Source of the DNA: a virus
IMG/VR virus record: IMGVR_UViG_3300033075_001734
Span: 51,692-115,691 of that record
Strand: one strand, 5' to 3'
Length of the DNA: 64,000 nucleotides
A model generated the notes under the pieces. That model had not been told where the DNA came from. It saw nothing but the letters and a program-made list of their open reading frames with translations, and searched no databases. Within the stretch, counting starts at the first letter, position 1. The number at the start of each line of letters is the position of its first letter. The position numbers and the translations under genes were made by a program. This document shows positions 1-64,000 of the stretch, in pieces.

Positions 1-140
1 TTAAACTTCTTAATGCAATTAAAGATTTATTAAGTGAACGTGAAGAACGAGTTGAAAAGCGTTCAGCTTTAAAAGAATCAATTGCGTTCCTGAAAAGATC
101 ATCATTAAATGAATCTTTTGACGAAACGAAAGATTCAGTA

Positions 141-458
141 TTGTCATTGTTAGAATCAAAAAAATCTTATTCATTTCAAGATAATTTTGAATCTCTATTT
201 TGCGTGAAATATTCAACACCTTCACAAAACGTAAAAAATTATATGTTATGTGAAAATTTAAATGACCTTGAACAGGTTCCTCACATTGCAAAATTACCTC
301 ATAATGAAGTGATTAGAGTGCATGATGAAAAAGCTATTAATGAATATTGTCGTTCTTGGAATAATACACAGAAACTCAAGGGAAACCATCTTACGCTCGA
401 ATGGAATATGAGTCCGAATAAAAGAAATTTAGTTTTATTTAAGGTTAACGTAAAATGA
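141..458 (+). CDS. hypothetical protein
   Basis: ORF of 105 aa with no recognisable motif. Stop/start overlap with the next ORF suggests a coupled operon. Confidence 0.3.
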   Translation: MSLLESKKSYSFQDNFESLFCVKYSTPSQNVKNYMLCENLNDLEQVPHIAKLPHNEVIRVHDEKAINEYCRSWNNTQKLKGNHLTLEWNMSPNKRNLVLFKVNVK

Positions 459-1000
459 AGCGCTTGATTGAAACACTTGAAATACAAATAGCAATGCCCG
501 ACCCGGGTTACGGTGTGCCCTTAGAAAATATGATGTCTGAATGGGGTGATATTCCATATTCACAATTAAGCATTATTCTCGTGCATCTTAAATTTCTTGC
601 ACAAGTTCATCAAACGCATCATTGGACATGCAAAGGTGATAGCTTTTACGGTAATCATCTTTTGTTCGAAAGACTTTACAACACGATTCCTAGTGAAATT
701 GATGACATTGCTGAAAAAGCAATTGGTTTAGGAAGTATTGATAACGTAGAACTTCAATTACAATTATCACAAGTTGCAAAACTTTCTCAAAAGTATGGAA
801 TGGCATCAACGATTCAACAACCAACTGAATTATCAAAAAGATCTTTGATTGCAGAAATTGGTTTTCTTAGATGTGTTGCACATTGTGTTAAATCACTTGA
901 ACAACAAGGACTGTTAACGCGAGGTCTTGATAATTTACTCGCGGGAATTGAAGATACGCATGAAGGTAATGTATATTTACTTAAACAGGTAATGAGATGA
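455..1000 (+). CDS. Dps/ferritin-like protein
   Basis: Segment LAQVHQTHHWTCKGDSFYGNHLLFERLYNTIPSEIDDIAEKAIGLG matches the Dps signature (HHWNVKG..F..LH..FEE.Y.....D.IAERI..LGG). Confidence 0.55.
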   Translation: MKRLIETLEIQIAMPDPGYGVPLENMMSEWGDIPYSQLSIILVHLKFLAQVHQTHHWTCKGDSFYGNHLLFERLYNTIPSEIDDIAEKAIGLGSIDNVELQLQLSQVAKLSQKYGMASTIQQPTELSKRSLIAEIGFLRCVAHCVKSLEQQGLLTRGLDNLLAGIEDTHEGNVYLLKQVMR

Positions 1001-1090
1001 AAATTTATCTTAACGAAGAAACTATTCGCGATTCAAATGGAAATACTTACGAAGGTGATCGCGATAAAATTGTAAAAACGCTGGTTCGTT

Positions 1091-1474
1091 TTGGTGCAAC
1101 GCAACAAGAACGTGAACATGTTCTTTCTGGGGGCATTGCCTATTTCTTCTGCTGCATTAACTGCACTGAAACGTGAAAAATCAGTTAAACAAATTATCGC
1201 ACTAAAACCTTCTCGTGAAGAAAAACCATTTGTTCCACCTTCAATTAAAGCTGAAAAAGCATTTCAAGCTGCAATAACTTCATATTGCAAAAATTGGAAA
1301 GGTTATGCTAACGATACGTCAGATATTGATCCTGAAACAATGGCATCTGATGCTGCGTTAGGATTTTTTCATGATTATCCTCAATGGAAAACATGGGCAT
1401 CTACGTTAATGATGACAAAAACAGAAATGCATGAAATTGTTACTGATAGTGTGTATGATGCAATGATTAAATAG
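1091..1474 (+). CDS. hypothetical protein
   Basis: ORF of 127 aa with no motif. The true start may lie upstream. Confidence 0.3.
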   Translation: MVQRNKNVNMFFLGALPISSAALTALKREKSVKQIIALKPSREEKPFVPPSIKAEKAFQAAITSYCKNWKGYANDTSDIDPETMASDAALGFFHDYPQWKTWASTLMMTKTEMHEIVTDSVYDAMIK

Positions 1475-1512
1475 TTTGTGTATTAGTGCTCAAATTTGTG
1501 TTATCATAAATT

Positions 1513-1821
1513 ATGAGTTTTCAAAATAAACGTGGAAAAAATGTTTCTTTAGGTGAAAGACTTGAAAAATTTTCGCAAGTTATTCATGAACTTGATCCGA
1601 TAATGTTAAAAAGTCCACATGACGATGAATATGAATATGAAGCATTATACATTATGTCACAATATTCATTTCTAACAAAAATTCCTAATTACAATTTGGC
1701 TTGTCGTGTTATTAACAATGTTTTTTCACATCAATTTTATGACGGGTGTATCACACATAAAGACGTTGATGTAATTGCACAACACTTGATGTACATACAT
1801 GAATCACGAAAAGCATATTGA
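1513..1821 (+). CDS. hypothetical protein
   Basis: ORF of 102 aa. It is followed in the same frame, after a single TGA, by the next ORF. Confidence 0.3.
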   Translation: MSFQNKRGKNVSLGERLEKFSQVIHELDPIMLKSPHDDEYEYEALYIMSQYSFLTKIPNYNLACRVINNVFSHQFYDGCITHKDVDVIAQHLMYIHESRKAY

Positions 1822-2148
1822 ATGAAAGTTCGTCAAGAAGGTATACGTACCGGTGAGTGTTTAAAACGCTTAATTGAAATTTTAGAACAAGTTGATCCTT
1901 GGAGACTTTCGAATCAACTTCATATTGAATATGATTTTATAGCAATTCATATATTGTCAGTTTATTTTCAGCAAGTTCTTTTTTATTCTTCGCAAGAGTA
2001 TAAGATGCTTGCAAAAAACGTGATCGAATCATATCTTCTTACACCAAGAGTTATCGTGCTTGACAATGACATTGAAAAAATTTCAAATTCATTGGTTAAA
2101 ATTTATGAACTTCATTGCTATAAAATGGTTGATACTTCTTTAAAATGA
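1822..2148 (+). CDS. hypothetical protein
   Basis: ORF of 108 aa, in the same frame as 1513-1821 and separated from it only by TGA. Confidence 0.3.
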   Translation: MKVRQEGIRTGECLKRLIEILEQVDPWRLSNQLHIEYDFIAIHILSVYFQQVLFYSSQEYKMLAKNVIESYLLTPRVIVLDNDIEKISNSLVKIYELHCYKMVDTSLK

Positions 2149-2166
2149 AGGGTTATTTTAGTTTAA

Positions 2167-3201
2167 ATGCGAATTTTAATTACTGGCGCGGCGGGATTTC
2201 TTGGTAGTCATTTGATGTTACGACACCTCATGTTAGGGGATGAAGTTCTTGGCATTGACAATTATTGTTCTTCTTCACCTCGTTCTTTACATGTGAAACG
2301 AATTCAATCATTATGTAAATCTACTGGACGAGGACTGTTGTTTAACGCAGATATAAATAAAGAAAAGTCTGACAATTATTCTCATAACACAGTTGATGAA
2401 GCATTAGATAATTTTTATACATTGGGTCACGGTGATAATCCGATAGATTTAATCTACAATTTCGCATGTCCCGCATCACCTCCTGTTTATCAACGAATGC
2501 CAATTGAAACGTTGATGACATGTACGTTTGGTGTCAAAAATATTCTTGATCTAGCAAGTGAACATAAGGCGAAAGTTGTTCATGCATCTACGTCAGAAAT
2601 TTATGGCGATCCTGAAATTTCACCTCAAATTGAATCGTATCGTGGAAGTGTAAATACATGGGGACCTCGAAGTAATTACGACGAAGGTAAACGTTGCGCC
2701 GAAGCATTGTGTTATGAATACTTGCAAAAAGGCGTTGATGTTAGAGTTGCTCGTATCTTTAATACGTATGGACCTCACTTAGATCCAAATGACGGGAGAG
2801 TTATTTCTAATTTCATAATGCAAGCAGGAAATAACAAACCAATTACGATTTACGGCAGCGGACTACAGACGCGTAGTTTTTGTTATGTTACTGATTTGAT
2901 TCGTGGTATTACGTCTCTTTCAGAAAGTGAAAATTTTCTAATGCCTATTAATATCGGAAATCCTACAGAGTTTACAATATTAGAATTGTCAAGTTTAATC
3001 TACAAAATGTTTCCAAATGCACCCGACCTAATTCCACAACAATTACCAGTTGATGATCCCACACGCCGGTGTCCAGATATATGGCTTGCAAAAGGAATTT
3101 TAAAGTGGGAACCTAAAGTAAGTTTAAGTGAAGGACTTTATAAGTTAGCGTCAGAATGGTTTGAGCAAGGTATTATTGTTGAAAGGCCAATTCAAATATG
3201 A
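2167..3201 (+). CDS. UDP-glucuronate decarboxylase (UDP-xylose synthase), SDR family
   Basis: Rossmann motif ILITGAAGFLGSHL at the N-terminus. The stretch ASTSEIYGDPE...YDEGKRCAE...VRVARIFNTYGP...DGRVISNF...YGSG.QTRSF.YV.DL is nearly co-linear with UXS1-type enzymes, including the catalytic YxxxK. Confidence 0.85.
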   Translation: MRILITGAAGFLGSHLMLRHLMLGDEVLGIDNYCSSSPRSLHVKRIQSLCKSTGRGLLFNADINKEKSDNYSHNTVDEALDNFYTLGHGDNPIDLIYNFACPASPPVYQRMPIETLMTCTFGVKNILDLASEHKAKVVHASTSEIYGDPEISPQIESYRGSVNTWGPRSNYDEGKRCAEALCYEYLQKGVDVRVARIFNTYGPHLDPNDGRVISNFIMQAGNNKPITIYGSGLQTRSFCYVTDLIRGITSLSESENFLMPINIGNPTEFTILELSSLIYKMFPNAPDLIPQQLPVDDPTRRCPDIWLAKGILKWEPKVSLSEGLYKLASEWFEQGIIVERPIQI

Positions 3202-3389
3202 TTTACACACCCAAAGTAAAAGATGTAATCATTTACGAGTCCAAAAAAACTGGATATCGTTTTAAATGTGAAGTAACTTCGATAGAAGGAAATTGGTTAA
3301 TGGGAAATCCACTTCCCTTTAATATGAATGAACCAGGATATTTAATTTTGGAAGTTTTTCGAGATAAAAAATCAATTTATAGATGGTAA
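3198..3389 (+). CDS. hypothetical protein
   Basis: Small 63-aa ORF with an ATGA overlap to the upstream gene. Confidence 0.25.
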   Translation: MIYTPKVKDVIIYESKKTGYRFKCEVTSIEGNWLMGNPLPFNMNEPGYLILEVFRDKKSIYRW

Positions 3390-3696
3390 GATAATGAATA
3401 AGGTATTCAATGAAATTAAAGATGATCTTAAACGATATACACGTAATGAGTTAAAACGCTTGTGTAAAATACACAATATTAATACATGGGGATTGAAAAA
3501 ACGCTTATTGAAATTTTGTTAGTGCCTGTTTTGTTTAAAGATTATTTTGAAGCAACACAACGAAAATATCGTGAACAGCAAATAAAAATTTTGAGTAAAC
3601 GTTTGAAATATGGCGGAAAAAAAGAAAAAATGCTGAGAAACGTTTATTGAAATTTGGAGTTGTTTATGATCATAAATTTATTTTGTACATTGGTGG

Positions 3697-4332
3697 GTGA
3701 AAGTTGTGGGAGGCAAAAACAGAAATACATTACGAGCTAAACAACAATTGCATCTTGATTCACTTAAAGATAAAATTATTTTTTGGTATATTGAAGAGAA
3801 ATATACAACTATTCAAATTCAAAAATTAATTTTAGATTTAGGATTTAATTATACGATTGGTCAAATTGGATTTGCAATAACGAGATTTGGTTTAAAACGA
3901 AATAGGGACACAAAAACAGAAACGTTTTTGAATGCGATAAAAAACAGAAAATACAAATTAAAAAATTGTAATCATTGCATAGAAAAATTTTTACCTACGT
4001 CAAACAGTCAACTTTTTTGTCAGAACTGTTCACCGTGTTCTACACATTCAAGAAGAATTAAGAGATACGGTGTTGGGAAACAAGAATTTGATAAAATGTA
4101 TTTTGCGCAAGATGCAAAATGTGGTATTTGTAAATTAGAATTAGATTTAATGAACACAGTAGTTGACCACGATCATATAACATTGTATATTCGTGGATTA
4201 TTGTGTCGCAAGTGTAATTTAAAATTATGCGTTATTGAAGAAAAACAATTTGTAATAAATGCACAAGAATATTTGTCCTTTTATGAAAAAAATCCAAATG
4301 AAAATTTACGTGCAACTTTAAAGAGTAAATAA
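3697..4332 (+). CDS. HNH-family (Endo VII-like) endonuclease, putative homing endonuclease
   Basis: C-terminal CGICK...VDHDHITLYIRGLLCRKCN is the HNH/EndoVII motif (DHDH...RGLLC..CN). It sits immediately upstream of the split dnaE. Confidence 0.65.
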   Translation: MKVVGGKNRNTLRAKQQLHLDSLKDKIIFWYIEEKYTTIQIQKLILDLGFNYTIGQIGFAITRFGLKRNRDTKTETFLNAIKNRKYKLKNCNHCIEKFLPTSNSQLFCQNCSPCSTHSRRIKRYGVGKQEFDKMYFAQDAKCGICKLELDLMNTVVDHDHITLYIRGLLCRKCNLKLCVIEEKQFVINAQEYLSFYEKNPNENLRATLKSK

Positions 4333-6410
4333 TGAGTGAAATAAAAAGTCCTAACACCTTTTTTGGTCTTCATAACCATACGACGTTCAGCACATATGAT
4401 GGACTCGGTTACCCAGATGATCATTTTAAATTCTGCATGGAAAATGGCCTTGATGGTCATGCGATTACAGATCATGGTCATCTCAACAGTTATGCTCATG
4501 CTCAACTTTGGGTTGAAGATTGGAACAAGAAAAACAAAGAGAAACCGTTCAAGTATATTCCTGGCGTTGAAGCGTATTTTCACCCCGATCTTGAACAATG
4601 GAAACGTGACAAAGAAGCATTTGATCAATCAAAAATTGATAAAAAGGCTGCGAATCTTTTAAAGACTAAACAGGAAAAACTTCAATCAAAGTTAATCGCA
4701 GTCACTGACGGTGATGATGAAACCGAAAGCATTGAAATGAGTAATGCTCTCACGGTTGAAGATGAAGAAGAATCAAAGTCTACAAAAAACTTTAATCCTG
4801 TTAACAGAAGACATCACTTAGTTATACTTCCGAAGTCACAGAAAGGCCTTCAGAAAATCTTTGCCGCCGTGAGTAAAGGTTATATGCAAGGGTTTTATCG
4901 ATTTCCTAGAATTGATTCTCGCGTCCTCAAGGAAGCAGGAAAAGATGGCGACTTGGTAGTTTTAAGCGCATGCATCGCTGGGAGTCCTGCTTTTGAAGTT
5001 TTTCAGCAGGTTCAACAAGTGAAATTTGATGAACTGAGTGAAAAACTTCTTGATGATCCTGTGTTACTTGAAAAATGTGTAACATCAATTGGGAACGTAT
5101 ATGACTTAATGACAAGTTGTGTAGGTCAAGGAAATTATTATCTTGAACTTCAATTCAATAAACTTCCTGCACAGAATCTTGTCAATCGTGCGATAATTGA
5201 ATTCGCAAAACGCAGTGGTCAAACAAAACAACTTGTTGTTACTTGCGATGCACACTATTACAATCCTGATGTTTGGCGTGAGCGAGAGATTTACAAGAAA
5301 ATTGGGTTCATGAATTACAAGGACGTAGATCCTAATTCAATTCCAAAATCTCGCGACGAACTAAAGTGTGAACTTTATCCTAAGAATGCAACACAGGTCT
5401 GGGATGAATATCATCGTTCGAAAGCTAATACGTCGTTTTATGATGATGAACTTATTCGTGATGCCATTGAAAGAACTCATGACATTGCTCATAAAGTTAT
5501 CGGCGAAACACCACCAGATAGAACTTCAAAACTTCCTAGCGAAAAATTAGTTCCCAAAGATGAAACTGCATTTCAACATCTTGTAAAACTTTGCAAAGAA
5601 GGAATTGTTAAACGTAATCTCCATAATGATATTCGTTATGTTGAACGTCTCAAAGAAGAACTTGGCGTCATCAAAAAAATGAAGAATGCTGAGTACTTTG
5701 TAACGTATCAAAAGGTTACTGAACTTGCAAGAAAAAGGGTTCTTCTCGGGTGCGGGAGAGGATCTGGTGGGGGATCTTTAATCAATTACGTTCTGTACAT
5801 TACAGATCTCGATCCAATCAAATGGGATCTTCCATTTTCACGCTTTATCTCAGTGTACCGGCAAGGGGCTCCGGATATCGACTGTGTTAACTTTGATCAT
5901 TTAGTCATAATGGCTGATGGGACACATAAATTTGCTGGTGAAATTATGATTGGTGATGAAGTTTTGGGTGGTGATAATAAACCTCACAAAGTTCTTGAAA
6001 CATGGATGCGAGGTTCAAAACATGGCGAATTCGCATTGGAAATTTTTGTAAAAGCAGACAATGAAATATATGGTTGTATTGACGTCGTGCCAAATCATAA
6101 ATTCATTACAAATAATGGTGATATCGTAAAAGCAAATGAACTTAAGGTCGGTGATAAATTGATGTCTTCGTCAGAAGTTGAAATCGTTGAAATTAGGTTT
6201 TCAGCAAAAACTGATCAATTGTATGTTGATATCACCGTCGAAGATGATCATCGATTTCATGTAATTCCGTTTAATTGTGTAGTAAATGAATTAGAAATAA
6301 TGAATACGTATTCATATTGTAATGAGATGATTCCAAATACGTTTATTATGTGTGGCGAAGGTGAGAATTATTGCAATGCATCGTGTGAATCAAAGAGGAA
6401 TATTTGGTGA
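4332..6410 (+). CDS. dnaE: DNA polymerase III alpha (DnaE) N-terminal fragment, comprising the PHP domain, the palm start and an intein N-part
   Basis: PHP motif FFGLHNHTTFSTYDGLGYPDDHFKFCMENGLDGHAITDHGHL. The catalytic motif SRFISVYRQGAPDID is interrupted after PDID by CVNFDHLVIMADGT...DDHRFHV, which looks like intein blocks A-F. Confidence 0.85.
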   Translation: MSEIKSPNTFFGLHNHTTFSTYDGLGYPDDHFKFCMENGLDGHAITDHGHLNSYAHAQLWVEDWNKKNKEKPFKYIPGVEAYFHPDLEQWKRDKEAFDQSKIDKKAANLLKTKQEKLQSKLIAVTDGDDETESIEMSNALTVEDEEESKSTKNFNPVNRRHHLVILPKSQKGLQKIFAAVSKGYMQGFYRFPRIDSRVLKEAGKDGDLVVLSACIAGSPAFEVFQQVQQVKFDELSEKLLDDPVLLEKCVTSIGNVYDLMTSCVGQGNYYLELQFNKLPAQNLVNRAIIEFAKRSGQTKQLVVTCDAHYYNPDVWREREIYKKIGFMNYKDVDPNSIPKSRDELKCELYPKNATQVWDEYHRSKANTSFYDDELIRDAIERTHDIAHKVIGETPPDRTSKLPSEKLVPKDETAFQHLVKLCKEGIVKRNLHNDIRYVERLKEELGVIKKMKNAEYFVTYQKVTELARKRVLLGCGRGSGGGSLINYVLYITDLDPIKWDLPFSRFISVYRQGAPDIDCVNFDHLVIMADGTHKFAGEIMIGDEVLGGDNKPHKVLETWMRGSKHGEFALEIFVKADNEIYGCIDVVPNHKFITNNGDIVKANELKVGDKLMSSSEVEIVEIRFSAKTDQLYVDITVEDDHRFHVIPFNCVVNELEIMNTYSYCNEMIPNTFIMCGEGENYCNASCESKRNIW
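5883..6410 (+). mobile_element. intein N-terminal portion (blocks A, B and F) inserted in the DnaE PDxD catalytic motif
   Basis: Begins with Cys directly after PDID. Contains the Hint-domain block F DITVEDDHRFHV. It lacks a canonical terminal HN and ends in a 45-aa Cys-rich tail. Confidence 0.55.
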
Positions 6411-6628
6411 TGAAAATTATATTTGAAACAGAAAAAGATTGGACTAAACGTGTCAAATGCACAAAATGCAATTGTTCTATAGAACTTGACGTTCATGATC
6501 TTGATTACATTTCAAATCGATGTGATGGTGCATCATATCAATGGCAATGTCCTAAATGTAAATATTATACATTTTTGAATGCAACAAAAATTCCCGCCAA
6601 TATAAGATGTATTATACGAGGCCTTTAA
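6404..6628 (+). CDS. small CxxC...CxxC zinc-ribbon protein
   Basis: Motif KCTKCNC...CPKCK. It is a tandem paralog of the next ORF. Confidence 0.4.
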   Translation: MVMKIIFETEKDWTKRVKCTKCNCSIELDVHDLDYISNRCDGASYQWQCPKCKYYTFLNATKIPANIRCIIRGL

Positions 6629-6862
6629 ATGAAAATTATTTCTACACCTAAACTTGAACAATGGTCAAAGCAATCTACGTGTACATCATGTAAAACTGTT
6701 GTTGAACTTGAATATCGTGATTTGCATAGTTTTTATAGCGATCAGCGCGATGGTTCATCATGTCAATGGACTTGTCCAACATGTAAACGAAGCGTATATG
6801 AAAATGCGGAAAACATTCCTTCATATGTAAAAATTGCTTATGCAGATGGGCGCTTGAAATAA
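6629..6862 (+). CDS. small CxxC...CxxC zinc-ribbon protein (paralog)
   Basis: CTSCKTVVELEYRDLH...CQWTCPTCK is co-linear with the previous ORF. Confidence 0.4.
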   Translation: MKIISTPKLEQWSKQSTCTSCKTVVELEYRDLHSFYSDQRDGSSCQWTCPTCKRSVYENAENIPSYVKIAYADGRLK

Positions 6863-6977
6863 TGAAACTTAAAACAATTAATAACATTTTAAGAAAATTT
6901 GGAATTGTGTTGGTAGTTGAAATAGGTGATAATTTTGAACCAATTGTTTTACGTATACAACAAGCGAGGTCATTTAA

Positions 6978-7274
6978 ATGAAACAACAAATGACATTAAT
7001 AAAAGTTACAGACGTAGAGCATCGAATGATTATGGATTTCCGAGAAGGAATGAAACAATATATTCATGATAAAACTGCATCATTTAAGAAATCTTATCAT
7101 GATTATCGATATGCGCATCACTATAAATACAAAAATAAATCATTTTGGATTTTAAGTGAATTTTATTCCAGCGACGAAAATTCCATTGAAATGGTTGACA
7201 ATAAGGAATGGGAACAAGAATATTTAGAAAATATCGTTGTTAACACTGATTATTCGTATTTGTGGAATAAATAA
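6978..7274 (+). CDS. hypothetical protein
   Basis: ORF of 98 aa. Confidence 0.3.
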   Translation: MKQQMTLIKVTDVEHRMIMDFREGMKQYIHDKTASFKKSYHDYRYAHHYKYKNKSFWILSEFYSSDENSIEMVDNKEWEQEYLENIVVNTDYSYLWNK

Positions 7275-7801
7275 TGGCACAGCGAATCATCATGTTGGTT
7301 GGACCAGATCGTTGTGGAAAAACCGAAATCGCCAAAGAGCTTTCAAAGCGAACTGGAATTCCAAGATTTAAAGCATCAACAGAACACGATACGTATCTTA
7401 ACGGATTAGGTGGGTTTTTGAATCAATTACTTTATGCCGATCCTCGTGCATTTGATCTTGCAAAACAAATTGGATTTAGCATGATTATGGACAGGGCATA
7501 TCCATGTGAAAAAGTTTATTCAAAAGTTTTCAACAGAAAAACTGATGAAATGGTTCTTGACATCATGGATAAACGTTGGGCATCGTTGGGAACTAAAATT
7601 GTTATTTGTTATCGATCTTCATACAAGGGAATTGTTGATGATTTGGATTCAAGTATTAATGAAACAGTTCTTGAAAAATTGTCACAGGAATATTTTAATT
7701 TTGCCGCGTGGACGAATTGCGATGTCATGATGTTAAATGTCGATGACGAAAATCTTGATCGTGAAGTAACTGAAATAATGAATTGGTTGGAAAGAGAATA
7801 A
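7274..7801 (+). CDS. P-loop nucleotide/nucleoside kinase-like protein
   Basis: Walker A motif MLVGPDRCGKTEIAKEL at the N-terminus, in the size range of dNMP/dN kinases. Confidence 0.45.
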   Translation: MAQRIIMLVGPDRCGKTEIAKELSKRTGIPRFKASTEHDTYLNGLGGFLNQLLYADPRAFDLAKQIGFSMIMDRAYPCEKVYSKVFNRKTDEMVLDIMDKRWASLGTKIVICYRSSYKGIVDDLDSSINETVLEKLSQEYFNFAAWTNCDVMMLNVDDENLDREVTEIMNWLERE

Positions 7802-8481
7802 TGGTTAAAATCACAAATTATGATGATGGGTTTTTTGATGATGGTCGAAAGTATTTTGCTCATGGACTTTTAGCATGGAAAACATTCGTTGAAAATGACT
7901 TAAAAGCAACATCATTAGCAGATTTCGGATGTGGTCAAGGTGATTGGCTTGAACCTCTCAAAAATCTTATTCCCGTTTGGGGTTGTGACGGATACGCCGA
8001 TCCGAATAATCTCAGAATTGATATTGCTGATTTTAGAAAAATTGACATAGGTACAGTTGATCCTAAGACGCTTGATGTCGGGAAACGTGATGTTGTAATG
8101 TCACTGGAAGCAATGGAGCACGTGTCAAACGACAAGGAATCAAATTTTCTCGATTGTCTATTAACGCCAGATCCTAGGCTTGTTGTCTTTGGTGTCGCTT
8201 CTGGTTATGGAATTTATGATCCTAATCAGGTAAAAATCAATCGTTTGGGTGAAGCCATTCCAGGTGGTCCAAAATGGCATGCTCAATTTGGTAGACATCA
8301 TGTTAATTGTCAACCTGTTGATGTTGTCGTTGATAAAATGTTAGCACGTGGTTATACGGTTGATATTCCACTATCTGCAAAATTTGCTTCATTGCGGGTG
8401 CCTTCTGGAAAAGGCATCCGAACAAAGTATGCATTTGCTGGGTTTTATAGAAAGAATACAAGGGTCTATAAAAAACTGTAA
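7783..8481 (+). CDS. class I SAM-dependent methyltransferase-like protein
   Basis: Motif I-like LADFGCGQGDWLEPL and a downstream acidic VVMSLEAMEHV motif. Confidence 0.4.
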   Translation: MVGKRIMVKITNYDDGFFDDGRKYFAHGLLAWKTFVENDLKATSLADFGCGQGDWLEPLKNLIPVWGCDGYADPNNLRIDIADFRKIDIGTVDPKTLDVGKRDVVMSLEAMEHVSNDKESNFLDCLLTPDPRLVVFGVASGYGIYDPNQVKINRLGEAIPGGPKWHAQFGRHHVNCQPVDVVVDKMLARGYTVDIPLSAKFASLRVPSGKGIRTKYAFAGFYRKNTRVYKKL

Positions 8482-8518
8482 CAGTGTAATTGTTAACGTA
8501 TTAAGACTAGAATAACTT

Positions 8519-9256
8519 ATGCTTCATTCTTTCCTAAATACAGGAAAGTCAGTTGTTGTTCATAACACTGACGTATCTGATCGCGATAAAGTCCTTGATG
8601 AATTGCGAGATTTCTTCGGGTATGAAAATGTAGTACCTATTTCAAATTTTAACTTAATGAAGGTAAAATCACTTCTTAAGGATCTTGCAAAGTTTTATGG
8701 CGTTCCTTATGAAGAAGTGAATCATGCAACGAGAACAGTTGAACAATCTGTTCGTTCTGCAACCATGAAACACGGTGATGACAAGAATTTATTTGTATTG
8801 ACATATGAAGAAGCATTAAAGTACGACAAACCGTTTAGTGACTTCATTGAAAAATACCCAGAAGTCGGTAAATCAATGTTGGTTTTGTTCAAACAAAACC
8901 GAAGTTTAAGTCGTCATGCGGGTGGAATTCTTGTATGTGATGACTTACCTAACAAAATGCCTTTAATTACGTCATGCGGTGAACCTCAAACACCGTGGGT
9001 CGAAGGTGTAAGTTCAAAACATCTTGAGAAAATTGGAAATTTTCTCAAGCTCGATATTTTAGGGTTAGAAACGCTTCGCCTTATTGAACGTACTATTGAA
9101 TTAATTATCAAAAAACAAGGTGGAATAATTCAGTTTGAAATTGACGGGAAAGTAAACAGAGTTGTTGGATCAAAAATGATCATGTTGAGTGATGGATCAA
9201 CAAAACGTGCCGATCAATTAAAGGAAAATGATGATATCATGTCCATTTTGCAATAG
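8519..9256 (+). CDS. dnaE: DnaE middle fragment, beginning with a short intein C-part (MLHSFLNTGKSVVVHN)
   Basis: SVVVHN|T is a canonical intein block G / +1 Thr junction. The sequence TDVSDRDKVLDELRDFFGYENVVPIS...GVPYEEV...HAGGILV...LKLDILGLETLRLIE that follows matches the DnaE palm, which would rejoin PDID. Confidence 0.8.
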   Translation: MLHSFLNTGKSVVVHNTDVSDRDKVLDELRDFFGYENVVPISNFNLMKVKSLLKDLAKFYGVPYEEVNHATRTVEQSVRSATMKHGDDKNLFVLTYEEALKYDKPFSDFIEKYPEVGKSMLVLFKQNRSLSRHAGGILVCDDLPNKMPLITSCGEPQTPWVEGVSSKHLEKIGNFLKLDILGLETLRLIERTIELIIKKQGGIIQFEIDGKVNRVVGSKMIMLSDGSTKRADQLKENDDIMSILQ

Positions 9257-10247
9257 AGAATTTAATAAATCACTTAAAAATCATTTAACAAAACATTTTG
9301 AAGGTGAAAATTCTATGATTCGAGCATATGAAAAACATATGAATAAATCTGTTGTTGATTTATATGTCAATTGTGGTAAAAGTGCCACTGAAATTGCGAA
9401 TTTAATTCGTAGCGAATGTAATTGGATTAAACCGTTAAAAGGACATGTTCTTAAATTTCTAGATGATAACAATGTTGTTCGTCGAAAAACGTCGGAAGCG
9501 ATGAAATCGTATTATACACAAAATGATGTATGGAATAAAGATAAAACAAAATATGATCATGAAAGTATAATGAAATATGCTAATTCACGTATGGGTGAAA
9601 ATAATCCAATACATAAAACAACGTTTGAACAACGATCATATTCAAACGCTTTCTCAAAACTTAAACGAGAAGGTCGTTTAGAAGAATTAGAAAAATTAAA
9701 AAGCGATATATCTGACGGGGTCACAAATTGGTTTTCTCAAGACCAAAATTATGAAAAATATATTGCGGCTTATGATGCGGCTCGGCCAAAACAATTAACT
9801 AATGTAAGATTGGGCGTACAAAATTATCACAAACGTTATGCTGACTTGGGATTACCATCGCCAAATAGAATCGCCTGGATTAGTAATCCTGAACTAATTG
9901 TTAAGAGTGCCCTCGAACAACTCAACCTGAAATTCCAGCATCAATGGTATTATGCTCGTGCGTGTTTTGATTTTTATCTTCATGATTACAAAACGATCAT
10001 TGAAGTCAACGGAACATATTGGCACGGTCACGAATCTGTTTTTGAAAATGATGAAATGATTCATCCGAACAAGAAAATTTCAATCAAAGATATTAAAGCT
10101 CGTGACGAACAGAAACGAGTGTATCTTATTGAAAACGGGTTTAAGTTAATAACATTGTGGGATAATGAGTTTAAAACAACAGAAGACGCTGTTAAAATTC
10201 TCGTTGAAAAATTAGAAATTAGTAATGTCGAAAATAACATCTCTTAA
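9228..10247 (+). CDS. endonuclease with an N-terminal zinc finger and a C-terminal Vsr/DUF559-like PD-(D/E)xK domain (putative homing endonuclease)
   Basis: N-terminal CPFCNREFNKSLKNHLTKHFE. C-terminal FDFYLHDYKTIIEVNGTYWHG...ARDEQKRVYLIENGFKLITLWDNEF resembles the Vsr-like fold. It interrupts dnaE. Confidence 0.5.
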   Translation: MMISCPFCNREFNKSLKNHLTKHFEGENSMIRAYEKHMNKSVVDLYVNCGKSATEIANLIRSECNWIKPLKGHVLKFLDDNNVVRRKTSEAMKSYYTQNDVWNKDKTKYDHESIMKYANSRMGENNPIHKTTFEQRSYSNAFSKLKREGRLEELEKLKSDISDGVTNWFSQDQNYEKYIAAYDAARPKQLTNVRLGVQNYHKRYADLGLPSPNRIAWISNPELIVKSALEQLNLKFQHQWYYARACFDFYLHDYKTIIEVNGTYWHGHESVFENDEMIHPNKKISIKDIKARDEQKRVYLIENGFKLITLWDNEFKTTEDAVKILVEKLEISNVENNIS

Positions 10248-11745
10248 AAAAGTTTCAACTACGTTTGAAGACATCAAATTGTGGTATGAACAAAACATGT
10301 CACCTGATGTCATAAACTTTGATGATCCTGAACCATTTAAAGTTTATTCTGATTCACGTTGGTGCGGCGTATTTCAACTAACCTCTGTGGGAGCTCAGAA
10401 GCTCTTTACAAAGGCAAGGCCAAAATCGATTATCGATATTGCAGCATTGACATCTGTTTATCGACCTGGGCCTTTGTCTGCAAACGTTGATAAACTTTGG
10501 TTGAAACATGAATTTGAATCTTATGATTGGGGTCATCCTCTTATCAATGAAACACTAAAAGAAACTCGAGGATTATGCGTGTTTCAGGAAAGCGTAATGT
10601 CTTTAGCTAATAAAGTTGCTGGATTCCCGCTTGATGAAACTGACGAGGTCCGTCGGGCAATTATGAAGCGTAGCATTTCAGGTGGTGCTGCTGCAATTCA
10701 GAAAATGAAAGAACTTGAAGACTCTTTCGTTAATGGTTGTATGAACAATGGTGTTCCTCAAAATACTGCAACCAAAGCTTATGAGACTATATGTCATTTC
10801 TCTGGATATGGGTTCAATAAAAGTCATGCAGTCGCCTATGCAATCTGTTCATATTGGTGTGCATGGCTTTTAACATATCACGAGGAAGAATGGGTAACTG
10901 CATATATTGAATCAATGTCAAATTCACCAGATAAAAAAGAAAAAGCATTTGGTGAAGTTAAACAATTAGGTTATGAAATTGTTCCCATTGATATCAATCA
11001 TGCCCAGATTGGTTGGACTGTTCTTCCCGGCAAAAAATTGATGCCAAGTCTTTTGACATGTAAAGGTATTGGCGAATCAGCAGCCGAAGAAGTTATTGCA
11101 AATAGACCTTATGAAAATATTGAGCAAGTTCTTTGGAACGAAGATGGAACTTGGAAACCATCAAAATTCAATAAACGTGGTCTTGAAGCATTAATAAAAG
11201 TGGGTGCATTTGCTTCACTTGATTGTGTTGGTGAAGATAAACTTTTTGAGAGTTATCGTCATATGTATGAGGTCATCATTGAAAACTCAAATGCCATTAA
11301 AAAATCATCTAAAAAAGATCCGAGTATTGGCCGTAAGACATTCTTCGAATTAACTCGGGCCCTTCGACCAATGCCTGAATGGTCTAGACGAGAGTTAGTT
11401 GAGGCATATGTTGACGTGTTTGGAAGTTTGGATGTTTCCAAACTGTTAGAACAGGATGTTCTTAAGAAACTTGAAGACAAGAACGTCATGTCAATTGACA
11501 ACTGGGAACAAAAGGGCTTTCACTGGTTTGTTGTTCAGAGTGTTGTAACAAAGAAAACAAAAACAGGAAAAGCGTACTTAATGATTAAGGGTCTTGGTCC
11601 GATGGGAAAGTCTTATAGAATTAATGTGTGGGGTTGGAAAGAAGAAAATGAACCGCTTGAAGAATTTGATGTTATTGTTGCTGAACTTGATAAAAATGAA
11701 TATGGATTTTCAACAACGTCATGGCGATGTAAGGTGATTGCATGA
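10225..11745 (+). CDS. dnaE: DnaE C-terminal fragment (fingers and OB-fold region)
   Basis: Motifs GVFQLTSVGAQKLF...ALTSVYRPGPL and GYGFNKSHAVAYAICSYWCAWLLTYH (the FNKSHA.AYA DnaE motif). Confidence 0.85.
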   Translation: MSKITSLKKVSTTFEDIKLWYEQNMSPDVINFDDPEPFKVYSDSRWCGVFQLTSVGAQKLFTKARPKSIIDIAALTSVYRPGPLSANVDKLWLKHEFESYDWGHPLINETLKETRGLCVFQESVMSLANKVAGFPLDETDEVRRAIMKRSISGGAAAIQKMKELEDSFVNGCMNNGVPQNTATKAYETICHFSGYGFNKSHAVAYAICSYWCAWLLTYHEEEWVTAYIESMSNSPDKKEKAFGEVKQLGYEIVPIDINHAQIGWTVLPGKKLMPSLLTCKGIGESAAEEVIANRPYENIEQVLWNEDGTWKPSKFNKRGLEALIKVGAFASLDCVGEDKLFESYRHMYEVIIENSNAIKKSSKKDPSIGRKTFFELTRALRPMPEWSRRELVEAYVDVFGSLDVSKLLEQDVLKKLEDKNVMSIDNWEQKGFHWFVVQSVVTKKTKTGKAYLMIKGLGPMGKSYRINVWGWKEENEPLEEFDVIVAELDKNEYGFSTTSWRCKVIA

Positions 11746-12254
11746 ATTCTCGACCAAAATTAGATGATGACAATGTAAGAAAGCTTGCCATTGAAAATCT
11801 TTTTGAAAAAAAACTTAAAGATTATTTCAAAGAATTTGACGGCGATCTTGATGAAGAATTCATAAAAGAAACTAAAAATGAATTATTTCTAGCAACTGAA
11901 TATGAACATGACGCGTATGATATATGCAAACGTCTTGAAAATAATTTTTTTTGGAACGTTGAAAGTGAACTGGTTCATTTGATGGAAACATATTTTTCTT
12001 ATCAATATAATGCTCACGACAAGATTGTCAAAGAATGGGTCAAAGAAAATAATATTCAATTGAAGTATTTTGAAGGTGATGAAGTAACGTATCAAAATAC
12101 ACGAAAACATCAAGAACATGGCAAAATAATTTCACGTGATCATAAAAAAGCAACATATACAATTTTTTCTAAACACCTTGGCCACGTTGAACAAGGCATT
12201 GGAACGCATGGAATAATTGTCAATTGCGAAGATATTATTGATTTGAAACTTTAA
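11742..12254 (+). CDS. hypothetical protein
   Basis: ORF of 170 aa with an ATGA overlap to dnaE-C. Confidence 0.35.
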   Translation: MNSRPKLDDDNVRKLAIENLFEKKLKDYFKEFDGDLDEEFIKETKNELFLATEYEHDAYDICKRLENNFFWNVESELVHLMETYFSYQYNAHDKIVKEWVKENNIQLKYFEGDEVTYQNTRKHQEHGKIISRDHKKATYTIFSKHLGHVEQGIGTHGIIVNCEDIIDLKL

Positions 12255-13189
12255 ATGATTTCAATGCTTGAAACAGTTATATCTTTAAGACCTATGACTT
12301 CATATTCAGTTTCGTATCCAACAAAAGGTTTAACTCTATAAAGCCCTTTGGGACCTGATATAAATTGTTTTTTATTTTTTTTCGTATACGCTGTTAAAAT
12401 TATAGAATACGTATTTTTATTTTTTGCATTTTTGAGCGCAAATTTTTCAGCAATTGTTTTTGATATGGACCACGAGCTAGCACCTTGTTTTGGTTTAAAG
12501 ATAAATTCTTTTTTAACAATCATCTTAGATGTGTTAACATCAAGTAATTTACTAATCCATTTTTCGGTTACACCCATTCCTCTATAAACAGCGTTGTGTT
12601 CAGGTTCATTAAATATATCATTATATTGATTTGCCAATAGAATTTTATGAATTGTATTGGCATTTTTCTTGTTTAACGGGTTTCCTCTAAAGTGTTGAAT
12701 AAGTGCTAAATAAATTTGTTGTTCAGCTTTTGTATTTTTTTCGAATGGAACTTTAGATGTTTCTATTCGATCTGCGGCAAAAGCATATTTGCCAAATATA
12801 TTTTTATTGTCGTTAGGAGCAAGCTTAATTTTATTAAGCGCCGTATCAAAACGACCTGACTCTTCGATTTTATTTAAATTTTGAAGACATTGTTTAAGTT
12901 GATAAAAAGTACTTTCTATATCAAAATAATCTGATTCATTGTCTTCCAAATATGCTTTAAATGAGCTCATATATTCAAACAGCGACTTATAATCATTTAT
13001 TGTTTTAGCAAACTCTTTCCATATAAAATACGTTGAGCAAGAAAGTAATATATTGACGAAGTATTCTTCGTCATTATGAGCTTTTTCAAGAAGCGATTTA
13101 AGTTTAAAAATTATCTTCTCATATAATGAAAGCGCTTTTTCTTTCATTTCGTTAAGTTCTAATTCACTATTTTCATCTATTGAAGGCAT
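12251..13189 (-). CDS. putative R-S-E type ADP-ribosyltransferase (Alt/Mod-like)
   Basis: C-terminal half carries VYRGMG (R motif), SSWSIS (STS-like motif) and YETEYEV (ExE motif) in the correct order. Confidence 0.4.
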   Translation of the reverse strand: MPSIDENSELELNEMKEKALSLYEKIIFKLKSLLEKAHNDEEYFVNILLSCSTYFIWKEFAKTINDYKSLFEYMSSFKAYLEDNESDYFDIESTFYQLKQCLQNLNKIEESGRFDTALNKIKLAPNDNKNIFGKYAFAADRIETSKVPFEKNTKAEQQIYLALIQHFRGNPLNKKNANTIHKILLANQYNDIFNEPEHNAVYRGMGVTEKWISKLLDVNTSKMIVKKEFIFKPKQGASSWSISKTIAEKFALKNAKNKNTYSIILTAYTKKNKKQFISGPKGLYRVKPFVGYETEYEVIGLKDITVSSIEII

Positions 13190-14207
13190 TTTTTACTCTT
13201 CTGTACTGTTCGTCGTTTAGTTTTAATAATTTTGCTTGTTTTTCAATTGTGAGGTCTTTTGAGATTTTTCTGTCAACGCTTTTTGTTAAACCTTTTCTAA
13301 AATTCTCTAAAATGGTTGATAGCATTTCCTGTTTATTATATGCTCGATTTAATTCAAGTGTATTTGAGAGACCCACAATACCGTTAGCAAGTTCATCAAT
13401 TGAAACAGAATCATGCTTAAGTCCTGGGAATTGTTTTAATTTTTTATCTATAACACAATTTTCGCCAAGTAAATAATAAGCGATATCAAGAAGGAATGTA
13501 TTGAAATTTGTGGAAATATTTGAAATACTAACGCCCATTCTTTCATTTCCTCCTACACGAACTCCATTTTTCATTCGAACCAGAACGCCTTCTGTTCCTA
13601 TTGCAAGATTCAAGAAATCACCAAGAGCCTTGTAAAGAGTTCCTGTTACATAACCTTTAATTCCTCTTTCTGGAACGTATCTGCCTTTCATCCAATTTGA
13701 ATATTTTGGGTGTGTTATTGTTGTATCAACTTGTACAAGCGTTCCATTTACATCAACGACAATTTGTAAAGCATTTCCCTTAAGTGTTAATGGGACATTA
13801 ACATTTTTGGGTGATTGTGTTTGAAGAAATCTTATCAATAAATTTGAATAATCCCGCTTTGATTTTGCATCAGATTTTCTCTGGTGATTTGTGTCATCTG
13901 AATCATAATTCACGGGAAACGAAACCAAATAATCAACGTCACCATATGTTGTATCAGGTTTTTCAATTGCGTCGAGTTCTGCATACGTTGAAGATCCCGA
14001 AGGGCCCACGAGAACAACGGGTTCAAACCCTTCGCGTTCAAGCCAGATATTCCAATCATCAATGAAATTTTCGTATAACTTACAAGCGTCTTTTACCAAT
14101 TGAGGTGTTAATTCAACGCGTTTTTCAATTGGAAGTTTTAAACCTCCTTCATTTAACATGTGATTAATCACATTACGTAACTGTTTAATAGAAATATGCA
14201 TCGTCAA
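13173..14207 (-). CDS. hypothetical protein with a capsid-targeting-like N-terminus; possible nucleotidyltransferase
   Basis: N-terminus ISIKQLRNVINHMLNEGG. GPSGSS...DVDYLV is weakly like Pol-beta-type GS...DxD. Confidence 0.3.
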   Translation of the reverse strand: MTMHISIKQLRNVINHMLNEGGLKLPIEKRVELTPQLVKDACKLYENFIDDWNIWLEREGFEPVVLVGPSGSSTYAELDAIEKPDTTYGDVDYLVSFPVNYDSDDTNHQRKSDAKSKRDYSNLLIRFLQTQSPKNVNVPLTLKGNALQIVVDVNGTLVQVDTTITHPKYSNWMKGRYVPERGIKGYVTGTLYKALGDFLNLAIGTEGVLVRMKNGVRVGGNERMGVSISNISTNFNTFLLDIAYYLLGENCVIDKKLKQFPGLKHDSVSIDELANGIVGLSNTLELNRAYNKQEMLSTILENFRKGLTKSVDRKISKDLTIEKQAKLLKLNDEQYRRVKNAFNR

Positions 14208-14257
14208 TAAGTAATTTGTTTTGTGAAACTGTGAAATTAAATTGATTATTATGAATT

Positions 14258-14764
14258 ATGAGTAATTGTTTGTTTTGTGACAATGAAACAATATCTGGGA
14301 CAAATTTTTGTGATTGGGATTGTCATGTTAAAATGGCACAAAAATTAGGCGGAAAAGACCATCGCCCAAATAAGTTGCCTGTTAATTGTATTATGGCAGA
14401 TGGGACAATGCTTGAATGTGAACATGGTGATCATCCAAGTTATAAATTTCCAATCATGGTTGAAATTCCTGAAAAAGATCGTAAAGCACATTTTATGTAC
14501 GAACAGTCAGACGGTCATACGTATGAACTTTCTGACGAAGACATTAAAAATGAATCAGTAAATGAGAGACACGCACTGATATTTTTTGATGATACGGTTG
14601 CGTTAACGTTGTTTGAACACGTGTATTATATGTGGTCATTAAGCAGTGGATATTGCATACGAGACCCTTTTGCATTTAAGGGTGAAAAATCGTATTGGAA
14701 AATTTGTGATAGTGATTTAGAAAAAATTCGTAATGAAACTTTCAAAGTACAATTTACATTATAA
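14258..14764 (+). CDS. hypothetical Cys-rich protein
   Basis: Motif CLFCDNE...CDWDCH at the N-terminus. Confidence 0.35.
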   Translation: MSNCLFCDNETISGTNFCDWDCHVKMAQKLGGKDHRPNKLPVNCIMADGTMLECEHGDHPSYKFPIMVEIPEKDRKAHFMYEQSDGHTYELSDEDIKNESVNERHALIFFDDTVALTLFEHVYYMWSLSSGYCIRDPFAFKGEKSYWKICDSDLEKIRNETFKVQFTL

Positions 14765-14896
14765 TTTGTGGGCTAAAAATTATTTTTTCAATAGGTTGGA
14801 TTTTATTTGTCCTGGTGAATTGATTGTTGATGATATCAGCGGTTATAACGAATATGGATTAGTAATCTCTAACATAAACAATGTCATCCAAATTCT

Positions 14897-15139
14897 TTGG
14901 GCAATCGTTTAATGATTTATCCTGGCAGTTTATGCATATCACGTAGATGTATTGTGTTATTGAAAAACAAAAGAATGGTGAATCAATATTTCGGAGTGAT
15001 TTCTGCTAAATCACCATTTTTTATTGTCAGCATTGAAGAATTAACTTTTGATCGGTATTCATTATATGTAATAACATCTTCAATGCAAAAAATGGGTTGG
15101 ATTTATGATCTAAGTTCTAGCTTTGATTTGGTGGTATGA
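14897..15139 (+). CDS. PGDL/GWI small-protein family member
   Basis: Carries YPGSLCI and GWIYDL. Confidence 0.4.
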   Translation: MGNRLMIYPGSLCISRRCIVLLKNKRMVNQYFGVISAKSPFFIVSIEELTFDRYSLYVITSSMQKMGWIYDLSSSFDLVV

Positions 15140-15178
15140 AAATGCGAACATTTGATAAGTTATTCACGATGAAAAAAC

Positions 15179-15430
15179 ATGATATATCCCGGTGATTTAT
15201 GTATTGTACGAAGATTTAATGGGTCTGATTCATTTATCCCAGTTTATGATAAAAATTTCATCTTTTCTAAGAATAAAGTATGCATAGGGGGCTTTAAACA
15301 TATGTGTCTTGTTATTTGTTCGTTAACAATTAAGGGTGATTCATATTCTTCGTATTATATCATATCAGATAATGGTCTAACAGGCTGGATTTACGAATCA
15401 AAGTTTTTGATGAATACAAAATCTGTGTAG
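15179..15430 (+). CDS. PGDL/GWI small-protein family member
   Basis: Carries YPGDLCIV and GWIYES. Confidence 0.45.
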   Translation: MIYPGDLCIVRRFNGSDSFIPVYDKNFIFSKNKVCIGGFKHMCLVICSLTIKGDSYSSYYIISDNGLTGWIYESKFLMNTKSV

Positions 15431-15477
15431 TTTAATAGTAATGTTATTATGCATTCTAGTGAATTAAAATAAAATAA

Positions 15478-15699
15478 ATGAAAATTTATCCCGGTATGTT
15501 GTGTAAAATTGTTGGAGCTTTTGAAAATGACATACACATAATGATGCTTGATTGCGAAGATTATACTGATGCTTTTTTAGTTAAAAAAAATTCTTTAGCA
15601 TTAATTTTAACACAACATGGAGATGGGATGTTAGTGTTGTTAACGTCAACAAAACAAATTGGAACTATACATAGTTGTGTTTGTGATATTATAGGTTGA
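15478..15699 (+). CDS. PGDL/GWI small-protein family member
   Basis: Carries YPGMLCKIV and IGTIH. Confidence 0.4.
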   Translation: MKIYPGMLCKIVGAFENDIHIMMLDCEDYTDAFLVKKNSLALILTQHGDGMLVLLTSTKQIGTIHSCVCDIIG

Positions 15700-17024
15700 A
15701 TATGAAAAAGAAATTATTGATTCAAACACAGTTATCAAATTATAACTCACAAGGAAAATTTGATCTTGCCTGTGATAGCGGCTGGAATATGATGATGGGA
15801 AGAGTTAGAGAAATGCTCAAACTTAATCCCGATCTTTACATTGATATCATGGGGCCATATTACGATTATGATGGTCAAAATCAACTTGTAGAAGAACCCT
15901 GGAAAGTTAACAAAGATATTTTTGATTCTGGTCGTGTGCTATACATTCAACATTGGGTCATTCCAAATGCGCTTATAACAAGATATGATTTTGACTATAA
16001 GAATACTGATTATCAATTAAGACTTGAAGAACACAAAAAAGACGTGAGTTTAAGATATGATGCCGTGTACATTAATGATCCAATGCATCTTCGTAACTTT
16101 AAAGCATTGTTTTATTCATCTGGTGGGTATCGTCCAAAATTTTATGTTCATTCACACTTCGTAGATAATCCAACTTGTCCAAAATTTCCACTTGAATCTT
16201 CGTTATGGTTAGGACAATGCGAAGCAGCAATTCGCGCCGACTATAATTTTTGGCAATGTGAATCTGCGATGAACGTATTTTTTGATGAGATGAAAGATTT
16301 CTACAGAGAAGAACTTGTTGAATACACAAAATTGAAATCAATTCCTTGGGATGATGGTTATTCATCTACTGAAATTTCATCCGTAGTTGATGTAAATAAT
16401 CTACGATATCATAATATGATTGATGAATTCAATGTTAAAACATCTGATAAATGTGTTATTTTTGTTCCTAATCGTATTGGAGGAAAAGGAAGATCAAGTG
16501 ATTATACGAATTGTGGAAAATTCATGTTTGAAATTTTGCCAGAATTACGAAAGTTACGTGATGATTTTGTTGTGATTGCAGGAAATCCAAGTCAAAGATT
16601 TGTGAATGATGAACTTGAAACACTTTGTGGTGAAAATGGGTATATAAAGTTAGTCCCAGAAACTTTTAATAGAGATGAATATAAGTACATTGTTTCAAGG
16701 TGTGATATTGTCGCAGGTCTTTATGATCAAGATAGCTATGGTTCGACCGCCTCGAGAGAATGCGTTGATTTAGGTTGTGTACCTTTATGGATAGATAACT
16801 TTGAATATTCTGTGCTTTCACGAGAAGCAGGATATACAGAATATTTGGCAAAGCCTGATTTTTCTGATATTGTGAGTAAGACAAGTCGATTAATTGATTT
16901 GGTAAAAGCACGCGATCCAAAATTGTTTGTCACTAAAAAACACTTACAGCGTGTCATTAGAGAAAAGTGTTCATATGAAAGTACAACACCTAAAATGATG
17001 CAAATAATGAATTTGATGCCTTGA
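15696..17024 (+). CDS. putative GT-B glycosyltransferase
   Basis: C-terminal domain VIFVPNRIGGKG...VIAGNP...STASRECVDLGCVPL resembles GT1/GT4 donor-binding motifs. It lies between sugar-nucleotide enzymes. Confidence 0.4.
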   Translation: MNMKKKLLIQTQLSNYNSQGKFDLACDSGWNMMMGRVREMLKLNPDLYIDIMGPYYDYDGQNQLVEEPWKVNKDIFDSGRVLYIQHWVIPNALITRYDFDYKNTDYQLRLEEHKKDVSLRYDAVYINDPMHLRNFKALFYSSGGYRPKFYVHSHFVDNPTCPKFPLESSLWLGQCEAAIRADYNFWQCESAMNVFFDEMKDFYREELVEYTKLKSIPWDDGYSSTEISSVVDVNNLRYHNMIDEFNVKTSDKCVIFVPNRIGGKGRSSDYTNCGKFMFEILPELRKLRDDFVVIAGNPSQRFVNDELETLCGENGYIKLVPETFNRDEYKYIVSRCDIVAGLYDQDSYGSTASRECVDLGCVPLWIDNFEYSVLSREAGYTEYLAKPDFSDIVSKTSRLIDLVKARDPKLFVTKKHLQRVIREKCSYESTTPKMMQIMNLMP

Positions 17025-17071
17025 TGAAAATTCATATGAATAATTTTTACTTTTGAATTATGATACTTTAA

Positions 17072-18034
17072 ATGGCAACTATACTTGTGACAGGTGCAGC
17101 GGGATTTATTGGAAGTAATCTGTGTTCAACGTTAATTCATACAAATGAACATAACGTTGTAGGTGTTGATGACATGTCAAATGGTCATTTTCCCTTTATT
17201 CCCAAAGGATTAAGATTTTGGGAGAAATGCTTTTCAAGCAATAAAATTCTTGATAAAATTGAATCAGGATATTTTGATTATGTTGTGCATCTTGCGGCAA
17301 TACCACGCGTGAGTTATTCTGTTAAGTTTCCTGTAAAAACAAATAGTGTTAATGTATCAAAAACTCTTAAATTAATGGATTCATGTGTAAGAGGAAAAGT
17401 TAAAAGATTTGTTTTTGCAAGTTCATCATCTGTATACGGTGGTTTAGCGTTAAGACCTACAAAAGAGGATTCACGCAAATTTCCTCAATCACCTTATGCA
17501 TTGCAGAAAAGTATAATTGAAGATTATTTGAAAATGTATAATACGTTTTACGAATTTGAATCTGTATGTTTGCGTTTTTTTAATGTATTTGGACCAAATG
17601 CACTTGGTTCAAGTCCGTATGCAACCGCCCTTGCATCTTGGTTAACGTCAATTAACAAAGGTGAGAAAATGAGATCAGATGGTAATGGTCTACAAAGTAG
17701 GGATTTGTGTCATGTCGACAATGTTGTTTCGGCGATAATAAAATCAATTGAAACCCAAAAAGTTTTGGGTGCCAATTGTTATAATGTAGCAAGCGGCGTA
17801 AGTGTAACAAATAAGGAAATAATTGATTTTCTCTTAAAAAGATATCCGTCAGCAAATTACTATTCTGTTCCTGATCGTCTTGGTGACGTTAAACATACGT
17901 TGGCAAATATAGAAAAATCTAAAAGTGATTTAGGTTATGAACCAATTGTAAAAACTTGGGAAGGAATTGAAAAAACTTGCGACTGGTATGATGCAAATTG
18001 GAATTGGATTTCGAAGATGAAACAGGTAATCTGA
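17072..18034 (+). CDS. NAD-dependent epimerase/dehydratase (extended SDR)
   Basis: ILVTGAAGFIGSNL plus the catalytic YALQKS (YxxxK). Confidence 0.8.
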   Translation: MATILVTGAAGFIGSNLCSTLIHTNEHNVVGVDDMSNGHFPFIPKGLRFWEKCFSSNKILDKIESGYFDYVVHLAAIPRVSYSVKFPVKTNSVNVSKTLKLMDSCVRGKVKRFVFASSSSVYGGLALRPTKEDSRKFPQSPYALQKSIIEDYLKMYNTFYEFESVCLRFFNVFGPNALGSSPYATALASWLTSINKGEKMRSDGNGLQSRDLCHVDNVVSAIIKSIETQKVLGANCYNVASGVSVTNKEIIDFLLKRYPSANYYSVPDRLGDVKHTLANIEKSKSDLGYEPIVKTWEGIEKTCDWYDANWNWISKMKQVI

Positions 18035-18849
18035 TGAAAGTTTATAACGACAAAGAAATATTTCGTGATATTTTTGCTAGATTTGATGCGAAGGCAAATA
18101 TGGTTCGACCTCGTGGACAACTTGTTCGTGAAGTTGAGAATTTTTCATATGAATTGCCTCCTTATGTTAGATTTCAAAATTTTGCTTCAAGGAAAATGAA
18201 TCTTTCATACTTTAAGCGTGAAATGCTTTGGTATTTAAAAGGAGAAAGATTCGATACAAGCATATGTGATCATGCTAAAATTTGGAAAGATGTCGTTAAT
18301 AAAGACGGGTCCATTAATTCAAATTATGGGCAGTATATTTTTTCACGTAAGAATGATGATACGTCACAATTTGATAATGTCATCAATATTTTATGTGCAG
18401 ATAAAGATTCCCGCCGCGCAAGTATTACGATATTGAATAGTGATCATTTGCTATCTGATACAAATGATGTACCATGTACGTATGCTCTAAATTTTAGAAT
18501 AAGACATAATGAGCTTAACATGTCAGTTCATATGAGATCACAAGATGCAATTTTTGGCATGGGATCTGATGCACCTGCATTTAGTGTTATTCATGAAATG
18601 GTTTTAGAAGCATTAAGAATAAAATACCTATCATTGAAAATGGGTTATTATTTTCATTCTGTTGATTCGTTTCACGTTTATGAACGTCATTGGGGAATGC
18701 TTGAAAAAATAATTGAAGGTGATGATTTTGAAAAAATAGAGTGTCCTAAAATTTCTGGGCCTCAAGAAGTTGAATATATGATGAAGAGAATTCATGATAA
18801 AAATCATAAATCAAATTATGAATTTTCAAATTGGTTGTTAGACGTTTAA
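17998..18849 (+). CDS. thymidylate-synthase-family enzyme, probably a dCMP hydroxymethylase
   Basis: DSRRASITILNSDHL (RRxI..WN-like), catalytic Cys in VPCTYALNF, MRSQDAIFGMGSDAPAF and FHVYERH. Asp sits at the position of ThyA Asn177, as in T4 gp42. Confidence 0.6.
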   Translation: MELDFEDETGNLMKVYNDKEIFRDIFARFDAKANMVRPRGQLVREVENFSYELPPYVRFQNFASRKMNLSYFKREMLWYLKGERFDTSICDHAKIWKDVVNKDGSINSNYGQYIFSRKNDDTSQFDNVINILCADKDSRRASITILNSDHLLSDTNDVPCTYALNFRIRHNELNMSVHMRSQDAIFGMGSDAPAFSVIHEMVLEALRIKYLSLKMGYYFHSVDSFHVYERHWGMLEKIIEGDDFEKIECPKISGPQEVEYMMKRIHDKNHKSNYEFSNWLLDV

Positions 18850-18862
18850 GAAAGGTTTTTAT

Positions 18863-19423
18863 ATGACTTGTATACTTGGTTTAGTTGATGGTAAAACAGT
18901 TTATGTTGGTGGTGATAGTGCAGGAACTTCAGGTGATTTATCGCAAAGAATAATTGGTGATAAGAAAGTTTTTAAACGTGATGCCGTTGTTTTTGGTGTG
19001 TGTGGTTCACCAAAAGTCATGGATGCGCTTATGCATGTTTTAGTTGTTCCCAAACGTAAAACAGGTCAAGATGTTGGTGAATACGTAAGAAGAGATTTAG
19101 TTCCTTCACTAAAAAAAGTTCTTGCAGAAACTGGGTGTGTTTCTAATAATGAACAACATAATGAATTATTTGAAGGTGCAATCATGGTAGGTTGTCATGG
19201 AAAACTCTTTGTAATTGAAAGTAATTTTCAAGTGATTACAAATGCTTATGGATTTGATTCTGTTGGTTCGGGTTCTGATATAGCAATAGGTTCGATGCAT
19301 GCATCAATGAAAGAACGTAATGCTAAAAAACGCATGTTGATGGCTCTTGAAGCATCGTCAATAAATAATGCAGGTGTTCGTCCTCCGTTTACAATTGTTT
19401 CAACATCAAAAGGTCTGTTCTGA
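18863..19423 (+). CDS. HslV/proteasome-beta-like Ntn hydrolase
   Basis: MTCILGLVDGKTVYVGGDSAGT resembles HslV [21 protein letters not shown], with Thr2 as nucleophile. GSGSDIAIGS resembles IGSGG. Confidence 0.55.
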   Translation: MTCILGLVDGKTVYVGGDSAGTSGDLSQRIIGDKKVFKRDAVVFGVCGSPKVMDALMHVLVVPKRKTGQDVGEYVRRDLVPSLKKVLAETGCVSNNEQHNELFEGAIMVGCHGKLFVIESNFQVITNAYGFDSVGSGSDIAIGSMHASMKERNAKKRMLMALEASSINNAGVRPPFTIVSTSKGLF

Positions 19424-19974
19424 TGACATGTATTGTCGGTGTTAATCACAATGGTAATATATACATTGGAGGCGACAGTGCAGGTGTTGCAGGTTTACAA
19501 CTTCAAATAAGATCAGATGAAAAAGTATTCTTAACGGGTGATTTTATCATGGGGTTTACGACCTCATTTAGAATGGGTCAATTATTGAGATATGCTTTCT
19601 CACCTCCGGAACACTCGCAAAAAAAAGATGATATGACATATCTTGTCACAGATTTTGTTGATTCTGTGCGTGATTGTTTTAGGGACAATGGATATTTAAC
19701 AAGAGAGTCTGACGTAGAATCTGGTGGCTCGTTTTTATTTGGATATAGAAATAATTTGTATTCAATGGAAGATGATTTTCAAATTGCAAAATCACAAGCT
19801 AATTTTGCAGCATGTGGATGTGGTGCTCAAGTCGCATTAGGCGCAATGGCCGCGAGTCGAACTCTGGGGTTAACACCAGAAAAAAGAATAGAATTGTCAT
19901 TGCTCGCCGCAGAAGAATTTAGCGCAGGAGTGAGGGGACCATTTACAATTTTAATGTTGCCTAAGGCGGAATAA
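19423..19974 (+). CDS. HslV/proteasome-beta-like Ntn hydrolase (tandem paralog)
   Basis: MTCIVGVNHNGNIYIGGDSAGVAG and CGCGAQVALGAM. ATGA overlap with the previous gene. Confidence 0.55.
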   Translation: MTCIVGVNHNGNIYIGGDSAGVAGLQLQIRSDEKVFLTGDFIMGFTTSFRMGQLLRYAFSPPEHSQKKDDMTYLVTDFVDSVRDCFRDNGYLTRESDVESGGSFLFGYRNNLYSMEDDFQIAKSQANFAACGCGAQVALGAMAASRTLGLTPEKRIELSLLAAEEFSAGVRGPFTILMLPKAE

Positions 19975-20004
19975 ATACGTACAAAAGTAACAAGGAGTCA
20001 ATAT

Positions 20005-20583
20005 ATGCTATCTCAAAACCCAACGTTTAAAGTCATAACAGGTCCAATGTTTGCGTCAAAAACCACGCGTGTGCTCATGATGTTAAATAGACTTAAATAT
20101 CAGGGTAAAAAAACTGTGCTATTCAAGCCAGATATTGACAACAGGTATAGTGATACCGCAGTTGTAACGCACGATGGAACATCTGCACCAGCGTATGTTG
20201 TCAAAACCGGAGCTGACATTATTGAGTGCATATCAAATTTAGATGATACCAATATTGACACCGTTGTTATAGATGAAGCGTTTATGATTTCAGGCGTTTC
20301 TGAAGCTTCATTATTTCTCTATAAAAACGGAATTAACGTGATTATATCAACGCTTGATATATCTGCCTCAGGGAAGTCATTTAAAGAAATTGAAAAGATA
20401 TTACCTTGGGCGACACATATTGAAAAGTGTACAGCAATATGTGTCATTTGTGGTTCGAATGCACCATATACATATAAAAAACTTGTGAACGAAGATTCTG
20501 AAGAAATTCAAATTGGTGGTGACGAACTTTATGAACCTCGATGTTTAACACATCATCCTATCATTAACGAACAAGTAAAATGA
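20005..20583 (+). CDS. tdk: thymidine kinase (TK1 type)
   Basis: GPMFASKTT P-loop and a C-terminal zinc ribbon CVICG...EPRC. An AAGGAG Shine-Dalgarno lies 8 nt upstream. Confidence 0.85.
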   Translation: MLSQNPTFKVITGPMFASKTTRVLMMLNRLKYQGKKTVLFKPDIDNRYSDTAVVTHDGTSAPAYVVKTGADIIECISNLDDTNIDTVVIDEAFMISGVSEASLFLYKNGINVIISTLDISASGKSFKEIEKILPWATHIEKCTAICVICGSNAPYTYKKLVNEDSEEIQIGGDELYEPRCLTHHPIINEQVK

Positions 20584-21107
20584 TTGCAACAAAAAGAAAA
20601 CACATATATGATTCTCATACACATCGTTGTATTAACTGTGGAACAAAAAGATATCAACCTGTAGGTTCACCCGAGATTAATTGTCGCCCAACTTGGCATG
20701 AAGTTTGGATGAACGTTGCGATTAATATTTCTAGTAGGTCGTATGACCCAAGGTTAAAAGTTGGGTGTGTAATTGTTACAGATGATAACACACAGGTTTT
20801 GAGTGTCGGTTACAACGGAAATTATAAAGGCGGGCAAAATTATCCAGAATCATTAGAACCTGGAAAGTCAGGTTTTTTGCATGCAGAACTTAATTCATTG
20901 ATAAAATGTGATTATCATTATCCCAAAAAAAAATATATGTATGTAACGCATAGTCCCTGTGTTGATTGTGCGCGAATTATTTTGAATTCTTCGATTTCAA
21001 AAGTTATTTATAATGAGGAATATCGCAATCTTCAAGGTATTGAATTATTGCGCAATAATGGTATAAAGATTTCTTCGTTACACGATGCGATAATTGAAGA
21101 ACTATAA
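20580..21107 (+). CDS. dCMP deaminase
   Basis: HAELNSL...SPCVDCAR (the HAE/PCxxC zinc motif). Confidence 0.8.
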   Translation: MIATKRKHIYDSHTHRCINCGTKRYQPVGSPEINCRPTWHEVWMNVAINISSRSYDPRLKVGCVIVTDDNTQVLSVGYNGNYKGGQNYPESLEPGKSGFLHAELNSLIKCDYHYPKKKYMYVTHSPCVDCARIILNSSISKVIYNEEYRNLQGIELLRNNGIKISSLHDAIIEEL

Positions 21108-21122
21108 TGTATATTTACTTGT

Positions 21123-21404
21123 ATGAAAACACTTAAAGAAAAAGATGTAATTCGTATTATACGTGAAGAATGGGAAAAGAAAGTTTTTAAGATTGCTGAA
21201 ACAGCGGGCATTGCATTTGATGCAAAAATTAATGGCGAGAAAATGCCATTGATATCGCCTGAATTAAAGGTTATGCATACAAAATCTGGAATACGTTACA
21301 CCGTTGATTCAGTGGGTCCAAGAGATGTAATTCTTCGCACGCCAGAAAATGAAACCTTTCTCGTTGATAAAGACACGCTCGAAAAAGAATATCACTTAGA
21401 TTAA
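21123..21404 (+). CDS. hypothetical protein
   Basis: ORF of 93 aa. Confidence 0.35.
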   Translation: MKTLKEKDVIRIIREEWEKKVFKIAETAGIAFDAKINGEKMPLISPELKVMHTKSGIRYTVDSVGPRDVILRTPENETFLVDKDTLEKEYHLD

Positions 21405-21442
21405 ATTTGAACGTCCTATTTATCTATTAAAGGTTAAATTTA

Positions 21443-22153
21443 ATGTCTACACAGAAAAACTCATTTATTGCTGGCGTTGATATTGCATCAATCGTAAAGA
21501 AAAGTATACGTGAAAATGATACTGGGAAATTACTAGATGAATCATATGTTGCAGAACCAAAATCATATAAACAAGTAAGTGAACTTGTTTCGCAGAAAAC
21601 AAAAACTGCGCACACTGCGCTATACAAGTCTTATATTGAATCGCTTAATGATGTGTCAAATATGATTGACACAGCAGATCGTTCAAAAGCTGATTCAAAA
21701 CATTCAAGTTACAGATCACTTAAACTTGATGAGATTTACAATTTGAATGCAGTTTGGTTGCATGAATTGTATTTCGCAAATTGTTTTGATCCACATTCTG
21801 AAATAACAATGAACACGAAGTCTTATATGAGACTTGAGCGTGATTTTGGTACGTTCGACGATTGGCAGAAAGACTTTATTGCTTGTGCGCTTTCAGCTGG
21901 GAACGGTTGGGCAGTATGCGGCTATAACATTTACTTAAGACGTTTTGTAAATACACTAGTGTCAAATCACAGTCAAGATGTGATGTTGGGCCTCTACCCA
22001 GTAATTGTTGTTGACATGCATGAACACTCATATTCACGTGATTATTCAACAGATAAAAAATCGTATTTGATTGCACAAATGCGCGAATTTCATTGGGACG
22101 TAATAGAAGAGAGATTTGTAAGGGCGGAATCACTTAATGAGGTGTTAAAATGA
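21443..22153 (+). CDS. Fe/Mn superoxide dismutase family protein
   Basis: LERDFGTFDDW...GNGWAV resembles ERDFGS...GSGWAWL, and GLYPVIVVDMHEHSY resembles GLDVWEHAYY. Candidate ligands H(TAHTALY), H(LHELY), D and H are retained. Confidence 0.7.
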   Translation: MSTQKNSFIAGVDIASIVKKSIRENDTGKLLDESYVAEPKSYKQVSELVSQKTKTAHTALYKSYIESLNDVSNMIDTADRSKADSKHSSYRSLKLDEIYNLNAVWLHELYFANCFDPHSEITMNTKSYMRLERDFGTFDDWQKDFIACALSAGNGWAVCGYNIYLRRFVNTLVSNHSQDVMLGLYPVIVVDMHEHSYSRDYSTDKKSYLIAQMREFHWDVIEERFVRAESLNEVLK

Positions 22154-23142
22154 AAATACGTTTAGGTGATTTAAAGAAAATTATTGAAAATGCCTCATTA
22201 AACGAGGTTTCTTATAAGGTTTCTTATACTGAAAAAAATGGAAAACAAGGTTCATCAATTTTTCCAAGTGAAAAATTGGCGCAAATGTATGCAAAAACAG
22301 TAAAAAATGGTCAAGTTGAATTAATTGATTTGAACGCAGGCGAAGATATCACAGTTAAACAAATGCCCCCAGCGAGTTTAGACGATTTGAAAAAAGCGTC
22401 AAAAACTTTTTATGATAATCATCAAAGTAAATACGTAAAACAAAAACCAGCGTCAGGAGACGATTCTGAAGAAGAGCGTTCATATGAACAAGAGCGTGAA
22501 TTATTTGGAGCGCACCGAGCCGCAGGAACTTCATTGGATGATTTTTACAGTGATTTAGATGACATGAAGTCAAATAGACGTAAATCAGAATCAATATATC
22601 GAAAATATGTGAATCGTCTTTTAGAAGAAAAAGACGATCAGGAAAAATTGAATCATGAAGAAAATGATTCCCTGGATACACAAGTTGATCGTTTCTTAGG
22701 TCAATATGAAAGTGAAGCGAAGTCTGTAAAAACAGAAGGTTTAAATTTTCGGTCAATGACACGCCGTTTTTTAAATGAAGCAGAGGATGAAGACAAGTCT
22801 GATGACAAAGAAGACGAAAAAGATGATTCTAAAAATGAAGAACCAGAAGAACCTGAGAAATTAACGTTGGAAGACATAGACATTGCTTCATTCGCAAATG
22901 ATGTTGCAAGATTGGTTGACAATTATGATTCTTTACTTGAAGTTCGTAATACGATTGTACGAAGAGCAAAGAATTTTCTGAATAAATCATATGATGTTGA
23001 TGTGTTAAGTTCGTTTGAAAATTCAATGCAAAATGATCATGATATATCAACAGAAAAATCAAAATATGATTTAGATGATGAACACGTGGCTCCCGATGCA
23101 GAACGTGCAGGTAATGGCGGCGGTGGTGGAGGAAGTGTATAA
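22150..23142 (+). CDS. acidic low-complexity protein with a capsid-targeting-like N-terminus
   Basis: N-terminus MKIRLGDLKKIIENASL, D/E/K-rich, poly-Gly C-terminus. Confidence 0.4.
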   Translation: MKIRLGDLKKIIENASLNEVSYKVSYTEKNGKQGSSIFPSEKLAQMYAKTVKNGQVELIDLNAGEDITVKQMPPASLDDLKKASKTFYDNHQSKYVKQKPASGDDSEEERSYEQERELFGAHRAAGTSLDDFYSDLDDMKSNRRKSESIYRKYVNRLLEEKDDQEKLNHEENDSLDTQVDRFLGQYESEAKSVKTEGLNFRSMTRRFLNEAEDEDKSDDKEDEKDDSKNEEPEEPEKLTLEDIDIASFANDVARLVDNYDSLLEVRNTIVRRAKNFLNKSYDVDVLSSFENSMQNDHDISTEKSKYDLDDEHVAPDAERAGNGGGGGGSV

Positions 23143-23759
23143 TGAAATTAACATTGGGTGAATTAAAGTGTTTAATCAACGAATCACTTAATGGTGGAAT
23201 TCATTTAGTTCGTGTTGGTGGGTTAAGTCCTGTTAAACAATCAAAAGAATCTGCGCCTGAACGATATGGTGTTTGGGCATTTGTTTATCCATATATTGAA
23301 CCTTATTTGTTAGGTGGCACAAACCCTGAAGGACTTTACAAAAAAGGTGATCATGAACGTGAAAATACACGCGCTCATCAAATGAAACGTGAAGGGTTTA
23401 AGCACTTTAATCATAAAGGTGTTTTATACACGCGTATTGCAATTCCTGGTGTTAAAGAAGTTGATGGATGGTTTAAAACAGATGGTATTACTCTGAATGA
23501 TTACATGGGAAAACATTATGCTCAAACGTGGGCAGCTTTACGTAAACCTAAAAGTTGGCAATTAGAAGATCCAAATTTTGTTCAAAAACCTAATCAAAAA
23601 CCCTCATATCCGTTTGGCGCAAATCCTTGGAAGATATATTCAAAAGATGAATTTGAAGTATTCGTTCCTAATCCAGATGAGACAAATCCAAATAAACAAC
23701 GCAGATTAAATGACAAAGGTCATAGAAATGATTTAGATTTTGATAATGACAGCTTTTAA
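23142..23759 (+). CDS. hypothetical protein with a capsid-targeting-like N-terminus
   Basis: N-terminus MKLTLGELKCLINESL. Confidence 0.4.
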   Translation: MKLTLGELKCLINESLNGGIHLVRVGGLSPVKQSKESAPERYGVWAFVYPYIEPYLLGGTNPEGLYKKGDHERENTRAHQMKREGFKHFNHKGVLYTRIAIPGVKEVDGWFKTDGITLNDYMGKHYAQTWAALRKPKSWQLEDPNFVQKPNQKPSYPFGANPWKIYSKDEFEVFVPNPDETNPNKQRRLNDKGHRNDLDFDNDSF

Positions 23760-24081
23760 AGCAAGAACAGATTTATTCCAAGACAGAAAAGGAATTCACG
23801 TAAAAATCAGCAAAACAATTCATGCTGAATTACGTGCTCGTTTGTTTCAACATAACATATCAATGCAAAATGTTTTTGATGAATTTGCCAGACTTATTAT
23901 TACAGATGATATTCGTGCAAATAAGATTATTGAACAACTTGTCATGAGAAAATTAAAAGAATCTTGTGAAGGCCCATCAAAGGCTAAAAAGAGAAAAAGT
24001 ATTCCAATAGATGATCTTGATCACGATGCATTGTATAATATGATTGAGAATGGAGTAGATGATAATGATGACAACTCTTGA
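23740..24081 (+). CDS. hypothetical protein
   Basis: ORF of 113 aa. Confidence 0.3.
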   Translation: MIMTAFKARTDLFQDRKGIHVKISKTIHAELRARLFQHNISMQNVFDEFARLIITDDIRANKIIEQLVMRKLKESCEGPSKAKKRKSIPIDDLDHDALYNMIENGVDDNDDNS

Positions 24082-24319
24082 AAAAATGTTTAAAAGTTTG
24101 ACAACTATTAAGGGACTTGAAAAAATTAAAAGTGACATTGAACATATTGCAACCGCCGTTGTTCATCTTTCATCAGCTATTCAGATGCAAGCTGAGGCAA
24201 TACGTGAATTGTACGCAATTACAGATGCAATCAAAAGACCCGCGCAGCCACAGACAACGTCTTCAGCGCTTGATCTTAAGTTAAACACAGATAAAAAGAA
24301 AAACGTTAAGCCAAATTAA
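24059..24319 (+). CDS. hypothetical protein
   Basis: ORF of 86 aa. Confidence 0.3.
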   Translation: MIMMTTLEKMFKSLTTIKGLEKIKSDIEHIATAVVHLSSAIQMQAEAIRELYAITDAIKRPAQPQTTSSALDLKLNTDKKKNVKPN

Positions 24320-24320
24320 T

Positions 24321-24707
24321 ATGATATTTTTACGAAAAATTTTGACGTTTGTAAAAACGTATTGGAAATACTTTCTTGTAGGGATGGGAGTATTAGTAGG
24401 GTTTGTTTTTTTAGGCAAAAAGAATTTTGATCCAAACGCGATTCAAAAAATTAATGATGCTCATGAAAATGAATTGAAAAAAATTAAAGAACTTCATGAA
24501 AAAGAACGTTTAGAAAATGCTGCAAATTTGAAAAAAATGCAGGATACACTTAACGAAGTTCAAAGACAATATGACATTGAGAATAAAAAACTCGATGATA
24601 AAAAGCGCAAAGAAATTGAAGTTTTAATAAAAGAGCACGGGAACGATCCTGATATGCTTGCAAAAAAACTATCAGAAGCAACTGGATTTGATATCTTTAA
24701 ATTATGA
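24321..24707 (+). CDS. membrane-anchored coiled-coil protein
   Basis: N-terminal TM segment (YFLVGMGVLVGFVFLG) followed by a charged coiled coil. Confidence 0.35.
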   Translation: MIFLRKILTFVKTYWKYFLVGMGVLVGFVFLGKKNFDPNAIQKINDAHENELKKIKELHEKERLENAANLKKMQDTLNEVQRQYDIENKKLDDKKRKEIEVLIKEHGNDPDMLAKKLSEATGFDIFKL

Positions 24708-25279
24708 TATTGTTTATGAAAAATGATGTGTTATATTTTAGTATGATAAAAAAATCAATTGAGAAATTAATCTTGAATGTGTTATTGATAATAACGTCGT
24801 TGTCAACATCAACACTTTCATATGCTGATTTGCCAACACAAATATTACCCGATCCTCCAAGACTTCAACTTACAGAACCAATTATAGGTGAAGTAATTAC
24901 ACCGATAAAGATTGGACAGGAAGCACCTTATACTGGCGTGTTGTTATCACCTAAAGCGGTGGCATCATTAACAGTTCGTTTGAATAATATTCAAGAACAA
25001 ATAAAACTTGAAGTTGATAAAACAAATGGTGAAGCAAACGCAAGATGTGTTTTTAAGTTAGATTCTGCAAAAAATGTTTTTGATACTGAAATAGGTGTTC
25101 TTCAGGTTAAACTTGAAACAAGTGATGCAAAAATTAAAATTCTTAACGAAGAACTTGCAAAACAAAACAATAAACAACCAACTTCGTTTTGGTTTGGTGT
25201 TGGTGTTACAGTAGGTGTTGTAGGTGGTATTTTATTAACATCGTTTGCCGTCTATGCAGTAAATCAAGCTTCGAGATGA
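24704..25279 (+). CDS. membrane protein (N-terminal signal/anchor and C-terminal TM)
   Basis: Hydrophobic N-terminus and C-terminal WFGVGVTVGVVGGILLTSFAVYAV. Confidence 0.35.
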   Translation: MILFMKNDVLYFSMIKKSIEKLILNVLLIITSLSTSTLSYADLPTQILPDPPRLQLTEPIIGEVITPIKIGQEAPYTGVLLSPKAVASLTVRLNNIQEQIKLEVDKTNGEANARCVFKLDSAKNVFDTEIGVLQVKLETSDAKIKILNEELAKQNNKQPTSFWFGVGVTVGVVGGILLTSFAVYAVNQASR

Positions 25280-25354
25280 CGCTTGATTAATTCATCATCA
25301 TCTTTTGGTAGATTTCCTGTAGTACGATTATAAATAGTCTAGAGGGTTATTACC

Positions 25355-25672
25355 ATGTCAGAAGATGAAAAATCAGTTAAGGAAAAGGTTAAATCAACAA
25401 GAGAAGTTGATGTAACAAAAGTGAAAGATTCGTGGCTTTGGATTAAAGACACTAGGGGACATGGATCTGTTACCGTGACATTTGTCACAATTGCATTTTG
25501 GGTAACAACTATTGCATATGTGTTGTCTCTTGTTGAAAAAATTGGTCCGGTTGCAATTAGGCCGTTTGATGTTGGTGCATGTTCTGCATATTTTATTCCA
25601 TTATTGACGCTGTATTTTGGCAGAAAATTCACTGATGCTAAATTTGATATATTGTTAAAGGGCGACAAGTAA
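25355..25672 (+). CDS. small membrane protein
   Basis: Two predicted TM helices. Confidence 0.35.
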   Translation: MSEDEKSVKEKVKSTREVDVTKVKDSWLWIKDTRGHGSVTVTFVTIAFWVTTIAYVLSLVEKIGPVAIRPFDVGACSAYFIPLLTLYFGRKFTDAKFDILLKGDK

Positions 25673-25675
25673 ATC

Positions 25676-26524
25676 ATGAAACAAATTACGGTAAGTGAAA
25701 AAGCAATAAGAGATCTTGTACGTGAAGCTTTAGAAGGGGACGTTGTTATTGATGTCAATGATGTCATTGATCCATCTGCCGCACAAACAAATCCGATCAA
25801 CGCCGAATTTGTTCCTACAACTAGACCCGAACTTGACGTAGCTGTTAAACAGTTAACAAAAGATATCCCGGGTGATAGAATTTCGCCCGCGTATAAATCA
25901 ATTAAAGATGCTATTAAAGCTGACGAAGTTCAGCGTGAAAAGGATGACAAAATGAAAGCAGATGATAAAAAGAAAGCAGTTGAAGAAACTGTTCGCCGCG
26001 CCGTTAGAAAAACATTAAGTGAAATTAATCCTCGATTTGATACGTCATATTCAGGCATGGATTACAGTTCTGGTGATGATGATGATGATGAAGATGATCT
26101 TGATTCTGATAAACCGAAACGAACGTATAAAGCGACAGCCTTAGGAAATATGGCAGACGTTGATGGTGCCTCATTTGAAGAGATTGCAACAGAATTAGGG
26201 TTCTCAGTTGCAGGGGCGAAACAGGCTGTAGATAAGGCGCTAGAAAAAGCCCAATTCATTGCAGCAACTGACTCAGATGAAATGGAAATTATTGTTCTTA
26301 CTACAATGTCAGATTATATCAAAATGCTTGCAAAGACAGGCGAATTGTCATCTGCTGATGTGACACTTTTGAAAGATCACCCAGCGATTGTTCGTGAACT
26401 TGACGGATTCCGTGATTATCTTCATAATTCAATTCGCAGAGCACGAAAAGCAACTGCGGTTGTTAATCCTTTGGGAGAAGCGAAAATGCCTCGCCGAAGT
26501 GGTAAACAGTTACCACGTTCATGA
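25676..26524 (+). CDS. acidic protein with a capsid-targeting-like N-terminus
   Basis: N-terminus MKQITVSEKAIRDLVREALEG and a DDDDDEDDLDSD stretch. Confidence 0.4.
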   Translation: MKQITVSEKAIRDLVREALEGDVVIDVNDVIDPSAAQTNPINAEFVPTTRPELDVAVKQLTKDIPGDRISPAYKSIKDAIKADEVQREKDDKMKADDKKKAVEETVRRAVRKTLSEINPRFDTSYSGMDYSSGDDDDDEDDLDSDKPKRTYKATALGNMADVDGASFEEIATELGFSVAGAKQAVDKALEKAQFIAATDSDEMEIIVLTTMSDYIKMLAKTGELSSADVTLLKDHPAIVRELDGFRDYLHNSIRRARKATAVVNPLGEAKMPRRSGKQLPRS

Positions 26525-26530
26525 TAATTT

Positions 26531-27256
26531 ATGCACGTCGTTTATTGTCACACCAACCTGATTAACGGGAAGTGTTATGTTGGTGTGACACCTATGACTG
26601 CAAAAATTGTTCCTGAAAATGTAAGTGAACAAGAGTTTGCAATTGATTTGATGAACAAACGTTTTGCTCGTCATGTTTATGATGCAACGTCCAGAAATCT
26701 TCCTTATGCTTTTCATTCAGCGATAAGACTTCACGGGAAAGATAGTTTTACGCATAAAATTTTAGAAATTTGTGATTCTCTTGAAGATGCATTCAAAAAA
26801 GAAATTCAGTTTATCATTGATCTAAAGTCACGAACAACAGAAAATGGTTATAACATAAAACCCGGCGGTGAAGGTTGTGCTCCGAGTGTAAGTGCAAATA
26901 AGCGAAAAAGTGAAGGTTTGAAAAAGCGTTGGGCAGTTTTAGGTGCAAAAGAAAAACATAGTCAAGTTATGAAATCAGTTGCAAAAAGATTAGGCTCAAA
27001 AGAAAAGCTCTCAGATATCATGAAAGTCGTTTCTAATCGACCTGAAGAAAAGGCTCGAAGATCTGTAATCGCCAGGACAAAATTTTCGAAATCTGTAATT
27101 CAAATTTGTGCAAAAACAAATCAAGAAATCAAAAAGTTTTCTTCATTAAAAGAAGCAAGTGAACATACGTCAATACGTTCTGTTTATATATCAAGGTGTG
27201 CTCGTGAAATAATTCATGAAATTAATGGATTTAAGTGGAAGTTTGTGAATAATTAA
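26531..27256 (+). CDS. GIY-YIG homing endonuclease (Seg/I-TevI-like)
   Basis: VVYCHTNLINGKCYVGVT (GIY...YIG), NUMOD-like K/R repeats, and a C-terminal GFKWKFVNN resembling the I-TevI DNA-binding tail. Confidence 0.8.
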   Translation: MHVVYCHTNLINGKCYVGVTPMTAKIVPENVSEQEFAIDLMNKRFARHVYDATSRNLPYAFHSAIRLHGKDSFTHKILEICDSLEDAFKKEIQFIIDLKSRTTENGYNIKPGGEGCAPSVSANKRKSEGLKKRWAVLGAKEKHSQVMKSVAKRLGSKEKLSDIMKVVSNRPEEKARRSVIARTKFSKSVIQICAKTNQEIKKFSSLKEASEHTSIRSVYISRCAREIIHEINGFKWKFVNN

Positions 27257-27282
27257 AATTACGAAAGAATCAGAATCAGAAT

Positions 27283-27720
27283 ATGAAATTAACATTGTCT
27301 CAATTAAGAAAATTAATTAACGAAGCTGTTCGTGTTGCACGTGTCGTTGTTGAAATTTCCACCGGACCTAACGGTCTTCCGACGATTACAAAAGAAGCAC
27401 TAGGGAAAATTGCGCCAGAAGCTCTGACTGCTCCAATGAACTCGGGAGAAAATCAAGAAGAACTTGATAAGAATCTCGAGATGATCTGGTTAATTACTAG
27501 CAGGCCAAAGAAGGTTCGCGATCCCGATGCCGACCCCGACGATGACGATGACGATGAGGTAACCTACACGGGTACAAATGAACCTGAATTAGGGGAATGG
27601 ATTGCCGATGCGTGGAAAGATTACGCCGTTACAATTAATGGTAAAAAATGGTTGTCCTATGTGGGTCGTGGGATGATGAATATGGATACATTTGGGACAA
27701 TACAAAAAAACAATGGATAA
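27283..27720 (+). CDS. hypothetical protein with a capsid-targeting-like N-terminus
   Basis: N-terminus MKLTLSQLRKLINEAV and an acidic PDADPDDDDDDE stretch. Confidence 0.4.
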   Translation: MKLTLSQLRKLINEAVRVARVVVEISTGPNGLPTITKEALGKIAPEALTAPMNSGENQEELDKNLEMIWLITSRPKKVRDPDADPDDDDDDEVTYTGTNEPELGEWIADAWKDYAVTINGKKWLSYVGRGMMNMDTFGTIQKNNG

Positions 27721-27755
27721 ATTATGCTTTTTAACAATTACGAAAGAATCAGAAT

Positions 27756-28127
27756 ATGAAATTAACATTACCTCAATTAAGAAAACTTGTCGAATCAACA
27801 GTAAAAGATGTCATGAAATCAAAGAGATCTTTGAGAGAAACTTTCGGCGATGAAACCGATGATCCAAATCATCCAATGCATGATTACGAATCAAACCTAG
27901 AAGGACAAGAATGTCCTGATTGTGGTGGAACAAATACTGTTTCGAATGAAAGCGTTCCATCGATGATGGGTTATGGAACTGATGATTCGTCTCATTGTAA
28001 TGATTGTGATTCTGATTTTTCATTTGATCCATTTTCAGGTCGTCCAAATTCTTCAAAAACAGGCGGTATGAAAGCATCTCTTGATCGTCACGTTAAAGAA
28101 TCAAGAATGAGAACACGTAGACGCTAA
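27756..28127 (+). CDS. zinc-ribbon protein with conserved N- and C-terminal cassettes
   Basis: MKLTLPQLRKLVESTVKDVMKSK...CPDCGG...CNDCDS...TGGMKASLDRHVKESRMRTRRR. Confidence 0.45.
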   Translation: MKLTLPQLRKLVESTVKDVMKSKRSLRETFGDETDDPNHPMHDYESNLEGQECPDCGGTNTVSNESVPSMMGYGTDDSSHCNDCDSDFSFDPFSGRPNSSKTGGMKASLDRHVKESRMRTRRR

Positions 28128-28283
28128 ATGTTTTATCAATCAGCACCCATTGAATGGGTGCTGAATGGAAAAAATAGTTATTATGTGTGGTTCATATGAC
28201 GATGAATATGGTATTATATTGGGATAATACTGAAAAACAATGGATAAATTATACTTTTTAACAATTACGAAAGAATCAAGAAT

Positions 28284-28586
28284 ATGAAATTAACATTACC
28301 TCAATTAAGAAAACTTGTCGAATCAACAGTAAAAGATGTCATGAAATCAAAGAAGAAATCTTTGAGAGAGGATTTTAGTTTAGTAGATGTAACTTGTCCT
28401 GAATGCGATAGTTACAACGTTGGTTATTCTAACCAACCTGGCGTTTGTGAATGTGAAGATTGTGGTGCTGAGTTTGATTATGAAAATGAAGAATATGAAA
28501 ACGAAACTCATTCTGAAACAGGCGGTATGAAAGCATCTCTTGATCGTCACGTTAAAGAATCAAGAATGAGAACACGTAGACGCTAA
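28284..28586 (+). CDS. zinc-ribbon protein paralog (identical N- and C-terminal 22 aa, different core)
   Basis: Same termini as 27756-28127. Core CPECDS...CECEDCG. Confidence 0.45.
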   Translation: MKLTLPQLRKLVESTVKDVMKSKKKSLREDFSLVDVTCPECDSYNVGYSNQPGVCECEDCGAEFDYENEEYENETHSETGGMKASLDRHVKESRMRTRRR

Positions 28587-29378
28587 ATGTTTTATCAGTC
28601 GGCACCCGTTGTTGCTTCTGTTCAATTTGCACCTGAATTATTAAACGTGCAAAAGAATATGACTGTTGCGCTTCAAATGTGTTTTGAGGCTGCAGCAAAG
28701 GGTGCTCGTGTGATTGTTCTTCCTGAACTTTGTTTAAGTGGTTATGTTCTAAGAACACCTCGAGAAGCATTAGAGTGTGCTCAAGAAAAAGACGGGTATC
28801 AATCTGAGGCATTTATTCCGATTGCAAGACGATTTAATTGCCATATTGTTTTTGGGTATGTTGAACTTTGTGAAGGGAAACTTTATAACTCTGCTGTCGT
28901 CATTGGACCTAACGGTGTTGTCGGGAACTTCCAAAAACACAATGGATATGGCAGTGACTTTTTGTGGTTCACTGCATCTGAACAATATCCAGCACGAGTC
29001 GTAACTGACGTTGGTAGGTTAGGTGTTCTTATTTGTCGTGATGCAATGAATGAATATCGTCAAAGTTATAAGTTTAACCATGATGAAAAGTTTTATCGTA
29101 AAGGTGATATTGATGTTCTTGCTCTGCTAACAAATTGGGGGAATTCATATGGATTCCCAGATGCAACATGGGTTGAACTCGCAGAAGAACTTGATACAAA
29201 TGTCATTGTGTCAAATCGAATTGGAAAAGAACGTGATATGAAATGGAAAGGTGGATCTTGTATAATCACAAGAGATCTTAAAGTTCAGTCATATGGAAGT
29301 TCATTTACAGAACCCACTGTTGTGGGAGGAATAATTCATGAAATTAATGGATTTAAGTGGAAGTTTGTGAATAATTAA
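28587..29378 (+). CDS. carbon-nitrogen hydrolase (nitrilase superfamily)
   Basis: RVIVLPELCLSGY (catalytic Glu) and GVLICRDAMNE (catalytic Cys). Confidence 0.75.
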   Translation: MFYQSAPVVASVQFAPELLNVQKNMTVALQMCFEAAAKGARVIVLPELCLSGYVLRTPREALECAQEKDGYQSEAFIPIARRFNCHIVFGYVELCEGKLYNSAVVIGPNGVVGNFQKHNGYGSDFLWFTASEQYPARVVTDVGRLGVLICRDAMNEYRQSYKFNHDEKFYRKGDIDVLALLTNWGNSYGFPDATWVELAEELDTNVIVSNRIGKERDMKWKGGSCIITRDLKVQSYGSSFTEPTVVGGIIHEINGFKWKFVNN

Positions 29379-29399
29379 AATTACGAAAGAATCAAGAAT

Positions 29400-29755
29400 A
29401 TGAAATTAACGTTGCCTTAATTAAGAAAACTTGTCGAATCAACAGTAAAAGACGTCATGAAATCAAAGAAGAAATCTTTGAGAAAATCAAAGAAAGTTGT
29501 ATGTCCTGAATGTGGAAGTGATGAAATTGAATTTGACTTAATAGATGTGAAAAATAAACGTGAATTTAATGAATGTCAAGATTGTGGAACTGAATTTGTT
29601 GATAGTAAAGATGATGGATCTGTTTACACGTGAATGATGACTACCTGAACGATGATCTCTCTGCATGTCCTGAATGTGGAAGTGAAGATGTAGATTTAGA
29701 TGCTACACAACATTCAAAATTTATCGTTTGTAATGATTGTGGAAATGAATATTAA
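29400..29755 (+). pseudogene. degenerate third copy of the MKLTLPQLRKLVESTVKDVMKSK zinc-ribbon gene
   Basis: Same 5' cassette, but codon 7 is TAA (CAA>TAA). Two zinc-ribbon modules follow, separated by TGA and a frame change (29631-29633). Confidence 0.45.
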
Positions 29756-30592
29756 ATGAACTTTGCATTACTTAAAAAATACATTCAGTTTGTTGTTAAT
29801 GAATCTTTGTTCAGAAAAACTTTTACAAAGATAACGCCCGAAGATCAAAGATCACCTGATGATATCAAACGAAATGCAAAACCCAATACGTGGCGTGATA
29901 ATCGTGAAGATGCATTTGATGATAATATTGATGAAATGATTAAACAACCTGAATTCAAAGACGTTGATTCATTTGTCAATTATAAACTTGATAATGAAGA
30001 ATTTGAATTTTCAACGCAAGAGCTTCAGGCACTTGTACATAACACAGAAAAAAAACGTTTAGGATATAATGTAAGTTCAGTATCTTCAGGCGCAACATCA
30101 AATTTAAGATCAATTCTTGTTAATGACTATGGATTTAAGTTTGTTCCAAGAGCGCCTGTAAAATTTTCTCGAGGTGGAATGGCTTCTTCACATGGTACTA
30201 ATCCTTATGCAGGTATGGGCGGCGGTGGTTCAGGTGCAGGAAGTGAAATGTCAAAACATGTCGGCGGGTTTCATGGAATGGGCGGCGGACCAGGTGCTAT
30301 GGGTGGGGGTTATAACTGGGACAAAGATGATAAACGAAATTTGCCCATGGGCGCAGCAAAGAAAAAATTAAAAGAATCATATCAATTTAAGAATGCAGAT
30401 GAATTAATTGACAACGTACTAAAACATTGGAAACAGATTTCCAATACACCTAAAAGTAGAATTTTTAATGATTCAGGATGGCCAGAAATTGTAGGAAAGT
30501 ATTTACAAGAATGTGGAATCAATGAAGATGATTTTTTTTCTGCCTGGGAAAAAAGATTTGGCACACATCCAGGATTTATTTCTGATGAATAA
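29756..30592 (+). CDS. Gly-rich protein with a capsid-targeting-like N-terminus
   Basis: N-terminus MNFALLKKYIQFVVNESL and a GMGGGGSGAG...GMGGGPGAMGGG stretch. Confidence 0.4.
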   Translation: MNFALLKKYIQFVVNESLFRKTFTKITPEDQRSPDDIKRNAKPNTWRDNREDAFDDNIDEMIKQPEFKDVDSFVNYKLDNEEFEFSTQELQALVHNTEKKRLGYNVSSVSSGATSNLRSILVNDYGFKFVPRAPVKFSRGGMASSHGTNPYAGMGGGGSGAGSEMSKHVGGFHGMGGGPGAMGGGYNWDKDDKRNLPMGAAKKKLKESYQFKNADELIDNVLKHWKQISNTPKSRIFNDSGWPEIVGKYLQECGINEDDFFSAWEKRFGTHPGFISDE

Positions 30593-30593
30593 T

Positions 30594-30977
30594 ATGAATC
30601 TTAAAAAACTACACGAACAATTTATTAATAATGCGAATCGTCAAATGACGTTTGACAATTTACCTGTTAATGTAAAAAAACAGAATACACCCATTGTTGT
30701 CACGAACAAGTGGGAAGTCAATGAAAAAGTTCTTTCAAAAACATTTCAGTTTCAACGTAAAGGCGATAAAGACAAATTTGTTATTGCGTTACTTGAATAT
30801 GAAGCAGAAACAGAACACAACGCGATCATTACAATAAATGGTGAAAATGTAACGCTTGAATTATTCACAAAAGATCTTGATAAAGTTACAGAAATCGATA
30901 AAACATATGCTAAATTTGCAGATGTCCTTTTCAAGGACATAGTGTATAATCCTGGATATGAGCAATTTAAATTCTAA
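30594..30977 (+). CDS. hypothetical protein
   Basis: Starts at MNLKKLHEQF. The track ORF 30513-30977 overlaps the upstream gene. Confidence 0.35.
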   Translation: MNLKKLHEQFINNANRQMTFDNLPVNVKKQNTPIVVTNKWEVNEKVLSKTFQFQRKGDKDKFVIALLEYEAETEHNAIITINGENVTLELFTKDLDKVTEIDKTYAKFADVLFKDIVYNPGYEQFKF

Positions 30978-31347
30978 TAATCAGATTATGATGAGTGATT
31001 CACTGAAGAGTCAAGTTGGTGACATTGATTCACAAATGATGGATCAATTGAACGATCAATATGTTCATGTTATTGCTGATAGAACAATTGGCGGTCATCA
31101 AGAACCTTTAATAGGTTTGTTACGAAGTATATTATTAGACGTCGAACCAGAAATTGAATTTAAAGTTGAGCTTTTCGAAGCAATGAAAACCATTAAATCA
31201 AACGATCTTGGTTTTTTGAAATTTGAACTTCACCATGGTGAAGACATTGTAACAATCCCAGGACCTTTTAAAGTAAAAGCTGCACGAATTCAAGACATTG
31301 AACCAAAAACGCAAATGTGTATTATAGCACTACATTTGCAACGTTAA
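30958..31347 (+). CDS. hypothetical protein
   Basis: ORF of 129 aa. Confidence 0.35.
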   Translation: MSNLNSNNQIMMSDSLKSQVGDIDSQMMDQLNDQYVHVIADRTIGGHQEPLIGLLRSILLDVEPEIEFKVELFEAMKTIKSNDLGFLKFELHHGEDIVTIPGPFKVKAARIQDIEPKTQMCIIALHLQR

Positions 31348-31382
31348 AGTTTAGATAAGAACCTATCTATAAAAGGTGTAAT

Positions 31383-31664
31383 ATGTCAAATTTTGATAAT
31401 CAAGACGACGTTTGTCAATCGTGCGGCGCTGATGGTGAATTGCATGAAACAGATGAAGGCGAATATTTATGTGATGATTGTGGTTCTTATTCGGGCGATA
31501 AGGTTAATGAATCCAAAGAAGGAATATCATTTGACAAATTCATGGATAGAATTCTGTTAAGTGAAAATAATAGATCAAAAATGAAAGTCTCTGAAAATCC
31601 AAATAGAGCTCGTGCTGCAACACACCAAGACCGCCCACTTAACAGAATTCGTTACGGAAAATAA
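31383..31664 (+). CDS. small zinc-ribbon protein
   Basis: Motif CQSCG...CDDCG. Confidence 0.35.
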   Translation: MSNFDNQDDVCQSCGADGELHETDEGEYLCDDCGSYSGDKVNESKEGISFDKFMDRILLSENNRSKMKVSENPNRARAATHQDRPLNRIRYGK

Positions 31665-31668
31665 TCAT

Positions 31669-32277
31669 ATGACAAAAATTAAAACAGGATCAGGTCTTGC
31701 GTCATATCTTGACAGTGTTATTCAAGAAACAGTGAAATCATCATTGCAACAACGCGCTCTTAAGGAAAGAGAGAAACAAGATTCAACACAGGGTTCAAAA
31801 AAATCAAACAACTCTTCAGGCAATAACCAATCAAAAGTAGATGAAGATAATTCTGGGGACACTGTCGCGTCCAAGACAATGGACGATGAAACAGACAAAC
31901 TGAAAACCGGTGAATCAATTAAAGCTGATGATATTGTTTCTCGTTTAAATACAATTCGAGGCGGCCATTCATTTAAAGATGAGCATGTTGCAGCTGCAAT
32001 GGAAGAATACGTGGAAAGTTTGACAAACGCTGAAAAAACAGCGTTGTTAGCCTTTCTTAAGGGAATTTCACAGATTGTAACTGGCGAAATTTCGGGTGAT
32101 GATGCGACTGATCCCAAAACACATCCTGCAGATGTTAAAATGAAAAAAGACAATGAAATTTATCAGCAGAAAAAACACATCGATCCAAACGTTATTAAAA
32201 CCGCTCAGGATAAGAAACCTAAAAAAGATGGAAAAGAAGATACATCTGGTCCTGTTCCAATAACTCCAAAGAAATGA
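31669..32277 (+). CDS. hypothetical K/E-rich protein
   Basis: The internal Met MTKIKTG avoids overlap with the upstream ORF. Confidence 0.35.
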   Translation: MTKIKTGSGLASYLDSVIQETVKSSLQQRALKEREKQDSTQGSKKSNNSSGNNQSKVDEDNSGDTVASKTMDDETDKLKTGESIKADDIVSRLNTIRGGHSFKDEHVAAAMEEYVESLTNAEKTALLAFLKGISQIVTGEISGDDATDPKTHPADVKMKKDNEIYQQKKHIDPNVIKTAQDKKPKKDGKEDTSGPVPITPKK

Positions 32278-32280
32278 ATT

Positions 32281-32469
32281 ATGTTGAACAGCGAAATTAG
32301 AAAAATCAATCTTCCAAAAGGTGAAGTTCTTGAGGTTCAAACTTCAGAAGAATTTTATGTTCGAATAAGAAAACACTTTGGTTTAAAAATTAATGAATAT
32401 GTCAGTGATGACTATGTTCGAATGTTTATTTATGGTTCTGTCAAAACTGCGCTTGACAAAGTAGGTTAA
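32281..32469 (+). CDS. hypothetical protein
   Basis: ORF of 62 aa. Confidence 0.3.
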   Translation: MLNSEIRKINLPKGEVLEVQTSEEFYVRIRKHFGLKINEYVSDDYVRMFIYGSVKTALDKVG

Positions 32470-32470
32470 A

Positions 32471-32734
32471 ATGAATAAAGATATATTGGCACAATACATT
32501 AAACTTGTCGTTGAACAGCGTATACGTGAAGCCGATATATCTGATGGTACAAAAGTTGAACATGGTTCTGATAAACACATATCAGATCTTAAAATTCGAA
32601 TTGAAGATTTAATAAAATGGCGTGATAAACAACGTAAAGGTTCAGAAGCACGTGCAAATTACGCTCGATTAATAAATTCACTTAAAGCGCAATTGGCAAG
32701 TGCTCTTCGCGCCGCGGCAAAAAAGAAAAAATGA
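32471..32734 (+). CDS. small basic protein with a capsid-targeting-like N-terminus
   Basis: N-terminus MNKDILAQYIKLVVEQRIREA. Confidence 0.35.
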   Translation: MNKDILAQYIKLVVEQRIREADISDGTKVEHGSDKHISDLKIRIEDLIKWRDKQRKGSEARANYARLINSLKAQLASALRAAAKKKK

Positions 32735-34857
32735 ATAAACTTCACGAGGGAGGTGCTGCAGGTCATCTTCGTTATATTTCTGATAATCTTGCCCTCACCT
32801 TTGGTGAGATAAAAGAAGTAATTCAAAATTCGTGCGAAGGAAAACTTGAACGTGTCTCTGAAAAACTTGACGGAATTAATAACTGCTTTACATACGATAT
32901 TTCAACAAAACAGATAAAAGTTGCACGTACAGGCAATGACATTAAGAATGGTGGAATGGATGCTAAAGCGCTTGCAAAGAAATTTTTTGGTCGTGGCAAC
33001 GTAGAAGAAGCATTTAACAAATCATTTAAAGTTCTTGAAGATTCAATGAATGGACTTACGCTTGCCCAACAGAGAAAAATCTTTGGTCCTCGTGCAAATA
33101 AATGGTATTCAATGGAAATCATATATGCTGCGTCTCCAAATACCGTGAGTTACGATAGTAATAATATTGTGTTTCACGGGTGGCCGATATTTGAAATTAA
33201 GTCTAACGGATCTGTTGAACAAATAGACGACGATTCTGGCGTGGGGATTTTATCAAAAAATATAAATCAGATGCAAAAAGCAGTGAGCATGAAAGATTGG
33301 CAAGTTCGCGGTCCGTCTTTGCTTTCACTTAAGAAAATATCTGATGGTTCGTTGGTGTCATCATTGTTATCTGATCTTGATCAGATCATGCAAGAAGGTA
33401 ACGTTACCGAAAATGATTCAATGTATGAATATCTTCGCAACATGTTGAGTGAAAGCGTCGCCAATTTAGGATTACCAAGAAAAATTTCAAACCTCGTTAT
33501 TTCTCGTGCAATTGAAGAACCAGGTTCACCGGGACTCCCTGAGATTAAAAAAATAGCACCTAAAGAATATCATTCAACGATATCACAATTCATTAAAGAT
33601 TCAGAAGCGTTGAAAAAACAATTCATGATTCCAATTGAGAAACTTTTAAATCAATTGGCTCTTGAAGTTTTAAGAGGTTTACATTCAACACTAATAGATG
33701 ATTCAGATGCTGAAGTTCGAAGAATTAAATCACAATTAACTAAAGCAATAAGCGCAATAAATTCAAGTGGTAATGATGTTGCTATGAACATATTACAAAC
33801 TGAATTACAACGACTAGGAAATATTGAAAATGTTGTTGCTGCAATGGAAGGCATTGTGTTTTTCTTTAAAGGGCAAGCGTATAAATTTACGGGAAATTTT
33901 GCTCCCGCACATCAAATTTTGAGTTTGTTCAAATATGGACGAAAAGGAGTTCCACCAATGAGTATGGGTGAAGCCCTATTGTCACGTTCAATTGAACAAT
34001 TATTGAATGAAGGTGGGCATGCTTTTTCTAATGTTTTACCCATTTCACTCGAAGACTTTAGAGTAACGTGGCCTCATATTTTAGATGACTTAAGAACATT
34101 AGGTTGCACAAAAATTGAACCCATAGGAAGTACTGGCAAAAAACAAATAATGGGTGACATTGACATTGCAGCTGAATTTCCCGGAACAACATCTGAATTA
34201 TTTGAATTGGCGTCTGACATGTTTGGAATCAATTCTGTGCGTAAAGTAGGCGGAAACACCGTAACGATAAGTTATCCAGTTTATGTTGCAAAAGGTGGAC
34301 AAACAGGTAATCACGTTCAAGTCGATGTAATGTTAGGAAAAGTAAGTTATTTATCTTGGTCACGTTTTGGTACATCTCCTCATGAAGAGCATATTGATTA
34401 TTCTCCGTTGAAGGGTGTGGCACGAAATATACTTTTAGGCGTCGTTAGTCGATATTTATCAAAACAACAATTTGATACAAACGATTTAGACAGAACGCGA
34501 TACAATATTGATTTTGACAACGGATTGTATAAAGTTGTTCAAACTCGTCGTAATAAAACGTCAACAAAACCACCGACAAAAAATTGGCGAATTTTATCAA
34601 GAGAATTGTTATCTGATGACCCTGATTTGATATCACAAGCCATATTCGGTCAAAATTTTAAAGCAAATGATTTAAGAAAATTTGAAGATGTTGTCAGGGT
34701 GATTAAAACATCTCCAAAAACAAAAACGTTGGCGACTGAAATTTTGAATTCATTTAATGACGAAATTAAAGATATTGTACTTAAAATGCCACACGTACTA
34801 GGCGATAACCTTGAACGCTCTTTATCATACATAGAAACTGTAATCAATAATAATTAA
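32731..34857 (+). CDS. large protein with nucleotidyltransferase-like motifs
   Basis: Contains EKLDGIN (KxDG-like) and IGSTGKKQIMGDIDIA, a Pol-beta-superfamily GS-x9-DxD motif. Confidence 0.4.
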   Translation: MNKLHEGGAAGHLRYISDNLALTFGEIKEVIQNSCEGKLERVSEKLDGINNCFTYDISTKQIKVARTGNDIKNGGMDAKALAKKFFGRGNVEEAFNKSFKVLEDSMNGLTLAQQRKIFGPRANKWYSMEIIYAASPNTVSYDSNNIVFHGWPIFEIKSNGSVEQIDDDSGVGILSKNINQMQKAVSMKDWQVRGPSLLSLKKISDGSLVSSLLSDLDQIMQEGNVTENDSMYEYLRNMLSESVANLGLPRKISNLVISRAIEEPGSPGLPEIKKIAPKEYHSTISQFIKDSEALKKQFMIPIEKLLNQLALEVLRGLHSTLIDDSDAEVRRIKSQLTKAISAINSSGNDVAMNILQTELQRLGNIENVVAAMEGIVFFFKGQAYKFTGNFAPAHQILSLFKYGRKGVPPMSMGEALLSRSIEQLLNEGGHAFSNVLPISLEDFRVTWPHILDDLRTLGCTKIEPIGSTGKKQIMGDIDIAAEFPGTTSELFELASDMFGINSVRKVGGNTVTISYPVYVAKGGQTGNHVQVDVMLGKVSYLSWSRFGTSPHEEHIDYSPLKGVARNILLGVVSRYLSKQQFDTNDLDRTRYNIDFDNGLYKVVQTRRNKTSTKPPTKNWRILSRELLSDDPDLISQAIFGQNFKANDLRKFEDVVRVIKTSPKTKTLATEILNSFNDEIKDIVLKMPHVLGDNLERSLSYIETVINNN

Positions 34858-34861
34858 AATC

Positions 34862-35782
34862 ATGTCAAATAATCTTAAAATACTTCTATCTGAATTTGTT
34901 AAACATGTTATTGCTGAAGGAAAAGGTCTTGATATGTCAGGGAATTGGGTTTCTTGGCCCCCTGCGTCAAAACGTATTAGTTATCAACCTACAATAAAAG
35001 GTGTTGGTCCCGGTGAAGAACGTTTGGCAAAAATGATGAATGGACAAGTTATGGGAGGCGGCGTATCACATGATATCGAAGGTCCAGATGGTTCATCTTG
35101 GGAAGTTAAAGAACCTGTCGGCGGAAAAATTCGTGCTGGTATTGAAGGAACTACAGCTTCGATAAAAATGAGAACTGAAATTGACAATGTGGTCAACATA
35201 ATTGTGAATGCATATTCTGGATCTAGAACAAAACAAGGATTTAAGTCGTTGTTTCGTAAACAACAACTTGATTTAATCAGACACTTCATTGTCAATGAAG
35301 TTCCGATGATCAGAAAAGCAGAAATTTCTGGTGGACGAATGATGTTAATGTTGGACGTTCTTAATCTAATTAATCAAGCAATATACGGCAATAACGCTCT
35401 AGATTCTACGGAAAATTCGATTGAAAATGATGAACAAAAGTTCGTTGAACTTGGTGATGAAAAGAAAACCGTAAAAAAAGATATTGATACAGCAACATTT
35501 GTTAAAATTGGTCAGGAGCTTGGATTACCAAATGAAGAATTGAATATCACAGAAAAAGATATTTTTAAATCAATATTTTCAAATATGGCGTTTACTGACC
35601 CAGACAAATGGTTTAAAATGTATTGGACAAAAGGTGCTTCTGCGTCAGATGTTTTTGGTCATTGTACAGGTGTTATATTGGTTTCAGAAGATGGATACAA
35701 AGTTGTTAATCACAATCGATTAAATCGTGAAATTGTCTTTTTCTCTATAAGTCAATCAAGAACACAGTTCAAAGTTTCTTAA
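34862..35782 (+). CDS. hypothetical protein with a capsid-targeting-like N-terminus
   Basis: N-terminus MSNNLKILLSEFVKHVIAEG. Confidence 0.4.
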   Translation: MSNNLKILLSEFVKHVIAEGKGLDMSGNWVSWPPASKRISYQPTIKGVGPGEERLAKMMNGQVMGGGVSHDIEGPDGSSWEVKEPVGGKIRAGIEGTTASIKMRTEIDNVVNIIVNAYSGSRTKQGFKSLFRKQQLDLIRHFIVNEVPMIRKAEISGGRMMLMLDVLNLINQAIYGNNALDSTENSIENDEQKFVELGDEKKTVKKDIDTATFVKIGQELGLPNEELNITEKDIFKSIFSNMAFTDPDKWFKMYWTKGASASDVFGHCTGVILVSEDGYKVVNHNRLNREIVFFSISQSRTQFKVS

Positions 35783-36395
35783 TTGTTAAAAGAACATATT
35801 CTCTTATTAATGATTCTAATTTTGGTTTCGCCCATTTAGGAGTTTTGATTTTTATTTCCTTTTCAACGGGTTTAGTTGATGTCAGAGTGTTCCAATATTT
35901 GTTTCCGTCAATGTTTTTAGGCAAGAATTTTTTAAATGATTCTTTATCGTTATTCAATAGAAATTGACGCATTTTTGTTCCACTGACGTTAACCGTTGAT
36001 GTTCGTTCAACACCACGTGTTATAACTTTTCCATTATCATATAAGTTTTTTGCATATTTCTGTAATGATTTGTCTGAAAAATTTTCTGCTGCGTCAACTG
36101 GATCAGAATATATTGTGAAATTGTCTTGTGAATTTGATTCACTTGCTGTGCCAATTTCTAAGTAAACATTTCGTACAGGTGATCCACCGTATATTATTTT
36201 TACGTTCGAAGGTAGAATGTCTTCAATTTGATCTTTCCAAATTGTTTGCATTGCTTTTCCACTTATAATATCTCTGTCACTTAATGACACAAATAATTTC
36301 ACAATATCATTTTCTTTTGCAGCGATCTGTATTAGTCCAAAGTGTCCTGCATGAAATGGCTTCGCAGCCATTGGAATTAATCCTATTGTTGTCAT
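35769..36395 (-). CDS. HxGH-motif nucleotidyltransferase (cytidylyl-/adenylyltransferase-like)
   Basis: N-terminal PMAAKPFHAGHFGLI is the (T/H)xGH motif of Rossmann-like nucleotidylyltransferases. Confidence 0.5.
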   Translation of the reverse strand: MTTIGLIPMAAKPFHAGHFGLIQIAAKENDIVKLFVSLSDRDIISGKAMQTIWKDQIEDILPSNVKIIYGGSPVRNVYLEIGTASESNSQDNFTIYSDPVDAAENFSDKSLQKYAKNLYDNGKVITRGVERTSTVNVSGTKMRQFLLNNDKESFKKFLPKNIDGNKYWNTLTSTKPVEKEIKIKTPKWAKPKLESLIREYVLLTIKKL

Positions 36396-36399
36396 ATTC

Positions 36400-36906
36400 G
36401 TGTCAATCCTAACATTGTCGTGGTATAATAATTACAATATGATGGGTAAAAAATATTCAAATGAAGAGATTATTTCTTGTGGTGCAATAACTTGGCGTTT
36501 AAAACAAGGATTGATTGAAATTCTTCTTATAAAACAATTTCATGATAAGGAACTTTGGGGAATTCCTAAGGGACATATCAACAAGGAAGAATCAATTGAT
36601 ACATGTGCTATACGAGAAGTATTTGAAGAAACTGGTGTGTTAGTTGAATTAGGAGTGAGATTAAGTGATTGTTTAATACGACAAAAAGTTAAGCAGAAAA
36701 AAGTTATATCATTTTTAGCTATACCGTTAAGTCATGATGAACCAAATCACAATGGTTATGATAGTGAAGTTGCTGATGCAAAGTGGTTCAATATTAAAAA
36801 TTTGCCAAATTTAGTTTCATATCAGCAAGTTTTAATTAAAGAAGCTTGCGATTTAATTGCAATTCATGTTATGAAATTATCAGATCACATAAAATTAATG
36901 AAATGA
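36400..36906 (+). CDS. Nudix hydrolase
   Basis: Nudix box GIPKGHINKEESIDTCAIREVFEETGV. Confidence 0.7.
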   Translation: MSILTLSWYNNYNMMGKKYSNEEIISCGAITWRLKQGLIEILLIKQFHDKELWGIPKGHINKEESIDTCAIREVFEETGVLVELGVRLSDCLIRQKVKQKKVISFLAIPLSHDEPNHNGYDSEVADAKWFNIKNLPNLVSYQQVLIKEACDLIAIHVMKLSDHIKLMK

Positions 36907-37172
36907 GTATTGAACAAGACACAGCGACACGTATTCTTGATGCACTGAATTATGTATATTCGTATGCTGACGGTGTTGATGATTGGATTACAATAAAAAA
37001 GGAACTTTTAAAAATCTTGACTGCAAAAGATAGAACGTTATTTTCTACTAGACACCCCATAACAAAAAAACAACAAACAAATGACTTTGAAAGATCTGTT
37101 GCTAAACGATGGTCAATATTAACTGGTCGTTCTGTTATATTTAGTACAAATGAACAACAAGAAATTGAATGA
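36903..37172 (+). CDS. hypothetical protein
   Basis: Internal start MSIEQD within track ORF 36846-37172. Confidence 0.3.
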   Translation: MSIEQDTATRILDALNYVYSYADGVDDWITIKKELLKILTAKDRTLFSTRHPITKKQQTNDFERSVAKRWSILTGRSVIFSTNEQQEIE

Positions 37173-38163
37173 ACAGCTGATTAGAAGACACGTGCGCAAA
37201 ATCATTCTTGAAGACGATGGTGGTGCGTATGGAGGTTGGGGCGACGCGGGCGCCGGGGGTGCATATGGAATGCATTATGCTAGTAAAGATCAACTTTATA
37301 ACATTTTCATAAAACCATTTGTTGACGTAGTACAAGTTGGCGCGGGAAAAGCAAAAGAACTTTCTATAAAGACACAAACTCTTGTTAAAACAGTGTTTGA
37401 TGTCGCCGCAACTACAATCTTGCCCGGTCTGTCACAAAATTATTCTGAAATTTATGAAAAAGAAAAAAACGCGCTTGATAAAATACGCTCGCAATATTCA
37501 AGTGTATATGGTGCAACATGGGATGCATTTAAAGAAGCCGATGTAATGATTGCAGCATTCATGTTTCGCCCAGATTTAATCTTGACAACGCAATTTGTAA
37601 GAAAAACTCCTAAAGTTGCAGCTAAATTATTAAGCGTGTTGTCAGGTGGCAAATTAGATGACGTGCTTGGAAAACTATTACATAGTGAAAAAAGTAAATC
37701 AACTTTTGAATCTGTATTACACGAAAAAGATGACAAAAAGAATAAAAATAATGATGACGCTGAAAAATTAATTGCCCTTGTTAAAAACGACAAAGTTAAA
37801 AAACTACTTGCAAATAGTGATGAAGTTCAAAAATTATCAAGGATTGGGAAAGAAATAGTTTTAGGCACGTTAAAAGATGTTATTAAAAGCGCAAATTTAG
37901 TTTTAAGTGCAACGAATGTTAAACAACTTGAAAAACCTTTGGGCAAAAAAATTCCTGAACTTAATCAATTGTCTAAAGTTCCTGATAGTGAAAAACAGGC
38001 AGCTGAGAAACAATTGTTAAAAACAATTAAACTATCAATGAAAGAGTTTTACATTAAACAATTAGAGGCACAGATTAAAAGCGTAGTGTCTGCGGGATTG
38101 TCGCAAGATCATCCATACGTAAAAAGTTATTTAATTGCAATCTCAAAAATTAAGTCTTTTTAA
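37150..38163 (+). CDS. Gly-rich protein with a capsid-targeting-like N-terminus
   Basis: N-terminus LNEQLIRRHVRKIILEDDGG, then GAYGGWGDAGAGGAYG. Confidence 0.4.
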   Translation: MNNKKLNEQLIRRHVRKIILEDDGGAYGGWGDAGAGGAYGMHYASKDQLYNIFIKPFVDVVQVGAGKAKELSIKTQTLVKTVFDVAATTILPGLSQNYSEIYEKEKNALDKIRSQYSSVYGATWDAFKEADVMIAAFMFRPDLILTTQFVRKTPKVAAKLLSVLSGGKLDDVLGKLLHSEKSKSTFESVLHEKDDKKNKNNDDAEKLIALVKNDKVKKLLANSDEVQKLSRIGKEIVLGTLKDVIKSANLVLSATNVKQLEKPLGKKIPELNQLSKVPDSEKQAAEKQLLKTIKLSMKEFYIKQLEAQIKSVVSAGLSQDHPYVKSYLIAISKIKSF

Positions 38164-38200
38164 GACAAAACATTCTTGCATAAGTTGTTATAATAAATTT

Positions 38201-38482
38201 ATGAAGAATTCACAGAAACAATATAACGTAGCTGATATGCAACCTGATGAGATTAATGCTTTGCGTTCTTTAGTTAAAGAATTTATGACGAAAGTTTCAA
38301 GTATTGATAACGAAGTTGAACTTCTTAAAACAGACCGCAAAGAACTTATTGAAGAATATTCATCAAAACTTGATATGAAAACATTAACTGCCGCATTACG
38401 TGTGTTAAAAATTCAGCAAGGCGTTCAACATAAAGATACGTATGATCTTTTTCTTACTGCCTTGGAAGGTGAAAATCTATGA
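38201..38482 (+). CDS. hypothetical protein
   Basis: Internal start MKNSQKQ within track ORF 38135-38482. Confidence 0.3.
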   Translation: MKNSQKQYNVADMQPDEINALRSLVKEFMTKVSSIDNEVELLKTDRKELIEEYSSKLDMKTLTAALRVLKIQQGVQHKDTYDLFLTALEGENL

Positions 38483-38868
38483 GTGTTGTTGTTTTGAAAA
38501 AAACAAAACTTACGCATGTGAAACTTTCAAAATTTGAACTTATTCATTTACGTGATTTATTTTCACTCCTTACGCCTCCCGAGATGAAAGAAACGATAAG
38601 TCAAAAATTAGCATTGTTACAAAACAGGCCATTAATTGAAGCAAAATTATGGCAAAAGATCGTTAGAGCATGTGAAGAATGTGAAATACCTCTTGGTGAT
38701 GAAGCACCTGACTTTGTTGTATCATTAGCATCAACACCCAGTATTGGCGTTTATGAATTATCCCATGATGAAAATCAAGAACAAAGTGAGACATCTATTT
38801 TTGACTCAGACGAATCATCAGATGAAGATGATGACAATGACGAAGATGAAGATGAAGAGGATGAATGA
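38479..38868 (+). CDS. hypothetical protein with an acidic tail
   Basis: C-terminus SDESSDEDDDNDEDEDEEDE. A GGTGA Shine-Dalgarno lies upstream. Confidence 0.35.
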   Translation: MSVVVLKKTKLTHVKLSKFELIHLRDLFSLLTPPEMKETISQKLALLQNRPLIEAKLWQKIVRACEECEIPLGDEAPDFVVSLASTPSIGVYELSHDENQEQSETSIFDSDESSDEDDDNDEDEDEEDE

Positions 38869-39287
38869 GCACATATAATATTGGACAAGTTGTATATGGC
38901 ATTTTTAAGAAAAATATGTCAGTTCAACCATTTCAAGTAGTTGAAGTAATCACTAAAAAAAACCTTCAAGGTGAATCAACGTCATATGTTCTTCGAACGT
39001 TTTATAATGACAAAGAATATACTGAAATTGATTCAAAAATAGATGCTGAATTTTTTGCATCTGCTGAGGTAGCACGAACAACATTAGTTTTACGAGCTGA
39101 AGCGTCTATTAAAAAAATAGTTGATTTAGCAACAGAAAATGCGGAAAAGTTCTTTCAACTAGAAGAACACCTGACAAAAGAATCAATTGAACATGTCATA
39201 GACAATCAACTAGAAGCAGATTCGTCAACTGTTGAAACAATAATTGAAGGAAAACGCGTTAAAGTTCGTCTTCCAAAGACTCAATAG
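38865..39287 (+). CDS. hypothetical protein
   Basis: ORF of 140 aa with an ATGA overlap. Confidence 0.35.
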   Translation: MSTYNIGQVVYGIFKKNMSVQPFQVVEVITKKNLQGESTSYVLRTFYNDKEYTEIDSKIDAEFFASAEVARTTLVLRAEASIKKIVDLATENAEKFFQLEEHLTKESIEHVIDNQLEADSSTVETIIEGKRVKVRLPKTQ

Positions 39288-39300
39288 AATACGTATAGAT

Positions 39301-39561
39301 ATGTCGCTATTAACATTAGAATCATTACGTAAATTAATCATCAAAGTAATTAAAGAAGCAAAAATAAAAGCTTCTCCAGAGTATATGGCAAAGGAAGTTG
39401 TTAGAAATGAACTTCAACAATTAATTTTGAGTCATATAAATTCAGGTGATGTTACAGATGAAAAGCAATTAAAAATGCTACTTTCAAATATTGATTTATC
39501 TTTAATTGCACTTAAAATGATCCCATTTGATGTTTGGAAAAAACTAAAGACAACAAAGTGA
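39301..39561 (+). CDS. small protein with a capsid-targeting-like N-terminus
   Basis: N-terminus MSLLTLESLRKLIIKVIKEA. Confidence 0.35.
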   Translation: MSLLTLESLRKLIIKVIKEAKIKASPEYMAKEVVRNELQQLILSHINSGDVTDEKQLKMLLSNIDLSLIALKMIPFDVWKKLKTTK

Positions 39562-40064
39562 TATTTGTTAACATGATAAGAGTGTTAATGTCTGTTGTTT
39601 TGACGTACTGTTTAACGTCATTTTTGGGATATGTTATTCATCGTCTTATTCACAAACCGTGGATGAGATCTTTATATCGTGCACATCAAACGCATCATGT
39701 TAAATTGTATCCCCCGGGTAAATTAATTTCTGATGATTATCTCAGCGCGGGCAAACAAAGTTCTGTATACACATTCATAATTGCATTTACACCATTCTTA
39801 ATTACACCAGTAATTTTAACGTGTTTAGACGTCATAACAATATGTGACATGATTTCATCGATGATTACAATGATAATTGTTGGATTAATTCATGACGTTG
39901 TACATGATTCGTTTCACGTTAAAAAACACTTTTTGTCTCGTGTTATACCTACATACGAAATTATGCGGCGATATCATTTCATACATCATGTTAATATGAA
40001 GAAAAATTTTGGTATATACAGTTTTGTTTGGGATAGAATTTTTCAAACATTTAAGTCAAATTAA
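39534..40064 (+). CDS. fatty acid hydroxylase / sterol desaturase superfamily membrane di-iron protein
   Basis: HRLIHKPWMRSLYRAHQTHH (HxxxH...HxxHH box), HDVVHDSFH and HFIHH histidine boxes, with TM helices. Confidence 0.6.
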   Translation: MEKTKDNKVIFVNMIRVLMSVVLTYCLTSFLGYVIHRLIHKPWMRSLYRAHQTHHVKLYPPGKLISDDYLSAGKQSSVYTFIIAFTPFLITPVILTCLDVITICDMISSMITMIIVGLIHDVVHDSFHVKKHFLSRVIPTYEIMRRYHFIHHVNMKKNFGIYSFVWDRIFQTFKSN

Positions 40065-40099
40065 GTGTAATATAATTTGTGAATGTATTATCATGATTC

Positions 40100-41116
40100 A
40101 TGAGTAAGTTTTGGCCAAGTATTGAGAATTTTCACACCCTTCGCAAAGGAACACAAAAATATCCACACCTTTTAGGATCTTCACCAAAAGTAACGTATAA
40201 AGCAAAGGTGAAATTGCACGGAACAAACGCAGGTATTGAACTTTTTGATTGTATCAATGGCCCAACTGTTCGTGCGCTATCACGAACGCAAATTATTTCA
40301 CCAGGAAATGATAATGCTGGGTTTGCTGCGTGGGTATGGGGAAATAAAGAAAAATTTGTTTCGCTTTGTCATCCTGGTCGAACCATTGTGATTAATGGCG
40401 AATGGGTTGGTCCTGGAATTATGAAAGGAACAGCTGTGAATAAACTTGATTCAAAGAAATTCATGGTGTTTGCTGTCACAATTTATCAAGACGATGATGT
40501 TATTGGATTTATTGTGGATCCTGAAGATCTTGGTAGTTTGCTTGAACCTGTTTCAGATATCGTTCATGTTATTCCTTGGTATGACTCTGGGAAAGAATAC
40601 GAAATCGATTTTGAAAAATCAGGTGAAGAATTACAATGTCTTGTTGAAGATATCAACAAAGAAGTACTTCAAGTTGAAGCATGTGATCCTTTCATGAAAT
40701 CACAATTTCAACTTGAGGGAATTGGTGAAGGTCTTGTGTTTTACCCTATCGATGAAGAGCATAGTGATTATGAATCATTTTCAAATCTTTGTTTTAAGGC
40801 CAAGGGTGAAAAACACCAAAGTGTTGCACACACAAAACCTGCTCAAATTGATCCGTCTATAGCAAATAGTTTAACAGAATTTGCTCATCTCGTCTTACCT
40901 GTTTCACGCCTCGAACAAGGTGTATATGCAGTTAACAATGGTGTTCTTGAATTTGATAACAAGAAAATCGGACTTTTTCTAAAATGGATCAATGAAGACT
41001 TGTTTAAAGAAACACAAGGTGAACTTGAAGTAAGCGGTCTTAATTCAAAAGATGCATATCGAAAATGTAGTGAAGTTGCTAGAACTTGGTATCTTTCACA
41101 AATGAAAAAACTATGA
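40100..41116 (+). CDS. RNA ligase 2 (Rnl2)-like nucleotidyltransferase
   Basis: YKAKVKLHGTNAGI matches T4 Rnl2 REKIHGTNFS, including the KxHGTN lysine-adenylate motif. Confidence 0.55.
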   Translation: MSKFWPSIENFHTLRKGTQKYPHLLGSSPKVTYKAKVKLHGTNAGIELFDCINGPTVRALSRTQIISPGNDNAGFAAWVWGNKEKFVSLCHPGRTIVINGEWVGPGIMKGTAVNKLDSKKFMVFAVTIYQDDDVIGFIVDPEDLGSLLEPVSDIVHVIPWYDSGKEYEIDFEKSGEELQCLVEDINKEVLQVEACDPFMKSQFQLEGIGEGLVFYPIDEEHSDYESFSNLCFKAKGEKHQSVAHTKPAQIDPSIANSLTEFAHLVLPVSRLEQGVYAVNNGVLEFDNKKIGLFLKWINEDLFKETQGELEVSGLNSKDAYRKCSEVARTWYLSQMKKL

Positions 41117-41451
41117 TTGAATCAGTAACAAATTGGGTGTGTAAGTCATGCGGTAATCCCGTGGAATGGTGGACAGATAAAACGACGTGTTGTAAATCTT
41201 TTGTAACAATAGCATATTCAGATATACCTTGCATTTGTAGCGATCAAATTGACCATCCACAAGGATTTCTTACGTATACAGACGGATATACGAGATTATG
41301 TGGGTGTGGATTTGGAAGCGGGGGAACCCATCCTAGATTGCCGAATCCAAATAAATTAATTGGTTTAACTGCATTGTTTTTTTCTACAGTGTTACATGAT
41401 TTATTTGGTAAATCATTTCTTGCACCCACTTTCTTAAAAAGACAATTATGA
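41086..41451 (+). CDS. Cys-rich hypothetical protein
   Basis: Multiple CxxC motifs. Confidence 0.3.
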   Translation: MVSFTNEKTMIESVTNWVCKSCGNPVEWWTDKTTCCKSFVTIAYSDIPCICSDQIDHPQGFLTYTDGYTRLCGCGFGSGGTHPRLPNPNKLIGLTALFFSTVLHDLFGKSFLAPTFLKRQL

Positions 41452-42302
41452 AAATACTTATTATTGATGGGATGAATTTTCTTCATCGTGCTCGTTCGGG
41501 ATTTATGGCAGGCGAGAACCCTGTTGTATTTAATTCATTTCGAAATCTTCGTGCGCTTGTCGGCATACATACACCCGATCGTGTATATTTTGTTTTGGAA
41601 GGACATCCCAAACAACGTATTGATATGTTGCCTACATACAAAGCCAATAGAATAATTGAGACTGTTGGTGACGGGGAAACTCCAAATCCTGAATTAGAGA
41701 AAAAACTCGTTGATCGTGAATCATTTTATCGGCAAGTTAACCTTGTTTTGGAACTATTGCAGAATAATTTTCCAATTCATGTTGTGAAACATCCTGATTA
41801 TGAGTGCGATGATACGATTTATAACTTAATCAAGACGCAATCAAGTGACACAGAATGTGTTGTGGCAAGTAATGACTCTGATTTTATCCAACTTCTTGAT
41901 GAATTTGATAACGTTAAAGTATACAATCCAATGTTGAAATCATACATGCAAAAACCTGATTTTGATTACGTTATTTGGAAATCCCTAAGAGGTGATGGAT
42001 CTGATAATATCAAAGGTCTTCCCGGGATTGGTGATAAAACTGCTGCAAAAATCATGGATGACCCTGATAAATTGATGACCTTATTTGAGAATTCAGAATT
42101 TAAAGAAAAGTTTAATCAGAATTATTCATTAATTAAGTTCATTGATTTTCTTGATGAAGATGATTTCAACAAAATGGAAAAATCATCTCCAATTAAAAAC
42201 TGGGACGCAGTTAATGAACATTTTCAAAAGTGGGATTTTCAATCGATTTTGAAAGAAAAATCTTGGGAAAAATTTATTCAAACTTTTGATTCATTAATCT
42301 AA
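41448..42302 (+). CDS. 5'-3' exonuclease / flap endonuclease (T4 RNase H-like)
   Basis: LIIDGMNFLHRA, HPDYECDDTIYNL, ASNDSDFIQLL, and the H3TH motif GLPGIGDKTAAKIM. Confidence 0.8.
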   Translation: MKILIIDGMNFLHRARSGFMAGENPVVFNSFRNLRALVGIHTPDRVYFVLEGHPKQRIDMLPTYKANRIIETVGDGETPNPELEKKLVDRESFYRQVNLVLELLQNNFPIHVVKHPDYECDDTIYNLIKTQSSDTECVVASNDSDFIQLLDEFDNVKVYNPMLKSYMQKPDFDYVIWKSLRGDGSDNIKGLPGIGDKTAAKIMDDPDKLMTLFENSEFKEKFNQNYSLIKFIDFLDEDDFNKMEKSSPIKNWDAVNEHFQKWDFQSILKEKSWEKFIQTFDSLI

Positions 42303-42423
42303 TATATAAATCATGCCTGGATTTTCACCACCAATGAAACTTAAAACAAATCCTGAACAGTAACTTAAAAAGTGTTTAAAAACTTATCAATTAAGTCATA
42401 TTTTTGATGATGTTGTAGGATGG

Positions 42424-42663
42424 TTGGATACTGGCGCCTTTGGGCCAGCATCACTTAAAAAGCTCTTTATTGATTCTTTTTATATCCCTGATGAACATTC
42501 AACGCACACATATTTCGGTGATATTGATTTGTCAGATCCTGTTTCTTGGGGTGAAGAAGATCCTAATTTGCCTATGCCAAGTGATCAATTTTTCTTAGAT
42601 CTTTCAAAAGCAATTAAAGCCGATGAAAAACGAAATGCAAAAAGATCATCATACGAATTTTAA
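42424..42663 (+). CDS. hypothetical protein
   Basis: ORF of 79 aa. Confidence 0.3.
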   Translation: MDTGAFGPASLKKLFIDSFYIPDEHSTHTYFGDIDLSDPVSWGEEDPNLPMPSDQFFLDLSKAIKADEKRNAKRSSYEF

Positions 42664-42691
42664 TTGAATACTTAACGTTTGAGGTATTGAT

Positions 42692-43162
42692 ATGTCAAAC
42701 GTAAAAAGAATTGTTGGTTTCATTTGGGCTTCGCCTTTAACTGCGCTGGCCTTTTGTTACGTTTTGTTATTTCAATTGATGTCGTATTATACTTACCAAG
42801 GCGTTCATGGTGATGCAATAGTTTGGCGTGTCAATATTGACAATTCACCGAACTGGTTAAATTCATTGTGGAAATCATGGGGAGGTCATGCGTTTGGAAA
42901 TATTGTTGTTTTACGTAATGACCTGTCAGATTCAAGAACACAAATTATTCTTAGACACGAACAAGAACATGTTAGACAGTGCATGATTCTTGGTGTATTT
43001 CAACCCATTCTTTATGGGTTGTCTTGGTTAACTATTAAGATCGCATGTAAAAACAGTGATCCTTATTATTCAAATGTATTTGAAATAGATGCACGAAGGG
43101 CTGCAGGACAAGTTGTCGATGTTGAAGGTGTTGCTAAAAAATTAGCAGCAACGCAAAAATAA
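42692..43162 (+). CDS. membrane protein with an HExxH motif
   Basis: N-terminal TM segment and HEQEHV. Confidence 0.3.
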   Translation: MSNVKRIVGFIWASPLTALAFCYVLLFQLMSYYTYQGVHGDAIVWRVNIDNSPNWLNSLWKSWGGHAFGNIVVLRNDLSDSRTQIILRHEQEHVRQCMILGVFQPILYGLSWLTIKIACKNSDPYYSNVFEIDARRAAGQVVDVEGVAKKLAATQK

Positions 43163-43178
43163 CAACCTATTTAATGTT

Positions 43179-44075
43179 ATGCATACGTCAGTTAAAGAAG
43201 CTTTTTACGGATTTACTGAAAAATTTGAAGGTGCAGTTCCTTGGATGTATCTTGATATCAAAGGCCTTGTCACAGTCGCGGTAGGAAATCTTATTGATCC
43301 TGTTTCTCTTGCTGTGAATTTACCTTTTATCAATATGAAAACGTTGTCACCTGCAACAAAAAGTGAAATTGTTGCAGAGTGGAATTTGATTAAATCAAAC
43401 GTTCAATTAGCTAAAAAGGGACATAAAGCTGCTGAAAAAATAGCAAAATTACGAATGACAATTGACGGGATGTCAAATCTTGTTAACTATCGATTATTAC
43501 AAAATGAATCTTATTTAAGAAAACGATTTCCAAAATTAGATGAATGGCCTGCAGATGCTCAGCTTGCATTATTTTCAATGGCGTGGGCAATGGGTCCTGC
43601 ATTTAAATTTGCAACGCTTGAAAAAGCATTAAATGCAGGGAAGTTTGATGTATATGACGTTAACGGTCGTCATCTTTGTTGGATGAATGACAAAAACAAT
43701 CCTGGTCTTCGACCACGCAATATTGCGAATGTTAAATTGTTTGAAAATGCTGCCAAGGTTGTTAAAAACAATCTTGACATTTCTGTTTTGTATTATCCTT
43801 CTCCTGTCAAAATCGCCGAAGAAACAAAATCAACGCCAGCCGTAGATACACAAGTACCCGAAGTTAAGCCTGTTATTCTTGAACAACAAGAGCCTGAAGA
43901 GCCATTTCCACTGCCCACAGTTGAAGCACCAATTATTCAAGCTCCAGAAATTAAGAAGCCAACCATAAAAACAACGAATAAACCTGATAAAAGTTTGGCA
44001 TTTTTGTTGTTTATGATTTTTGGTACTGTTGGTTGGTTATTTAAGACGATTTTCTTGTATTTTAAAGGTGAATAA
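43179..44075 (+). CDS. GH24 (T4 e-type) lysozyme with a Pro-rich linker and C-terminal TM
   Basis: FEGAVPWMYLDIKGLVTVAVGNLI resembles the T4 lysozyme E11/D20/T26 region. The C-terminus LAFLLFMIFGTVGWLF is hydrophobic. Confidence 0.65.
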   Translation: MHTSVKEAFYGFTEKFEGAVPWMYLDIKGLVTVAVGNLIDPVSLAVNLPFINMKTLSPATKSEIVAEWNLIKSNVQLAKKGHKAAEKIAKLRMTIDGMSNLVNYRLLQNESYLRKRFPKLDEWPADAQLALFSMAWAMGPAFKFATLEKALNAGKFDVYDVNGRHLCWMNDKNNPGLRPRNIANVKLFENAAKVVKNNLDISVLYYPSPVKIAEETKSTPAVDTQVPEVKPVILEQQEPEEPFPLPTVEAPIIQAPEIKKPTIKTTNKPDKSLAFLLFMIFGTVGWLFKTIFLYFKGE

Positions 44076-44830
44076 TGTTTACTCCTAAACTTGGTGGATG
44101 GCGAAAAGACGAAGAATCAATTAAAGATTTAAAATTTGATGACTTGAAATTTAAATTGAGCGCGAATGCAGATTATGTCGATTTGCGAAGAATGTGTTCG
44201 CCAATTGAAAAACAGTTGCAGTTATCATCATGCGTTGCAAATGCTGTAGTTGGTGGTCTTGAATTATTGTTACGCGAGCGCTCTGGCGACAACACAGATC
44301 TTTCGAGGCTTTTCATATATTACAATTCGAGGCTTATGAATGGCGAACAGGATAAAGATGAAGGAACATATAATCATCTTGCAATGGGGGTATTGTCATC
44401 ATTGGGTTCATGTCCAGAAGAGCTTTGCAAATATGAAGTTGAAAATGTTTTCACTAGACCTTCATGGAAAGCATATAGACATGCTCATGTAAATAGAGTT
44501 GATAAATATTATCGTATAAGTTCAACCGGCACAGCACGTATTCAAGATATTAAAATCGCATTAACAGCACATTTCCCAGTTGTTTTTGGTTGTATTGTTG
44601 ATGATGAGTTTGTAAAAACAAATTCTTCTGGTTTTGTTAATATGCCTATTGAACCACGAACGGGAACGGGTGGGCATGCAATGTTAATCGTTGGATTTAA
44701 TCAAACACATTTTATCGTGAGAAATTCTTGGGGTGAACTTTGGGGTGACAATGGTTATTGTTATATTCCCTTTGATTATCTTGATGCTACAAATGCAAAT
44801 GATTTTTGGGTTATGACAGGTGTTAAATGA
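44075..44830 (+). CDS. papain-like (C1) cysteine peptidase
   Basis: QLSSCVANAV (Cys) and GGHAMLIVGF...RNSWGELWGDNGY (His/Asn/Trp block). Confidence 0.75.
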   Translation: MFTPKLGGWRKDEESIKDLKFDDLKFKLSANADYVDLRRMCSPIEKQLQLSSCVANAVVGGLELLLRERSGDNTDLSRLFIYYNSRLMNGEQDKDEGTYNHLAMGVLSSLGSCPEELCKYEVENVFTRPSWKAYRHAHVNRVDKYYRISSTGTARIQDIKIALTAHFPVVFGCIVDDEFVKTNSSGFVNMPIEPRTGTGGHAMLIVGFNQTHFIVRNSWGELWGDNGYCYIPFDYLDATNANDFWVMTGVK

Positions 44831-45165
44831 AAAAAATTGTGACATTTTTGTGTGCAGTATTGTTAATTTTTTCGTGCGTTCCTCAAGCGAATGTTCCCAA
44901 CGTTAACATTCAAGATGTTAGTAATTGTGAAAAAGCATGTGTTACATTGACACAATTGAATTGCGATGAATCAAAACCAATTGAACTTGAAGTGAAGTGC
45001 ACAACACCAGCAGATTGTTTACCAATGCAATCATGTGTTTTAGGTCATTGTAATGTTACATGTTTATCATTTTGCGTGTACACGCAAAATGCAGGTGTTG
45101 ATTTAGGTCTGACTTGTGTTGCAAGCATTAGAACATGCGAACAAATCGAAAGCTGTCAACCATAA
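44827..45165 (+). CDS. secreted Cys-rich small protein
   Basis: Signal peptide and a repeated C...C pattern. Confidence 0.35.
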   Translation: MKKIVTFLCAVLLIFSCVPQANVPNVNIQDVSNCEKACVTLTQLNCDESKPIELEVKCTTPADCLPMQSCVLGHCNVTCLSFCVYTQNAGVDLGLTCVASIRTCEQIESCQP

Positions 45166-45674
45166 TGTCCTTAAGTCTTCTTAGGGAATATATTCTTGAG
45201 GTTTTAGGTGGAAATCTTACGCACGGCATACCTACTACGGGTCACACAGGTTCAAATATTTTGGATGATGAAGAACAAGATAACGAATTAAATGAACTTG
45301 ATTCGCAAAAATTGCAAGCTGCTATATGTTTAATCATGTCAGATGACGGCATGATTTTAGCCGTGTCAAGAAAAGATAACCCTACAGATTTTGGACTACC
45401 TGGCGGCAAAATAGATTTCGCCGAAACGGCTGAAGAAGCTGCAAAAAGAGAACTCTGGGAAGAAACTGGTTTGACTGCATCATCATTGATTAAAGTCTTT
45501 GTTCATACTGACGCAGATGGTTATGAAACAACAACTTTTCTTTGTGATGCTGAAGGTGAAATCAAAACAGATGAAAGTGGTGTAATTCGTTGGGTTAAAC
45601 CCAATGTTTTATTACAAGGTTGTTTTGCATCATACAACAAAAAACTGTTTAAACATTTGAATATTTTGTATTAA
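45165..45674 (+). CDS. Nudix hydrolase (second copy)
   Basis: Nudix box GLPGGKIDFAETAEEAAKRELWEETGL. Confidence 0.7.
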   Translation: MSLSLLREYILEVLGGNLTHGIPTTGHTGSNILDDEEQDNELNELDSQKLQAAICLIMSDDGMILAVSRKDNPTDFGLPGGKIDFAETAEEAAKRELWEETGLTASSLIKVFVHTDADGYETTTFLCDAEGEIKTDESGVIRWVKPNVLLQGCFASYNKKLFKHLNILY

Positions 45675-45684
45675 GGTACATTTA

Positions 45685-46155
45685 ATGAATATTTTTGTTC
45701 TTGACACAGATCCAAAATTGGCTGCACAAGCGTTATGCAACAAACACATACCTAAGATGATCGTTGAAAGTGCTCAAATGCTTAGCACTGCGTTTCCTAA
45801 AGCGATTGCACCTTATAAACATACGCACGTAAATCATCCTTGTTCAAAGTGGGTTCGTGATTCACAGTCTAATTACGATTGGCTTGTTGAACATGCACTT
45901 GAAATGTGTAATGAATATACGTTACGCTATAAAAAGATTCATAAAACACAAAAAGTTATTGAATTCTGCAAAAACAACCCGCCATCATTACCTAAAGTTG
46001 GTTTAACTCCTTTTGCAATTGCTATAAAGGATCCAGTCTATCATGACGTGGATCCCGTTATATCATATAAAGCGTATTACATTGGTGATAAATCACGTTT
46101 TGCAAAGTGGGCACCAAAATCACGGCCACCTTCTTGGTGGCCGTTTGAAGAGTGA
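45685..46155 (+). CDS. hypothetical protein
   Basis: ORF of 156 aa. Confidence 0.35.
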   Translation: MNIFVLDTDPKLAAQALCNKHIPKMIVESAQMLSTAFPKAIAPYKHTHVNHPCSKWVRDSQSNYDWLVEHALEMCNEYTLRYKKIHKTQKVIEFCKNNPPSLPKVGLTPFAIAIKDPVYHDVDPVISYKAYYIGDKSRFAKWAPKSRPPSWWPFEE

Positions 46156-46157
46156 AC

Positions 46158-46991
46158 TTATCTTGAAAGAAACGTTTTAATACTTTGGACGTGAACAAAG
46201 AAGCATTCATTTGGCGCTGGAATCATGAATGAAGCGATGCCAACTAATTCGCCTCGATCGTTAAATGCGCCGCCGCCCGAATTTCCCTTAAAAACCTCAC
46301 CAGCAACTTGCATATAAGGTCCTCTTTTCCCATCACTTTCAACCGGACGGAAGTTTTCTTCTCTGTACGCAGACACTAGACCTTGTGTATAAGTCCATGT
46401 CATTCCAACAACATGTCCGTAAATGCTCAATTTTTCTCCGATTAATGGCGCAGAAGCTGCGATTGGGGCGACATGATGATTTGGGACATCTTCTACTTTA
46501 TTTACTTTGAGCAACGCTAAATCATGTGCTTGATCGTGTTTTAAGACGGTTGCATCATGAACCGTCGTTGGTTCTCTGTAAGTCCCTCTGTCTTCTTCAC
46601 TGACGATAAAATTGATAGTGAAGCCGTCAGTCATTTTATTGACGATGTCGTTTATTTCAGATTCAGATTCTTTCCCTGTTGCTAGTTTTTCAACAACTTC
46701 TTCAACCATGTGATGAACACAGTGATTTGCTGTTAAAATTTTATCTTGCGTAACCCAAACACCTGCACAATATGCAGCAACATCATCATCTTCATCACGA
46801 TGAACTAAGGCGACCGTGTCTGACCTTAATTCATTTATATATGCAGTTCCTGAACCTGGTGCTCGAACACCCGATTGAGCGCCAGAATGAATGCAACATC
46901 CCGTTAATATACAAACAAGCACAAATAAAAATAATGGGAAAATATGTTTCATAACAACCTCGTTAAAATAGAGTATATGAACGCATAACAC
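46158..46991 (-). CDS. secreted trypsin-like serine protease
   Basis: Signal peptide, LTANHCV (His) and GNSGGGAF (Ser). Confidence 0.75.
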   Translation of the reverse strand: MLCVHILYFNEVVMKHIFPLFLFVLVCILTGCCIHSGAQSGVRAPGSGTAYINELRSDTVALVHRDEDDDVAAYCAGVWVTQDKILTANHCVHHMVEEVVEKLATGKESESEINDIVNKMTDGFTINFIVSEEDRGTYREPTTVHDATVLKHDQAHDLALLKVNKVEDVPNHHVAPIAASAPLIGEKLSIYGHVVGMTWTYTQGLVSAYREENFRPVESDGKRGPYMQVAGEVFKGNSGGGAFNDRGELVGIASFMIPAPNECFFVHVQSIKTFLSR

Positions 46992-47060
46992 TAGTTTCCA
47001 TATTGTAAAAAAAAAGTGAATTAAGTTTCATTAAAACAATAGATTGTTATCAGATGTAAC

Positions 47061-57576: not shown

Positions 57577-57789
57577 TTACACTACAGAAATGTCTTTAAG
57601 ACGTAACAAACCGATCCAACCTGTAAAATCATCATTAATGATGTATAATGAAACATCTGTCGTTGCTATAACGAATGCAATTGAATTAACTTTCCAAATT
57701 GTATGAATCGATCGTATTAAAAACGGATCTTCATACACACTCTTATTTACGTCCGATATAATCAAAGTACCAGGCAAAATCTCACTCAT
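57577..57789 (-). CDS. PGDL/GWI family member
   Basis: Contains ILPGTLII and GWIGLL. Confidence 0.4.
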   Translation of the reverse strand: MSEILPGTLIISDVNKSVYEDPFLIRSIHTIWKVNSIAFVIATTDVSLYIINDDFTGWIGLLRLKDISVV

Positions 57790-57997
57790 AAATATCAGCG
57801 TTATTTTTATGGATCCAACCAGAATTCTTTTCATTAAGAACGAATAGTGAATCATCAACTACGGATATTACATAGAAAATCATATTAGCGGAGGCGGCGT
57901 CGCTATCGAAGATCATAAACTCATCATATAATTTCACATCATTATAAATGAACATTAACGATGTAGAAATCACAAGATCTCCCGGTAGAATTTTCAT
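57782..57997 (-). CDS. PGDL/GWI family member
   Basis: Contains ILPGDLVI and GWIHK. Confidence 0.45.
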   Translation of the reverse strand: MKILPGDLVISTSLMFIYNDVKLYDEFMIFDSDAASANMIFYVISVVDDSLFVLNEKNSGWIHKNNADIYE

Positions 57998-58004
57998 AAT
58001 TTTT

Positions 58005-58247
58005 CTAGTAATTCAAAAACATGTGGTTATAATCTGCGTAGCCAAACGTTATCCAACCCGTACCGTTTGATTGAATAATAAATAAACTCATATGATTTCG
58101 CCAGTGAATAACAGAAACAATTAACCCATATGTATTGTATTTCCATATACATGATAGTTTCTGTTTTGGATTTATTTCTCCATTTTTATTAACGTATATA
58201 CCCAGTGATAACGTTTGTTTTGTTTTGCAAAAAAGTCCTGGTTTCAT
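58005..58247 (-). CDS. PGDL/GWI family member
   Basis: Contains GWITFG; the N-terminal motif is degenerate. Confidence 0.35.
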   Translation of the reverse strand: MKPGLFCKTKQTLSLGIYVNKNGEINPKQKLSCIWKYNTYGLIVSVIHWRNHMSLFIIQSNGTGWITFGYADYNHMFLNY

Positions 58248-58268
58248 ATGATGTCATCACGCAACATG

Positions 58269-58520
58269 TTAAATATTCAACTTTGAAAAAGCACTTTCAT
58301 TTGTCAAATCAATCCACCCAATACCATATTTTGCAATAATCATACACGTTTGTGTCTTCAAGCCAAGGATTTTCTGATTATCACAATAGACAATGAAGAT
58401 TAAATCATTTGCATGTAAATGAAATTTTATAAAGGCATGAATATTATAACTTTCCCAAACTATTTTATTCACATTTAAAGTGTAATATTCACCCGGCAAC
58501 ATTGGTATACTGCGTATCAT
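58269..58520 (-). CDS. PGDL/GWI family member
   Basis: Contains MLPGEYY and GWIDL. Confidence 0.4.
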   Translation of the reverse strand: MIRSIPMLPGEYYTLNVNKIVWESYNIHAFIKFHLHANDLIFIVYCDNQKILGLKTQTCMIIAKYGIGWIDLTNESAFSKLNI

Positions 58521-58755
58521 CCATATATGAAATCCATCCTATTCTAGAATCTGATGTTAGCACTGATAATGCAAAAAATGTACCCAACTTTTTTTTAGCA
58601 ATAATAAAAACAATTGAATTTGCTAATATACTGTGTTCATAATGAACAGGATTTAATTCGTAACGTAACCAGGCATGCGCATACGATTCATCCAAATATC
58701 TTAGATATTTTAATCTAATCAAAGTTCCAGGCCCTACTTGCACAATATTATCCAA
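58489..58755 (-). CDS. PGDL/GWI family member
   Basis: Contains VGPGTLI and GWISY. Confidence 0.4.
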   Translation of the reverse strand: MDNIVQVGPGTLIRLKYLRYLDESYAHAWLRYELNPVHYEHSILANSIVFIIAKKKLGTFFALSVLTSDSRIGWISYMDDTQYTNVAG

Positions 58756-58988
58756 TCATTAATCATAAATGATATGTCATCGCTTAAATAAAGAATACCA
58801 ATTCCATATTCAGGGTTTATTATAATTACGTTGATTTCTTCACTCTTATTATCGTGAATTTTAGAAATGACAAAAAAATTGTTTCCTTTAAGGAAACAAT
58901 TCGAATTGTCTAAAGTGTCAAACCATATTCCATATTCTCCCTTCACTGATATTAATGCGCCTGGATTAATGTCTTTAAATGTGAACAT
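58734..58988 (-). CDS. PGDL/GWI family member (variant)
   Basis: Contains INPGALIS and GIGILY. Confidence 0.35.
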   Translation of the reverse strand: MFTFKDINPGALISVKGEYGIWFDTLDNSNCFLKGNNFFVISKIHDNKSEEINVIIINPEYGIGILYLSDDISFMINDWIILCK

Positions 58989-58998
58989 TATTCAATAC

Positions 58999-59247
58999 TT
59001 ACACGCGCACAAAATCTGTAACATATGCCCAACCAAAACTTTTTTCTGAAAAAACATATATCATAACGCGATTATCAAATGTTGAAATTTTCGCTATAAC
59101 CAGATAATAATTTAATATGTCTGAAAAAACATATTCACATTCTAGAAACGCATTAGAATTAAAAGAAACATTAGTTGGATTAATCAATCCTGAATATCTT
59201 CTGTAAACTAGATCGCCTATGCAAATGTCACCCGAGTACTTTTTCAT
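58999..59247 (-). CDS. PGDL/GWI family member
   Basis: Contains CIGDLVY and GWAYV. Confidence 0.4.
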   Translation of the reverse strand: MKKYSGDICIGDLVYRRYSGLINPTNVSFNSNAFLECEYVFSDILNYYLVIAKISTFDNRVMIYVFSEKSFGWAYVTDFVRV

Positions 59248-59525
59248 TAAACATAAGTAAATTCATAAAGCTTCATATTCATCAATATACAGATGAACCC
59301 AACCTAATTCACCACGTGATGTCATAATAAACACTTTATTTAAAGTATTGCTCGTTTTATATGATGAAATTATTAAAAAAAGAGAACTTAGTTCTAATTT
59401 TCCCCTTAAATGCGTATAAGAAAAAAATTGATATCATCAAATAATTGCAATTCAATAGATGACGTGAATTTACATATTGAACCTGGCCACATGAGTATAC
59501 AATCTACGTTAAAGTGACGGAAACT

Positions 59526-59834
59526 TTAATTTAAATTTTTGAAATCGCCAATATCTAACTGATCAATCCAGCCAAGCCCAAATTTTGTTAACACTAAATA
59601 TGTGTTAAAGCCATCTATCATAGATGATTTGTTGATAATCAAAAATATGTCATTAGCATTTATAATAAATTTAGGTCGATTATTGATTTCTAAGGCTAAA
59701 GAATTCCAAACACTCGTTGTTCTATTTGACATGCAAATATCACCTGGTAAAAACACTTTCTTATTTGTCACTGTACTTCCAACGGGATAAAAACGGGAGC
59801 CACTAAAATGTATAATTGAGGAACAATTCTCCAT
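59526..59834 (-). CDS. PGDL/GWI family member
   Basis: Contains FLPGDICM and GWIDQL. Confidence 0.4.
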   Translation of the reverse strand: MENCSSIIHFSGSRFYPVGSTVTNKKVFLPGDICMSNRTTSVWNSLALEINNRPKFIINANDIFLIINKSSMIDGFNTYLVLTKFGLGWIDQLDIGDFKNLN

Positions 59835-60040
59835 GCATTGTGCGCAGAGCCTAGTGCTGTTGAAAATTTATCAAATGTAACATCATACATTTGTCCATTT
59901 GAAGATAATAATTTGATGAATTTTTCTTCTATGTGCGCAACAACAAAAAAATTTGACCCATGATATGTGAATATCATCCCAGGTTCAATGGCTTGACTTT
60001 TTTTGAAATAAACAGTACTATGTAATATCAAATTATTCAT
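59768..60040 (-). CDS. PGDL/GWI family member (divergent)
   Basis: Contains IEPGMIFTY. The C-terminus is divergent and overlaps its neighbour. Confidence 0.3.
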   Translation of the reverse strand: MNNLILHSTVYFKKSQAIEPGMIFTYHGSNFFVVAHIEEKFIKLLSSNGQMYDVTFDKFSTALGSAHNAWRIVPQLYILVAPVFIPLEVQ

Positions 60041-60272
60041 TGTGAATTAAAATTTCATATTCATCTTCAAGAAGGTCTATCCAACCAATGTTATTACGTG
60101 ATGTAACAACTAAAACTTTTTCTACGAGATCTTGTGCAATAGTTTTTGATATCACTAAAAATAAATCATCGTATGTTAATTTGCCCATTAAGTTAACAAC
60201 TTCTTTAGGATGAGGCGATAAATACAGTGCATAACGCTTTTTGTATTTATGCAAAAAGCCAATTTTTAACAT
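60033..60272 (-). CDS. PGDL/GWI family member
   Basis: Contains DDLFLVIS and GWIDLL. Confidence 0.4.
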   Translation of the reverse strand: MLKIGFLHKYKKRYALYLSPHPKEVVNLMGKLTYDDLFLVISKTIAQDLVEKVLVVTSRNNIGWIDLLEDEYEILIHNE

Positions 60273-60478
60273 GAAATAATCTCATATTCACTTGTCAACA
60301 AGTGAATCCAACCTATATTATTTTTCATCGTAATGATAAAAATTTTCTCTTTTTGATTTTTATAGGTCGTTATCACTAAAAATAAATCATCGGGCTCCAA
60401 GGTTACTGATTCATTTATAGGGTAATAAATGTCAACGAATTGTGATAACTGCAATCGATTTTTTTTGTGAATTTGCAC
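60266..60478 (-). CDS. PGDL/GWI family member
   Basis: Contains DDLFLVIT and GWIHLL; it is the closest paralog of the previous ORF. Confidence 0.4.
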   Translation of the reverse strand: MQIHKKNRLQLSQFVDIYYPINESVTLEPDDLFLVITTYKNQKEKIFIITMKNNIGWIHLLTSEYEIISC

Positions 60479-60497
60479 AGAAAACCTGGTTGCAACA

Positions 60498-60776
60498 TCA
60501 AATTATCCGATATTCATAGGAATACAATTTAATCCAACCCAATTTACACTTTGATGTGATGATAAAAAACATTTTATGTTCTGTCTCTTCAATTAATCGT
60601 GGGCGTCTTTTAATTTGATTGGTGCTATCTTCAGTTATCGAAATAATGAAAAACAAATCACCTGTATAAACACAGAAGGCGTTATGAATCAATGGAATTT
60701 CTGTGACGAATGATGATAAACGTAACGGATAGTTGGCCATGTAAACACATAAAGATCCGATTTCTGGCTTAGGCAT
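60498..60776 (-). CDS. PGDL/GWI family member
   Basis: Contains YTGDLFFI and GWIKL. Confidence 0.4.
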   Translation of the reverse strand: MPKPEIGSLCVYMANYPLRLSSFVTEIPLIHNAFCVYTGDLFFIISITEDSTNQIKRRPRLIEETEHKMFFIITSKCKLGWIKLYSYEYRII

Positions 60777-60951
60777 GTGGGGAACTCAATTTAGAAAAAC
60801 ATATCGTATAATCCAGAACAAAAACGAAAGTATTGTAATCAAGTTCAATCCAATACGTTTCAACAAACAATGATATATCTGATGTTGTTATAAGAAGATC
60901 GCCTGGAAACAGGTGCAAATATGACGTGTCGGGAACCAAAATTAAACCTTC

Positions 60952-61260
60952 TTAAACACGTAATATGTCTAGAGCTCGCATGTCTAGAGCTCGCATGATG
61001 ACATCAATGGAATAGATAATGAAGCCATATTCATGCGCGGTCATAACAAATAGCCAAGTTGAATATCTTTCAAGACGATAATTGCTAGGAATAACGGAAA
61101 TAACAAGTGCAAATTCATTTTTGTTGTTGCGAAAAGTATATTCACCATTCACATTTAATTGTGCATAAACACACTTCGTTTCCAAGATTTGAATCAAATC
61201 CCCAGGTACTATATCACACTTTTTCAAAATACATTTCATAACTCCAACACAATTTAGCAT
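60952..61260 (-). CDS. PGDL/GWI family member with a C-terminal MRALD tandem duplication
   Basis: Contains IVPGDLIQI. The 3' end contains a 16-bp tandem duplication (CATGCGAGCTCTAGAC x2). Confidence 0.4.
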   Translation of the reverse strand: MLNCVGVMKCILKKCDIVPGDLIQILETKCVYAQLNVNGEYTFRNNKNEFALVISVIPSNYRLERYSTWLFVMTAHEYGFIIYSIDVIMRALDMRALDILRV

Positions 61261-61507
61261 CAGGTGTTAATAGAAACACACAGGAATAATCTAACACATT
61301 ATCTTTTTGAGGTATACATGATATGACGACAAATATTCTCGTGTCTTTAAAGTAAAACAGTTTCTGTGCGGCGTTTAATTCATCTAAGGTTTTTAACTCT
61401 GAATCAAACACAAAATCATTGTTATGGTAACTGTAACACCATGCTGCTACTGTTTTAAGCAAATCACCAGGATAAAAAATCTGATTCATATCATTATGTA
61501 AAGACAA
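61214..61507 (-). CDS. PGDL/GWI family member
   Basis: Contains FYPGDLLK and CWSYE. Confidence 0.4.
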   Translation of the reverse strand: MSLHNDMNQIFYPGDLLKTVAAWCYSYHNNDFVFDSELKTLDELNAAQKLFYFKDTRIFVVISCIPQKDNVLDYSCVFLLTPDAKLCWSYEMYFEKV

Positions 61508-61540
61508 AGTTAAATGACAACATCGTGTCGGGACCCAATT

Positions 61541-61789
61541 TCAAATTTTCCTAAACACAGAAATGTAAGAATCTGAATTGTAAAATTTATTACATGTAAT
61601 TCCAAGCTTTGTGATAAAGAAGAATTCAACAATAAGATATTTTGATCTAGGATTGGTAACCCTCCTAAAAATCAAAAAGAAAATATCCCCTTTGCTAAAA
61701 AGGGCTAAATCATTTCGCCAAACCTCAACATTAGGATTAAAGACTAATAAATCCCCAGGAAATAATTGTGAAAAAATTGCATTATTCAT
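61541..61789 (-). CDS. PGDL/GWI family member
   Basis: Contains LFPGDLLVF. Confidence 0.4.
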   Translation of the reverse strand: MNNAIFSQLFPGDLLVFNPNVEVWRNDLALFSKGDIFFLIFRRVTNPRSKYLIVEFFFITKLGITCNKFYNSDSYISVFRKI

Positions 61790-62051
61790 GTAATTTGCAC
61801 AGACTAGTGGATATTCACAGCTGACACGGGATGGGACTAAGACAGAAAATAAAAGACAAAAGTATTATGGTGATACGACATGAGGAAAAGAGTGGGACGG
61901 GGGAAAGGGACGTATTACTGCATAAAGTTATGGCAAAAACAAAACAGCGTAATACACAAAGGCTTTTCCATATATTGATTTTTTGCTTATTTTATGCGTC
62001 ATTTCATCAGTGAACTGTTACGCGCAATTCTTTGACTCGTACCCCTAGCAA

Positions 62052-62106
62052 AATGATAACATTGTTCGCTAAGCTATTACACTTTAAGCGAACAATGTTA
62101 TCATGC
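62052..62106. repeat. 18-bp perfect inverted repeat (ATGATAACATTGTTCGCT ... AGCGAACAATGTTATCAT) with a 17-nt spacer
   Basis: Seen in the sequence. The half-site AAAATGATAACATT recurs at about 62182 (direct) and about 63097 (inverted). Confidence 0.7.
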
Positions 62107-62217
62107 TCAATTATAAAACATTATTGAATTCAACAATGAAAATCAACAATAATATTTCTTGTTTTTTCGCGTTTCCCTCTAGCAAAATGATAACATTTTA
62201 TCACAAATCATCACAGT

Positions 62218-62988
62218 TTAACGCCGTTTGGCTGCCTTGATTTTGATGCGCTCAAGTTTCTCTGCTCTAATGACTTCCTTGGGGCGATTCTTACTACCAG
62301 CTGGGCGACCTCGCCCGCGCTTCTTTTCGACAATTCCATTTTCTTTGTTGAATTGAGCTTTTTGCTTTGCAGCAAGTTCCTTGCGAGCTTTTGCTGGATT
62401 AAATGGATCTCCCCTGCCGGGAACCAATTTAACATTTTGGCCGGGATGTTTGAATCCAATATTCGCTAGCGTTCCGTGCTCTTCATCAATACACTTCACA
62501 ACGCCAGTATCATCATCAATTTCTCGCACCCTGTAGATCTTGGTATCTAGCCAATAGTTAAGAGACCAAGACAAGAATCTTTCTACGACGATTCTATCAC
62601 CAGCAGCAAATAGTGGAAGAATCAACCCGTCTTCCAGGGTTACAGTTCCATTTTCAAGATGTTCAATGCTAGGCCTACGAGCAAGTCTGCGTTGCTCTCT
62701 AACGTTATCAGGAAGAGTTGCTTCCTCCATGTCTTCATCTGATTCAACAGAGATCTTTGCAGTTAGAGATTTTTCGTTTTGTGTCACCGCGTTCTCAATT
62801 ACAGAGTCAGCGCCACTGAACAAACCAGAAATGTTATCATTTTTGCAAGGGACAGACGCGTCTTTTTCAGTCATTTGATTTCCCATATTACTGTCAGTGA
62901 CACTCGATTTACTCGAGTTTTTTTGCGCCACCTTGGAAGTCCTAACCATGGTCTTAATATAACCCAATTTTCTGTGCACTTTCATCAC
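62218..62988 (-). CDS. AT-hook DNA-binding protein
   Basis: C-terminal KKRGRGRPAGSKNRPK and PGRGDPFNP (AT-hook GRP cores) plus a basic tail. It lies in a region of higher GC content. Confidence 0.5.
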   Translation of the reverse strand: MMKVHRKLGYIKTMVRTSKVAQKNSSKSSVTDSNMGNQMTEKDASVPCKNDNISGLFSGADSVIENAVTQNEKSLTAKISVESDEDMEEATLPDNVREQRRLARRPSIEHLENGTVTLEDGLILPLFAAGDRIVVERFLSWSLNYWLDTKIYRVREIDDDTGVVKCIDEEHGTLANIGFKHPGQNVKLVPGRGDPFNPAKARKELAAKQKAQFNKENGIVEKKRGRGRPAGSKNRPKEVIRAEKLERIKIKAAKRR

Positions 62989-63339
62989 TTGTCTAAAAAA
63001 GAATCATGGCGTAAATCTGTGTTTTTGCTCAATTCAACGGCGAATTCAAGACAAAAATTGCAGGTTCACACCACGCTTTGCATGATGAATTTTGACTAAA
63101 ATGTTATCATTTTCTCGATAGAAAATCGTTTTCTATTTTTAGTTTCACACCTTTTCGATGTTAAACTTGTCTGTCTCTGACAAAAATTTCAACAACTGTT
63201 CATACAATGCAAATTCAATTTTTGCTCGACGTAAGCGCCAATAAGGATTATGAAGAGGATCAATCTCGTCATCATAAGTTCCGTATTTGAAAAAAACATT
63301 TTCGCAAGATTCTTGTTTTTTTCAAGATGATCTGCAACT

Positions 63340-64000
63340 TTATGATTGCACAAATATAGCGTTTTCACTTCGAATTCTTTCCTGACCCAGACCAAAACCT
63401 AGACCCAGACGCAGACCAAGATCCAGACCTAGGCCAAGGCCAAGATCCAGATGTAAACCCAGACCCAAACCCAGACCTAGACCTAAACCCAGACCTAGAC
63501 CCAGACAAAGACCCAGATTTAGACCCATGCCCATGTAGTTTCTTGTACTTAAGTTTTGTCATTGCGAATTCTTTCCAGACCTAGACCAAAACCTAGACCC
63601 AGACGCAGACCAAGATCCAGACCTAGGCCAAGGCCAAGATCCAGATGTAAACCCAGACCCAAACCCAGACCTAGACCTAAACCCAGACCTAGACCCAGAC
63701 AAAGACCCAGATTTAGACCCATGCCCATGTAGTTTCTTGTACTTAAGTTTTGTCATTGCGAATTCTTTCCAGACCTAGACCAAGACACAGGCCCAGACAT
63801 AGACCACCTAGACCAAGACCTAGGCCAAGATCCAGATGTAAACCCAGACCCAAACCCAGACCCAGACCTAGATCCAGACCAAAACCCAGACACAGACCCA
63901 GACCTAGATCCAGACCAAGATCCAGACCCAGACAAAGACCAAAACCCAGACACAGACCTAGACCTAGACCAAAACCCAGACACAGACCTAGACCTAGACC
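63340..64000. repeat. 6-bp minisatellite (CCAGAC/CTAGAC/CAAGAC variants) organised in higher-order repeats of about 194 bp; it runs to the window end
   Basis: Seen in the sequence. Track ORFs 63365-63562 and 63559-63756 are near-identical because they read through successive repeat units. The element ATGCCCATGTAGTTTCTTGTACTTAAGTTTTGTCATTGCGAATTCTTTCC recurs at about 63525 and 63719. Confidence 0.85.

Follow-up and report, generated by a model that had tools for sequence, protein, structure and literature searches.

A phage dnaE gene in three pieces with a putative natural split intein whose C-terminal part spans 16 residues

How could a replicative DNA polymerase be produced from a dnaE gene that is broken twice? 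The question is raised by a 64,000-nucleotide stretch of viral DNA (hereafter, the window), in which dnaE consists of three ORFs: F1 (4332–6410; 692 aa), F2 (8519–9256), and F3 (10225–11745). All three are intact and jointly cover a complete DnaE, and every feature of the three-ORF arrangement reported in a preliminary description of the locus is present. Pfam searches across F1, F2, and F3 recovered the PolIII alpha order of PHP, palm with PDxDxD, fingers, and HhH, with PHP on F1 (E 2e-20) and both DNA_pol3_finger (E 3.9e-32) and HHH_6 (E 1.2e-10) on F3. The palm profile DNA_pol3_alpha is divided between positions 1–109 in F1 (E 1e-27) and 110–260 in F2 (E 3.7e-15); because it stops at 109 and resumes at 110, the F1/F2 junction is exact and not due to chance, which bears out the PDID–TDV junction proposed earlier. 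The three products also align head to tail with the uninterrupted DnaE of a relative, L005 (1206 aa), through residues 5–518 of F1, 16–202 of F2, and 13–503 of F3. This colinearity defines the extra material as exactly F1 518–692, F2 1–16, F2 ~201–245, and F3 1–12. The locus is thus laid out as follows:

4332–5882, plus strand: N-extein of DnaE, 517 aa, with PHP and the first palm half, up to the catalytic ...GAPDID (Pfam PHP, DNA_pol3_alpha, alignment to L005)
5883–6407, plus strand: putative N-intein, 175 aa (PT-HINT, AF2, Foldseek, homologous N-fragments)
6404–8481, plus strand: intervening genes g1–g5 (ORFs, weak Pfam matches)
8519–8566, plus strand: putative C-intein, 16 aa, MLHSFLNTGKSVVVHN (upstream TAA, homologous clusters, PT-HINT, alignment to 2LWY and PI-SceI)
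8567–9118, plus strand: middle extein, 184 aa, second palm half/thumb region (DNA_pol3_alpha 110–260, colinear with L005)
9119–9253, plus strand: acidic F2 tail, 45 aa (missing in uninterrupted relatives; hhalign to split N-inteins)
9228–10247, plus strand: gene for a putative Vsr-like (PD-(D/E)xK) free-standing homing endonuclease (Pfam Vsr, DUF559)
10225–10260, plus strand: basic N-terminal F3 tail, 12 aa, MSKITSLKKVST (missing in uninterrupted relatives)
10261–11745, stop codon included, plus strand: C-terminal extein of DnaE with fingers, HhH, and C-terminal region (Pfam)

At the first break, F1 reads ...YRQGAPDID (5871–5882) and continues with Cys518 (5883–5885), residue 1 of a 175-aa Hint domain that forms the end of the protein (stop codon 6408–6410). 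All 12 close homologues have this Cys1, and so does every DnaE-site match inspected. Block B is VVPNHKF (6084–6104), with an invariant His; the usual Thr of TxxH is Val in the window and Val or Pro across its subtype, and a second subtype has T-x-K-H. Block F, LYVDITVEDDHRFHV, spans 6219–6263. Taken together, blocks F and G (YVDITVEDDHRF on F1 and ...SVVVHN/T on F2) contain the Asp, the His, the His-Asn, and the +1 nucleophile. Block F is followed by a 47-aa tail, IPFNCVVNE...NYCNASCESKRNIW, in which a hairpin specific to this family (IPFNCVVNE...Y, from 6264) precedes a Cys-rich end. The preliminary description had noted this Cys-rich tail but gave it 45 residues, two fewer than the translation; it had likewise placed the split point after block F, as found here, but F1 does not simply end there, since the invariant PF[N/D]V hairpin follows.

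Native F1 covers positions 2–123 of the 137 in PT-HINT; once the C-intein is appended to the N-intein (to ..VEDD), coverage extends to 2–136. The AF2 model of the N-intein (pLDDT 80.5) adopts a Hint fold, and its best PDB matches in Foldseek are mini-inteins (target-normalised TM 0.7–0.78), with MchDnaB-1, gp41-1, NpuDnaE, and a BIL domain at the top (E down to 5e-8). For a contiguous relative, the last 25 intein residues of the AF2 model are unreliable.

F2 begins with MLHSFLNTGKSVVVHN, followed directly by TDVSDRD, the +1 Thr lying at 8567–8569. An in-frame TAA two codons upstream of the F2 ATG limits the C-intein to at most 16 residues; no Shine-Dalgarno sequence was recognisable upstream of F2. 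The peptide aligns with the terminal hairpin of 2LWY and of PI-SceI, and it supplies an HSF strand, so that the H-x-F strand occurs twice, the other copy being HRFHV in F1. The two halves are oppositely charged (−1.8 versus +1.4). The pair has a two-ORF design on the same strand: F1 carries N-extein, N-intein, and a stop, and F2 carries a start, C-intein, and C-extein.

Both halves belong to a widespread family. Homologous N-fragments, 11 close and ~39 distant, all end past the same motif, and ~40–50 clusters stop after block F and an invariant PF[ND]V hairpin. Invariant throughout the 11 close N-fragments are Cys1, P-x-H-K-F of block B, V-D-x-T-V and H-x-F of block F, P-F, and the tail Tyr. 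Among 92 F2-like clusters, ~44 begin with a 16–23-aa C-intein of the form ...H-S-F...HN, and the +1 residue of these C-fragments is always T, S, or C; intein-free homologues also have V, I, or N at this position. The halves co-vary as two subtypes at each of the six loci where both could be read. At the 50% level, the split architecture was found in 39 clusters versus two contiguous forms, the only ones found; it persists down to ~42% extein identity, and the two-ORF layout is also seen in relatives L009, L010, L012, L022, and L023. With Cys1, the His of block B, the Asp of block F, the closing His-Asn, and the nucleophile at +1 all conserved, class 1 trans-splicing appears to be the best reading of the first break. 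The earlier suggestion of a naturally split intein, with the cut placed after block F and a C-intein of ~16 aa, is thereby strengthened, as many diverged phage contigs preserve the two halves together with their catalytic residues. The literature searched contained no natural split intein with such a short C-part, although engineered ones exist; the layout of a 16-residue natural C-intein piece is one that we found described only for engineered inteins.

Five ORFs, g1–g5, occupy the space between F1 and F2 (6404–8481). The first two encode paralogous small CxxC proteins, and weak Pfam matches suggest that g4 is P-loop kinase-like and g5 methyltransferase-like. These genes had been called unrelated; their number was correct, but in relatives g4 and g5 are located downstream of dnaE, and the window therefore shows a rearrangement. 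Neither a homing endonuclease nor a remnant of one was found in the first break of the window. Relatives do carry a free-standing endonuclease between the first-break halves, sibling strains have a GIY-YIG endonuclease in place of 7338–7737 of the window, and the genes separating the intein halves vary from locus to locus.

The second break has a different character. F2 stops at 9256 and F3 starts at 10225, and the 339-aa ORF between them (9228–10247) shares 29 nt with the end of F2 and 23 nt with the start of F3. This ORF contains the motif IIEVNGTYWH, is weakly similar to endonucleases in the breaks of relatives, and matches Pfam Vsr with E 1.3e-5 (25.4 bits, under the 27-bit cut-off) and DUF559 with E 9.4e-5 (22.7 bits, over the 20.6 cut-off); the Vsr-like label assigned earlier is kept on these terms. 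The F2 tail, GGIIQFEIDG...NDDIMSILQ, aligns with the second half of split N-inteins, columns 52–98 (hhalign probability 96.6%, E 4.7e-10), and has lost Cys1 and TxxH. It has homologues in 76 of the 92 F2-like clusters, and no conserved starting Cys/Ser or TxxH was found among the 77 aligned F2 tails (the window plus the 76 clusters). The end of F2 had been recognised as intein-derived, which holds, but as block-A-like, which does not: it corresponds to the block B region and has no nucleophile. The F3 tail, ~12 residues resembling the first C-intein beta-strand but too short for statistics, lacks blocks F and G. Similar F3 tails occur in 11 other relatives, and none of the F3 tails contains His-Asn. 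Both tails (F2 201–245 and F3 1–12) are missing from uninterrupted L001, L005, L006, and L009, and their mean charges are −2.7 (last 25 aa of the F2 tail) and +1.6 (F3 tail). An active intein at this site was considered and ruled out, given the missing nucleophile, TxxH, and His-Asn. Judged by these residues, the second break cannot splice, and the F2 tail represents the remains, now catalytically dead, of a split N-intein's second half. No relative found has an active intein at this site, so that homology alone points to a split-intein origin here. The F2 and F3 tails are probably docking modules that hold the pieces together.

Might the first break likewise do without splicing? The Hint domain and the 16-aa peptide would then merely associate, or F1 would process itself in the manner of a BIL domain, and the polymerase would consist of three chains. 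Such an outcome is made conceivable by the second break, which evidently functions without splicing in the same dnaE, by tail-held split genes already known, and by the N-intein itself, which carries its own H-x-F strand, is predicted to fold alone, and has a BIL domain among its best structural and sequence matches. At the second break, however, splicing has clearly been lost with the decay of all catalytic residues, whereas the first break has kept the full catalytic set in ~44–50 diverged clusters and interrupts the catalytic PDxDxD motif, a stretch in which an unbroken covalent chain is likeliest to matter. We consider a first break without splicing to be rather unlikely. The separate polypeptides offered as an alternative in the preliminary description thus probably apply at the second break, and the first break favours splicing.

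Repair at the level of RNA or translation, through a group I or II intron or translational bypassing with the intein-like ends left unused, is highly improbable. Vsr-like endonucleases are also found inside group I introns (Dassa et al. 2009, PMC2677866) and the second-break insert is short (~1.1 kb), but Rfam yielded no intron-family match with E ≤ 1 in 4000–12500, the first insert comprises five complete genes, and dozens of relatives preserve the intein-derived ends as protein sequence, complete with start and stop codons of their own. That the locus was misassembled, or that a decaying (pseudogenised) dnaE recently suffered a disabling insertion, as the uncultured source and the displaced g4 and g5 might suggest, is hardly credible and already contradicted: the exact F1 protein and the gene order of the window recur in contigs from independent samples, nearly identical F2–endonuclease–F3 contigs come from four further samples, the three intact ORFs add up to a whole DnaE, and the relatives, far from being contiguous as an insertion or assembly error would imply, are mostly split.

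Trans-splicing at the first break and docking at the second can be set beside several known systems. Fractured genes, in which a free-standing homing endonuclease gene lies between the halves of a split intein, include three metagenomic DnaE loci and involve a Vsr-like family; their inteins have N-parts of 88–105 aa and C-parts of 33–54 aa, apart from a single case with a long C-part (Dassa et al. 2009, PMC2677866). As in those cases, the break in a phage replication gene here falls inside an intein, with the halves close together on the same strand; a Vsr-like, GIY-YIG, or PD-(D/E)xK gene lies between the halves in L009–L012, L022, and L023 as well as in the second break of the window, and elsewhere in the same gene relatives harbour classical split inteins of that kind. 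Unlike them, the intein of the window is cut near its C-terminus (175 + 16 aa), and its first break holds five other genes and no endonuclease.

The position of the cut is matched by engineered inteins: NpuDnaE IntN123/IntC15 and SspDnaE IntC16 splice with ~96% ligation (Aranko et al. 2009, PMC2664965), and S11 splits have a 6-aa C-intein (Lin et al. 2013, PMC3620165). Like IntC15 and IntC16, the C-fragment here consists of the last 15–16 residues (block F His, last-but-one strand, and last strand with His-Asn), and the N-fragment makes up nearly the whole Hint domain. These constructs show that efficient splicing is possible from such a split, but they are man-made, from inteins that are contiguous or naturally split elsewhere, and they are without the H-x-F strand, conserved hairpin, and tail kept by the natural N-fragment. 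Natural non-canonical splits with one very short fragment, also from phage-like metagenomic sequences, are AceL-TerL, GOS-TerL, VidaL, and PolB16 OarG; there the short piece is the N-intein (15–37 aa) and the C-intein is long, the reverse of the arrangement here. The cyanobacterial split DnaE inteins (Ssp, Npu) share PolIII alpha as host protein and halves separated by unrelated genes, with trans-splicing predicted in our case, but differ in insertion site, in their canonical split (~102–123 + 36 aa), and in having halves far apart in the genome. For the second break, the closest parallel is the split NrdA of Aeromonas phage Aeh1, whose fragments assemble through tails that arose when mobE was inserted (Crona et al. 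2011, PMC3045599). There too, a free-standing endonuclease interrupts an essential gene, each fragment carries a unique tail, and splicing occurs at neither the RNA nor the protein level. Unlike those of Aeh1, the tails here are recognisably derived from a split intein and conserved across most F2-like clusters.

We therefore propose, with a probability of roughly 0.7 for the scheme as a whole, a three-gene polymerase of an uncultured large phage that combines trans-splicing at the first break with non-covalent docking at the second. Free-standing homing endonucleases would have produced both breaks as fractured genes; this genome would since have lost the one belonging to the first break, leaving ordinary phage genes between the intein halves. 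The N-intein may fold alone into an almost complete Hint domain, with its acidic hairpin (PF[N/D]V..E....Y) and the basic handle of the C-intein (xxHSFLxxGK) uniting the two chains and the C-intein supplying the last strand with His-Asn. Conserved catalytic residues and engineered precedents suggest that class 1 trans-splicing would then proceed through Cys518 of F1, Thr17 of F2, and cyclisation of Asn16, joining ...GAPDID to TDVSDRD... and restoring the PDxDxD palm motif in a 746-aa chain. The acidic F2 tail, as an N-intein relic, and the basic F3 strand, as a relic of the C-intein start, may dock non-covalently, in which case the active enzyme would be a two-chain protein.

The replicase gene dnaE (PolIII alpha) is carried as three gene fragments, F1, F2 and F3, with five genes (g1-g5) at the first break and a Vsr-like endonuclease ORF at the second.

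4332-6410, plus strand: F1, 692 aa; Pfam PHP domain and DNA_pol3_alpha profile positions 1-109
6404-8481, plus strand: g1-g5, five ORFs
8519-9256, plus strand: F2, 245 aa; Pfam DNA_pol3_alpha profile positions 110-260
9228-10247, plus strand: Vsr-like ORF, 339 aa; weak Pfam Vsr and DUF559 matches
10225-11745, plus strand: F3, 506 aa; Pfam finger and HhH domains

When the uninterrupted relative L005 was used as reference, F1 5-518, F2 16-202 and F3 13-503 aligned head to tail, so that the three fragments together make up one complete DnaE; the residues additional to L005 are F1 518-692, F2 1-16, F2 ~201-245 and F3 1-12. The ORFs, the passage from profile position 1-109 to 110-260 and this alignment bear out the preliminary description of a dnaE broken into three with an intein-like junction. 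F1 reads ...YRQGAPDID, directly followed by Cys518 (5883), and contains the intein motifs block B (VVPNHKF) and block F (LYVDITVEDDHRFHV) with a 47-aa tail after block F. F2 begins with MLHSFLNTGKSVVVHN|TDVSDRD, and an in-frame TAA two codons 5′ of its ATG limits the C-intein to at most 16 aa. Upstream, a 211-aa Endonuclease_7-domain protein (3697-4332; E 1.9e-13) terminates exactly at the dnaE start, with a homologue at the same position in the relative L002; L018-L021 have the gene as well. Its product could act in recombination or be a further free-standing homing endonuclease. Elsewhere, the window has genes for a GroEL-like chaperonin (49739-51403; phrog_5725, E 3e-141), for an RNA ligase (40100-41116; phrog_548, E 1e-42) and, at 48273-49505, for a clamp-loader-like ATPase. 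No tRNA genes were found in the window, most of its large ORFs had no PHROG match, and a promoter/terminator scan gave counts equal to those of shuffled sequence.

Six recorded contigs carry an identical F1 protein, and the listed sources are independent samples (SRR32380200, JGI 3300045316, SRR29748438 and SRR32380201). Wherever these contigs are long enough, the gene order is that of the window: Endonuclease_7 gene, F1, small genes, F2, Vsr-like gene, F3. Recurrence of the exact F1 protein and gene order in independent samples rules out an assembly artefact, and contradicts the insertion artefact or assembly error that the preliminary description named as a refuting outcome. Four more contigs show 96.6-98.5% identity across F2, the endonuclease gene and F3; in three of them (L014-L016), a GIY-YIG/NUMOD3 endonuclease gene (379 aa) stands in place of most of g4 (7338-7737), which looks like ongoing endonuclease turnover within the segment between the intein halves. 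Within-population sequence variation was too low for dN/dS.

Among 50,697 GenBank phage records there was no close relative (best amino acid identity ~33%); related IMG/VR contigs span 88-270 kb. Eight IMG/VR relatives (57-80% identity over F2) display every state of the gene, from no interruption in L005, through a single classical split intein accompanied by a Vsr-like endonuclease gene in L001, to several classical split inteins and endonuclease genes elsewhere in dnaE in L002, L004 and L007 (GRG|SGGGS, HR|SGAPDID, KTY|C and GFNKS|H). These classical split inteins and endonuclease genes match the "fractured gene" layout described by Dassa et al. 2009 (PMC2677866), a paper that reports three metagenomic DnaE loci and the Vsr-like endonuclease family and gives lengths of 88-105 aa for N-parts and 33-54 aa for C-parts. 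On the L010/L011 contig, dnaE lies in about eight pieces, one of which (protein cluster P0007, 10001-10738) combines a classical C-intein, the 7-residue extein SGAPDID and the long N-intein in a single polypeptide, and would give the mature polymerase only seven residues. Several relatives have a further split-intein site in the conserved GIFQ|C (GVFQLTS) finger motif (P0043, P0050, P0055, P0090, P0094, P0102; L010 15278-15754; L022 9376-9828), where the window is uninterrupted.

A search with the F1 end returned 11 protein clusters (44-60% identity), all 11 of which terminate after ...DDHRFH[VIL][VI]PF[NSTD] plus a tail of 10-45 aa. No variation is seen at Cys1, at P-x-H-K-F of block B, at V-D-x-T-V and H-x-F of block F, at P-F or at one Tyr of the tail. 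When 1.84 billion representatives were searched with a profile, 39 N-fragment clusters (50% level) came up with the P-D-[IV]-D|C site; almost all of them have F-x-[IV]-[IV]-P-F-[DN]-V downstream of block F, then a tail and stop codon. Contiguous inteins at this site numbered only two in that search, P0141 and P0152. On the side of the C-fragments, the next DnaE fragment on three relatives' contigs starts with MTIHSFLAKNYSVVVHN|TD, MVVHSFLASNKSVVVHN|TD or MMLHSFLSKGHSVVVHN|TD, 1.8-2.6 kb 3′ of the N-fragment and beyond small ORFs and a Vsr-like endonuclease gene on the minus strand. About 44 of 92 F2-like clusters, a few of them annotated with longer starts, carry an N-terminal peptide of 16-23 aa with a His-Asn end. 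The +1 residue, the first of the C-extein, is T, S or C in all of these, whereas V, I or N also occur in the 33 clusters without an intein at the site. Two C-intein subtypes are found, xxHSFLxxxxSVVVHN|T and xIHSFKKKNFWVGSHN|S/C/T, and the subtypes of the N-half and C-half agree in 6/6 loci. In the subtype 2 loci L022 and L023, a same-strand PD-(D/E)xK endonuclease gene lies between the halves.

The Cys-rich end of the window's N-intein tail (6290-6407) reads YSYCNEMIPNTFIMCGEGENYCNASC; relatives (P0001, P0002, P0003, P0007) have IGYCxxVIPGTFIACGExGNYCSDWC. This end, kept in some relatives while others stop directly at the invariant Tyr, may bind metal. Many subtype 2 tails (P0119, P0121, P0125, P0126, P0138, P0145, P0146, L023 and others) share Y-x-I-D-[T/S/A]-D ~20 residues 3′ of PFDV, a motif that recalls the extein PDID-TD junction; a profile test against C-intein plus extein was not significant. 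That the tail is a decayed duplicate of C-intein and extein was rejected, as an HMM of 45 C-fragments scored 47 tails no better than shuffled ones.

Between F1 and F2, tblastn found no endonuclease gene or remnant, and no meaningful DNA direct repeats flank the 2.1-kb insert. The P-loop kinase-like g4 and methyltransferase-like g5 lie downstream of dnaE in relatives, indicating that a rearrangement put ordinary genes between the intein halves, which are thus no longer tied to the mobile element. g1 and g2 (6404-6862) are tandem paralogues, each coding for a small protein of ~75 aa that has two CxxC pairs; the diverged related loci yielded no homologues.

Modelling of the N-intein (AF2, 12-sequence alignment) gave a Hint fold with pLDDT 80.5, whose best PDB matches were the mini-inteins MchDnaB-1, gp41-1 and NpuDnaE and a BIL domain (TM 0.7-0.78, target-normalised). 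Native F1 covers PT-HINT positions 2-123 of 137; with HSFLNTGKSVVVHN appended in silico to the N-intein (taken to ...VEDD), coverage reaches 2-136. The C-part lines up with HTYHVGDNEVLVHN at the end of 2LWY and with DHQFLLANQVVVHN of PI-SceI. This completion and alignment identify the C-part as the last hairpin of the Hint domain. The natural cut coincides with an artificial one, that of the engineered Ssp and Npu DnaE inteins IntC16 and IntC15, with ~96% ligation for Npu (Aranko et al. 2009, PMC2664965). The N-fragment retains its own H-R-F-H-V strand and the invariant PF[ND]V hairpin (predicted strands at model residues 137-141, 143-147 and 152-154), and the hairpin is native to the family, since both contiguous relatives carry it between block F and the last strand. 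In a MAFFT alignment, the C-intein HSF falls over the end of this hairpin, where some N-fragment tails have ...VHSY, so that each half seems to have a copy of one and the same strand. Downstream of PF the N-fragment is acidic (mean -1.8), and the C-intein handle is basic (+1.4 plus ~1.5 His), matching the electrostatic zipper of canonical split inteins (Dassa et al. 2009, PMC2677866). The C-peptide may engage by strand displacement or by sheet addition, neither of which is favoured; the AF2 model of P0141, a contiguous relative, has pLDDT 48-60 over its final 25 intein residues, too low to place the split point in 3D.

At the second break, a ~45-aa C-terminal tail (GGIIQFEIDGKVNRVVGSKMIMLSDGSTKRADQLKENDDIMSILQ in the window) is present in 76/92 F2-like clusters and absent from uninterrupted relatives. 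Comparison by hhalign of 77 tails with 11 canonical N-inteins (that of Npu DnaE and 10 from the loci examined, 9 of these 10 being Cys1 forms) aligned the tails to N-intein columns 52-98 (probability 96.6%, E 4.7e-10), the half with block B and the C-terminal strands. The F2 end, previously described as block-A-like, therefore has its best match elsewhere. TxxH is replaced (e.g. by GDQ), and no conserved nucleophile stands at the tail start. F3 and its relatives open with 10-16 residues (e.g. MSKITSLKKVST, MAKVKSINNTVTQPT, MKPTKVTDISKCKPT) that look like the opening strand of the C-inteins at these loci (MSNIKSITPVG..., MKLKSKTIVPY...), with blocks F and G absent. The F2 tail is acidic (-2.7 over the last 25 aa) and the F3 start basic (+1.6). 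The second break reads as a dead split intein in which splicing is chemically impossible, and its tails correspond to the two segments through which the halves of a canonical split intein make contact. In the "capture" step reported for such inteins by Shah et al. 2013, the participants are the latter half of the N-intein and the C-intein. In L023, decay of the endonuclease between F2 and F3 has left just two small ORFs (8792-9218; 61 and 85 aa, the second resembling the C-terminal end of large endonucleases), yet the split remains. The closest precedent is NrdA of phage Aeh1, which cannot assemble unless it has the tails that the mobE insertion created (Crona et al. 2011, PMC3045599).

Catalytic residues are thus kept at one break and lost at the other within one gene, a contrast that argues for trans-splicing at the first break, as judged from sequence. 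Non-covalent assembly there is possible, and this same contrast speaks against it. Repair at the RNA level is unlikely, as 4000-12500 has no Rfam match (on which ground introns at the breaks were also rejected), the first insert carries five complete genes and the fragment ends are conserved as protein. Taken as one joint claim, to which we give a probability of about 35%, the first break would represent the first natural split-intein family cut near its C-terminus (C-intein of 16-20 aa), with an N-fragment that is a self-contained Hint domain holding its own copy of the C-peptide strand and hence assembling through exchange of strands or extension of the sheet, much as engineered "caged" or overlapping split inteins do, but in nature; a splicing-dead split intein in the same gene would be kept as a heterodimerisation module.

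Reviews and primary papers to 2025 describe canonical natural split inteins (~100 + 35-40 aa), natural atypical ones with a short N-part of 15-37 aa, and short-C splits (S11, C15/C16) that are solely engineered. In openly available full-text literature to 2025, we found no natural split intein with a short C-part, and no dead one kept in the form of tails. The arrangement belongs with the split inteins of fractured phage genes. Synthesisable short C-inteins are wanted for C-terminal protein labelling and semisynthesis (Aranko et al. 2009, PMC2664965); existing ones come from artificial cutting, and the fragments are often poorly soluble. A natural, diversified short-C family, with two subtypes and dozens of orthologues, offers ready candidates tuned by evolution to work as two pieces. 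For the biology of these genes, homing endonuclease genes can fracture an intein away from the canonical endonuclease site, its halves can later drift apart in the genome, and a split intein without catalysis can persist as a putative docking device, linking protein splicing to the "tails" solution of Aeh1 NrdA. If the joint reading is true, two evolutionary end-points of endonuclease-driven gene fracture stand side by side.

Follow-up and report, generated by a model that had tools for sequence, protein, structure and literature searches.

What broke a phage replicative polymerase gene in two places, and how its pieces might still yield a working enzyme, is the question raised by dnaE in a 64,000-nucleotide stretch of viral DNA (the window; IMG/VR record IMGVR_UViG_3300033075_001734, positions 51,692 to 115,691). 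The initial annotation, made from the sequence alone, described a replication module colonised by mobile endonuclease genes and read the pattern as T4-like seg/mob biology. All of the ORFs that it listed exist, with coordinates and families as given, and colonisation of the replicase gene by free-standing endonuclease genes is borne out by their appearance as variable inserts relative to a related locus, L019. The arrangement is probably best described as a fractured gene, in which dnaE has become three genes separated by a split intein at the first break and by an endonuclease and an intein relic at the second.

A replicase gene in three pieces

The three annotated dnaE fragments (4332-6410, 8519-9256 and 10225-11745) share out the Pfam domains of the polymerase: the first carries PHP and positions 1-109 of the 260 of DNA_pol3_alpha, the second positions 110-260, and the third the finger and HHH_6, and all of the catalytic domains are present across the three pieces. 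Together with the two endonuclease-like ORFs lying outside the gene, the coding segments are as follows.

3697-4332, + strand: free-standing endonuclease VII/HNH-type ORF, 211 aa (Pfam PF02945; PHROG endonuclease VII)
4332-5882, + strand: dnaE fragment 1 N-extein, aa 1-517; PHP and first part of the palm, ending ...RQGAPDID; collinear with the uninterrupted DnaE of L001
8567-9124, + strand: dnaE fragment 2 extein, aa 17-202; rest of the palm/NTPase domain, ending ...ERTIELIIKKQGG; DNA_pol3_alpha 110-260/260
10225-11745, + strand: dnaE fragment 3, 506 aa; finger, HhH and C-terminal domains (Pfam DNA_pol3_finger and HHH_6)
26531-27256, + strand: GIY-YIG/NUMOD1 free-standing endonuclease-like ORF, 241 aa (PHROG homing endonuclease)

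Insert-free alleles exist: more distant relatives such as L001 encode an uninterrupted DnaE of 1211 aa. L019, an 84%-identical relative whose DNA matches the window at 82-86%, lacks three of the inserts on sequence comparison, namely the endonuclease VII ORF (3549-4343 in the window, 194 bp in L019), the Vsr-like cassette (9115-10260, 36 bp in L019) and one small gap ORF, and has dnaE fragments 2 and 3 fused. Measured against L019, the exteins of fragments 1, 2 and 3 are under purifying selection, with dN/dS values of 0.09, 0.05 and 0.06. The three polypeptides would be expressed from one tightly packed, same-strand gene array.

Immediately 5' of dnaE, the ORF annotated as endonuclease VII-like matches Pfam Endonuclease_7 (E 1.9e-13; 50.6 bits, cut-off 23.6) and PHROG endonuclease VII (E 2.4e-22), contains an FCS-like Cys4 finger, and ends in a stop codon that overlaps the dnaE start codon; it probably represents a third, independent insertion. 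By family match it is a putative endonuclease, and it might serve some other function. The GIY-YIG ORF is likewise real and of the stated family (PHROG homing endonuclease E 2.9e-26; Pfam GIY-YIG and NUMOD1 just under their cut-offs), but it lies 15 kb beyond dnaE and therefore not in or beside the replicase gene, as had been proposed. It is present in all near-identical contigs, among which no allele without it was found.

A split intein at the first break

The first break (5883-8566) is bounded by the two parts of an intein, between which lies a series of unrelated genes.

5883-6278, + strand: split-intein N-fragment core, aa 518-649 of fragment 1; Cys1, block B (VVPNHKF), block F (YVDITVEDDHRFHVIPFN)
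6279-6410, + strand: C-terminal tail of the N-fragment, 43 aa, then stop; 4-Cys module YC-x11-C-x7-C-x3-C
6410-6862, + strand: two tandem zinc-ribbon paralogues, 72 and 77 aa; both match phrog_2834 (function unknown), both in L019
6869-7271, + strand: 403-bp segment missing from L019, which has 9 bp here (blastn)
7274-7801, + strand: P-loop (d)NMP-kinase-like gene, 175 aa; PHROG thymidylate-kinase-like E 7e-6, weak AAA/dNK Pfam matches
7801-8481, + strand: putative SAM-dependent methyltransferase, 226 aa; weak Pfam Methyltransf_23/12/25 matches; in L019
8519-8566, + strand: 16-aa C-part of the split intein, MLHSFLNTGKSVVVHN, carrying block G and followed directly by the +1 Thr

Residues 525-645 of fragment 1 match Pfam PT-HINT and Hom_end_hint, and the N-part as a whole comprises a near-complete Hint domain of 132 aa with Cys1 and blocks A, B and F, followed by the 43-aa Cys-rich tail. 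A profile of the N-fragment (A1) aligns to residues 16-120 of the 128 in the gp41-1 intein, and against solved inteins the alignment runs through block F, not block G. AlphaFold2 models the C-terminus of fragment 1 as a near-complete Hint fold (pLDDT above 88; TM 0.73-0.79 to mini-inteins) and the tail with low confidence. In 14 homologues, C1, H72, D116, H123, F125, P129 and F130 do not vary; dN/dS against L019 is 0.19 for the core and 0.38 for the tail, whose 4-Cys module is kept in L019, P0003-P0005 and L021. Neither the Hint/intein domain that ends fragment 1 nor the intein C-terminus that starts fragment 2 had been noticed in the earlier reading.

On the other side of the gap, a TAA stop (8513-8515) stands one codon 5' of the fragment 2 ATG, and the extein junction HN/TDVSDRDKV corresponds to GAPDID/TDLADRDKV in the uninterrupted L001 (the slash marks the junction). 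At least 30 protein clusters have heads of 16-21 aa resembling MLHSFLNTGKSVVVHN/T, as do L019, L021, L024/27 and L025/26; HN/T is kept in about 30 clusters and five sequenced locus pairs, and the split between blocks F and G likewise recurs, again in no fewer than 30 protein clusters. A divergent subfamily of N-fragments, P0016, seems to lie on the same contig as a divergent head, P0309 (...FWVGSHN), a pairing inferred only from the equal longest contig of the two proteins (48,115 bases for both). At 746 aa, the predicted spliced product is as long as the naturally fused fragment 1+2 proteins of relatives (745-746 aa).

Placed after ...GAPDID and split between blocks F and G, the intein would be completed by the 16-aa peptide of fragment 2, which may dock into the open Hint domain and contribute the final strand and His-Asn, with the Thr nucleophile next in the chain. 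We infer class-1 protein trans-splicing at this break, which would join the two exteins into the 746-aa product and release the intein pieces. Several features count against this reading. It gives no role to the conserved PF(N/D) segment of the N-part or to its Cys-rich tail. Block B has another residue in place of its Thr (VVPNH), and an HxF motif occurs twice, as DDHRFH in the N-part and as HSF in the C-part, such that both the assignment of the block F His and the packing of the two segments are ambiguous. Splits of the engineered S11 type often work slowly or not at all (PMC11766414). In the intein literature consulted, the F/G split is given only as an engineered (S11) site; here it is natural.

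The gap itself (6404-8481) had been attributed to seg/mob-type insertion, an interpretation that fails here: searches of Pfam and PHROG and a similarity search found no recognisable endonuclease, and the gap is flanked by the split-intein halves. The seg/mob framing suits only the second break and the upstream endonuclease VII ORF, not this first and larger gap. The listed contents otherwise stand: the zinc-ribbon ORFs are paralogous (39.7% identical, E 2.5e-15). The P-loop and methyltransferase matches are weak (Methyltransf_23 E 3e-4, below cut-off). No similarity of the zinc-ribbon paralogues to any endonuclease was found. The 403-bp segment overlaps a called gene of 39 aa (6862-6981) and contains nearly all of a 98-aa ORF (6978-7274), neither of which matches Pfam or PHROG. 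Against L019 the gap genes are under purifying selection (dN/dS 0.035-0.22), with values of 0.08 and 0.15 for the zinc-ribbon paralogues and 0.035 for the methyltransferase, which is 93% identical.

An endonuclease cassette and an intein relic at the second break

The second break (9125-10227) has no intein. A 1.1-kb cassette lies at the boundary of the palm and finger domains, and its cargo is a 43-aa fragment 2 tail with a stop, a homing endonuclease gene, and a new start with a short head for fragment 3.

9125-9256, + strand: 43-aa beta-rich tail of fragment 2, IIQFEIDGKVNRVVGSKMIMLSDGSTKRADQLKENDDIMSILQ, without catalytic residues
9228-10247, + strand: free-standing homing endonuclease, I-Bth0305I/Vsr-like, 339 aa; C2H2-like N-terminal finger, core motif IEVNGTYWH

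Alone, the ORF at 9228-10247 gives only a weak Vsr/DUF559 match (E 1e-5), but a profile of 38 homologues matches I-Bth0305I (3R3P, E 4.8e-8) and Vsr (1CW0, E 1.7e-7), in agreement with its annotation as a Vsr-like gene between fragments 2 and 3, and hits to homing-endonuclease families of PHROG range from E 1e-8 to 1e-13. At the same dnaE site, L036 carries a 45%-identical Vsr-like homologue and L020 a GIY-YIG endonuclease. The putative homing activity of the Vsr-like enzyme would spread the cassette to uninterrupted alleles.

The fragment 2 tail is missing from uninterrupted DnaE and kept in more than 60 clusters. Its profile (A3) matches residues 64-109 of the NrdJ-1 intein (E 2e-5), comparison with an intein profile by hhalign gives a probability of 91%, and AlphaFold2 models five strands (pLDDT 83-90); it is the remnant, no longer catalytic, of the C-terminal lobe, or last third, of a canonical intein N-fragment. 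Fragment 3 has a new start codon and a head of roughly 10 aa, MSKITSLKKV, with similar heads in L020, L021, L025 and L036; the break-2 heads come from five loci only. No splicing is envisaged at this break, where the 746-aa product and fragment 3 would assemble non-covalently. Tail and head possibly aid that assembly, a role suggested for the tail by analogy, conservation and predicted fold alone.

Alternatives and closest known systems

Given that free-standing endonuclease VII, Vsr-like and GIY-YIG ORFs exist, that the second break lacks an intein, and that split phage genes assembling without splicing are on record (PMC3045599, PMC2677866), every interruption might be a T4-like seg/mob insertion, with the DnaE pieces reassembling non-covalently around an inactive passenger Hint domain. 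This is unlikely, as the first gap has no endonuclease, intein halves flank it exactly, and the intein keeps invariant catalytic residues in a core under purifying selection (dN/dS 0.19). Somewhat less doubtful, though still improbable, is a non-covalent clamp, in which the intein halves bind without splicing and hold fragments 1 and 2 together. The odd split position, the missing block B Thr, the duplicated HxF motif, the often poor performance of engineered S11 splits (PMC11766414) and a lineage that tolerates unspliced pieces, per the second break, would all fit. Against it stands the conservation, among homologues only 28-76% identical, of Cys1, of Asp and His in block F, of the terminal HN and of the +1 Thr, residues that a mere clamp would not need.

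Repair of the second break at the RNA level, whether through translational bypassing or through a group I intron that escaped recognition and houses the endonuclease ORF, would make one polypeptide of fragments 2 and 3. Vsr-like endonucleases are known in group I introns, e.g. I-Bth0305I (PMC3239194, PMC2677866), and the ORF occupies nearly the whole insert. However, Rfam shows no group I intron there at E up to 10, the ORFs leave no space for an intron core, no RNA structure folds better than shuffled sequence, over 60 clusters preserve the read-through tail at the protein level, with a fold predicted for it, and fragment 3 begins with a conserved start and head of its own, all of which make such repair very improbable. 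Most remote of all, and strongly disfavoured, is the idea that dnaE is decaying and non-functional or that the assembly is chimeric. A gene in three pieces with unrelated genes between them invites the suspicion, but the same gene order recurs on at least 20 contigs from several metagenomes and samples, such that the three-piece arrangement is not an assembly artefact, and the three ORFs are intact, with extein dN/dS of 0.05-0.09 against L019 and every catalytic domain present.

For the fractured-gene reading, the closer published framework is that of Dassa et al. 2009 (PMC2677866), in which split inteins occur with free-standing GIY-YIG/Vsr-like endonucleases, three DnaE loci included. As there, a phage DNA-synthesis gene is broken in place, its halves keep order and strand and carry intein halves, and in relatives (L003, L020, L021, L024 and L025) the halves are separated by endonuclease genes of Vsr-like or GIY-YIG type. 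The split site differs: in those loci the N-part measures 88-105 aa and the C-part 33-54 aa (PMC2677866), whereas here the N-part has 132 aa plus a 43-aa tail and the C-part 16 aa. Engineered S11-type or short-C-fragment inteins (Ssp GyrB S11, Ssp DnaX S11, Ter DnaE3 S11, shortened Npu DnaE; PMC11766414, PMC2664965) are also split just before the last beta-strand, a short C-terminal peptide completing a near-complete Hint domain. They are artificial, with C-fragments of 6 aa (S11) or otherwise shortened, whereas the present C-part is natural, measures 16-21 aa and has an extra conserved HSF motif, and the N-part adds conserved PF(N/D) and ..GY segments and sometimes a Cys4 module. AceL-TerL, GOS-TerL, VidaL and PolB16 are similarly natural phage or metagenome inteins with a non-canonical split and one very short fragment, but theirs is the N-part (15-37 aa, S1/S2 sites) and here it is the C-part.

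The second break matches an intein-less, SbcD-like variant of the fractured gene with a 25-aa C-tail and a 9-aa N-head (PMC2677866). It also resembles Aeromonas phage Aeh1 nrdA, an essential gene split by the free-standing endonuclease gene mobE, in which new C- and N-terminal tails came with the insertion and are essential for assembly of the split NrdA (Crona et al. 2011, PMC3045599). Aeh1 nrdA undergoes no RNA or protein splicing, as is proposed here. Beyond the different gene and endonuclease (dnaE and Vsr-like), the tail of the second break, unlike those of Aeh1, is recognisably from an intein N-fragment and is kept across many phages whatever fills the gap. I-Bth0305I (PDB 3R3P), a Vsr-like homing endonuclease of a phage recA group I intron (PMC3239194), is the best profile match of the cassette enzyme and has a common catalytic core (motif IEVNG-YW), but it is intron-encoded rather than free-standing and differs in its N-terminal DNA-binding region.

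The first gap departs from the Dassa loci in content as well. In relatives it is filled by an orthologous Vsr-like homing endonuclease of 540-577 aa on the opposite strand, whereas all three coding regions of the Dassa loci share one strand (PMC2677866). In the window that endonuclease would have been lost, with five or six cargo genes (2.1 kb) now in its place. Orthologues of the P-loop kinase (41-55% identical) lie directly 3' of dnaE in L001, L002, L003, L004, L008 and L012; from this comparison of gene order the kinase gene is judged to be relocated into the intein gap, and no flanking repeats were found around it. The kinase and its fellow cargo in the gap look like an early step in the uncoupling of the two gene halves.

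A dnaE gene in three pieces

The replicase gene dnaE is carried by three ORFs on the same strand, set among ORFs with the appearance of homing endonucleases.

dnaE pieces and endonuclease-like ORFs of the window
3697-4332, + strand: Endonuclease_7/HNH protein (Pfam E 1.9e-13, 50.6 bits vs a cut-off of 23.6; PHROG E 2.4e-22)
4332-6410, + strand: dnaE fragment 1, PHP domain and DNA_pol3_alpha profile positions 1-109 (Pfam)
8519-9256, + strand: dnaE fragment 2, DNA_pol3_alpha profile positions 110-260 (Pfam)
9228-10247, + strand: Vsr-like endonuclease, which alone gives weak Vsr/DUF559 matches and matches PHROG homing-endonuclease families
10225-11745, + strand: dnaE fragment 3, finger and HHH_6 domains (Pfam)
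26531-27256, + strand: GIY-YIG/NUMOD1-like ORF, 15 kb from dnaE (PHROG homing endonuclease E 2.9e-26)

Relatives of the locus were drawn from IMG/VR and from metagenomes, and uninterrupted DnaE proteins are among them. In one of these (L001, 1211 aa) both junction sequences run through without a break (...KGAPDID|TDLADRDKV... and ...RTIELILIKEGN|PSPTFKDVKAW...), and this defines the two break points of the window, the first between fragments 1 and 2 and the second between fragments 2 and 3. At least 20 contigs, drawn from several metagenomes, show the window gene order, which is therefore not an assembly artefact. No deposited phage close to the window was found by megablast, and tblastn matches were all less than 35% identical. 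The closest informative relative, L019, has a DNA identity to the window of 82-86%, with the differences coming in blocks. It lacks the EndoVII ORF (194 bp lie opposite window 3549-4343) and a 403-bp segment bearing a 98-aa ORF (9 bp opposite 6869-7271), its fragments 2 and 3 are fused (36 bp, L019 14678-14713, opposite 9115-10260), and it has an additional 78-aa ORF immediately ahead of fragment 2. The first break and its cargo genes are common to both.

The initial annotation had described a replication module colonised by mobile endonuclease genes and had predicted that some of these inserts would vary among relatives. The ORFs that it named all lie where it had placed them, and the predicted variability is borne out by gene order: the EndoVII ORF and the Vsr-like cassette of the second break are both missing from L019 and are therefore variable inserts. 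To this extent the mobile-endonuclease reading holds, but the key biology is that of a fractured gene as described in PMC2677866. The EndoVII ORF is carried by L013, L014, and L018 as well, and no close relatives of it were found in IMG/VR. For the GIY-YIG ORF no allele lacking it was found, Pfam scores fall below the cut-offs (GIY-YIG 19.8 bits vs 22.6; NUMOD1 20.6 vs 22.8), and its upstream neighbour (window 25676-26524) gave no IMG/VR relatives. Four independent Logan contigs (L032-L035) stop at 5560-5562, inside this ORF (about window 27235), which may reflect either population heterogeneity or a repeated endonuclease sequence.

More broadly, the DnaE homologues examined in this phage group have at least six intein sites between them, which makes the protein a hot spot. 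The extreme is L021 (IMGVR_UViG_3300037010_002844, a 309 kb contig), where dnaE occupies at least seven ORFs (4675-16108) whose pieces are separated by five split inteins and the intein-less break, with three Vsr-like endonuclease genes in the gaps. Canonical fractured sites with Vsr-like endonucleases of 272-311 aa are present in relatives L020 and L003. Two inteins just six or seven residues apart occur in proteins P0011 and P0019 and at L021 7827-8564, the whole extein between them being ...HN|(S/C)G(A/S)PDID|C....

Within the array, stop and start codons overlap or abut at 4329-4334, 6408-6412, 6626-6631, 7271-7276, and 7798-7803, with junctions such as TGATG, TAAATG, and TAATAATG; such overlaps across the whole array suggest that the dnaE pieces and the inserted genes are coupled in translation. 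Searches of the window for tRNA genes and Rfam families returned nothing. Elsewhere it encodes a 554-aa Cpn60/GroEL-type chaperonin (49739-51403, + strand, Pfam E 2.1e-59) near an RNA ligase (40100-41116) and an AAA ATPase (48273-49505), a combination that suggests a large phage genome. It also encodes an 879-aa protein (54861-57500, - strand) resembling the major vault protein (Pfam MVP_shoulder E 4.9e-31, Vault_3 E 1.8e-8, Vault E 2.3e-5), an unusual resemblance in a phage-like genome.

The split intein of the first break

In the window the sequence ...GAPDID is followed by C518, a Cys nucleophile exactly where the uninterrupted homologue L001 continues with TDLADRDKV, and from this residue onwards fragment 1 matches the Pfam Hint families. 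Among 14 homologues of this intein N-part (28-76% identical) the invariant residues are C1, H72 of block B, D116, H123, and F125 of block F, P129, and F130. The block B TxxH motif keeps its His (H72, VVPNHKF), the Thr position being Val or Pro in this intein family, and conserved PF(N/D) and ..GY segments are also retained. A class-3 intein was rejected on the strength of the conserved Cys1 and block F Asp. The N-part profile aligned to residues 16-120 of 128 of the gp41-1 intein, an alignment that spans block F (LIDIEVSGNHLFY vs YVDITVEDDHRFH) and ends ahead of block G. An AlphaFold2 model of fragment 1 residues 518-692 has pLDDT >88 to about residue 140 and resembles solved mini-inteins with TM scores of 0.73-0.79 (target-normalised) and rmsd of 2.3-3.1 Å. 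The N-part is 132 aa long, with a 43-aa tail. One reading took the "CVVN" of fragment 1 for a degenerate block G produced by tandem duplication; it was dropped because relatives keep only PF(N/D) there and then vary. Appended to the N-part, at window 6330-6400, is a four-Cys module, YC-x(10-11)-C(G)-x(7-8)-C-x3-C, which is present in only some members of the family (among them L019, L021, and P0003-P0005); it is similar to the FCS-like fingers of the endonucleases, and AlphaFold2 is of low confidence there.

The complementary C-part is only 16 aa: fragment 2 begins MLHSFLNTGKSVVVHN|TDVSDRDKV, with a stop codon one codon 5' of its ATG. Similar heads, 16-21 aa long and following the pattern M-x(1-6)-HSF-x(5-6)-VVVHN|T, are found in L019, L021, L024/27, L025/26, and about 30 protein clusters, across which the block G His-Asn and the +1 Thr (...VVVHN|T) are conserved. 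An HxF motif is present in both intein halves, and the C-part is disordered in AlphaFold2 models. A divergent N-part subfamily, P0016, appears to share a contig with a similarly divergent head, P0309 (...FWVGSHN), a pairing that derives only from the equal size of the longest contig reported for each. Splicing is predicted to yield a product of 517 + 229 = 746 aa, and the naturally fused fragment 1+2 proteins of relatives are 745-746 aa long. Relative to L019, dN/dS is 0.09 and 0.05 for the exteins of fragments 1 and 2, respectively, and 0.19 for the intein core. Judged from these sequences, the two exteins would be joined by class-1 trans-splicing.

The position of the split sets this intein apart. 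In published fractured genes the intein N-parts run to 88-105 aa and the C-parts to 33-54 aa (PMC2677866), the split lying at the endonuclease-domain position, whereas the window has 132 + 43 and 16 aa. Natural split sites are given only at that position and near the N-terminus in a 2026 paper (PMC13014065), and S11 splits near the C-terminus are given only as engineered in a 2025 review (PMC11766414); the natural split position at the first break is therefore new within the literature searched.

The gap between the halves also departs from the published arrangement, in which a free-standing endonuclease lies between them on the same strand. Comparison by Pfam, PHROG, and similarity found no endonuclease-like ORF in the window gap. 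Relatives L021, L024/27, and L025/26 do carry one, an orthologous Vsr-like protein of 540-577 aa with a C-terminal extension of about 200 aa past the Vsr-like core (L021, L024, and L025), but on the strand opposite dnaE.

Endonuclease genes in the first-break gap of relatives
L021 8867-10600, - strand: Vsr-like endonuclease
L024 8702-10420, - strand: Vsr-like endonuclease
L025 1121-2740, - strand: Vsr-like endonuclease

In place of an endonuclease, the window and L019 hold two zinc-ribbon paralogues (39.7% identity), a P-loop kinase, and a methyltransferase, the last two assigned on weak matches, with the 98-aa ORF additionally in the window. These genes are under purifying selection (dN/dS 0.035-0.22). 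An orthologue of the kinase (window 7274-7801) lies directly downstream of dnaE in six relatives, and the gene has therefore moved into the gap of the window and of L019; a search for flanking repeats to explain the move returned only short, chance-level matches. The zinc-ribbon ORFs, the 98-aa ORF, and the Cys-rich tail were also considered as endonuclease remnants and showed no similarity. In the fractured-gene model, loss of the endonuclease would be followed by drift towards uncoupling of the two halves, a step that the content of this gap fits.

An intein-less second break

At the second break a 1.1-kb cassette stands in for 12 codons of L019, at the boundary of the Pfam palm and finger domains (L019-type empty site …GAATTAATTCTTCAAAAAGAGCGTCGAAAAAATGGCGAAGTAAAATCAGTTGTAACGTTTGAAGA…). 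The cassette extends fragment 2 by a 43-aa tail (9125-9253), brings in a 339-aa endonuclease gene that starts within the codons of that tail, and gives fragment 3 an ATG and a head of about 10 aa; uninterrupted homologues have neither tail nor head. A profile of 38 homologues of the endonuclease matches I-Bth0305I (3R3P, E 4.8e-8) and Vsr (1CW0, E 1.7e-7), with D248, E259, G262, and H266 of the Vsr-like core invariant. As is typical of the I-Bth0305I/Vsr-like family, the gene has its own insertion site within a conserved gene, and an empty allele of that site exists (L019, 36 bp). The occupant of the site differs among relatives: between tail and head lie a 45%-identical Vsr-like endonuclease in L036, a 599-aa Vsr-like protein in L021, a GIY-YIG protein in L020, and several unrelated ORFs in L025.

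Tails occur in more than 60 clusters, following LGLETLRLIER..I...K.GG, and can be sorted into two subtypes, alignable with each other over their full length. Among solved structures the tail profile best matches the NrdJ-1 intein, over the final 45 residues of its N-fragment (8UBS residues 64-109, E 2e-5), and hhalign pairs the tail with the intein profile at 91% probability. AlphaFold2 predicts five strands (pLDDT 83-90). A nucleophile, block A, and the T..H of block B are absent from the tail, and the Cys of some type-B tails is not conserved. The heads (MSKITSL, MPKVTSV, MPKIKSL, MAKVVAN, MAIVQSI) are similar to the first strand of canonical intein C-parts.

An intron that removes the cassette at the RNA level is unlikely at the second break; no Rfam match to a group I intron was obtained at either break, whether at the gathering threshold or at E up to 10. 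Regulatory hairpins have been described for fractured genes, and the regions 5' of the endonuclease and fragment starts fold no better than shuffled sequence (z 0.2-1.0). What the break shares with known systems is the acquisition of novel C- and N-terminal tails, as in an intein-less SbcD-like fracture with a 25-aa tail and a 9-aa head (PMC2677866) and in the NrdA of phage Aeh1, where such tails are essential (PMC3045599). By this likeness fragments 2 and 3 would assemble non-covalently, with the tail in a docking role. Conservation in more than 60 clusters and a confidently predicted fold point, indirectly, to a part for the tail in assembly or activity. The uninterrupted linker of L019, QKERRKNGEVKSVVTF, is about six residues longer than that of other uninterrupted DnaE proteins (usually IKEGNPSPTF). 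It seems to combine the start of a type-B tail with the final part of a head, and has the look of a scar healed after loss of a tail-plus-endonuclease cassette.

Stages in the life of a fractured gene

As far as sequence comparison and structure prediction reach, the locus goes beyond the published type of fractured gene in two respects. One is a natural split intein, putatively active, whose C-fragment is just 16 aa and whose gap carries cargo genes but no endonuclease; the other, at the break without an intein, is an intein relic that is conserved, predicted to fold, and non-catalytic. Taken jointly, the proposition is that the first-break element belongs to a third class of natural split intein (divided between blocks F and G in S11-like fashion, with C-fragments of 16-21 aa of the form M-x(1-6)-HSF-x(5-6)-VVVHN, active in trans-splicing, and found in phage DnaE in at least 30 clusters), and that the tail and head of the second break may be an intein relic that no longer splices and now serves an unspliced polymerase as its heterodimerisation module. 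The chances that this proposition is correct in full appear evenly balanced. C-fragments short enough for peptide synthesis have so far been obtained only through artificial splitting (PMC2664965, PMC11766414); if the proposition is true, a naturally evolved family of 16-mer C-fragments would offer protein engineering a new scaffold together with many sequence variants.

For the biology of these phages, the locus and its relatives show side by side most stages of the life cycle proposed for fractured genes: an intein with an endonuclease in its gap; a gap from which the endonuclease has been lost and which has filled with cargo as the halves begin to uncouple; an intein decayed to a non-catalytic tail; and an apparently healed allele. 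The life-cycle model is therefore directly testable within one gene family.

What the first reader, a model, noticed from the sequence alone, without database searches (positions are those of the whole stretch)
15696..18849. Probable dCMP hydroxymethylase next to a UDP-sugar pathway and glycosyltransferase, suggesting glycosylated hmC DNA (possibly pentosyl)
The ThyA-family enzyme keeps the catalytic Cys (VPCTYALNF) but has Asp where thymidylate synthase has Asn177 (FGMGSDAPAF versus LGLPFNIASY). That substitution switches specificity from dUMP to dCMP in T4 gp42 and in TS N177D mutants. It overlaps a UDP-sugar 4-epimerase-type SDR and follows a GT-B glycosyltransferase. A bona fide UDP-glucuronate decarboxylase (UDP-xylose synthase) is at 2167-3201. 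UXS plus a 4-epimerase would yield UDP-xylose and UDP-L-arabinose, so a pentosylated hydroxymethylcytosine (as reported for some T-even-like phages) is a testable possibility. The dCMP deaminase and thymidine kinase nearby complete a T4-like nucleotide module.
Basis: inference. Interest (0 to 1): 0.65.

Follow-up and report, generated by a model that had tools for sequence, protein, structure and literature searches.

The report
Phage hydroxymethylcytosine-glycosylation gene cluster
An uncultured giant phage carries adjacent genes that most likely replace cytosine with hydroxymethylcytosine and then attach a sugar to it using a previously unannotated sugar-transferring enzyme family; this is a new variant of the T4 way of hiding DNA from host nucleases.

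Summary
Three co-oriented genes lie at 15702-18849: a 440-aa protein with no family hit, an SDR sugar-nucleotide 4-epimerase, and a ThyA-family enzyme whose ATG overlaps the epimerase stop codon by one base.

The ThyA homolog carries all 14 diagnostic residues of T4 gp42 dCMP hydroxymethylase. It lacks the Asn that marks the recently described 5-hydroxy-dCMP synthases such as RB69 gp48.

In every related contig with enough flanking sequence, and in two unrelated phage contigs with distant homologs of this transferase, it sits within about 5 kb of a ThyA gene with the hydroxymethyl-C signature. A conserved P-loop nucleotide kinase is usually nearby.

The closest cultured relative of the hydroxymethylase, in Ralstonia phage RsoM2USA, lies 5 kb from an unannotated T4 beta-glucosyltransferase homolog.

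The gene at 2167-3201 matches UDP-xylose synthase strongly.

Glycosylated hmC is therefore well supported. The sugar, pentose or other, is unresolved.

The parts
15702..17024 (+). Glycosyltransferase of GT-B fold, GT4-like and therefore probably retaining. It is the founding member here of an unannotated family and the proposed DNA hmC glycosyltransferase. The mechanical ORF starts at TTG 15696.
17072..18034 (+). Extended-SDR nucleotide-sugar 4-epimerase, the proposed supplier of the GT's sugar donor.
   Evidence: PF01370 at 1e-46. PHROG 540 nucleotide-sugar epimerase at 8e-67. Best PDB matches are WbgU, WbpP and TviC-type 4-epimerases at 148-159 bits; E. coli GalE scores 86. GAAGFIGS and S...YxxxK motifs are present. 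It lies between GT and ThyA in about 29 of 31 related loci.
18034..18849 (+). dCMP hydroxymethylase (5-hydroxymethyl-dCMP synthase) of the ThyA superfamily. The mechanical ORF starts at TTG 17998.
   Evidence: PF00303 at 85 bits. Best PDB matches are MilA at 78 bits and T4 gp42 at 71 bits, against at most 53 bits for thymidylate synthases. It shares all 14 signature residues with T4 gp42: E58, S-N-Y94, R126, R127, D143, C146, R166, S167, D169, D177, H207, Y209. It is 58% identical to RsoM2USA_10.
7274..7801 (+). P-loop nucleotide kinase, the candidate (hydroxymethyl-)dNMP kinase of the pathway.
   Evidence: PHROG thymidylate kinase at 7e-6. A profile of the family hits deoxyguanosine kinase 2jaq at 1e-4 and YorR at 5e-3. 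It is conserved upstream of the GT in nearly all related loci. Homologs lie next to the ThyA or GT gene in other contigs: L124, L125 (34% identity, E 2e-25), L127, L128 and L130.
2167..3201 (+). UDP-glucuronate decarboxylase (UDP-xylose synthase). A possible but unproven contributor to the sugar donor.
   Evidence: 281 bits, E 1e-82 to human UXS1. The TSE, YxxxK, NDGRV and QTR motifs are conserved, and an extra loop of about 28 aa follows residue 40. It is 48.8% identical to a pSymB homolog that other records annotate as a UDP-glucuronic acid decarboxylase family protein. Homologs of 50-57% identity occur on at least 16 of 30 GT-bearing contigs, usually next to DnaE.
20005..20583 (+). Thymidine kinase, part of the syntenic nucleotide-metabolism block.
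   Evidence: PF00265 at 1.4e-40. NCBIfam thymidine kinase at 147.6 bits, below the model's curated cut-off of 183. Conserved downstream of the ThyA gene in relatives.
20580..21107 (+). dCMP deaminase, part of the syntenic nucleotide-metabolism block.
   Evidence: PF00383 at 1.4e-19. PHROG 174 dCMP deaminase at 6.8e-44. Conserved in relatives.

Best explanation
The genes form a cytosine-hypermodification module in an uncultured jumbo phage.

Step 1 is inferred from a complete active-site signature. The ThyA homolog (18034-18849) uses methylene-tetrahydrofolate to convert dCMP to 5-hydroxymethyl-dCMP, as T4 gp42 does.

Step 2 is inferred from weak homology plus recurring gene context. The conserved P-loop kinase (7274-7801) phosphorylates hm-dCMP. 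Host NDP kinase makes hm-dCTP, and the phage DnaE-type polymerase incorporates it.

Step 3 is inferred from fold plus gene linkage. After replication, the GT4-like GT-B enzyme (15702-17024) transfers a sugar from a UDP-sugar to the hydroxyl of hmC in DNA, probably with retention of configuration (alpha linkage).

Step 4 is inferred. The adjacent, translationally coupled SDR 4-epimerase (17072-18034) makes the donor by C4 epimerisation of a host or phage UDP-sugar. If UXS (2167-3201) feeds it, the donor would be UDP-xylose or UDP-L-arabinose. UDP-Gal, UDP-GalNAc and UDP-GalA are equally open.

The biological role would be protection of phage DNA from restriction and CRISPR nucleases.
For: Hydroxymethylase.
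- It shares all 14 signature residues with T4 gp42.
- These include the cytosine-selecting Asp (N177D) and the water-activating Asp three residues before the catalytic Cys.
- They also include the Ser-x-Tyr pair, with roles established in PMC6400193, and the Arg and Ser that select deoxyribose over ribose (PMC5175136).
- Asp is kept at the D169 position, whereas all tested 5-hydroxy-dCMP synthases have Asn there (PMC13326640).
- 118 of its 120 closest homologs share the signature.

Transferase.
- Remote family members weakly hit Glycos_transf_1 and Glyco_transf_4.

Linkage.
- In all 30 loci of the lineage with enough flank (the window included), a ThyA gene lies about 0.1-5 kb downstream of the GT.
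- That ThyA gene is of three divergent types (about 50% identical to gp42; window type; a 330-360 aa type). All of them have D143, C146, D169 and D177.
- So the position is kept for function while the gene itself has been replaced.
- A more distant jumbo-phage contig, L124 (GT 37% identical), has kinase-GT-SDR-HMase in a row followed by the same TK/deaminase/SOD block.
- Two unrelated contigs with GT homologs of 26-27% identity also carry an hmC-signature ThyA and the kinase. L127 adds a T4 gp56-like dCTPase, a UGD and an SDR. L130 has a PolA polymerase.

Independent contexts of the window-type hydroxymethylase all involve derivatisation of a hydroxyl.
- RsoM2USA has a T4 beta-GT homolog (137 bits to 1bgt) 5 kb away.
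- L125 has a dUTPase_2-type NTPase, the kinase, a UGM-like protein and a GT.
- Xp15 and HHU4 have a carbamoyltransferase-sized gene two genes upstream, annotated 'putative carbamoyl transferase' only in Xp15, matching the 5hmC carbamoylation described in PMC8670742.

A one-base stop/start overlap couples the SDR to the hydroxymethylase.
Against: There is no biochemical or mass-spectrometric evidence; every step rests on sequence, predicted fold and gene context.

- Much of the synteny comes from one phage lineage with conserved gene order, so those loci are not independent. Only L127 and L130, and partly L124, L128 and L131, add independence.
- No dCTPase is visible in the window, so full replacement of C is not shown.
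- No UDP-glucose dehydrogenase was found in the window or in the lineage's flanks.
- UXS homologs are common in unrelated viruses (548 hits), so UXS need not serve DNA modification.
- The SDR's substrate cannot be read from sequence.
Confidence: 0.7

Rival explanations
1. The phage makes hmC, but the GT, the SDR and UXS serve a different target, such as virion proteins or the host envelope. The hmC would stay unglycosylated or be modified by another enzyme.
For: Nucleotide-sugar SDRs and UXS are widespread viral auxiliary genes; there are 323 phage records with SDR hits and 548 viral UXS relatives, including giant viruses. The GT resembles non-DNA GT4 enzymes at least as well as it resembles T4 alpha-GT. 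UXS is 13 kb from the GT.
Against: The GT is tied to an hmC-signature ThyA gene and a nucleotide kinase in two unrelated phage contigs (L127, L130), as well as throughout the window's lineage and the more distant jumbo contig L124. In L127 it lies in one compact block with a gp56-like dCTPase. The SDR is translationally coupled to the hydroxymethylase.
Confidence: 0.15
2. The ThyA homolog is a dCMP methyltransferase like that of XP12, giving 5-methylcytosine DNA with no hydroxyl to glycosylate.
For: It has the cytosine-selecting Asp, which such enzymes also need.
Against: The position three residues before the catalytic Cys is Asp, not a bulky hydrophobic residue. This Asp, together with the Ser-x-Tyr pair, is the reported signature of hydroxymethylation. 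The enzyme is linked to transferases that need a hydroxyl acceptor.
Confidence: 0.05
3. The ThyA homolog is a flavin-dependent 5-hydroxy-dCMP synthase, and the DNA carries sugars ether-linked directly to C5, as in RB69, DLP3 and RL38J1.
For: RB69-type clusters have the same parts (ThyA homolog, Tmk-like kinase, GT4-like GT), and their GTs give the same structural hits, MshA and SPS.
Against: The diagnostic D169N change is absent. The window enzyme, all 30 linked ThyA genes and 120 of 120 closest homologs have Asp there. The enzyme is only 22-26% identical to RB69 gp48. No arabinose-5-P isomerase homolog was found in any locus.
Confidence: 0.03
4. It is an ordinary thymidylate synthase completing a dTMP module with dCMP deaminase and thymidine kinase.
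For: It matches Pfam Thymidylat_synt. Databases and the RsoM2USA paper label homologs 'thymidylate synthase'. The neighbouring deaminase makes dUMP.
Against: Asn177 and Leu143 are both replaced by Asp. NCBIfam thymidylate synthase equivalogs score 63 bits against cut-offs of 327 or more. PDB thymidylate synthases score at most 53 bits, against 71-78 bits for cytosine hydroxymethylases. RsoM2USA has a separate true Td.
Confidence: 0.02

Closest known systems
T-even phage hmC glucosylation system (T4 gp42 dCMP hydroxymethylase, gp1 dNMP kinase, gp56 dCTPase, alpha- and beta-glucosyltransferases)
   Same: The logic is the same: hm-dCMP is made before replication by a ThyA homolog with an identical active-site signature, and a GT-B enzyme then glycosylates the DNA. 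dCMP deaminase and thymidine kinase lie in the same block. Many relatives of the window carry a true gp42-like enzyme (about 50% identical) at the same position.
   Different: The window's hydroxymethylase is only about 27-32% identical to gp42. The GT has no sequence similarity to either T4 enzyme (GT72, GT63; only the alpha-GT was compared by profile) and looks GT4-like. The kinase is Tmk/dNK-like and not gp1-like. The phage encodes sugar-nucleotide enzymes (4-epimerase, UXS), which points to a donor other than host UDP-glucose. The replicase is a DnaE-type polymerase in a roughly 300-kb jumbo phage.
Arabinosyl- and hexosyl-5-hydroxycytosine systems of RB69, DLP3, HY126 and RL38J1 (Lee et al. 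2026, PMC13326640)
   Same: The cluster architecture matches: ThyA homolog, Tmk/YorR-like nucleotide kinase, GT4-like GT-B transferase(s) and phage-encoded sugar-nucleotide synthesis. The GTs give the same structural neighbours (MshA, SPS, BshA).
   Different: Those ThyA homologs carry D169N, use a flavin and O2, and make 5-hydroxy-dCMP. This one has Asp169 and the hydroxymethylase signature. Their UDP-arabinofuranose comes from ribulose-5-P through an isomerase, a kinase/uridylyltransferase and a phosphatase. None of those genes were found here.
Ralstonia jumbo phage RsoM2USA (ORF10 and ORF2)
   Same: ORF10 is the closest cultured homolog of the window's hydroxymethylase (58% identity, same signature). 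dCMP deaminase and an Acb2/Tad1-like gene lie nearby.
   Different: RsoM2USA lacks the window's GT family. It has instead a T4 beta-glucosyltransferase homolog, ORF2, 5 kb away. Both genes are 'hypothetical protein' in the record; the paper lists ORF10 as a putative thymidylate synthase. No adjacent SDR was seen.
5-carbamoyloxymethylcytosine clusters (MetaGPA study, PMC8670742; Xanthomonas phage Xp15 and Acinetobacter phage HHU4 contexts)
   Same: The ThyA homolog is of the same subfamily (40-42% identical, same signature). It lies two genes from an enzyme that derivatises the hmC hydroxyl.
   Different: The modifying enzyme there is a carbamoyltransferase, not a glycosyltransferase.
Bacterial and plant UDP-xylose / UDP-L-arabinose pathway (UGD, UXS, UDP-xylose 4-epimerase)
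   Same: A convincing UXS and a 4-epimerase-type SDR are both encoded.
   Different: The two genes are 13 kb apart. No UGD was found. The SDR is closest to UDP-HexNAc 4-epimerases, and no test of UDP-xylose specificity was possible. An attempt to fetch the S. meliloti uxs-uxe pair for comparison found no neighbouring epimerase at the locus retrieved.

Membership tests
dCMP hydroxymethylase (T4 gp42 type, ThyA superfamily) | Thymidylate-synthase fold and domain | tested here: met
   PF00303 at 85.1 bits against a cut-off of 24.3. PDB matches to MilA, T4 gp42 and thymidylate synthases.
dCMP hydroxymethylase (T4 gp42 type, ThyA superfamily) | Catalytic Cys (T4 C148, E. coli C146) and catalytic Glu (E60/E58) | tested here: met
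   VPCT and KREMLW align with the reference residues.
dCMP hydroxymethylase (T4 gp42 type, ThyA superfamily) | Asp in place of thymidylate synthase Asn177 (T4 D179), giving cytosine specificity | tested here: met
   GSDAPA aligns with RNDYAW of T4 and PFNIAS of E. coli.
dCMP hydroxymethylase (T4 gp42 type, ThyA superfamily) | Asp or Glu three residues before the Cys (T4 D145), plus the Ser-x-Tyr pair (S94/Y96) that positions water for hydroxymethylation | tested here: met
   NDVPC and INSNYG match T4 exactly. The roles of these residues come from PMC6400193.
dCMP hydroxymethylase (T4 gp42 type, ThyA superfamily) | Deoxyribose-selecting Arg126' and Ser167 (MilA, which prefers CMP, has Lys and Ala) | tested here: met
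   DSRR and MRSQD are present. The rule comes from PMC5175136.
dCMP hydroxymethylase (T4 gp42 type, ThyA superfamily) | Enzyme converts dCMP and methylene-THF to 5-hydroxymethyl-dCMP | not testable with these tools
   Needs an assay.
5-hydroxy-dCMP synthase (RB69 gp48 type) | Asn at the position of E. coli ThyA Asp169 (D169N) | tested here: not met
   The window has Asp (MRSQD), whereas RB69 gp48 has Asn (MRSQN). The diagnostic comes from PMC13326640.
Thymidylate synthase ThyA (EC 2.1.1.45) | Asn177, hydrophobic Leu143, and a score above the curated equivalog cut-off | tested here: not met
   Both positions are Asp. The best NCBIfam thymidylate synthase model scores 63.3 bits against a cut-off of 327.
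GT-B glycosyltransferase, GT4-like (retaining) | Two Rossmann-like domains with an interdomain cleft | tested here: met
GT-B glycosyltransferase, GT4-like (retaining) | Sequence membership (Pfam Glycos_transf_1 / Glyco_transf_4) and the E-x7-E motif | tested here: inconclusive
   The window protein has no Pfam hit. Only 6 of 47 remote relatives hit PF00534, and weakly. The motif is D346-x8-E355, invariant in the family; this is similar to E-x7-E but not identical.
T4 DNA alpha-glucosyltransferase (GT72) / beta-glucosyltransferase (GT63) | Detectable sequence homology to the T4 enzymes | tested here: not met
   hhalign probability is 0.4% to T4 alpha-GT. tblastn with T4 alpha-GT and beta-GT finds nothing in the window or in related loci.
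DNA (hmC) glycosyltransferase, functional class | Transfers a sugar to 5-hydroxymethylcytosine in duplex DNA | not testable with these tools
   Only gene-context evidence exists.
UDP-glucuronate decarboxylase (UXS) | Close homology to characterised UXS, with the T/S-E, YxxxK and Arg catalytic residues | tested here: met
   281 bits to human UXS1. ASTSEIYGDPE, YDEGKR, NDGRVISNF and QTRSF are all conserved.
UDP-sugar 4-epimerase (GalE/WbpP-type extended SDR) | GxxGxxG NAD motif and the Ser/Thr...YxxxK triad, with no dehydratase or decarboxylase motifs | tested here: met
   GAAGFIGS, SSSSVYG and YALQK are present. PF01370 at 1e-46. Best PDB hits are 4-epimerases. All NCBIfam equivalog cut-offs are missed, so no specific subfamily can be assigned.
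UDP-xylose 4-epimerase specifically | Interconverts UDP-Xyl and UDP-L-Ara | not testable with these tools
   No diagnostic residues are known to me and no reference sequence was obtained.

The most novel reading that the evidence does not exclude
A widespread lineage of uncultured jumbo phages, seen for example in groundwater metagenomes, replaces cytosine with hmC carrying a sugar not yet known on DNA. The sugar would be xylose or L-arabinopyranose, made by a phage-encoded UXS and 4-epimerase from host UDP-glucuronate, or else a uronic acid or N-acetylhexosamine. It would be installed by a new GT4-like family of DNA glycosyltransferases. Distant members of that family, paired with different SDRs and in one case a UGD, would decorate hmC with a range of sugars in unrelated phages.
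Probability: 0.3. Interest if true: 0.7.

Novelty: new variant of a known kind. Interest (0 to 1): 0.55.

Why it matters
Hypermodified phage DNA resists restriction enzymes and CRISPR nucleases, and it has supplied tools such as the T4 glucosyltransferases used in 5hmC mapping.

This cluster would add three things.
- A new, unannotated family of probable DNA glycosyltransferases. Only 143 representative clusters exist among 1.8 billion proteins, with no Pfam or PHROG model.
- Evidence that hmC glycosylation extends to jumbo phages that use DnaE-type polymerases.
- A likely non-glucose sugar supplied by phage-encoded sugar-nucleotide enzymes.

It also predicts that the cultured phage RsoM2USA has glucosyl-hmC DNA. 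That can be tested at once and was not noted in its description.

The residue signature used here separates 5hm-dCMP synthases from 5ho-dCMP synthases and could be applied to re-annotate hundreds of 'thymidylate synthase' entries.

Tried and rejected
- Megablast of 15000-21200 against phages found nothing. tblastn of the GT against phages also found nothing, so there is no close cultured relative.
- BLASTP of the GT against RsoM2USA ORF11 and ORF14 showed no similarity. ORF14 is a NAMPT.
- hhalign of the GT family against T4 alpha-GT and RB69 gp47 showed no relationship.
- The pI of the GT family (5.3-6.5) was compared with the T4 enzymes as a proxy for DNA binding. It was uninformative, because T4 alpha-GT is also acidic.
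- The promoter and terminator scan of 14000-22500 gave fewer promoter-like sites than shuffled sequence and no convincing terminator inside the cluster, so it says nothing about operon structure.
- A single-protein UXS scan of IMG/VR failed.
- I tried to obtain the S. meliloti uxs-uxe pair to test UDP-xylose 4-epimerase likeness. The pSymB locus retrieved has no neighbouring epimerase, and I dropped the attempt.
- The 251-258 aa ORFs between GT and SDR in some relatives turned out to be DUF7487-like. They are probably mobile elements, not pathway genes, and they are absent from the window.
- tblastn searches for T4 gp56, E. coli Ugd and RB69 arabinose-5-P isomerase in the window and the lineage loci were negative.
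- No tRNA genes were found.

Full report
**What is there.**
The interval holds three co-oriented genes.
- The first ORF (15696-17024) probably starts at ATG 15702, two bases after the preceding stop codon. That gives 440 aa, the length of its 93%-identical relative.
- The second (17072-18034, 320 aa) is an extended SDR.
- The third is listed from TTG 17998. It almost certainly starts at ATG 18034, which shares one base with the SDR's TGA stop (TGATG). That gives 271 aa, as in relatives.

No terminator-like site separates the three genes, although the scan itself is uninformative. The window is AT-rich (about 34% GC) and almost all genes lie on one strand. It comes from a jumbo-phage-like genome with a DnaE-type polymerase, a GroEL and other large-phage genes. 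No cultured phage is close: megablast found nothing and the DnaE finger domain is at most 33% identical to any phage record.

**The ThyA homolog.**
It matches Pfam Thymidylat_synt at 85 bits. In the PDB, however, it scores best against the cytosine hydroxymethylases: MilA at 78 bits and T4 gp42 at 71 bits, against at most 53 bits for thymidylate synthases. It falls far below every NCBIfam thymidylate synthase cut-off, 63 bits against 327 or more.

I aligned it with T4 gp42, RB69 gp48 and E. coli ThyA fetched from annotated records and read off the published determinants.
- N177D selects cytosine. L143D/E goes with non-methyl products. D169N marks the flavin-dependent 5-hydroxy-dCMP synthases (PMC13326640).
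- The Asp three residues before the Cys, together with Ser94 and Tyr96, positions the water for hydroxymethylation (PMC6400193).
- Arg126' and Ser167 select deoxyribose, where CMP-preferring MilA has Lys and Ala (PMC5175136).

At all 14 positions the window enzyme is identical to T4 gp42 (E, S-N-Y, R, R, D, C, R, S, D, D, H, Y). It differs from RB69 gp48, which has T-F-Y, E and N, and from E. coli ThyA, which has P-V-Y, L and N. Of its 120 closest database homologs, 118 share the signature exactly, and the other two differ only at a ribose or phosphate contact. I therefore rate 'dCMP hydroxymethylase' at about 0.9. The rivals (thymidylate synthase, dCMP methylase, 5-hydroxy-dCMP synthase) are each contradicted at a defining residue.

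**The upstream protein.**
It has no hit in Pfam, PHROGs or NCBIfam and none by tblastn in 50,697 phage records. It does have 409 metagenomic homologs, on contigs of up to about 350 kb.

Foldseek agrees. These are the same structural neighbours reported for the DNA arabinosyl- and galactosyl-transferases of DLP3, RB69 and RL38J1.

Profile comparison finds no sequence relationship to T4 alpha-GT or RB69 gp47. An exhaustive HMM search of 1.84 billion representatives finds only 143 clusters. A few remote members weakly touch Glycos_transf_1, Glyco_transf_4 and the N-terminal domain of the tRNA-queuosine mannosyltransferase. It is thus a small, divergent and so far unannotated GT4-like family.

**Gene context within the lineage.**
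I fetched 30 IMG/VR loci and several metagenome loci that carry the GT and searched them with the window's proteins and reference proteins.

Every locus with enough downstream sequence has a ThyA-family gene about 0.1-5 kb after the GT. In about 29 of 31 loci the SDR lies between them. The block of HslV-like genes, thymidine kinase, dCMP deaminase and SOD-like gene usually follows.

The ThyA gene is of three mutually divergent types. One is truly gp42-like (48-57% identical to T4 gp42). One is the window's type. One is a longer type of 330-360 aa. All 30 have D143, C146, D169 and D177. The gene has therefore been replaced in place while the hydroxymethyl-C chemistry was kept.

A P-loop protein (window 7274-7801) is conserved upstream of the GT in nearly all loci. 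It weakly resembles thymidylate and deoxynucleoside kinases and YorR. YorR is the same structural hit reported for the nucleotide kinases next to the ThyA homologs of DLP3 and RB69.

**Independent contexts.**
Synteny within one lineage is not independent evidence, so I looked outside it.

For the window-type hydroxymethylase:
- In Ralstonia phage RsoM2USA (58% identity), ORF2 lies 5 kb away and is a clear T4 beta-glucosyltransferase homolog, at 137 bits and E 5e-39 to 1bgt. Both genes are 'hypothetical protein' in the record, and the paper lists ORF10 as a putative thymidylate synthase.
- In a 47-kb PolB phage contig (L125), the hydroxymethylase is flanked by a dUTPase_2-type NTPase, a kinase 34% identical to the window's, a UDP-galactopyranose-mutase-like protein and a GT.
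- In Xp15 and HHU4 a carbamoyltransferase-sized gene lies two genes upstream, annotated 'putative carbamoyl transferase' only in Xp15. That fits the hmC carbamoylation described in PMC8670742.

For the GT family (25-37% identical homologs):
- L124 has kinase-GT-SDR-hydroxymethylase in a row. It is a more distant jumbo-phage contig that keeps the downstream TK/deaminase/SOD block, so it is only partly independent.
- L127 has, in order, a T4 gp56-like dCTPase, a UDP-glucose dehydrogenase, an SDR epimerase, the kinase, a cytidylyltransferase-like protein, a UDG-like protein, the GT and a ThyA gene with the D/D/D signature.
- L130, a PolA phage, has a UDG-like protein, the GT, the kinase, PolA and a ThyA gene with the D/D/D signature.
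- L128 and L131 pair the GT with an SDR, and L128 also with the kinase.

These contexts, above all L127 and L130, make a role for the GT in hmC-DNA glycosylation the best explanation. I put it at about 0.7.

**Which sugar.**
The adjacent SDR has epimerase motifs and no dehydratase or decarboxylase motifs. It is closest to the WbgU, WbpP and TviC-type 4-epimerases at 148-159 bits, well ahead of E. coli GalE at 86 bits, and no NCBIfam equivalog cut-off is met.

The gene at 2167-3201 is a convincing UDP-xylose synthase: 281 bits to human UXS1, catalytic motifs intact, and an extra loop of about 28 aa. UXS homologs of 50-57% identity occur on at least 16 of the 30 GT-bearing IMG/VR contigs, usually beside DnaE about 10 kb upstream. 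The scan was truncated, so absence from a contig cannot be inferred.

No UDP-glucose dehydrogenase was found in the window or in the lineage's flanks. UXS is also common in unrelated viruses. Distant GT homologs pair with different SDRs, a GalE-like one preceded by UGD in L127 and a CDP-tyvelose-2-epimerase-like one in L131. The family therefore probably uses different donors in different phages.

A UXS-then-epimerase route to UDP-Xyl or UDP-L-Ara is plausible (about 0.25-0.3), but UDP-Gal, UDP-GalNAc and UDP-GalA are not excluded.

RB69-type 'arabinosyl-hmC' has been revised to arabinosyl-5-hydroxycytosine. It is made by a D169N ThyA homolog, with UDP-arabinofuranose derived from ribulose-5-P. 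The window has neither feature.

**What is missing.**
No dCTPase is visible in the window. A gp56/MazG-like NTPase of 128-137 aa occurs in relatives. It lies about 5 kb upstream of UXS in several loci, for example L044, L048 and L053, and about 5 kb upstream of the GT in L028, L033 and L041. It has only weak similarity to dimeric dUTPase. In the window the position upstream of UXS would fall off the left edge. Two NUDIX proteins (36400-36906 and 45135-45674) are present, but I have no evidence for their role. Whether C is fully replaced therefore remains open.

**Verdict.**
The module works like the T-even hmC-glycosylation system. It is built from a divergent hydroxymethylase subfamily, a new GT4-like transferase family, a Tmk-like kinase and phage-encoded sugar-nucleotide enzymes, in an uncultured jumbo-phage lineage. 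I rate it a new variant of a known kind, with interest 0.55.

Noticed in passing
window 4332-11745: The DnaE-type DNA polymerase III alpha gene is broken into three ORFs. The first (4332-6410) carries the PHP domain, the first 109 positions of the NTPase domain and a C-terminal Hint/intein-like segment. The second (8519-9256) carries the rest of the NTPase domain. The third (10225-11745) carries the finger and HHH domains. Between them lie the P-loop kinase, a methyltransferase-like ORF (7783-8481) and a Vsr/DUF559-like endonuclease (9228-10247). A relative (L002) has one intact 1179-aa gene. This could be a split intein or mobile-element fragmentation.
   Followed up: partly
window 54861-57500 (- strand): An 879-aa protein has Major Vault Protein shoulder, Vault_3 and Vault repeat domains (PF11978 at 4.9e-31). 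That is unusual for a phage.
   Followed up: no
L001:17385-18515 and L001:11962-12798 (Ralstonia phage RsoM2USA ORF2 and ORF10): ORF2, annotated hypothetical, is a T4 beta-glucosyltransferase homolog (137 bits to 1bgt). ORF10 is 'hypothetical protein' in the record and 'putative thymidylate synthase' in the paper, and it has the full dCMP hydroxymethylase signature. This predicts glucosyl-hmC DNA in a cultured jumbo phage, which its description does not mention.
   Followed up: partly
L012-L041 versus the window, ThyA position downstream of the GT: Three mutually divergent hydroxymethylase types (gp42-like, window/Xp15-like, and a 330-360 aa type) occupy the same syntenic slot in related jumbo-phage contigs. 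This is in-place xenologous replacement with the active-site signature kept.
   Followed up: yes
L127:1008-7793: A compact cluster on an unrelated 7.8-kb contig holds, in order, a gp56-like dCTPase, a UDG-like paralog, a UDP-glucose dehydrogenase, an SDR, the kinase, a cytidylyltransferase-like protein, a second UDG-like paralog, the GT and an hmC-type ThyA gene. UDG-family genes also flank the GT or ThyA gene in L125 and L130. Their role is unknown.
   Followed up: partly
window 14897-15699: Three tandem paralogous small ORFs of 73-83 aa share an N-terminal IYPGxLC motif. They lie directly upstream of the GT. Close relatives carry many small ORFs at the same place.
   Followed up: partly
window 18863-19974: Two tandem HslV/proteasome-beta-like genes (PHROG 1040, about 1e-19) lie directly after the hydroxymethylase and are conserved in relatives.
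   Followed up: no
window 21443-22153: A Fe/Mn superoxide-dismutase-like protein has a good C-terminal domain and only a weak N-terminal domain. It is conserved at 60-96% identity across most of the lineage (37-44% in the most divergent loci).
   Followed up: no
window 28587-51403: There are other auxiliary genes typical of very large phages: a CN-hydrolase (28587-29378), an RNA ligase (40100-41116), a fatty-acid-hydroxylase-like protein (39534-40064), a papain-like and a trypsin-like protease (44075-44830; 46158-46991 on the - strand), an ADP-ribosylglycohydrolase (47369-48292), a GroEL-type chaperonin (49739-51403), a pyrimidine-dimer glycosylase (45685-46155) and two NUDIX hydrolases.
   Followed up: no
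L002:9757-9996 and L001:12798-13022: Acb2/Tad1-hairpin (anti-CBASS/Thoeris sponge-like) genes lie immediately next to the GT in L002 and next to the hydroxymethylase in RsoM2USA.
   Followed up: no
L009:11302-12057, L123:2849-3787 and L123:7060-8004: DUF7487 proteins, one of them with an FCS zinc finger, are inserted at variable places in the cluster in relatives. For example, one sits between the SDR and the hydroxymethylase in L123. They behave like mobile elements and are absent from the window.
   Followed up: partly

Follow-up and report, generated by a model that had tools for sequence, protein, structure and literature searches.

The closest described system is the capsid targeting sequence (CTS) of phage T4, carried by IPI, IPII and IPIII. 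Together with the propeptides that gp21 removes from Alt, gp24 and gp22, it forms a set of 10-20-residue N-terminal peptides on unrelated carriers. The gp21 protease cleaves after L/I-x-E; within the CTS, residues 4 and 7 serve targeting and residues 8 and 10 serve processing, and changing Glu10 to Asp blocks processing while leaving targeting intact (PMC9026906). The T4 N-termini MKTYQEFIAE/A, MAKINELLRE/S, MELITELFDE/D and MLKEQLIAE/A follow one pattern, Φ..ΦΦxE and then a small residue. PMC9026906 describes the internal proteins of T4 as basic and cites variable internal-protein genes of T-even phages, whose diverse products bear CTS-like leaders. This combination of a constant leader and fast-changing cargo is read as an arms race against host defences.

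In the giant phages phiKZ, 201phi2-1 and SPN3US, which package many proteins, the gp175/gp245 proteases remove propeptides of inner-body and ejection proteins; a head-targeting role has been proposed for such propeptides, and identical N-termini are possible among paralogues (PMC5694885). Cleavage there also falls after Glu. However, the motif is S/A/G-x-E, most propeptides exceed 100 residues and the protease belongs to another branch, whereas the leaders described below are short and T4-like, with Peptidase_S77 in relatives. Encapsulin cargo-loading peptides are likewise short and portable, sending unrelated cargo into an HK97-fold shell. They are usually C-terminal and uncleaved, with another motif and a non-viral shell; we saw no encapsulin gene.

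We analysed a 64,000-nucleotide stretch of DNA (the window), which is part of a huge phage. The phage, with a DnaE-type polymerase, probably infects a Bacteroidota-type host, and we found no Shine-Dalgarno motifs upstream of the window genes. The window encodes a family of proteins that share a strictly N-terminal leader of 12-21 residues, conserved at the protein level, with the consensus MKLTLxQLRKLIxE. Its last residues are Φ-Φ-x-E, and the next one is A, S, G or N. The carriers are given below; a slash marks the leader end, and L025 is a syntenic relative.

13173..14201 (-): 342-aa carrier, leader MHISIKQLRNVINHMLNE/GG (nt 14148-14201), in the 8-protein N-terminal cluster; His stands in the usual Glu place and the next Glu is residue 18; a Pfam search returned no family
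22150..23142 (+): 330-aa acidic carrier with a Gly-rich C-terminus, leader MKIRLGDLKKIIE/NA, core cluster; a close orthologue in L009 retains MKIRLGDLKKIVERA
23142..23759 (+): 205-aa carrier, leader MKLTLGELKCLINE/SL; conserved R24, S59-T60 and E170-x-E172 in the body
25676..26524 (+): 282-aa acidic carrier, leader MKQITVSEKAIRDLVRE/AL; weak sigma-70 region 4-like stretch, with sub-threshold Pfam matches; the L025 orthologue retains VTVSEQALRELVQEALDG
27283..27720 (+): 145-aa acidic carrier, leader MKLTLSQLRKLINE/AV, core cluster; top leave-one-out PSSM score (30.5 bits)
27756..28127 (+): 123-aa zinc-ribbon carrier, leader MKLTLPQLRKLVE/ST, core cluster; weak zinc-ribbon Pfam matches
28284..28586 (+): 100-aa zinc-ribbon carrier, leader identical to that of 27756; tandem duplication, repeat families D1, D2, D3 and D9
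29400..29633 (+): pseudo-leader MKLTLP, an in-frame TAA, then LRKLVESTVKDV; repeat family D2; a 58-aa zinc-ribbon ORF (29457-29633) opens immediately past it, and the stop codon is also found in L001 and L004
29756..30592 (+): 278-aa Gly-rich carrier, leader MNFALLKKYIQFVVNE/SL; L025 orthologue MSVRLLREFISLIIEG
31669..32277 (+): 202-aa candidate carrier, absent from the earlier note, N-terminus MTKIKTGSGLASYLDSVIQE/TV, a degenerate-motif match; the L025 orthologue retains VAQFIDGVISESIK
32471..32734 (+): 87-aa basic carrier, leader MNKDILAQYIKLVVE/QRIRE/A; the L025 orthologue retains DVLFDYVKMIVETRVREAD
34862..35782 (+): 306-aa carrier, leader MSNNLKILLSEFVKHVIAE/GK; invariant D71, E81 and K83 in the body, a PD-(D/E)xK-like arrangement
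37150..38163 (+): 337-aa carrier, leader MNNKKLNEQLIRRHVRKIILE/DDGG, then a Gly-rich stretch; L025 orthologue LLRECIREVLREDYGG
39301..39561 (+): 86-aa carrier, leader MSLLTLESLRKLIIKVIKE/AK, core cluster; L025 orthologue MVIRLNKLRKFIREAV
45165..45674 (+): 169-aa Nudix hydrolase, leader MSLSLLREYILE/VLGG, then a linker of about 45 residues; Pfam NUDIX 3.8e-18
51417..51638 (+): 74-aa carrier, leader MRITIRQLRKFIKE/QI, with the core pattern and in the N-terminal cluster

All twelve N-termini quoted in the earlier note are present in the sequence. Its range of 22150-39561 proved too narrow, as MRITIRQLRKFIKEQ belongs to the 74-aa ORF at 51417-51638; the minus-strand ORF that it started at 14207 is in fact 13173-14201 and begins MHISIKQLRNVINHMLNEGG; and its carrier list omitted the Nudix hydrolase, whose N-terminus is MSLSLLREYILEVLGG. 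At least 14 otherwise unrelated carriers had been claimed. The shared N-terminus is real, but the count is inflated by recent local duplication. Performing BLASTP without the first 24 residues, we find that the bodies are mutually unrelated, with the paralogue pair 27756/28284 as the sole exception. Their description as acidic, Gly-rich or zinc-ribbon proteins is only partly true of the set: the pI is below 5 in 8 of 16 bodies, three have Gly-rich stretches and two have zinc ribbons. Weak nuclease-like and ADP-ribosyltransferase-like signals are also present among the carriers, the latter comparable to T4 Alt. The membership of the 31669 candidate is less well supported than that of the other carriers.

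The core pattern M(K/R/H)(L/I)x(L/I)xxL(R/K)xΦ(I/V), which we composed post hoc with the sequences already known, gave 8 N-terminal and no internal matches in the 19,283 residues of the window proteins. A six-frame scan added one pseudo-leader and one spurious match. Clustering the N-termini by BLOSUM score returned a single cluster of 8 proteins, while in 200 controls drawn from internal segments of the same proteins the largest cluster had a mean size of 2.3 and at most 7 members. The degenerate pattern Φ..ΦΦ.E occurred in the first 24 residues of 14 of the 101 proteins (4.2 expected, p = 8.5e-5). This pattern gives about 6% false positives when run on T4, and thus the looser leaders cannot be called from the window alone; they are supported through orthologue conservation. 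Positions 3, 5, 8, 11 and 12 of the consensus would form the hydrophobic face of the helix. AlphaFold models of the 34862 and 23142 proteins show an amphipathic helix, at residues 3-18 and 5-17 respectively, and confidence falls where the leader of the former meets its body. In some database proteins (P0033, P0034 and P0041) the motif is present a second time, at an internal position.

Comparison with relatives showed that L025 keeps seven leaders, the looser ones (six or seven) included, at 53% GC against 34% in the window. Between the two, amino-acid identity is 48% and third-codon-position identity only 35%, with synonymous sites near saturation. The leader of the 23142 protein is conserved over 15 orthologues and that of the 34862 family in 12 of 15 aligned sequences, and in alignments A1 and A4 the Glu hardly varies. 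Among 104 Nudix homologues, 62 have LLREYIxEVL near residue 5, with the Glu in 61 of these; the remoter homologues of 120-150 aa have no leader. The distance from leader to core motif ranges from 19 to 85 residues among the leader-bearing Nudix homologues. In the 34862 family, the linker that follows the leader spans 0 to about 55 residues. At 32731 the window encodes a 708-aa protein without a leader, but its orthologues in L025 and in the huge phage LR756500 have one. The leader is gained or lost as a module; it is itself conserved and is joined to the body by a linker of variable length. The same leader type stands on unrelated proteins in L010 (MKLT-type leaders on 5 of about 28 genes), in Flavobacterium phage immuto and in L031, the left flank. 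In LR756500, 23 ORFs begin MKYIKEYEEFILEA, close to the T4 CTS MKTYQEFIAEA, and the pattern MK[YF][ILV]xx[YF]xx[FY][ILV]x[ED] gave 23 N-terminal and 2 internal matches in 140,296 residues.

Aligned to T4 MKTYQEFIAE, leader residues L8, L11, I12 and E14 correspond to T4 residues 4, 7, 8 and 10, which T4 genetics ties to targeting and processing, and the leader end fits the gp21 L/I-x-E rule. The carrier genes are dispersed among tk, denV and nudix-type genes, amid nucleotide metabolism and repair and outside any head module. This is a weak objection to a head role because T4 ipII and ipIII adjoin denV, nudE and tk. T4-type head genes were present in all relatives open to inspection, and these relatives have N-terminal leader families as well. 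Phage immuto has Peptidase_S77 (gp21; 9e-35) and T4-like portal and Gp23 genes. Its leaders include MKKSQLRQIIKEAL, and one leader belongs to a 73-aa protein whose gene stands between those for the portal and the protease. LR756500 has S77 (6e-11), Gp23 (8e-34) and Portal_T4 (2e-70), and contig L010 has gp13 and gp15. In contig L007, Gp23 (1e-75) and gp13 lie next to the 23142 orthologue, so this family, adjoining neck genes, may be structural and not ejected.

The interpretation in the earlier note is partly supported. The likeness to the T4 CTS that it proposed holds for all features testable in sequence, since the N-terminal helix, the Φ-Φ-x-E end, the match to T4 positions and the S77, Gp23 and T4-type portal genes of leader-bearing relatives agree; it is a match of pattern alone, with no statistically detectable sequence homology. 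The window leader exceeds the 10-residue CTS by 2-11 residues and differs in consensus. The 64-kb window has at least 12 carriers, many of them acidic, whereas the entire T4 genome has about 5 and its internal proteins are described as basic. The T-even cases are close T4 relatives on enterobacteria, whereas the window belongs to a huge phage with a much expanded leader family.

The leader is most likely the counterpart of the T4 CTS in the source phage lineage. We consider it probable that it acts as a portable propeptide: it would direct its carriers to the prohead core and be cut off after ΦxE by an S77 protease, loading cargo into the capsid. The N-terminal amphipathic helix would dock its carrier onto a T4-type scaffolding core, and a gp23-type shell would close round it. 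The gp21-family protease would then cleave after the conserved Glu, ahead of A, S, G or N, and the mature cargo would stay in the capsid and enter the next host along with the DNA. The modular tag has been joined to unrelated cargo: the Nudix hydrolase, the zinc-ribbon proteins, the acidic or Gly-rich carriers, the protein with the PD-(D/E)xK-like motif and one with weak likeness to an ADP-ribosyltransferase fold (cf. T4 Alt). We infer the docking, cleavage, packaging and ejection. As no head, scaffold or protease genes were found in the window and about 10 kb on either side, we infer the S77 protease of the source phage from relatives with 25-50% protein identity.

Other readings were weighed against this one. 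The tag could address another phage machine. Candidates encoded in the window are GroEL, a homologue of the major vault protein and a pair of Ntn/proteasome-like ORFs. Non-structural genes surround the carriers, several of which resemble enzymes or DNA-binding proteins that could act in the infected cell; a membrane or a transcription/replication complex could also be the address. We hold this unlikely, as no candidate machine tracks the leader. Only 3 phage records contain the vault homologue, and immuto, which bears leaders, lacks it; LR756500 has at least 23 leaders and no homologues of the window GroEL or proteasome-like proteins. The leader is charged and amphipathic. In LR756500 the N-termini that are true lipoprotein signal peptides cluster apart from it. 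It seems likewise improbable that the helix is an uncleaved capsid tag, binding the scaffold or inner shell surface like a cargo-loading peptide and persisting on the mature protein. Such a tag would fit equally well with the modularity of the leader, its confinement to N-termini and its presence alongside T4-type head genes; the leaders of 13173 and 39301 have H or K in the Glu slot with the next Glu 4-5 residues downstream, and the T4 Glu10Asp change stops processing but not targeting (PMC9026906). However, Glu would not be needed for targeting alone and is the most conserved leader residue, and the small residues and variable linker after it are expected of a protease site.

The leaders might instead have no common function, arising by recent local duplication of an exon-like N-terminal segment and by chance amphipathic helices. 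Local duplication produced five of the strongest members. With 60-73% DNA identity, the pseudo-leader at 29400 and the leaders of 23142, 27283, 27756 and 28284 are not independent, and these five MKLTL leaders sit in a duplicated tract adjoining a GIY-YIG homing endonuclease. The false positives of the degenerate pattern in T4 fit this reading too, and our first PSSM left the leaders of 34862, 25676 and 32471 inseparable from background. Yet the leaders of 13173 (-), 22150, 39301 and 51417 have no DNA repeat in common with the others, and L010, immuto and the left flank L031 also have unrelated proteins with this leader type. The retention of leaders in L025 near synonymous saturation also speaks against chance. 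Orthologue comparisons largely refuted this reading, which we regard as quite improbable. Very improbable, in our view, is an RNA-level element, in which A/T-rich 5' coding sequence would aid translation initiation in a host without Shine-Dalgarno use. The window genes lack upstream Shine-Dalgarno motifs and the MKLTL leaders open with ATGAAATTAAC, but third-position identity falls below amino-acid identity, and the peptide pattern persists with different codons in L025 and in L007 and L024 (61% GC).

A leader, that is, a short amphipathic N-terminal helix ending in Glu (consensus MKLTLxQLRKLIxE), recurs on many proteins of the window. This observation is confirmed, and it extends past the window. 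All the N-termini quoted in the earlier note are present in the sequence. The minus-strand carrier that it had placed at 14207 is in fact the ORF 13173-14201 (-). The N-terminus MRITIRQLRKFIKEQ is real, but its ORF encodes 74 aa at 51417-51638, beyond the range in which the family had been placed. We also found a carrier that had been missed, the Nudix hydrolase at 45165-45674, which begins with MSLSLLREYILEVLGG. The description of the carriers as otherwise unrelated held: BLASTP without the first 24 residues links only the 27756 and 28284 proteins, and the carriers have no Pfam or PHROG family in common. The leaders occupy the extreme N-terminus, from residues 1-12 up to residues 1-21, and are grouped below.

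Leaders in the window, by class and by ending (numbers are ORF starts)
Tight N-terminal cluster, n = 8: 13173 (-), 22150, 23142, 27283, 27756, 28284, 39301, 51417
Looser leaders: 25676, 29756, 32471, 34862, 37150, 45165; 31669 is an additional candidate
Cleavage-type ending I/V/L-x-E: 23142, 25676, 27283, 29756, 34862, 37150, 45165, 51417
Variant ending Φ-Φ-E: 22150, 27756, 28284, 32471
Glu displaced by 4-5 residues: 13173, 39301

As a control, we clustered internal segments drawn at random from these proteins; the largest cluster had 2.3 members on average and at most 7, versus 8 for the real N-termini. In a leave-one-out PSSM, the eight cluster leaders outscored nearly all of 15,679 internal positions; no more than one internal position scored higher than the leader in seven cases, and 22 did so for 22150. 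The core motif M(K/R/H)(L/I)x(L/I)xxL(R/K)xΦ(I/V), formulated post hoc with the sequences already known, has 8 N-terminal matches versus 0 internal ones across 19,283 window residues. The looser class is also enriched, as Φ..ΦΦ.E occurs in the first 24 residues of 14 of the 101 window proteins versus 4.2 expected (p = 8.5e-5). Because this pattern has a false-positive rate of about 6% in T4, each loose leader requires outside support. AlphaFold models predict the leader to be helical at residues 3-18 in the 34862 protein (low confidence, 15-20) and 5-17 in the 23142 protein.

The earlier count of at least 14 carriers is inflated. The leaders of 23142, 27283, 27756 and 28284 and a pseudo-leader at 29400 share 60-73% DNA identity, and all of these except 23142 sit in a duplicated tract adjoining a homing endonuclease gene; thus, local duplication brings the number of independent instances below 14. 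The tract has the following features.

27208-27272 and 29330-29394: exact 65-nt repeat at the border of the duplicated leader-gene tract
26531-27256: GIY-YIG homing endonuclease gene; the nitrilase gene ends with a copy of its 3' end
28587-29378: nitrilase gene; its product and the endonuclease both have the C-terminus IHEINGFKWKFVNN
29400-29633 (+): leader copy MKLTLP*LRKLVESTVKDV with an in-frame TAA, immediately 5' of a 58-aa zinc-ribbon ORF; the TAA is also present in L001 and L004, contigs from two other samples

We then compared the carriers with their orthologues. The 23142 protein has 15 orthologues (41-75% identity), 14 of which retain M-x-(L/I)-T-(L/I)-x-x-L-R-x-L-I-x-E; behind the leader, a linker with insertions (~17 residues at most) leads to the conserved body GIxLxRVGGLSPVKQ. 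In the 34862 family, LLKEFIxQVLDE is kept in 12 of 15 aligned sequences and a linker of 0 to ~55 residues comes next. Of the remaining three, two are truncated at the N-terminus, and the third has a less strict helix that also ends in Glu. The syntenic contig L025 (53% GC) encodes orthologues of 25676, 29756, 31669, 32471, 34862, 37150 and 39301, and the leader is retained in all seven. The Nudix hydrolase clearly shows the tag added to a known enzyme. Among its 104 homologues, 62 have LLREYIxEVL from near residue 5 (the Glu is present in 61 of these), with 19 to 85 residues between the leader and the Nudix core. In remoter homologues of 120-150 aa, the Nudix fold begins at once, without a leader. 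The 708-aa protein at 32731 is leaderless in the window, and its orthologues carry a leader in L025 (MKVELLRELIEK...) and in the published huge phage LR756500 (MKFLKSYEEFLNE...). Three database proteins (P0033, P0034 and P0041) have two leader-like motif copies, one N-terminal and one internal (e.g. MKLTESQLRKTIKES ... MKLTESKLRKIIKES); fusion of ORFs or a polyprotein nature are possible explanations. Further leaders are present in the left flank of the same phage (L031), just outside the window.

Leader-type N-termini in the left flank (L031 coordinates)
954-2657: MPNSLNFLREYLELIL (567 aa)
8667-8849: MKITIRRLREIVKNSL (60 aa)
8871-10004: MSTLNVGKLQNIVQQVLIEE (377 aa)

In T4 (NC_000866), the N-termini read MKTYQEFIAE|A in IPII and IPIII, MAKINELLRE|S in gp24, MELITELFDE|D in Alt and MLKEQLIAE|A in gp22. 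The gp21 protease cleaves after L/I-x-E (PMC9026906). The T4 capsid targeting sequence (CTS) is 10-19 residues long and packages foreign proteins when used as a tag; residues 4 and 7 serve targeting, residues 8 and 10 serve processing, and other proteins with CTS-like leaders occur in T-even relatives (PMC9026906, PMC9958956, PMC5694885). When aligned on the Glu, L8, L11, I12 and E14 of the window leader correspond to Y4, F7, I8 and E10 of T4. The earlier claim of a resemblance is therefore borne out for the residue pattern but not for sequence similarity to MKTYQEFIAE, and no significant alignment is possible because the leader is so short. The leaders of LR756500 (MKYIKEYEEFILEA) are visibly nearer to MKTYQEFIAEA than those of the window. 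The variants are lineage-specific: MKTYQEFIAE, MKYIKEYEEFILE, MKLTLxQLRKLIxE, MKKSQLRQIIKE and LLREYIxEVL.

We found no Peptidase_S77 protease (the family of T4 gp21), gp23-type capsid or other head gene in the window or in ~10 kb beyond each end; T4-type head genes are present in every relative that could be examined. On the related contig L007, a gp13-like neck gene immediately precedes the 23142 orthologue, and a Gp23 capsid gene (Pfam 1e-75) is ~5 kb away from the orthologue. This contig also encodes a 92-aa protein with the leader-like LTPKMLQRIISEEI, upstream of the scaffold-like and capsid genes. The contig L010 has gp13 and gp15, with leaders on five of its ~28 genes (MKLTVRQLKRLIRE, MKLTTRQLRKLITE, MKIRLTELRTIIRG, MKITIGRLKRVIKE and MLITLKQLRTLINE). 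Flavobacterium phage vB_FspM_immuto is one of the best hits in the phage collection both for the window GroEL (43% identity) and for the L007 capsid protein. Its genes follow the order of T4, from the portal through small proteins, the Peptidase_S77 protease (9e-35) and a scaffold-like protein to Gp23. Its leaders include MKKSQLRQIIKEAL and MKKSELVKLIKEEL, and a 73-aa protein with the leader MKKSQIVKAVQEVLEE is encoded between portal and protease, roughly at the position of T4 genes 67/68. Four otherwise different immuto proteins (3806, 17631, 18632 and 25241 in L011, i.e. NC_055915 100001-150000) share another recurrent N-terminus, ME(N)xFDLKKFLVENKLT, which differs from the MKKSQLRQIIKE type. 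The whole genome of LR756500 encodes Portal_T4 (2e-70), a Peptidase_S77 domain (6e-11) and Gp23 (8e-34), and MK[YF][ILV]xx[YF]xx[FY][ILV]x[ED] stands at 23 of its ORF N-termini (e.g. MKYIKEYEEFILEA) versus 2 internal positions in 140,296 residues.

Taken with these relatives, the logic of the sequence makes a CTS-type mechanism the best-supported reading, and the leaders probably act in this way. Chance together with duplication explains part of the carrier count, but it leaves the conservation of the leader in orthologues unexplained. An element acting at the RNA level is contradicted by the codon comparison: the L025 and window leaders are 48% identical in amino acids versus 35% at third codon positions, so selection on the leader is at the peptide level. 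The composition of the leaders, which are charged and amphipathic, excludes a Sec or lipoprotein signal peptide, which would have 10-15 residues as its hydrophobic core and, in some cases, a lipobox Cys. The genuine lipoprotein signals of LR756500 (e.g. MKKLILFTFIIFTLFSCG) form an N-terminal cluster of their own, apart from the leaders.

The leader might instead be a tag for another machine, such as the vault protein homologue, GroEL or a proteasome-like pair encoded in the window. This is unlikely because these candidates fail to track the leader: immuto has no vault protein homologue, and LR756500 has no homologue of the window GroEL or proteasome-like proteins. The propeptides of phiKZ-type inner-body proteins are mostly longer than 100 residues and have S/A/G-x-E sites (PMC5694885). 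The leaders have only 12-21 residues and a hydrophobic residue, not S/A/G, two positions before the Glu, and this type was rejected. Targeting without cleavage is a possible rival reading, but a Glu that is almost never lost, with a linker of varying length behind it, points to a protease site.

Extending the CTS-type reading, we tentatively propose, as a possibility rather than our expectation, that huge phages with T4-type heads made the short CTS a general loading system. A tag of 12-20 residues would send 5-15% of the proteome into the capsid for co-injection, with Nudix hydrolase, nuclease-like, ADP-ribosyltransferase-like, zinc-ribbon and sigma-like proteins as cargo. Such a takeover and anti-defence kit, made in advance, would be far larger than that of any studied phage and readable from genomes through the tag, which would have diverged in step with the head machinery of each lineage.

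The leader principle is already known from T4. What is new is the distinct, longer consensus, its occurrence in distant T4-type phages including huge ones, and the scale of the family. Searching the literature for the motif strings, for Microcystis phage Mel-JY01 and for CTS in huge phages, we found no earlier description of the leader family. Pfam and PHROG scans of ten carriers returned no family. Megablast of 18 kb against phage genomes gave no match, and no isolated phage is similar at the DNA level. The 205-aa protein at 23142 had no related locus in IMG/VR, and tblastn of its orthologue against isolated phages had no match. A nine-leader profile had only 12 matches (E ≤ 0.001) among 1.84 billion representative proteins: the window protein, an orthologue already identified and some proteins matching the profile in several stretches; this search is uninformative because the motif is too short. 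The MKLTL-leader DNA pattern matched a single 4.5-kb metagenome contig, on which a scan found no MKLTL-type leader ORF; thus, the remainder of the phage genome was not recovered.

Should the tag function as it does in T4, sequence alone would suffice to list the proteins that uncultivated huge phages package and inject, with at least 12 candidates in the window and at least 23 in LR756500. Candidate early effectors and anti-defence proteins could then be picked out among thousands of unannotated ORFs, and part of the use that huge phages make of their extra capsid volume and coding capacity would be explained. The leaders would also be a source of new short packaging tags with which to engineer phages that infect Bacteroidota and other hosts, and their variants provide a test case for the co-evolution of a targeting peptide with scaffold and protease.

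The gene content of the window is that of a very large phage. It has 34% GC, and its genes are tightly packed, lie mostly on the plus strand and are not preceded by Shine-Dalgarno motifs. The genes include thymidine kinase, dCMP deaminase, superoxide dismutase, denV, RNA ligase, 5'-3' exonuclease, GroEL and the GIY-YIG homing endonuclease. The vault protein homologue shares 41-42% identity with genes of three huge phages, LR756500, LR756501 and LR756503, and no further phage-collection record was found to have it. For the 708-aa protein at 32731, we found homologues in LR756500, LR756508 and Mel-JY01. Additional features were noted as follows.

4332-11745 (+): DnaE-type polymerase in three pieces, 4332-6410 (Hint/intein-like end), 8519-9256 and 10225-11745; genes between or overlapping them include a Vsr-like endonuclease (9228-10247)
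14912-15699 (+) and 58005-61789 (-): large family of ~75-100 aa with an N-terminal (I)YPGDLC-like motif (MIYPGSLC, MIYPGDLC, MKIYPGMLC, ...PGDL...); additional copies in the flanks L028, L029 and L031
18863-19423 and 19423-19974 (+): adjacent paralogous ORFs starting MTCI(L/V)G...GGDSAG, without a Pfam match and conserved in the related contig L009; they look like Ntn-hydrolase/proteasome beta-type subunits with an N-terminal Thr
32731-34857 (+): the first ~400 residues match a Mel-JY01 gene annotated 'cytidylyltransferase like protein'
35769-36395 (-): 208-aa cytidylyltransferase-like ORF (weak Pfam Citrate_ly_lig), near 32731, with the leader-like C-terminus KLESLIREYVLLTIKKL
44075-44830: papain-like peptidase C1
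47369-48292: ADP-ribosylglycohydrolase
51583-51855: putative IF-1-like ORF, judged from its sequence, overlapping the end of the 51417 carrier as called
54861-57500 (-): 879-aa homologue of the major vault protein of eukaryotes (Pfam MVP_shoulder 5e-31, Vault_3, Vault)
63365-63756 (-): tandem duplicate 65-aa ORFs rich in Ser/Gly/Arg repeats, with variants in L027
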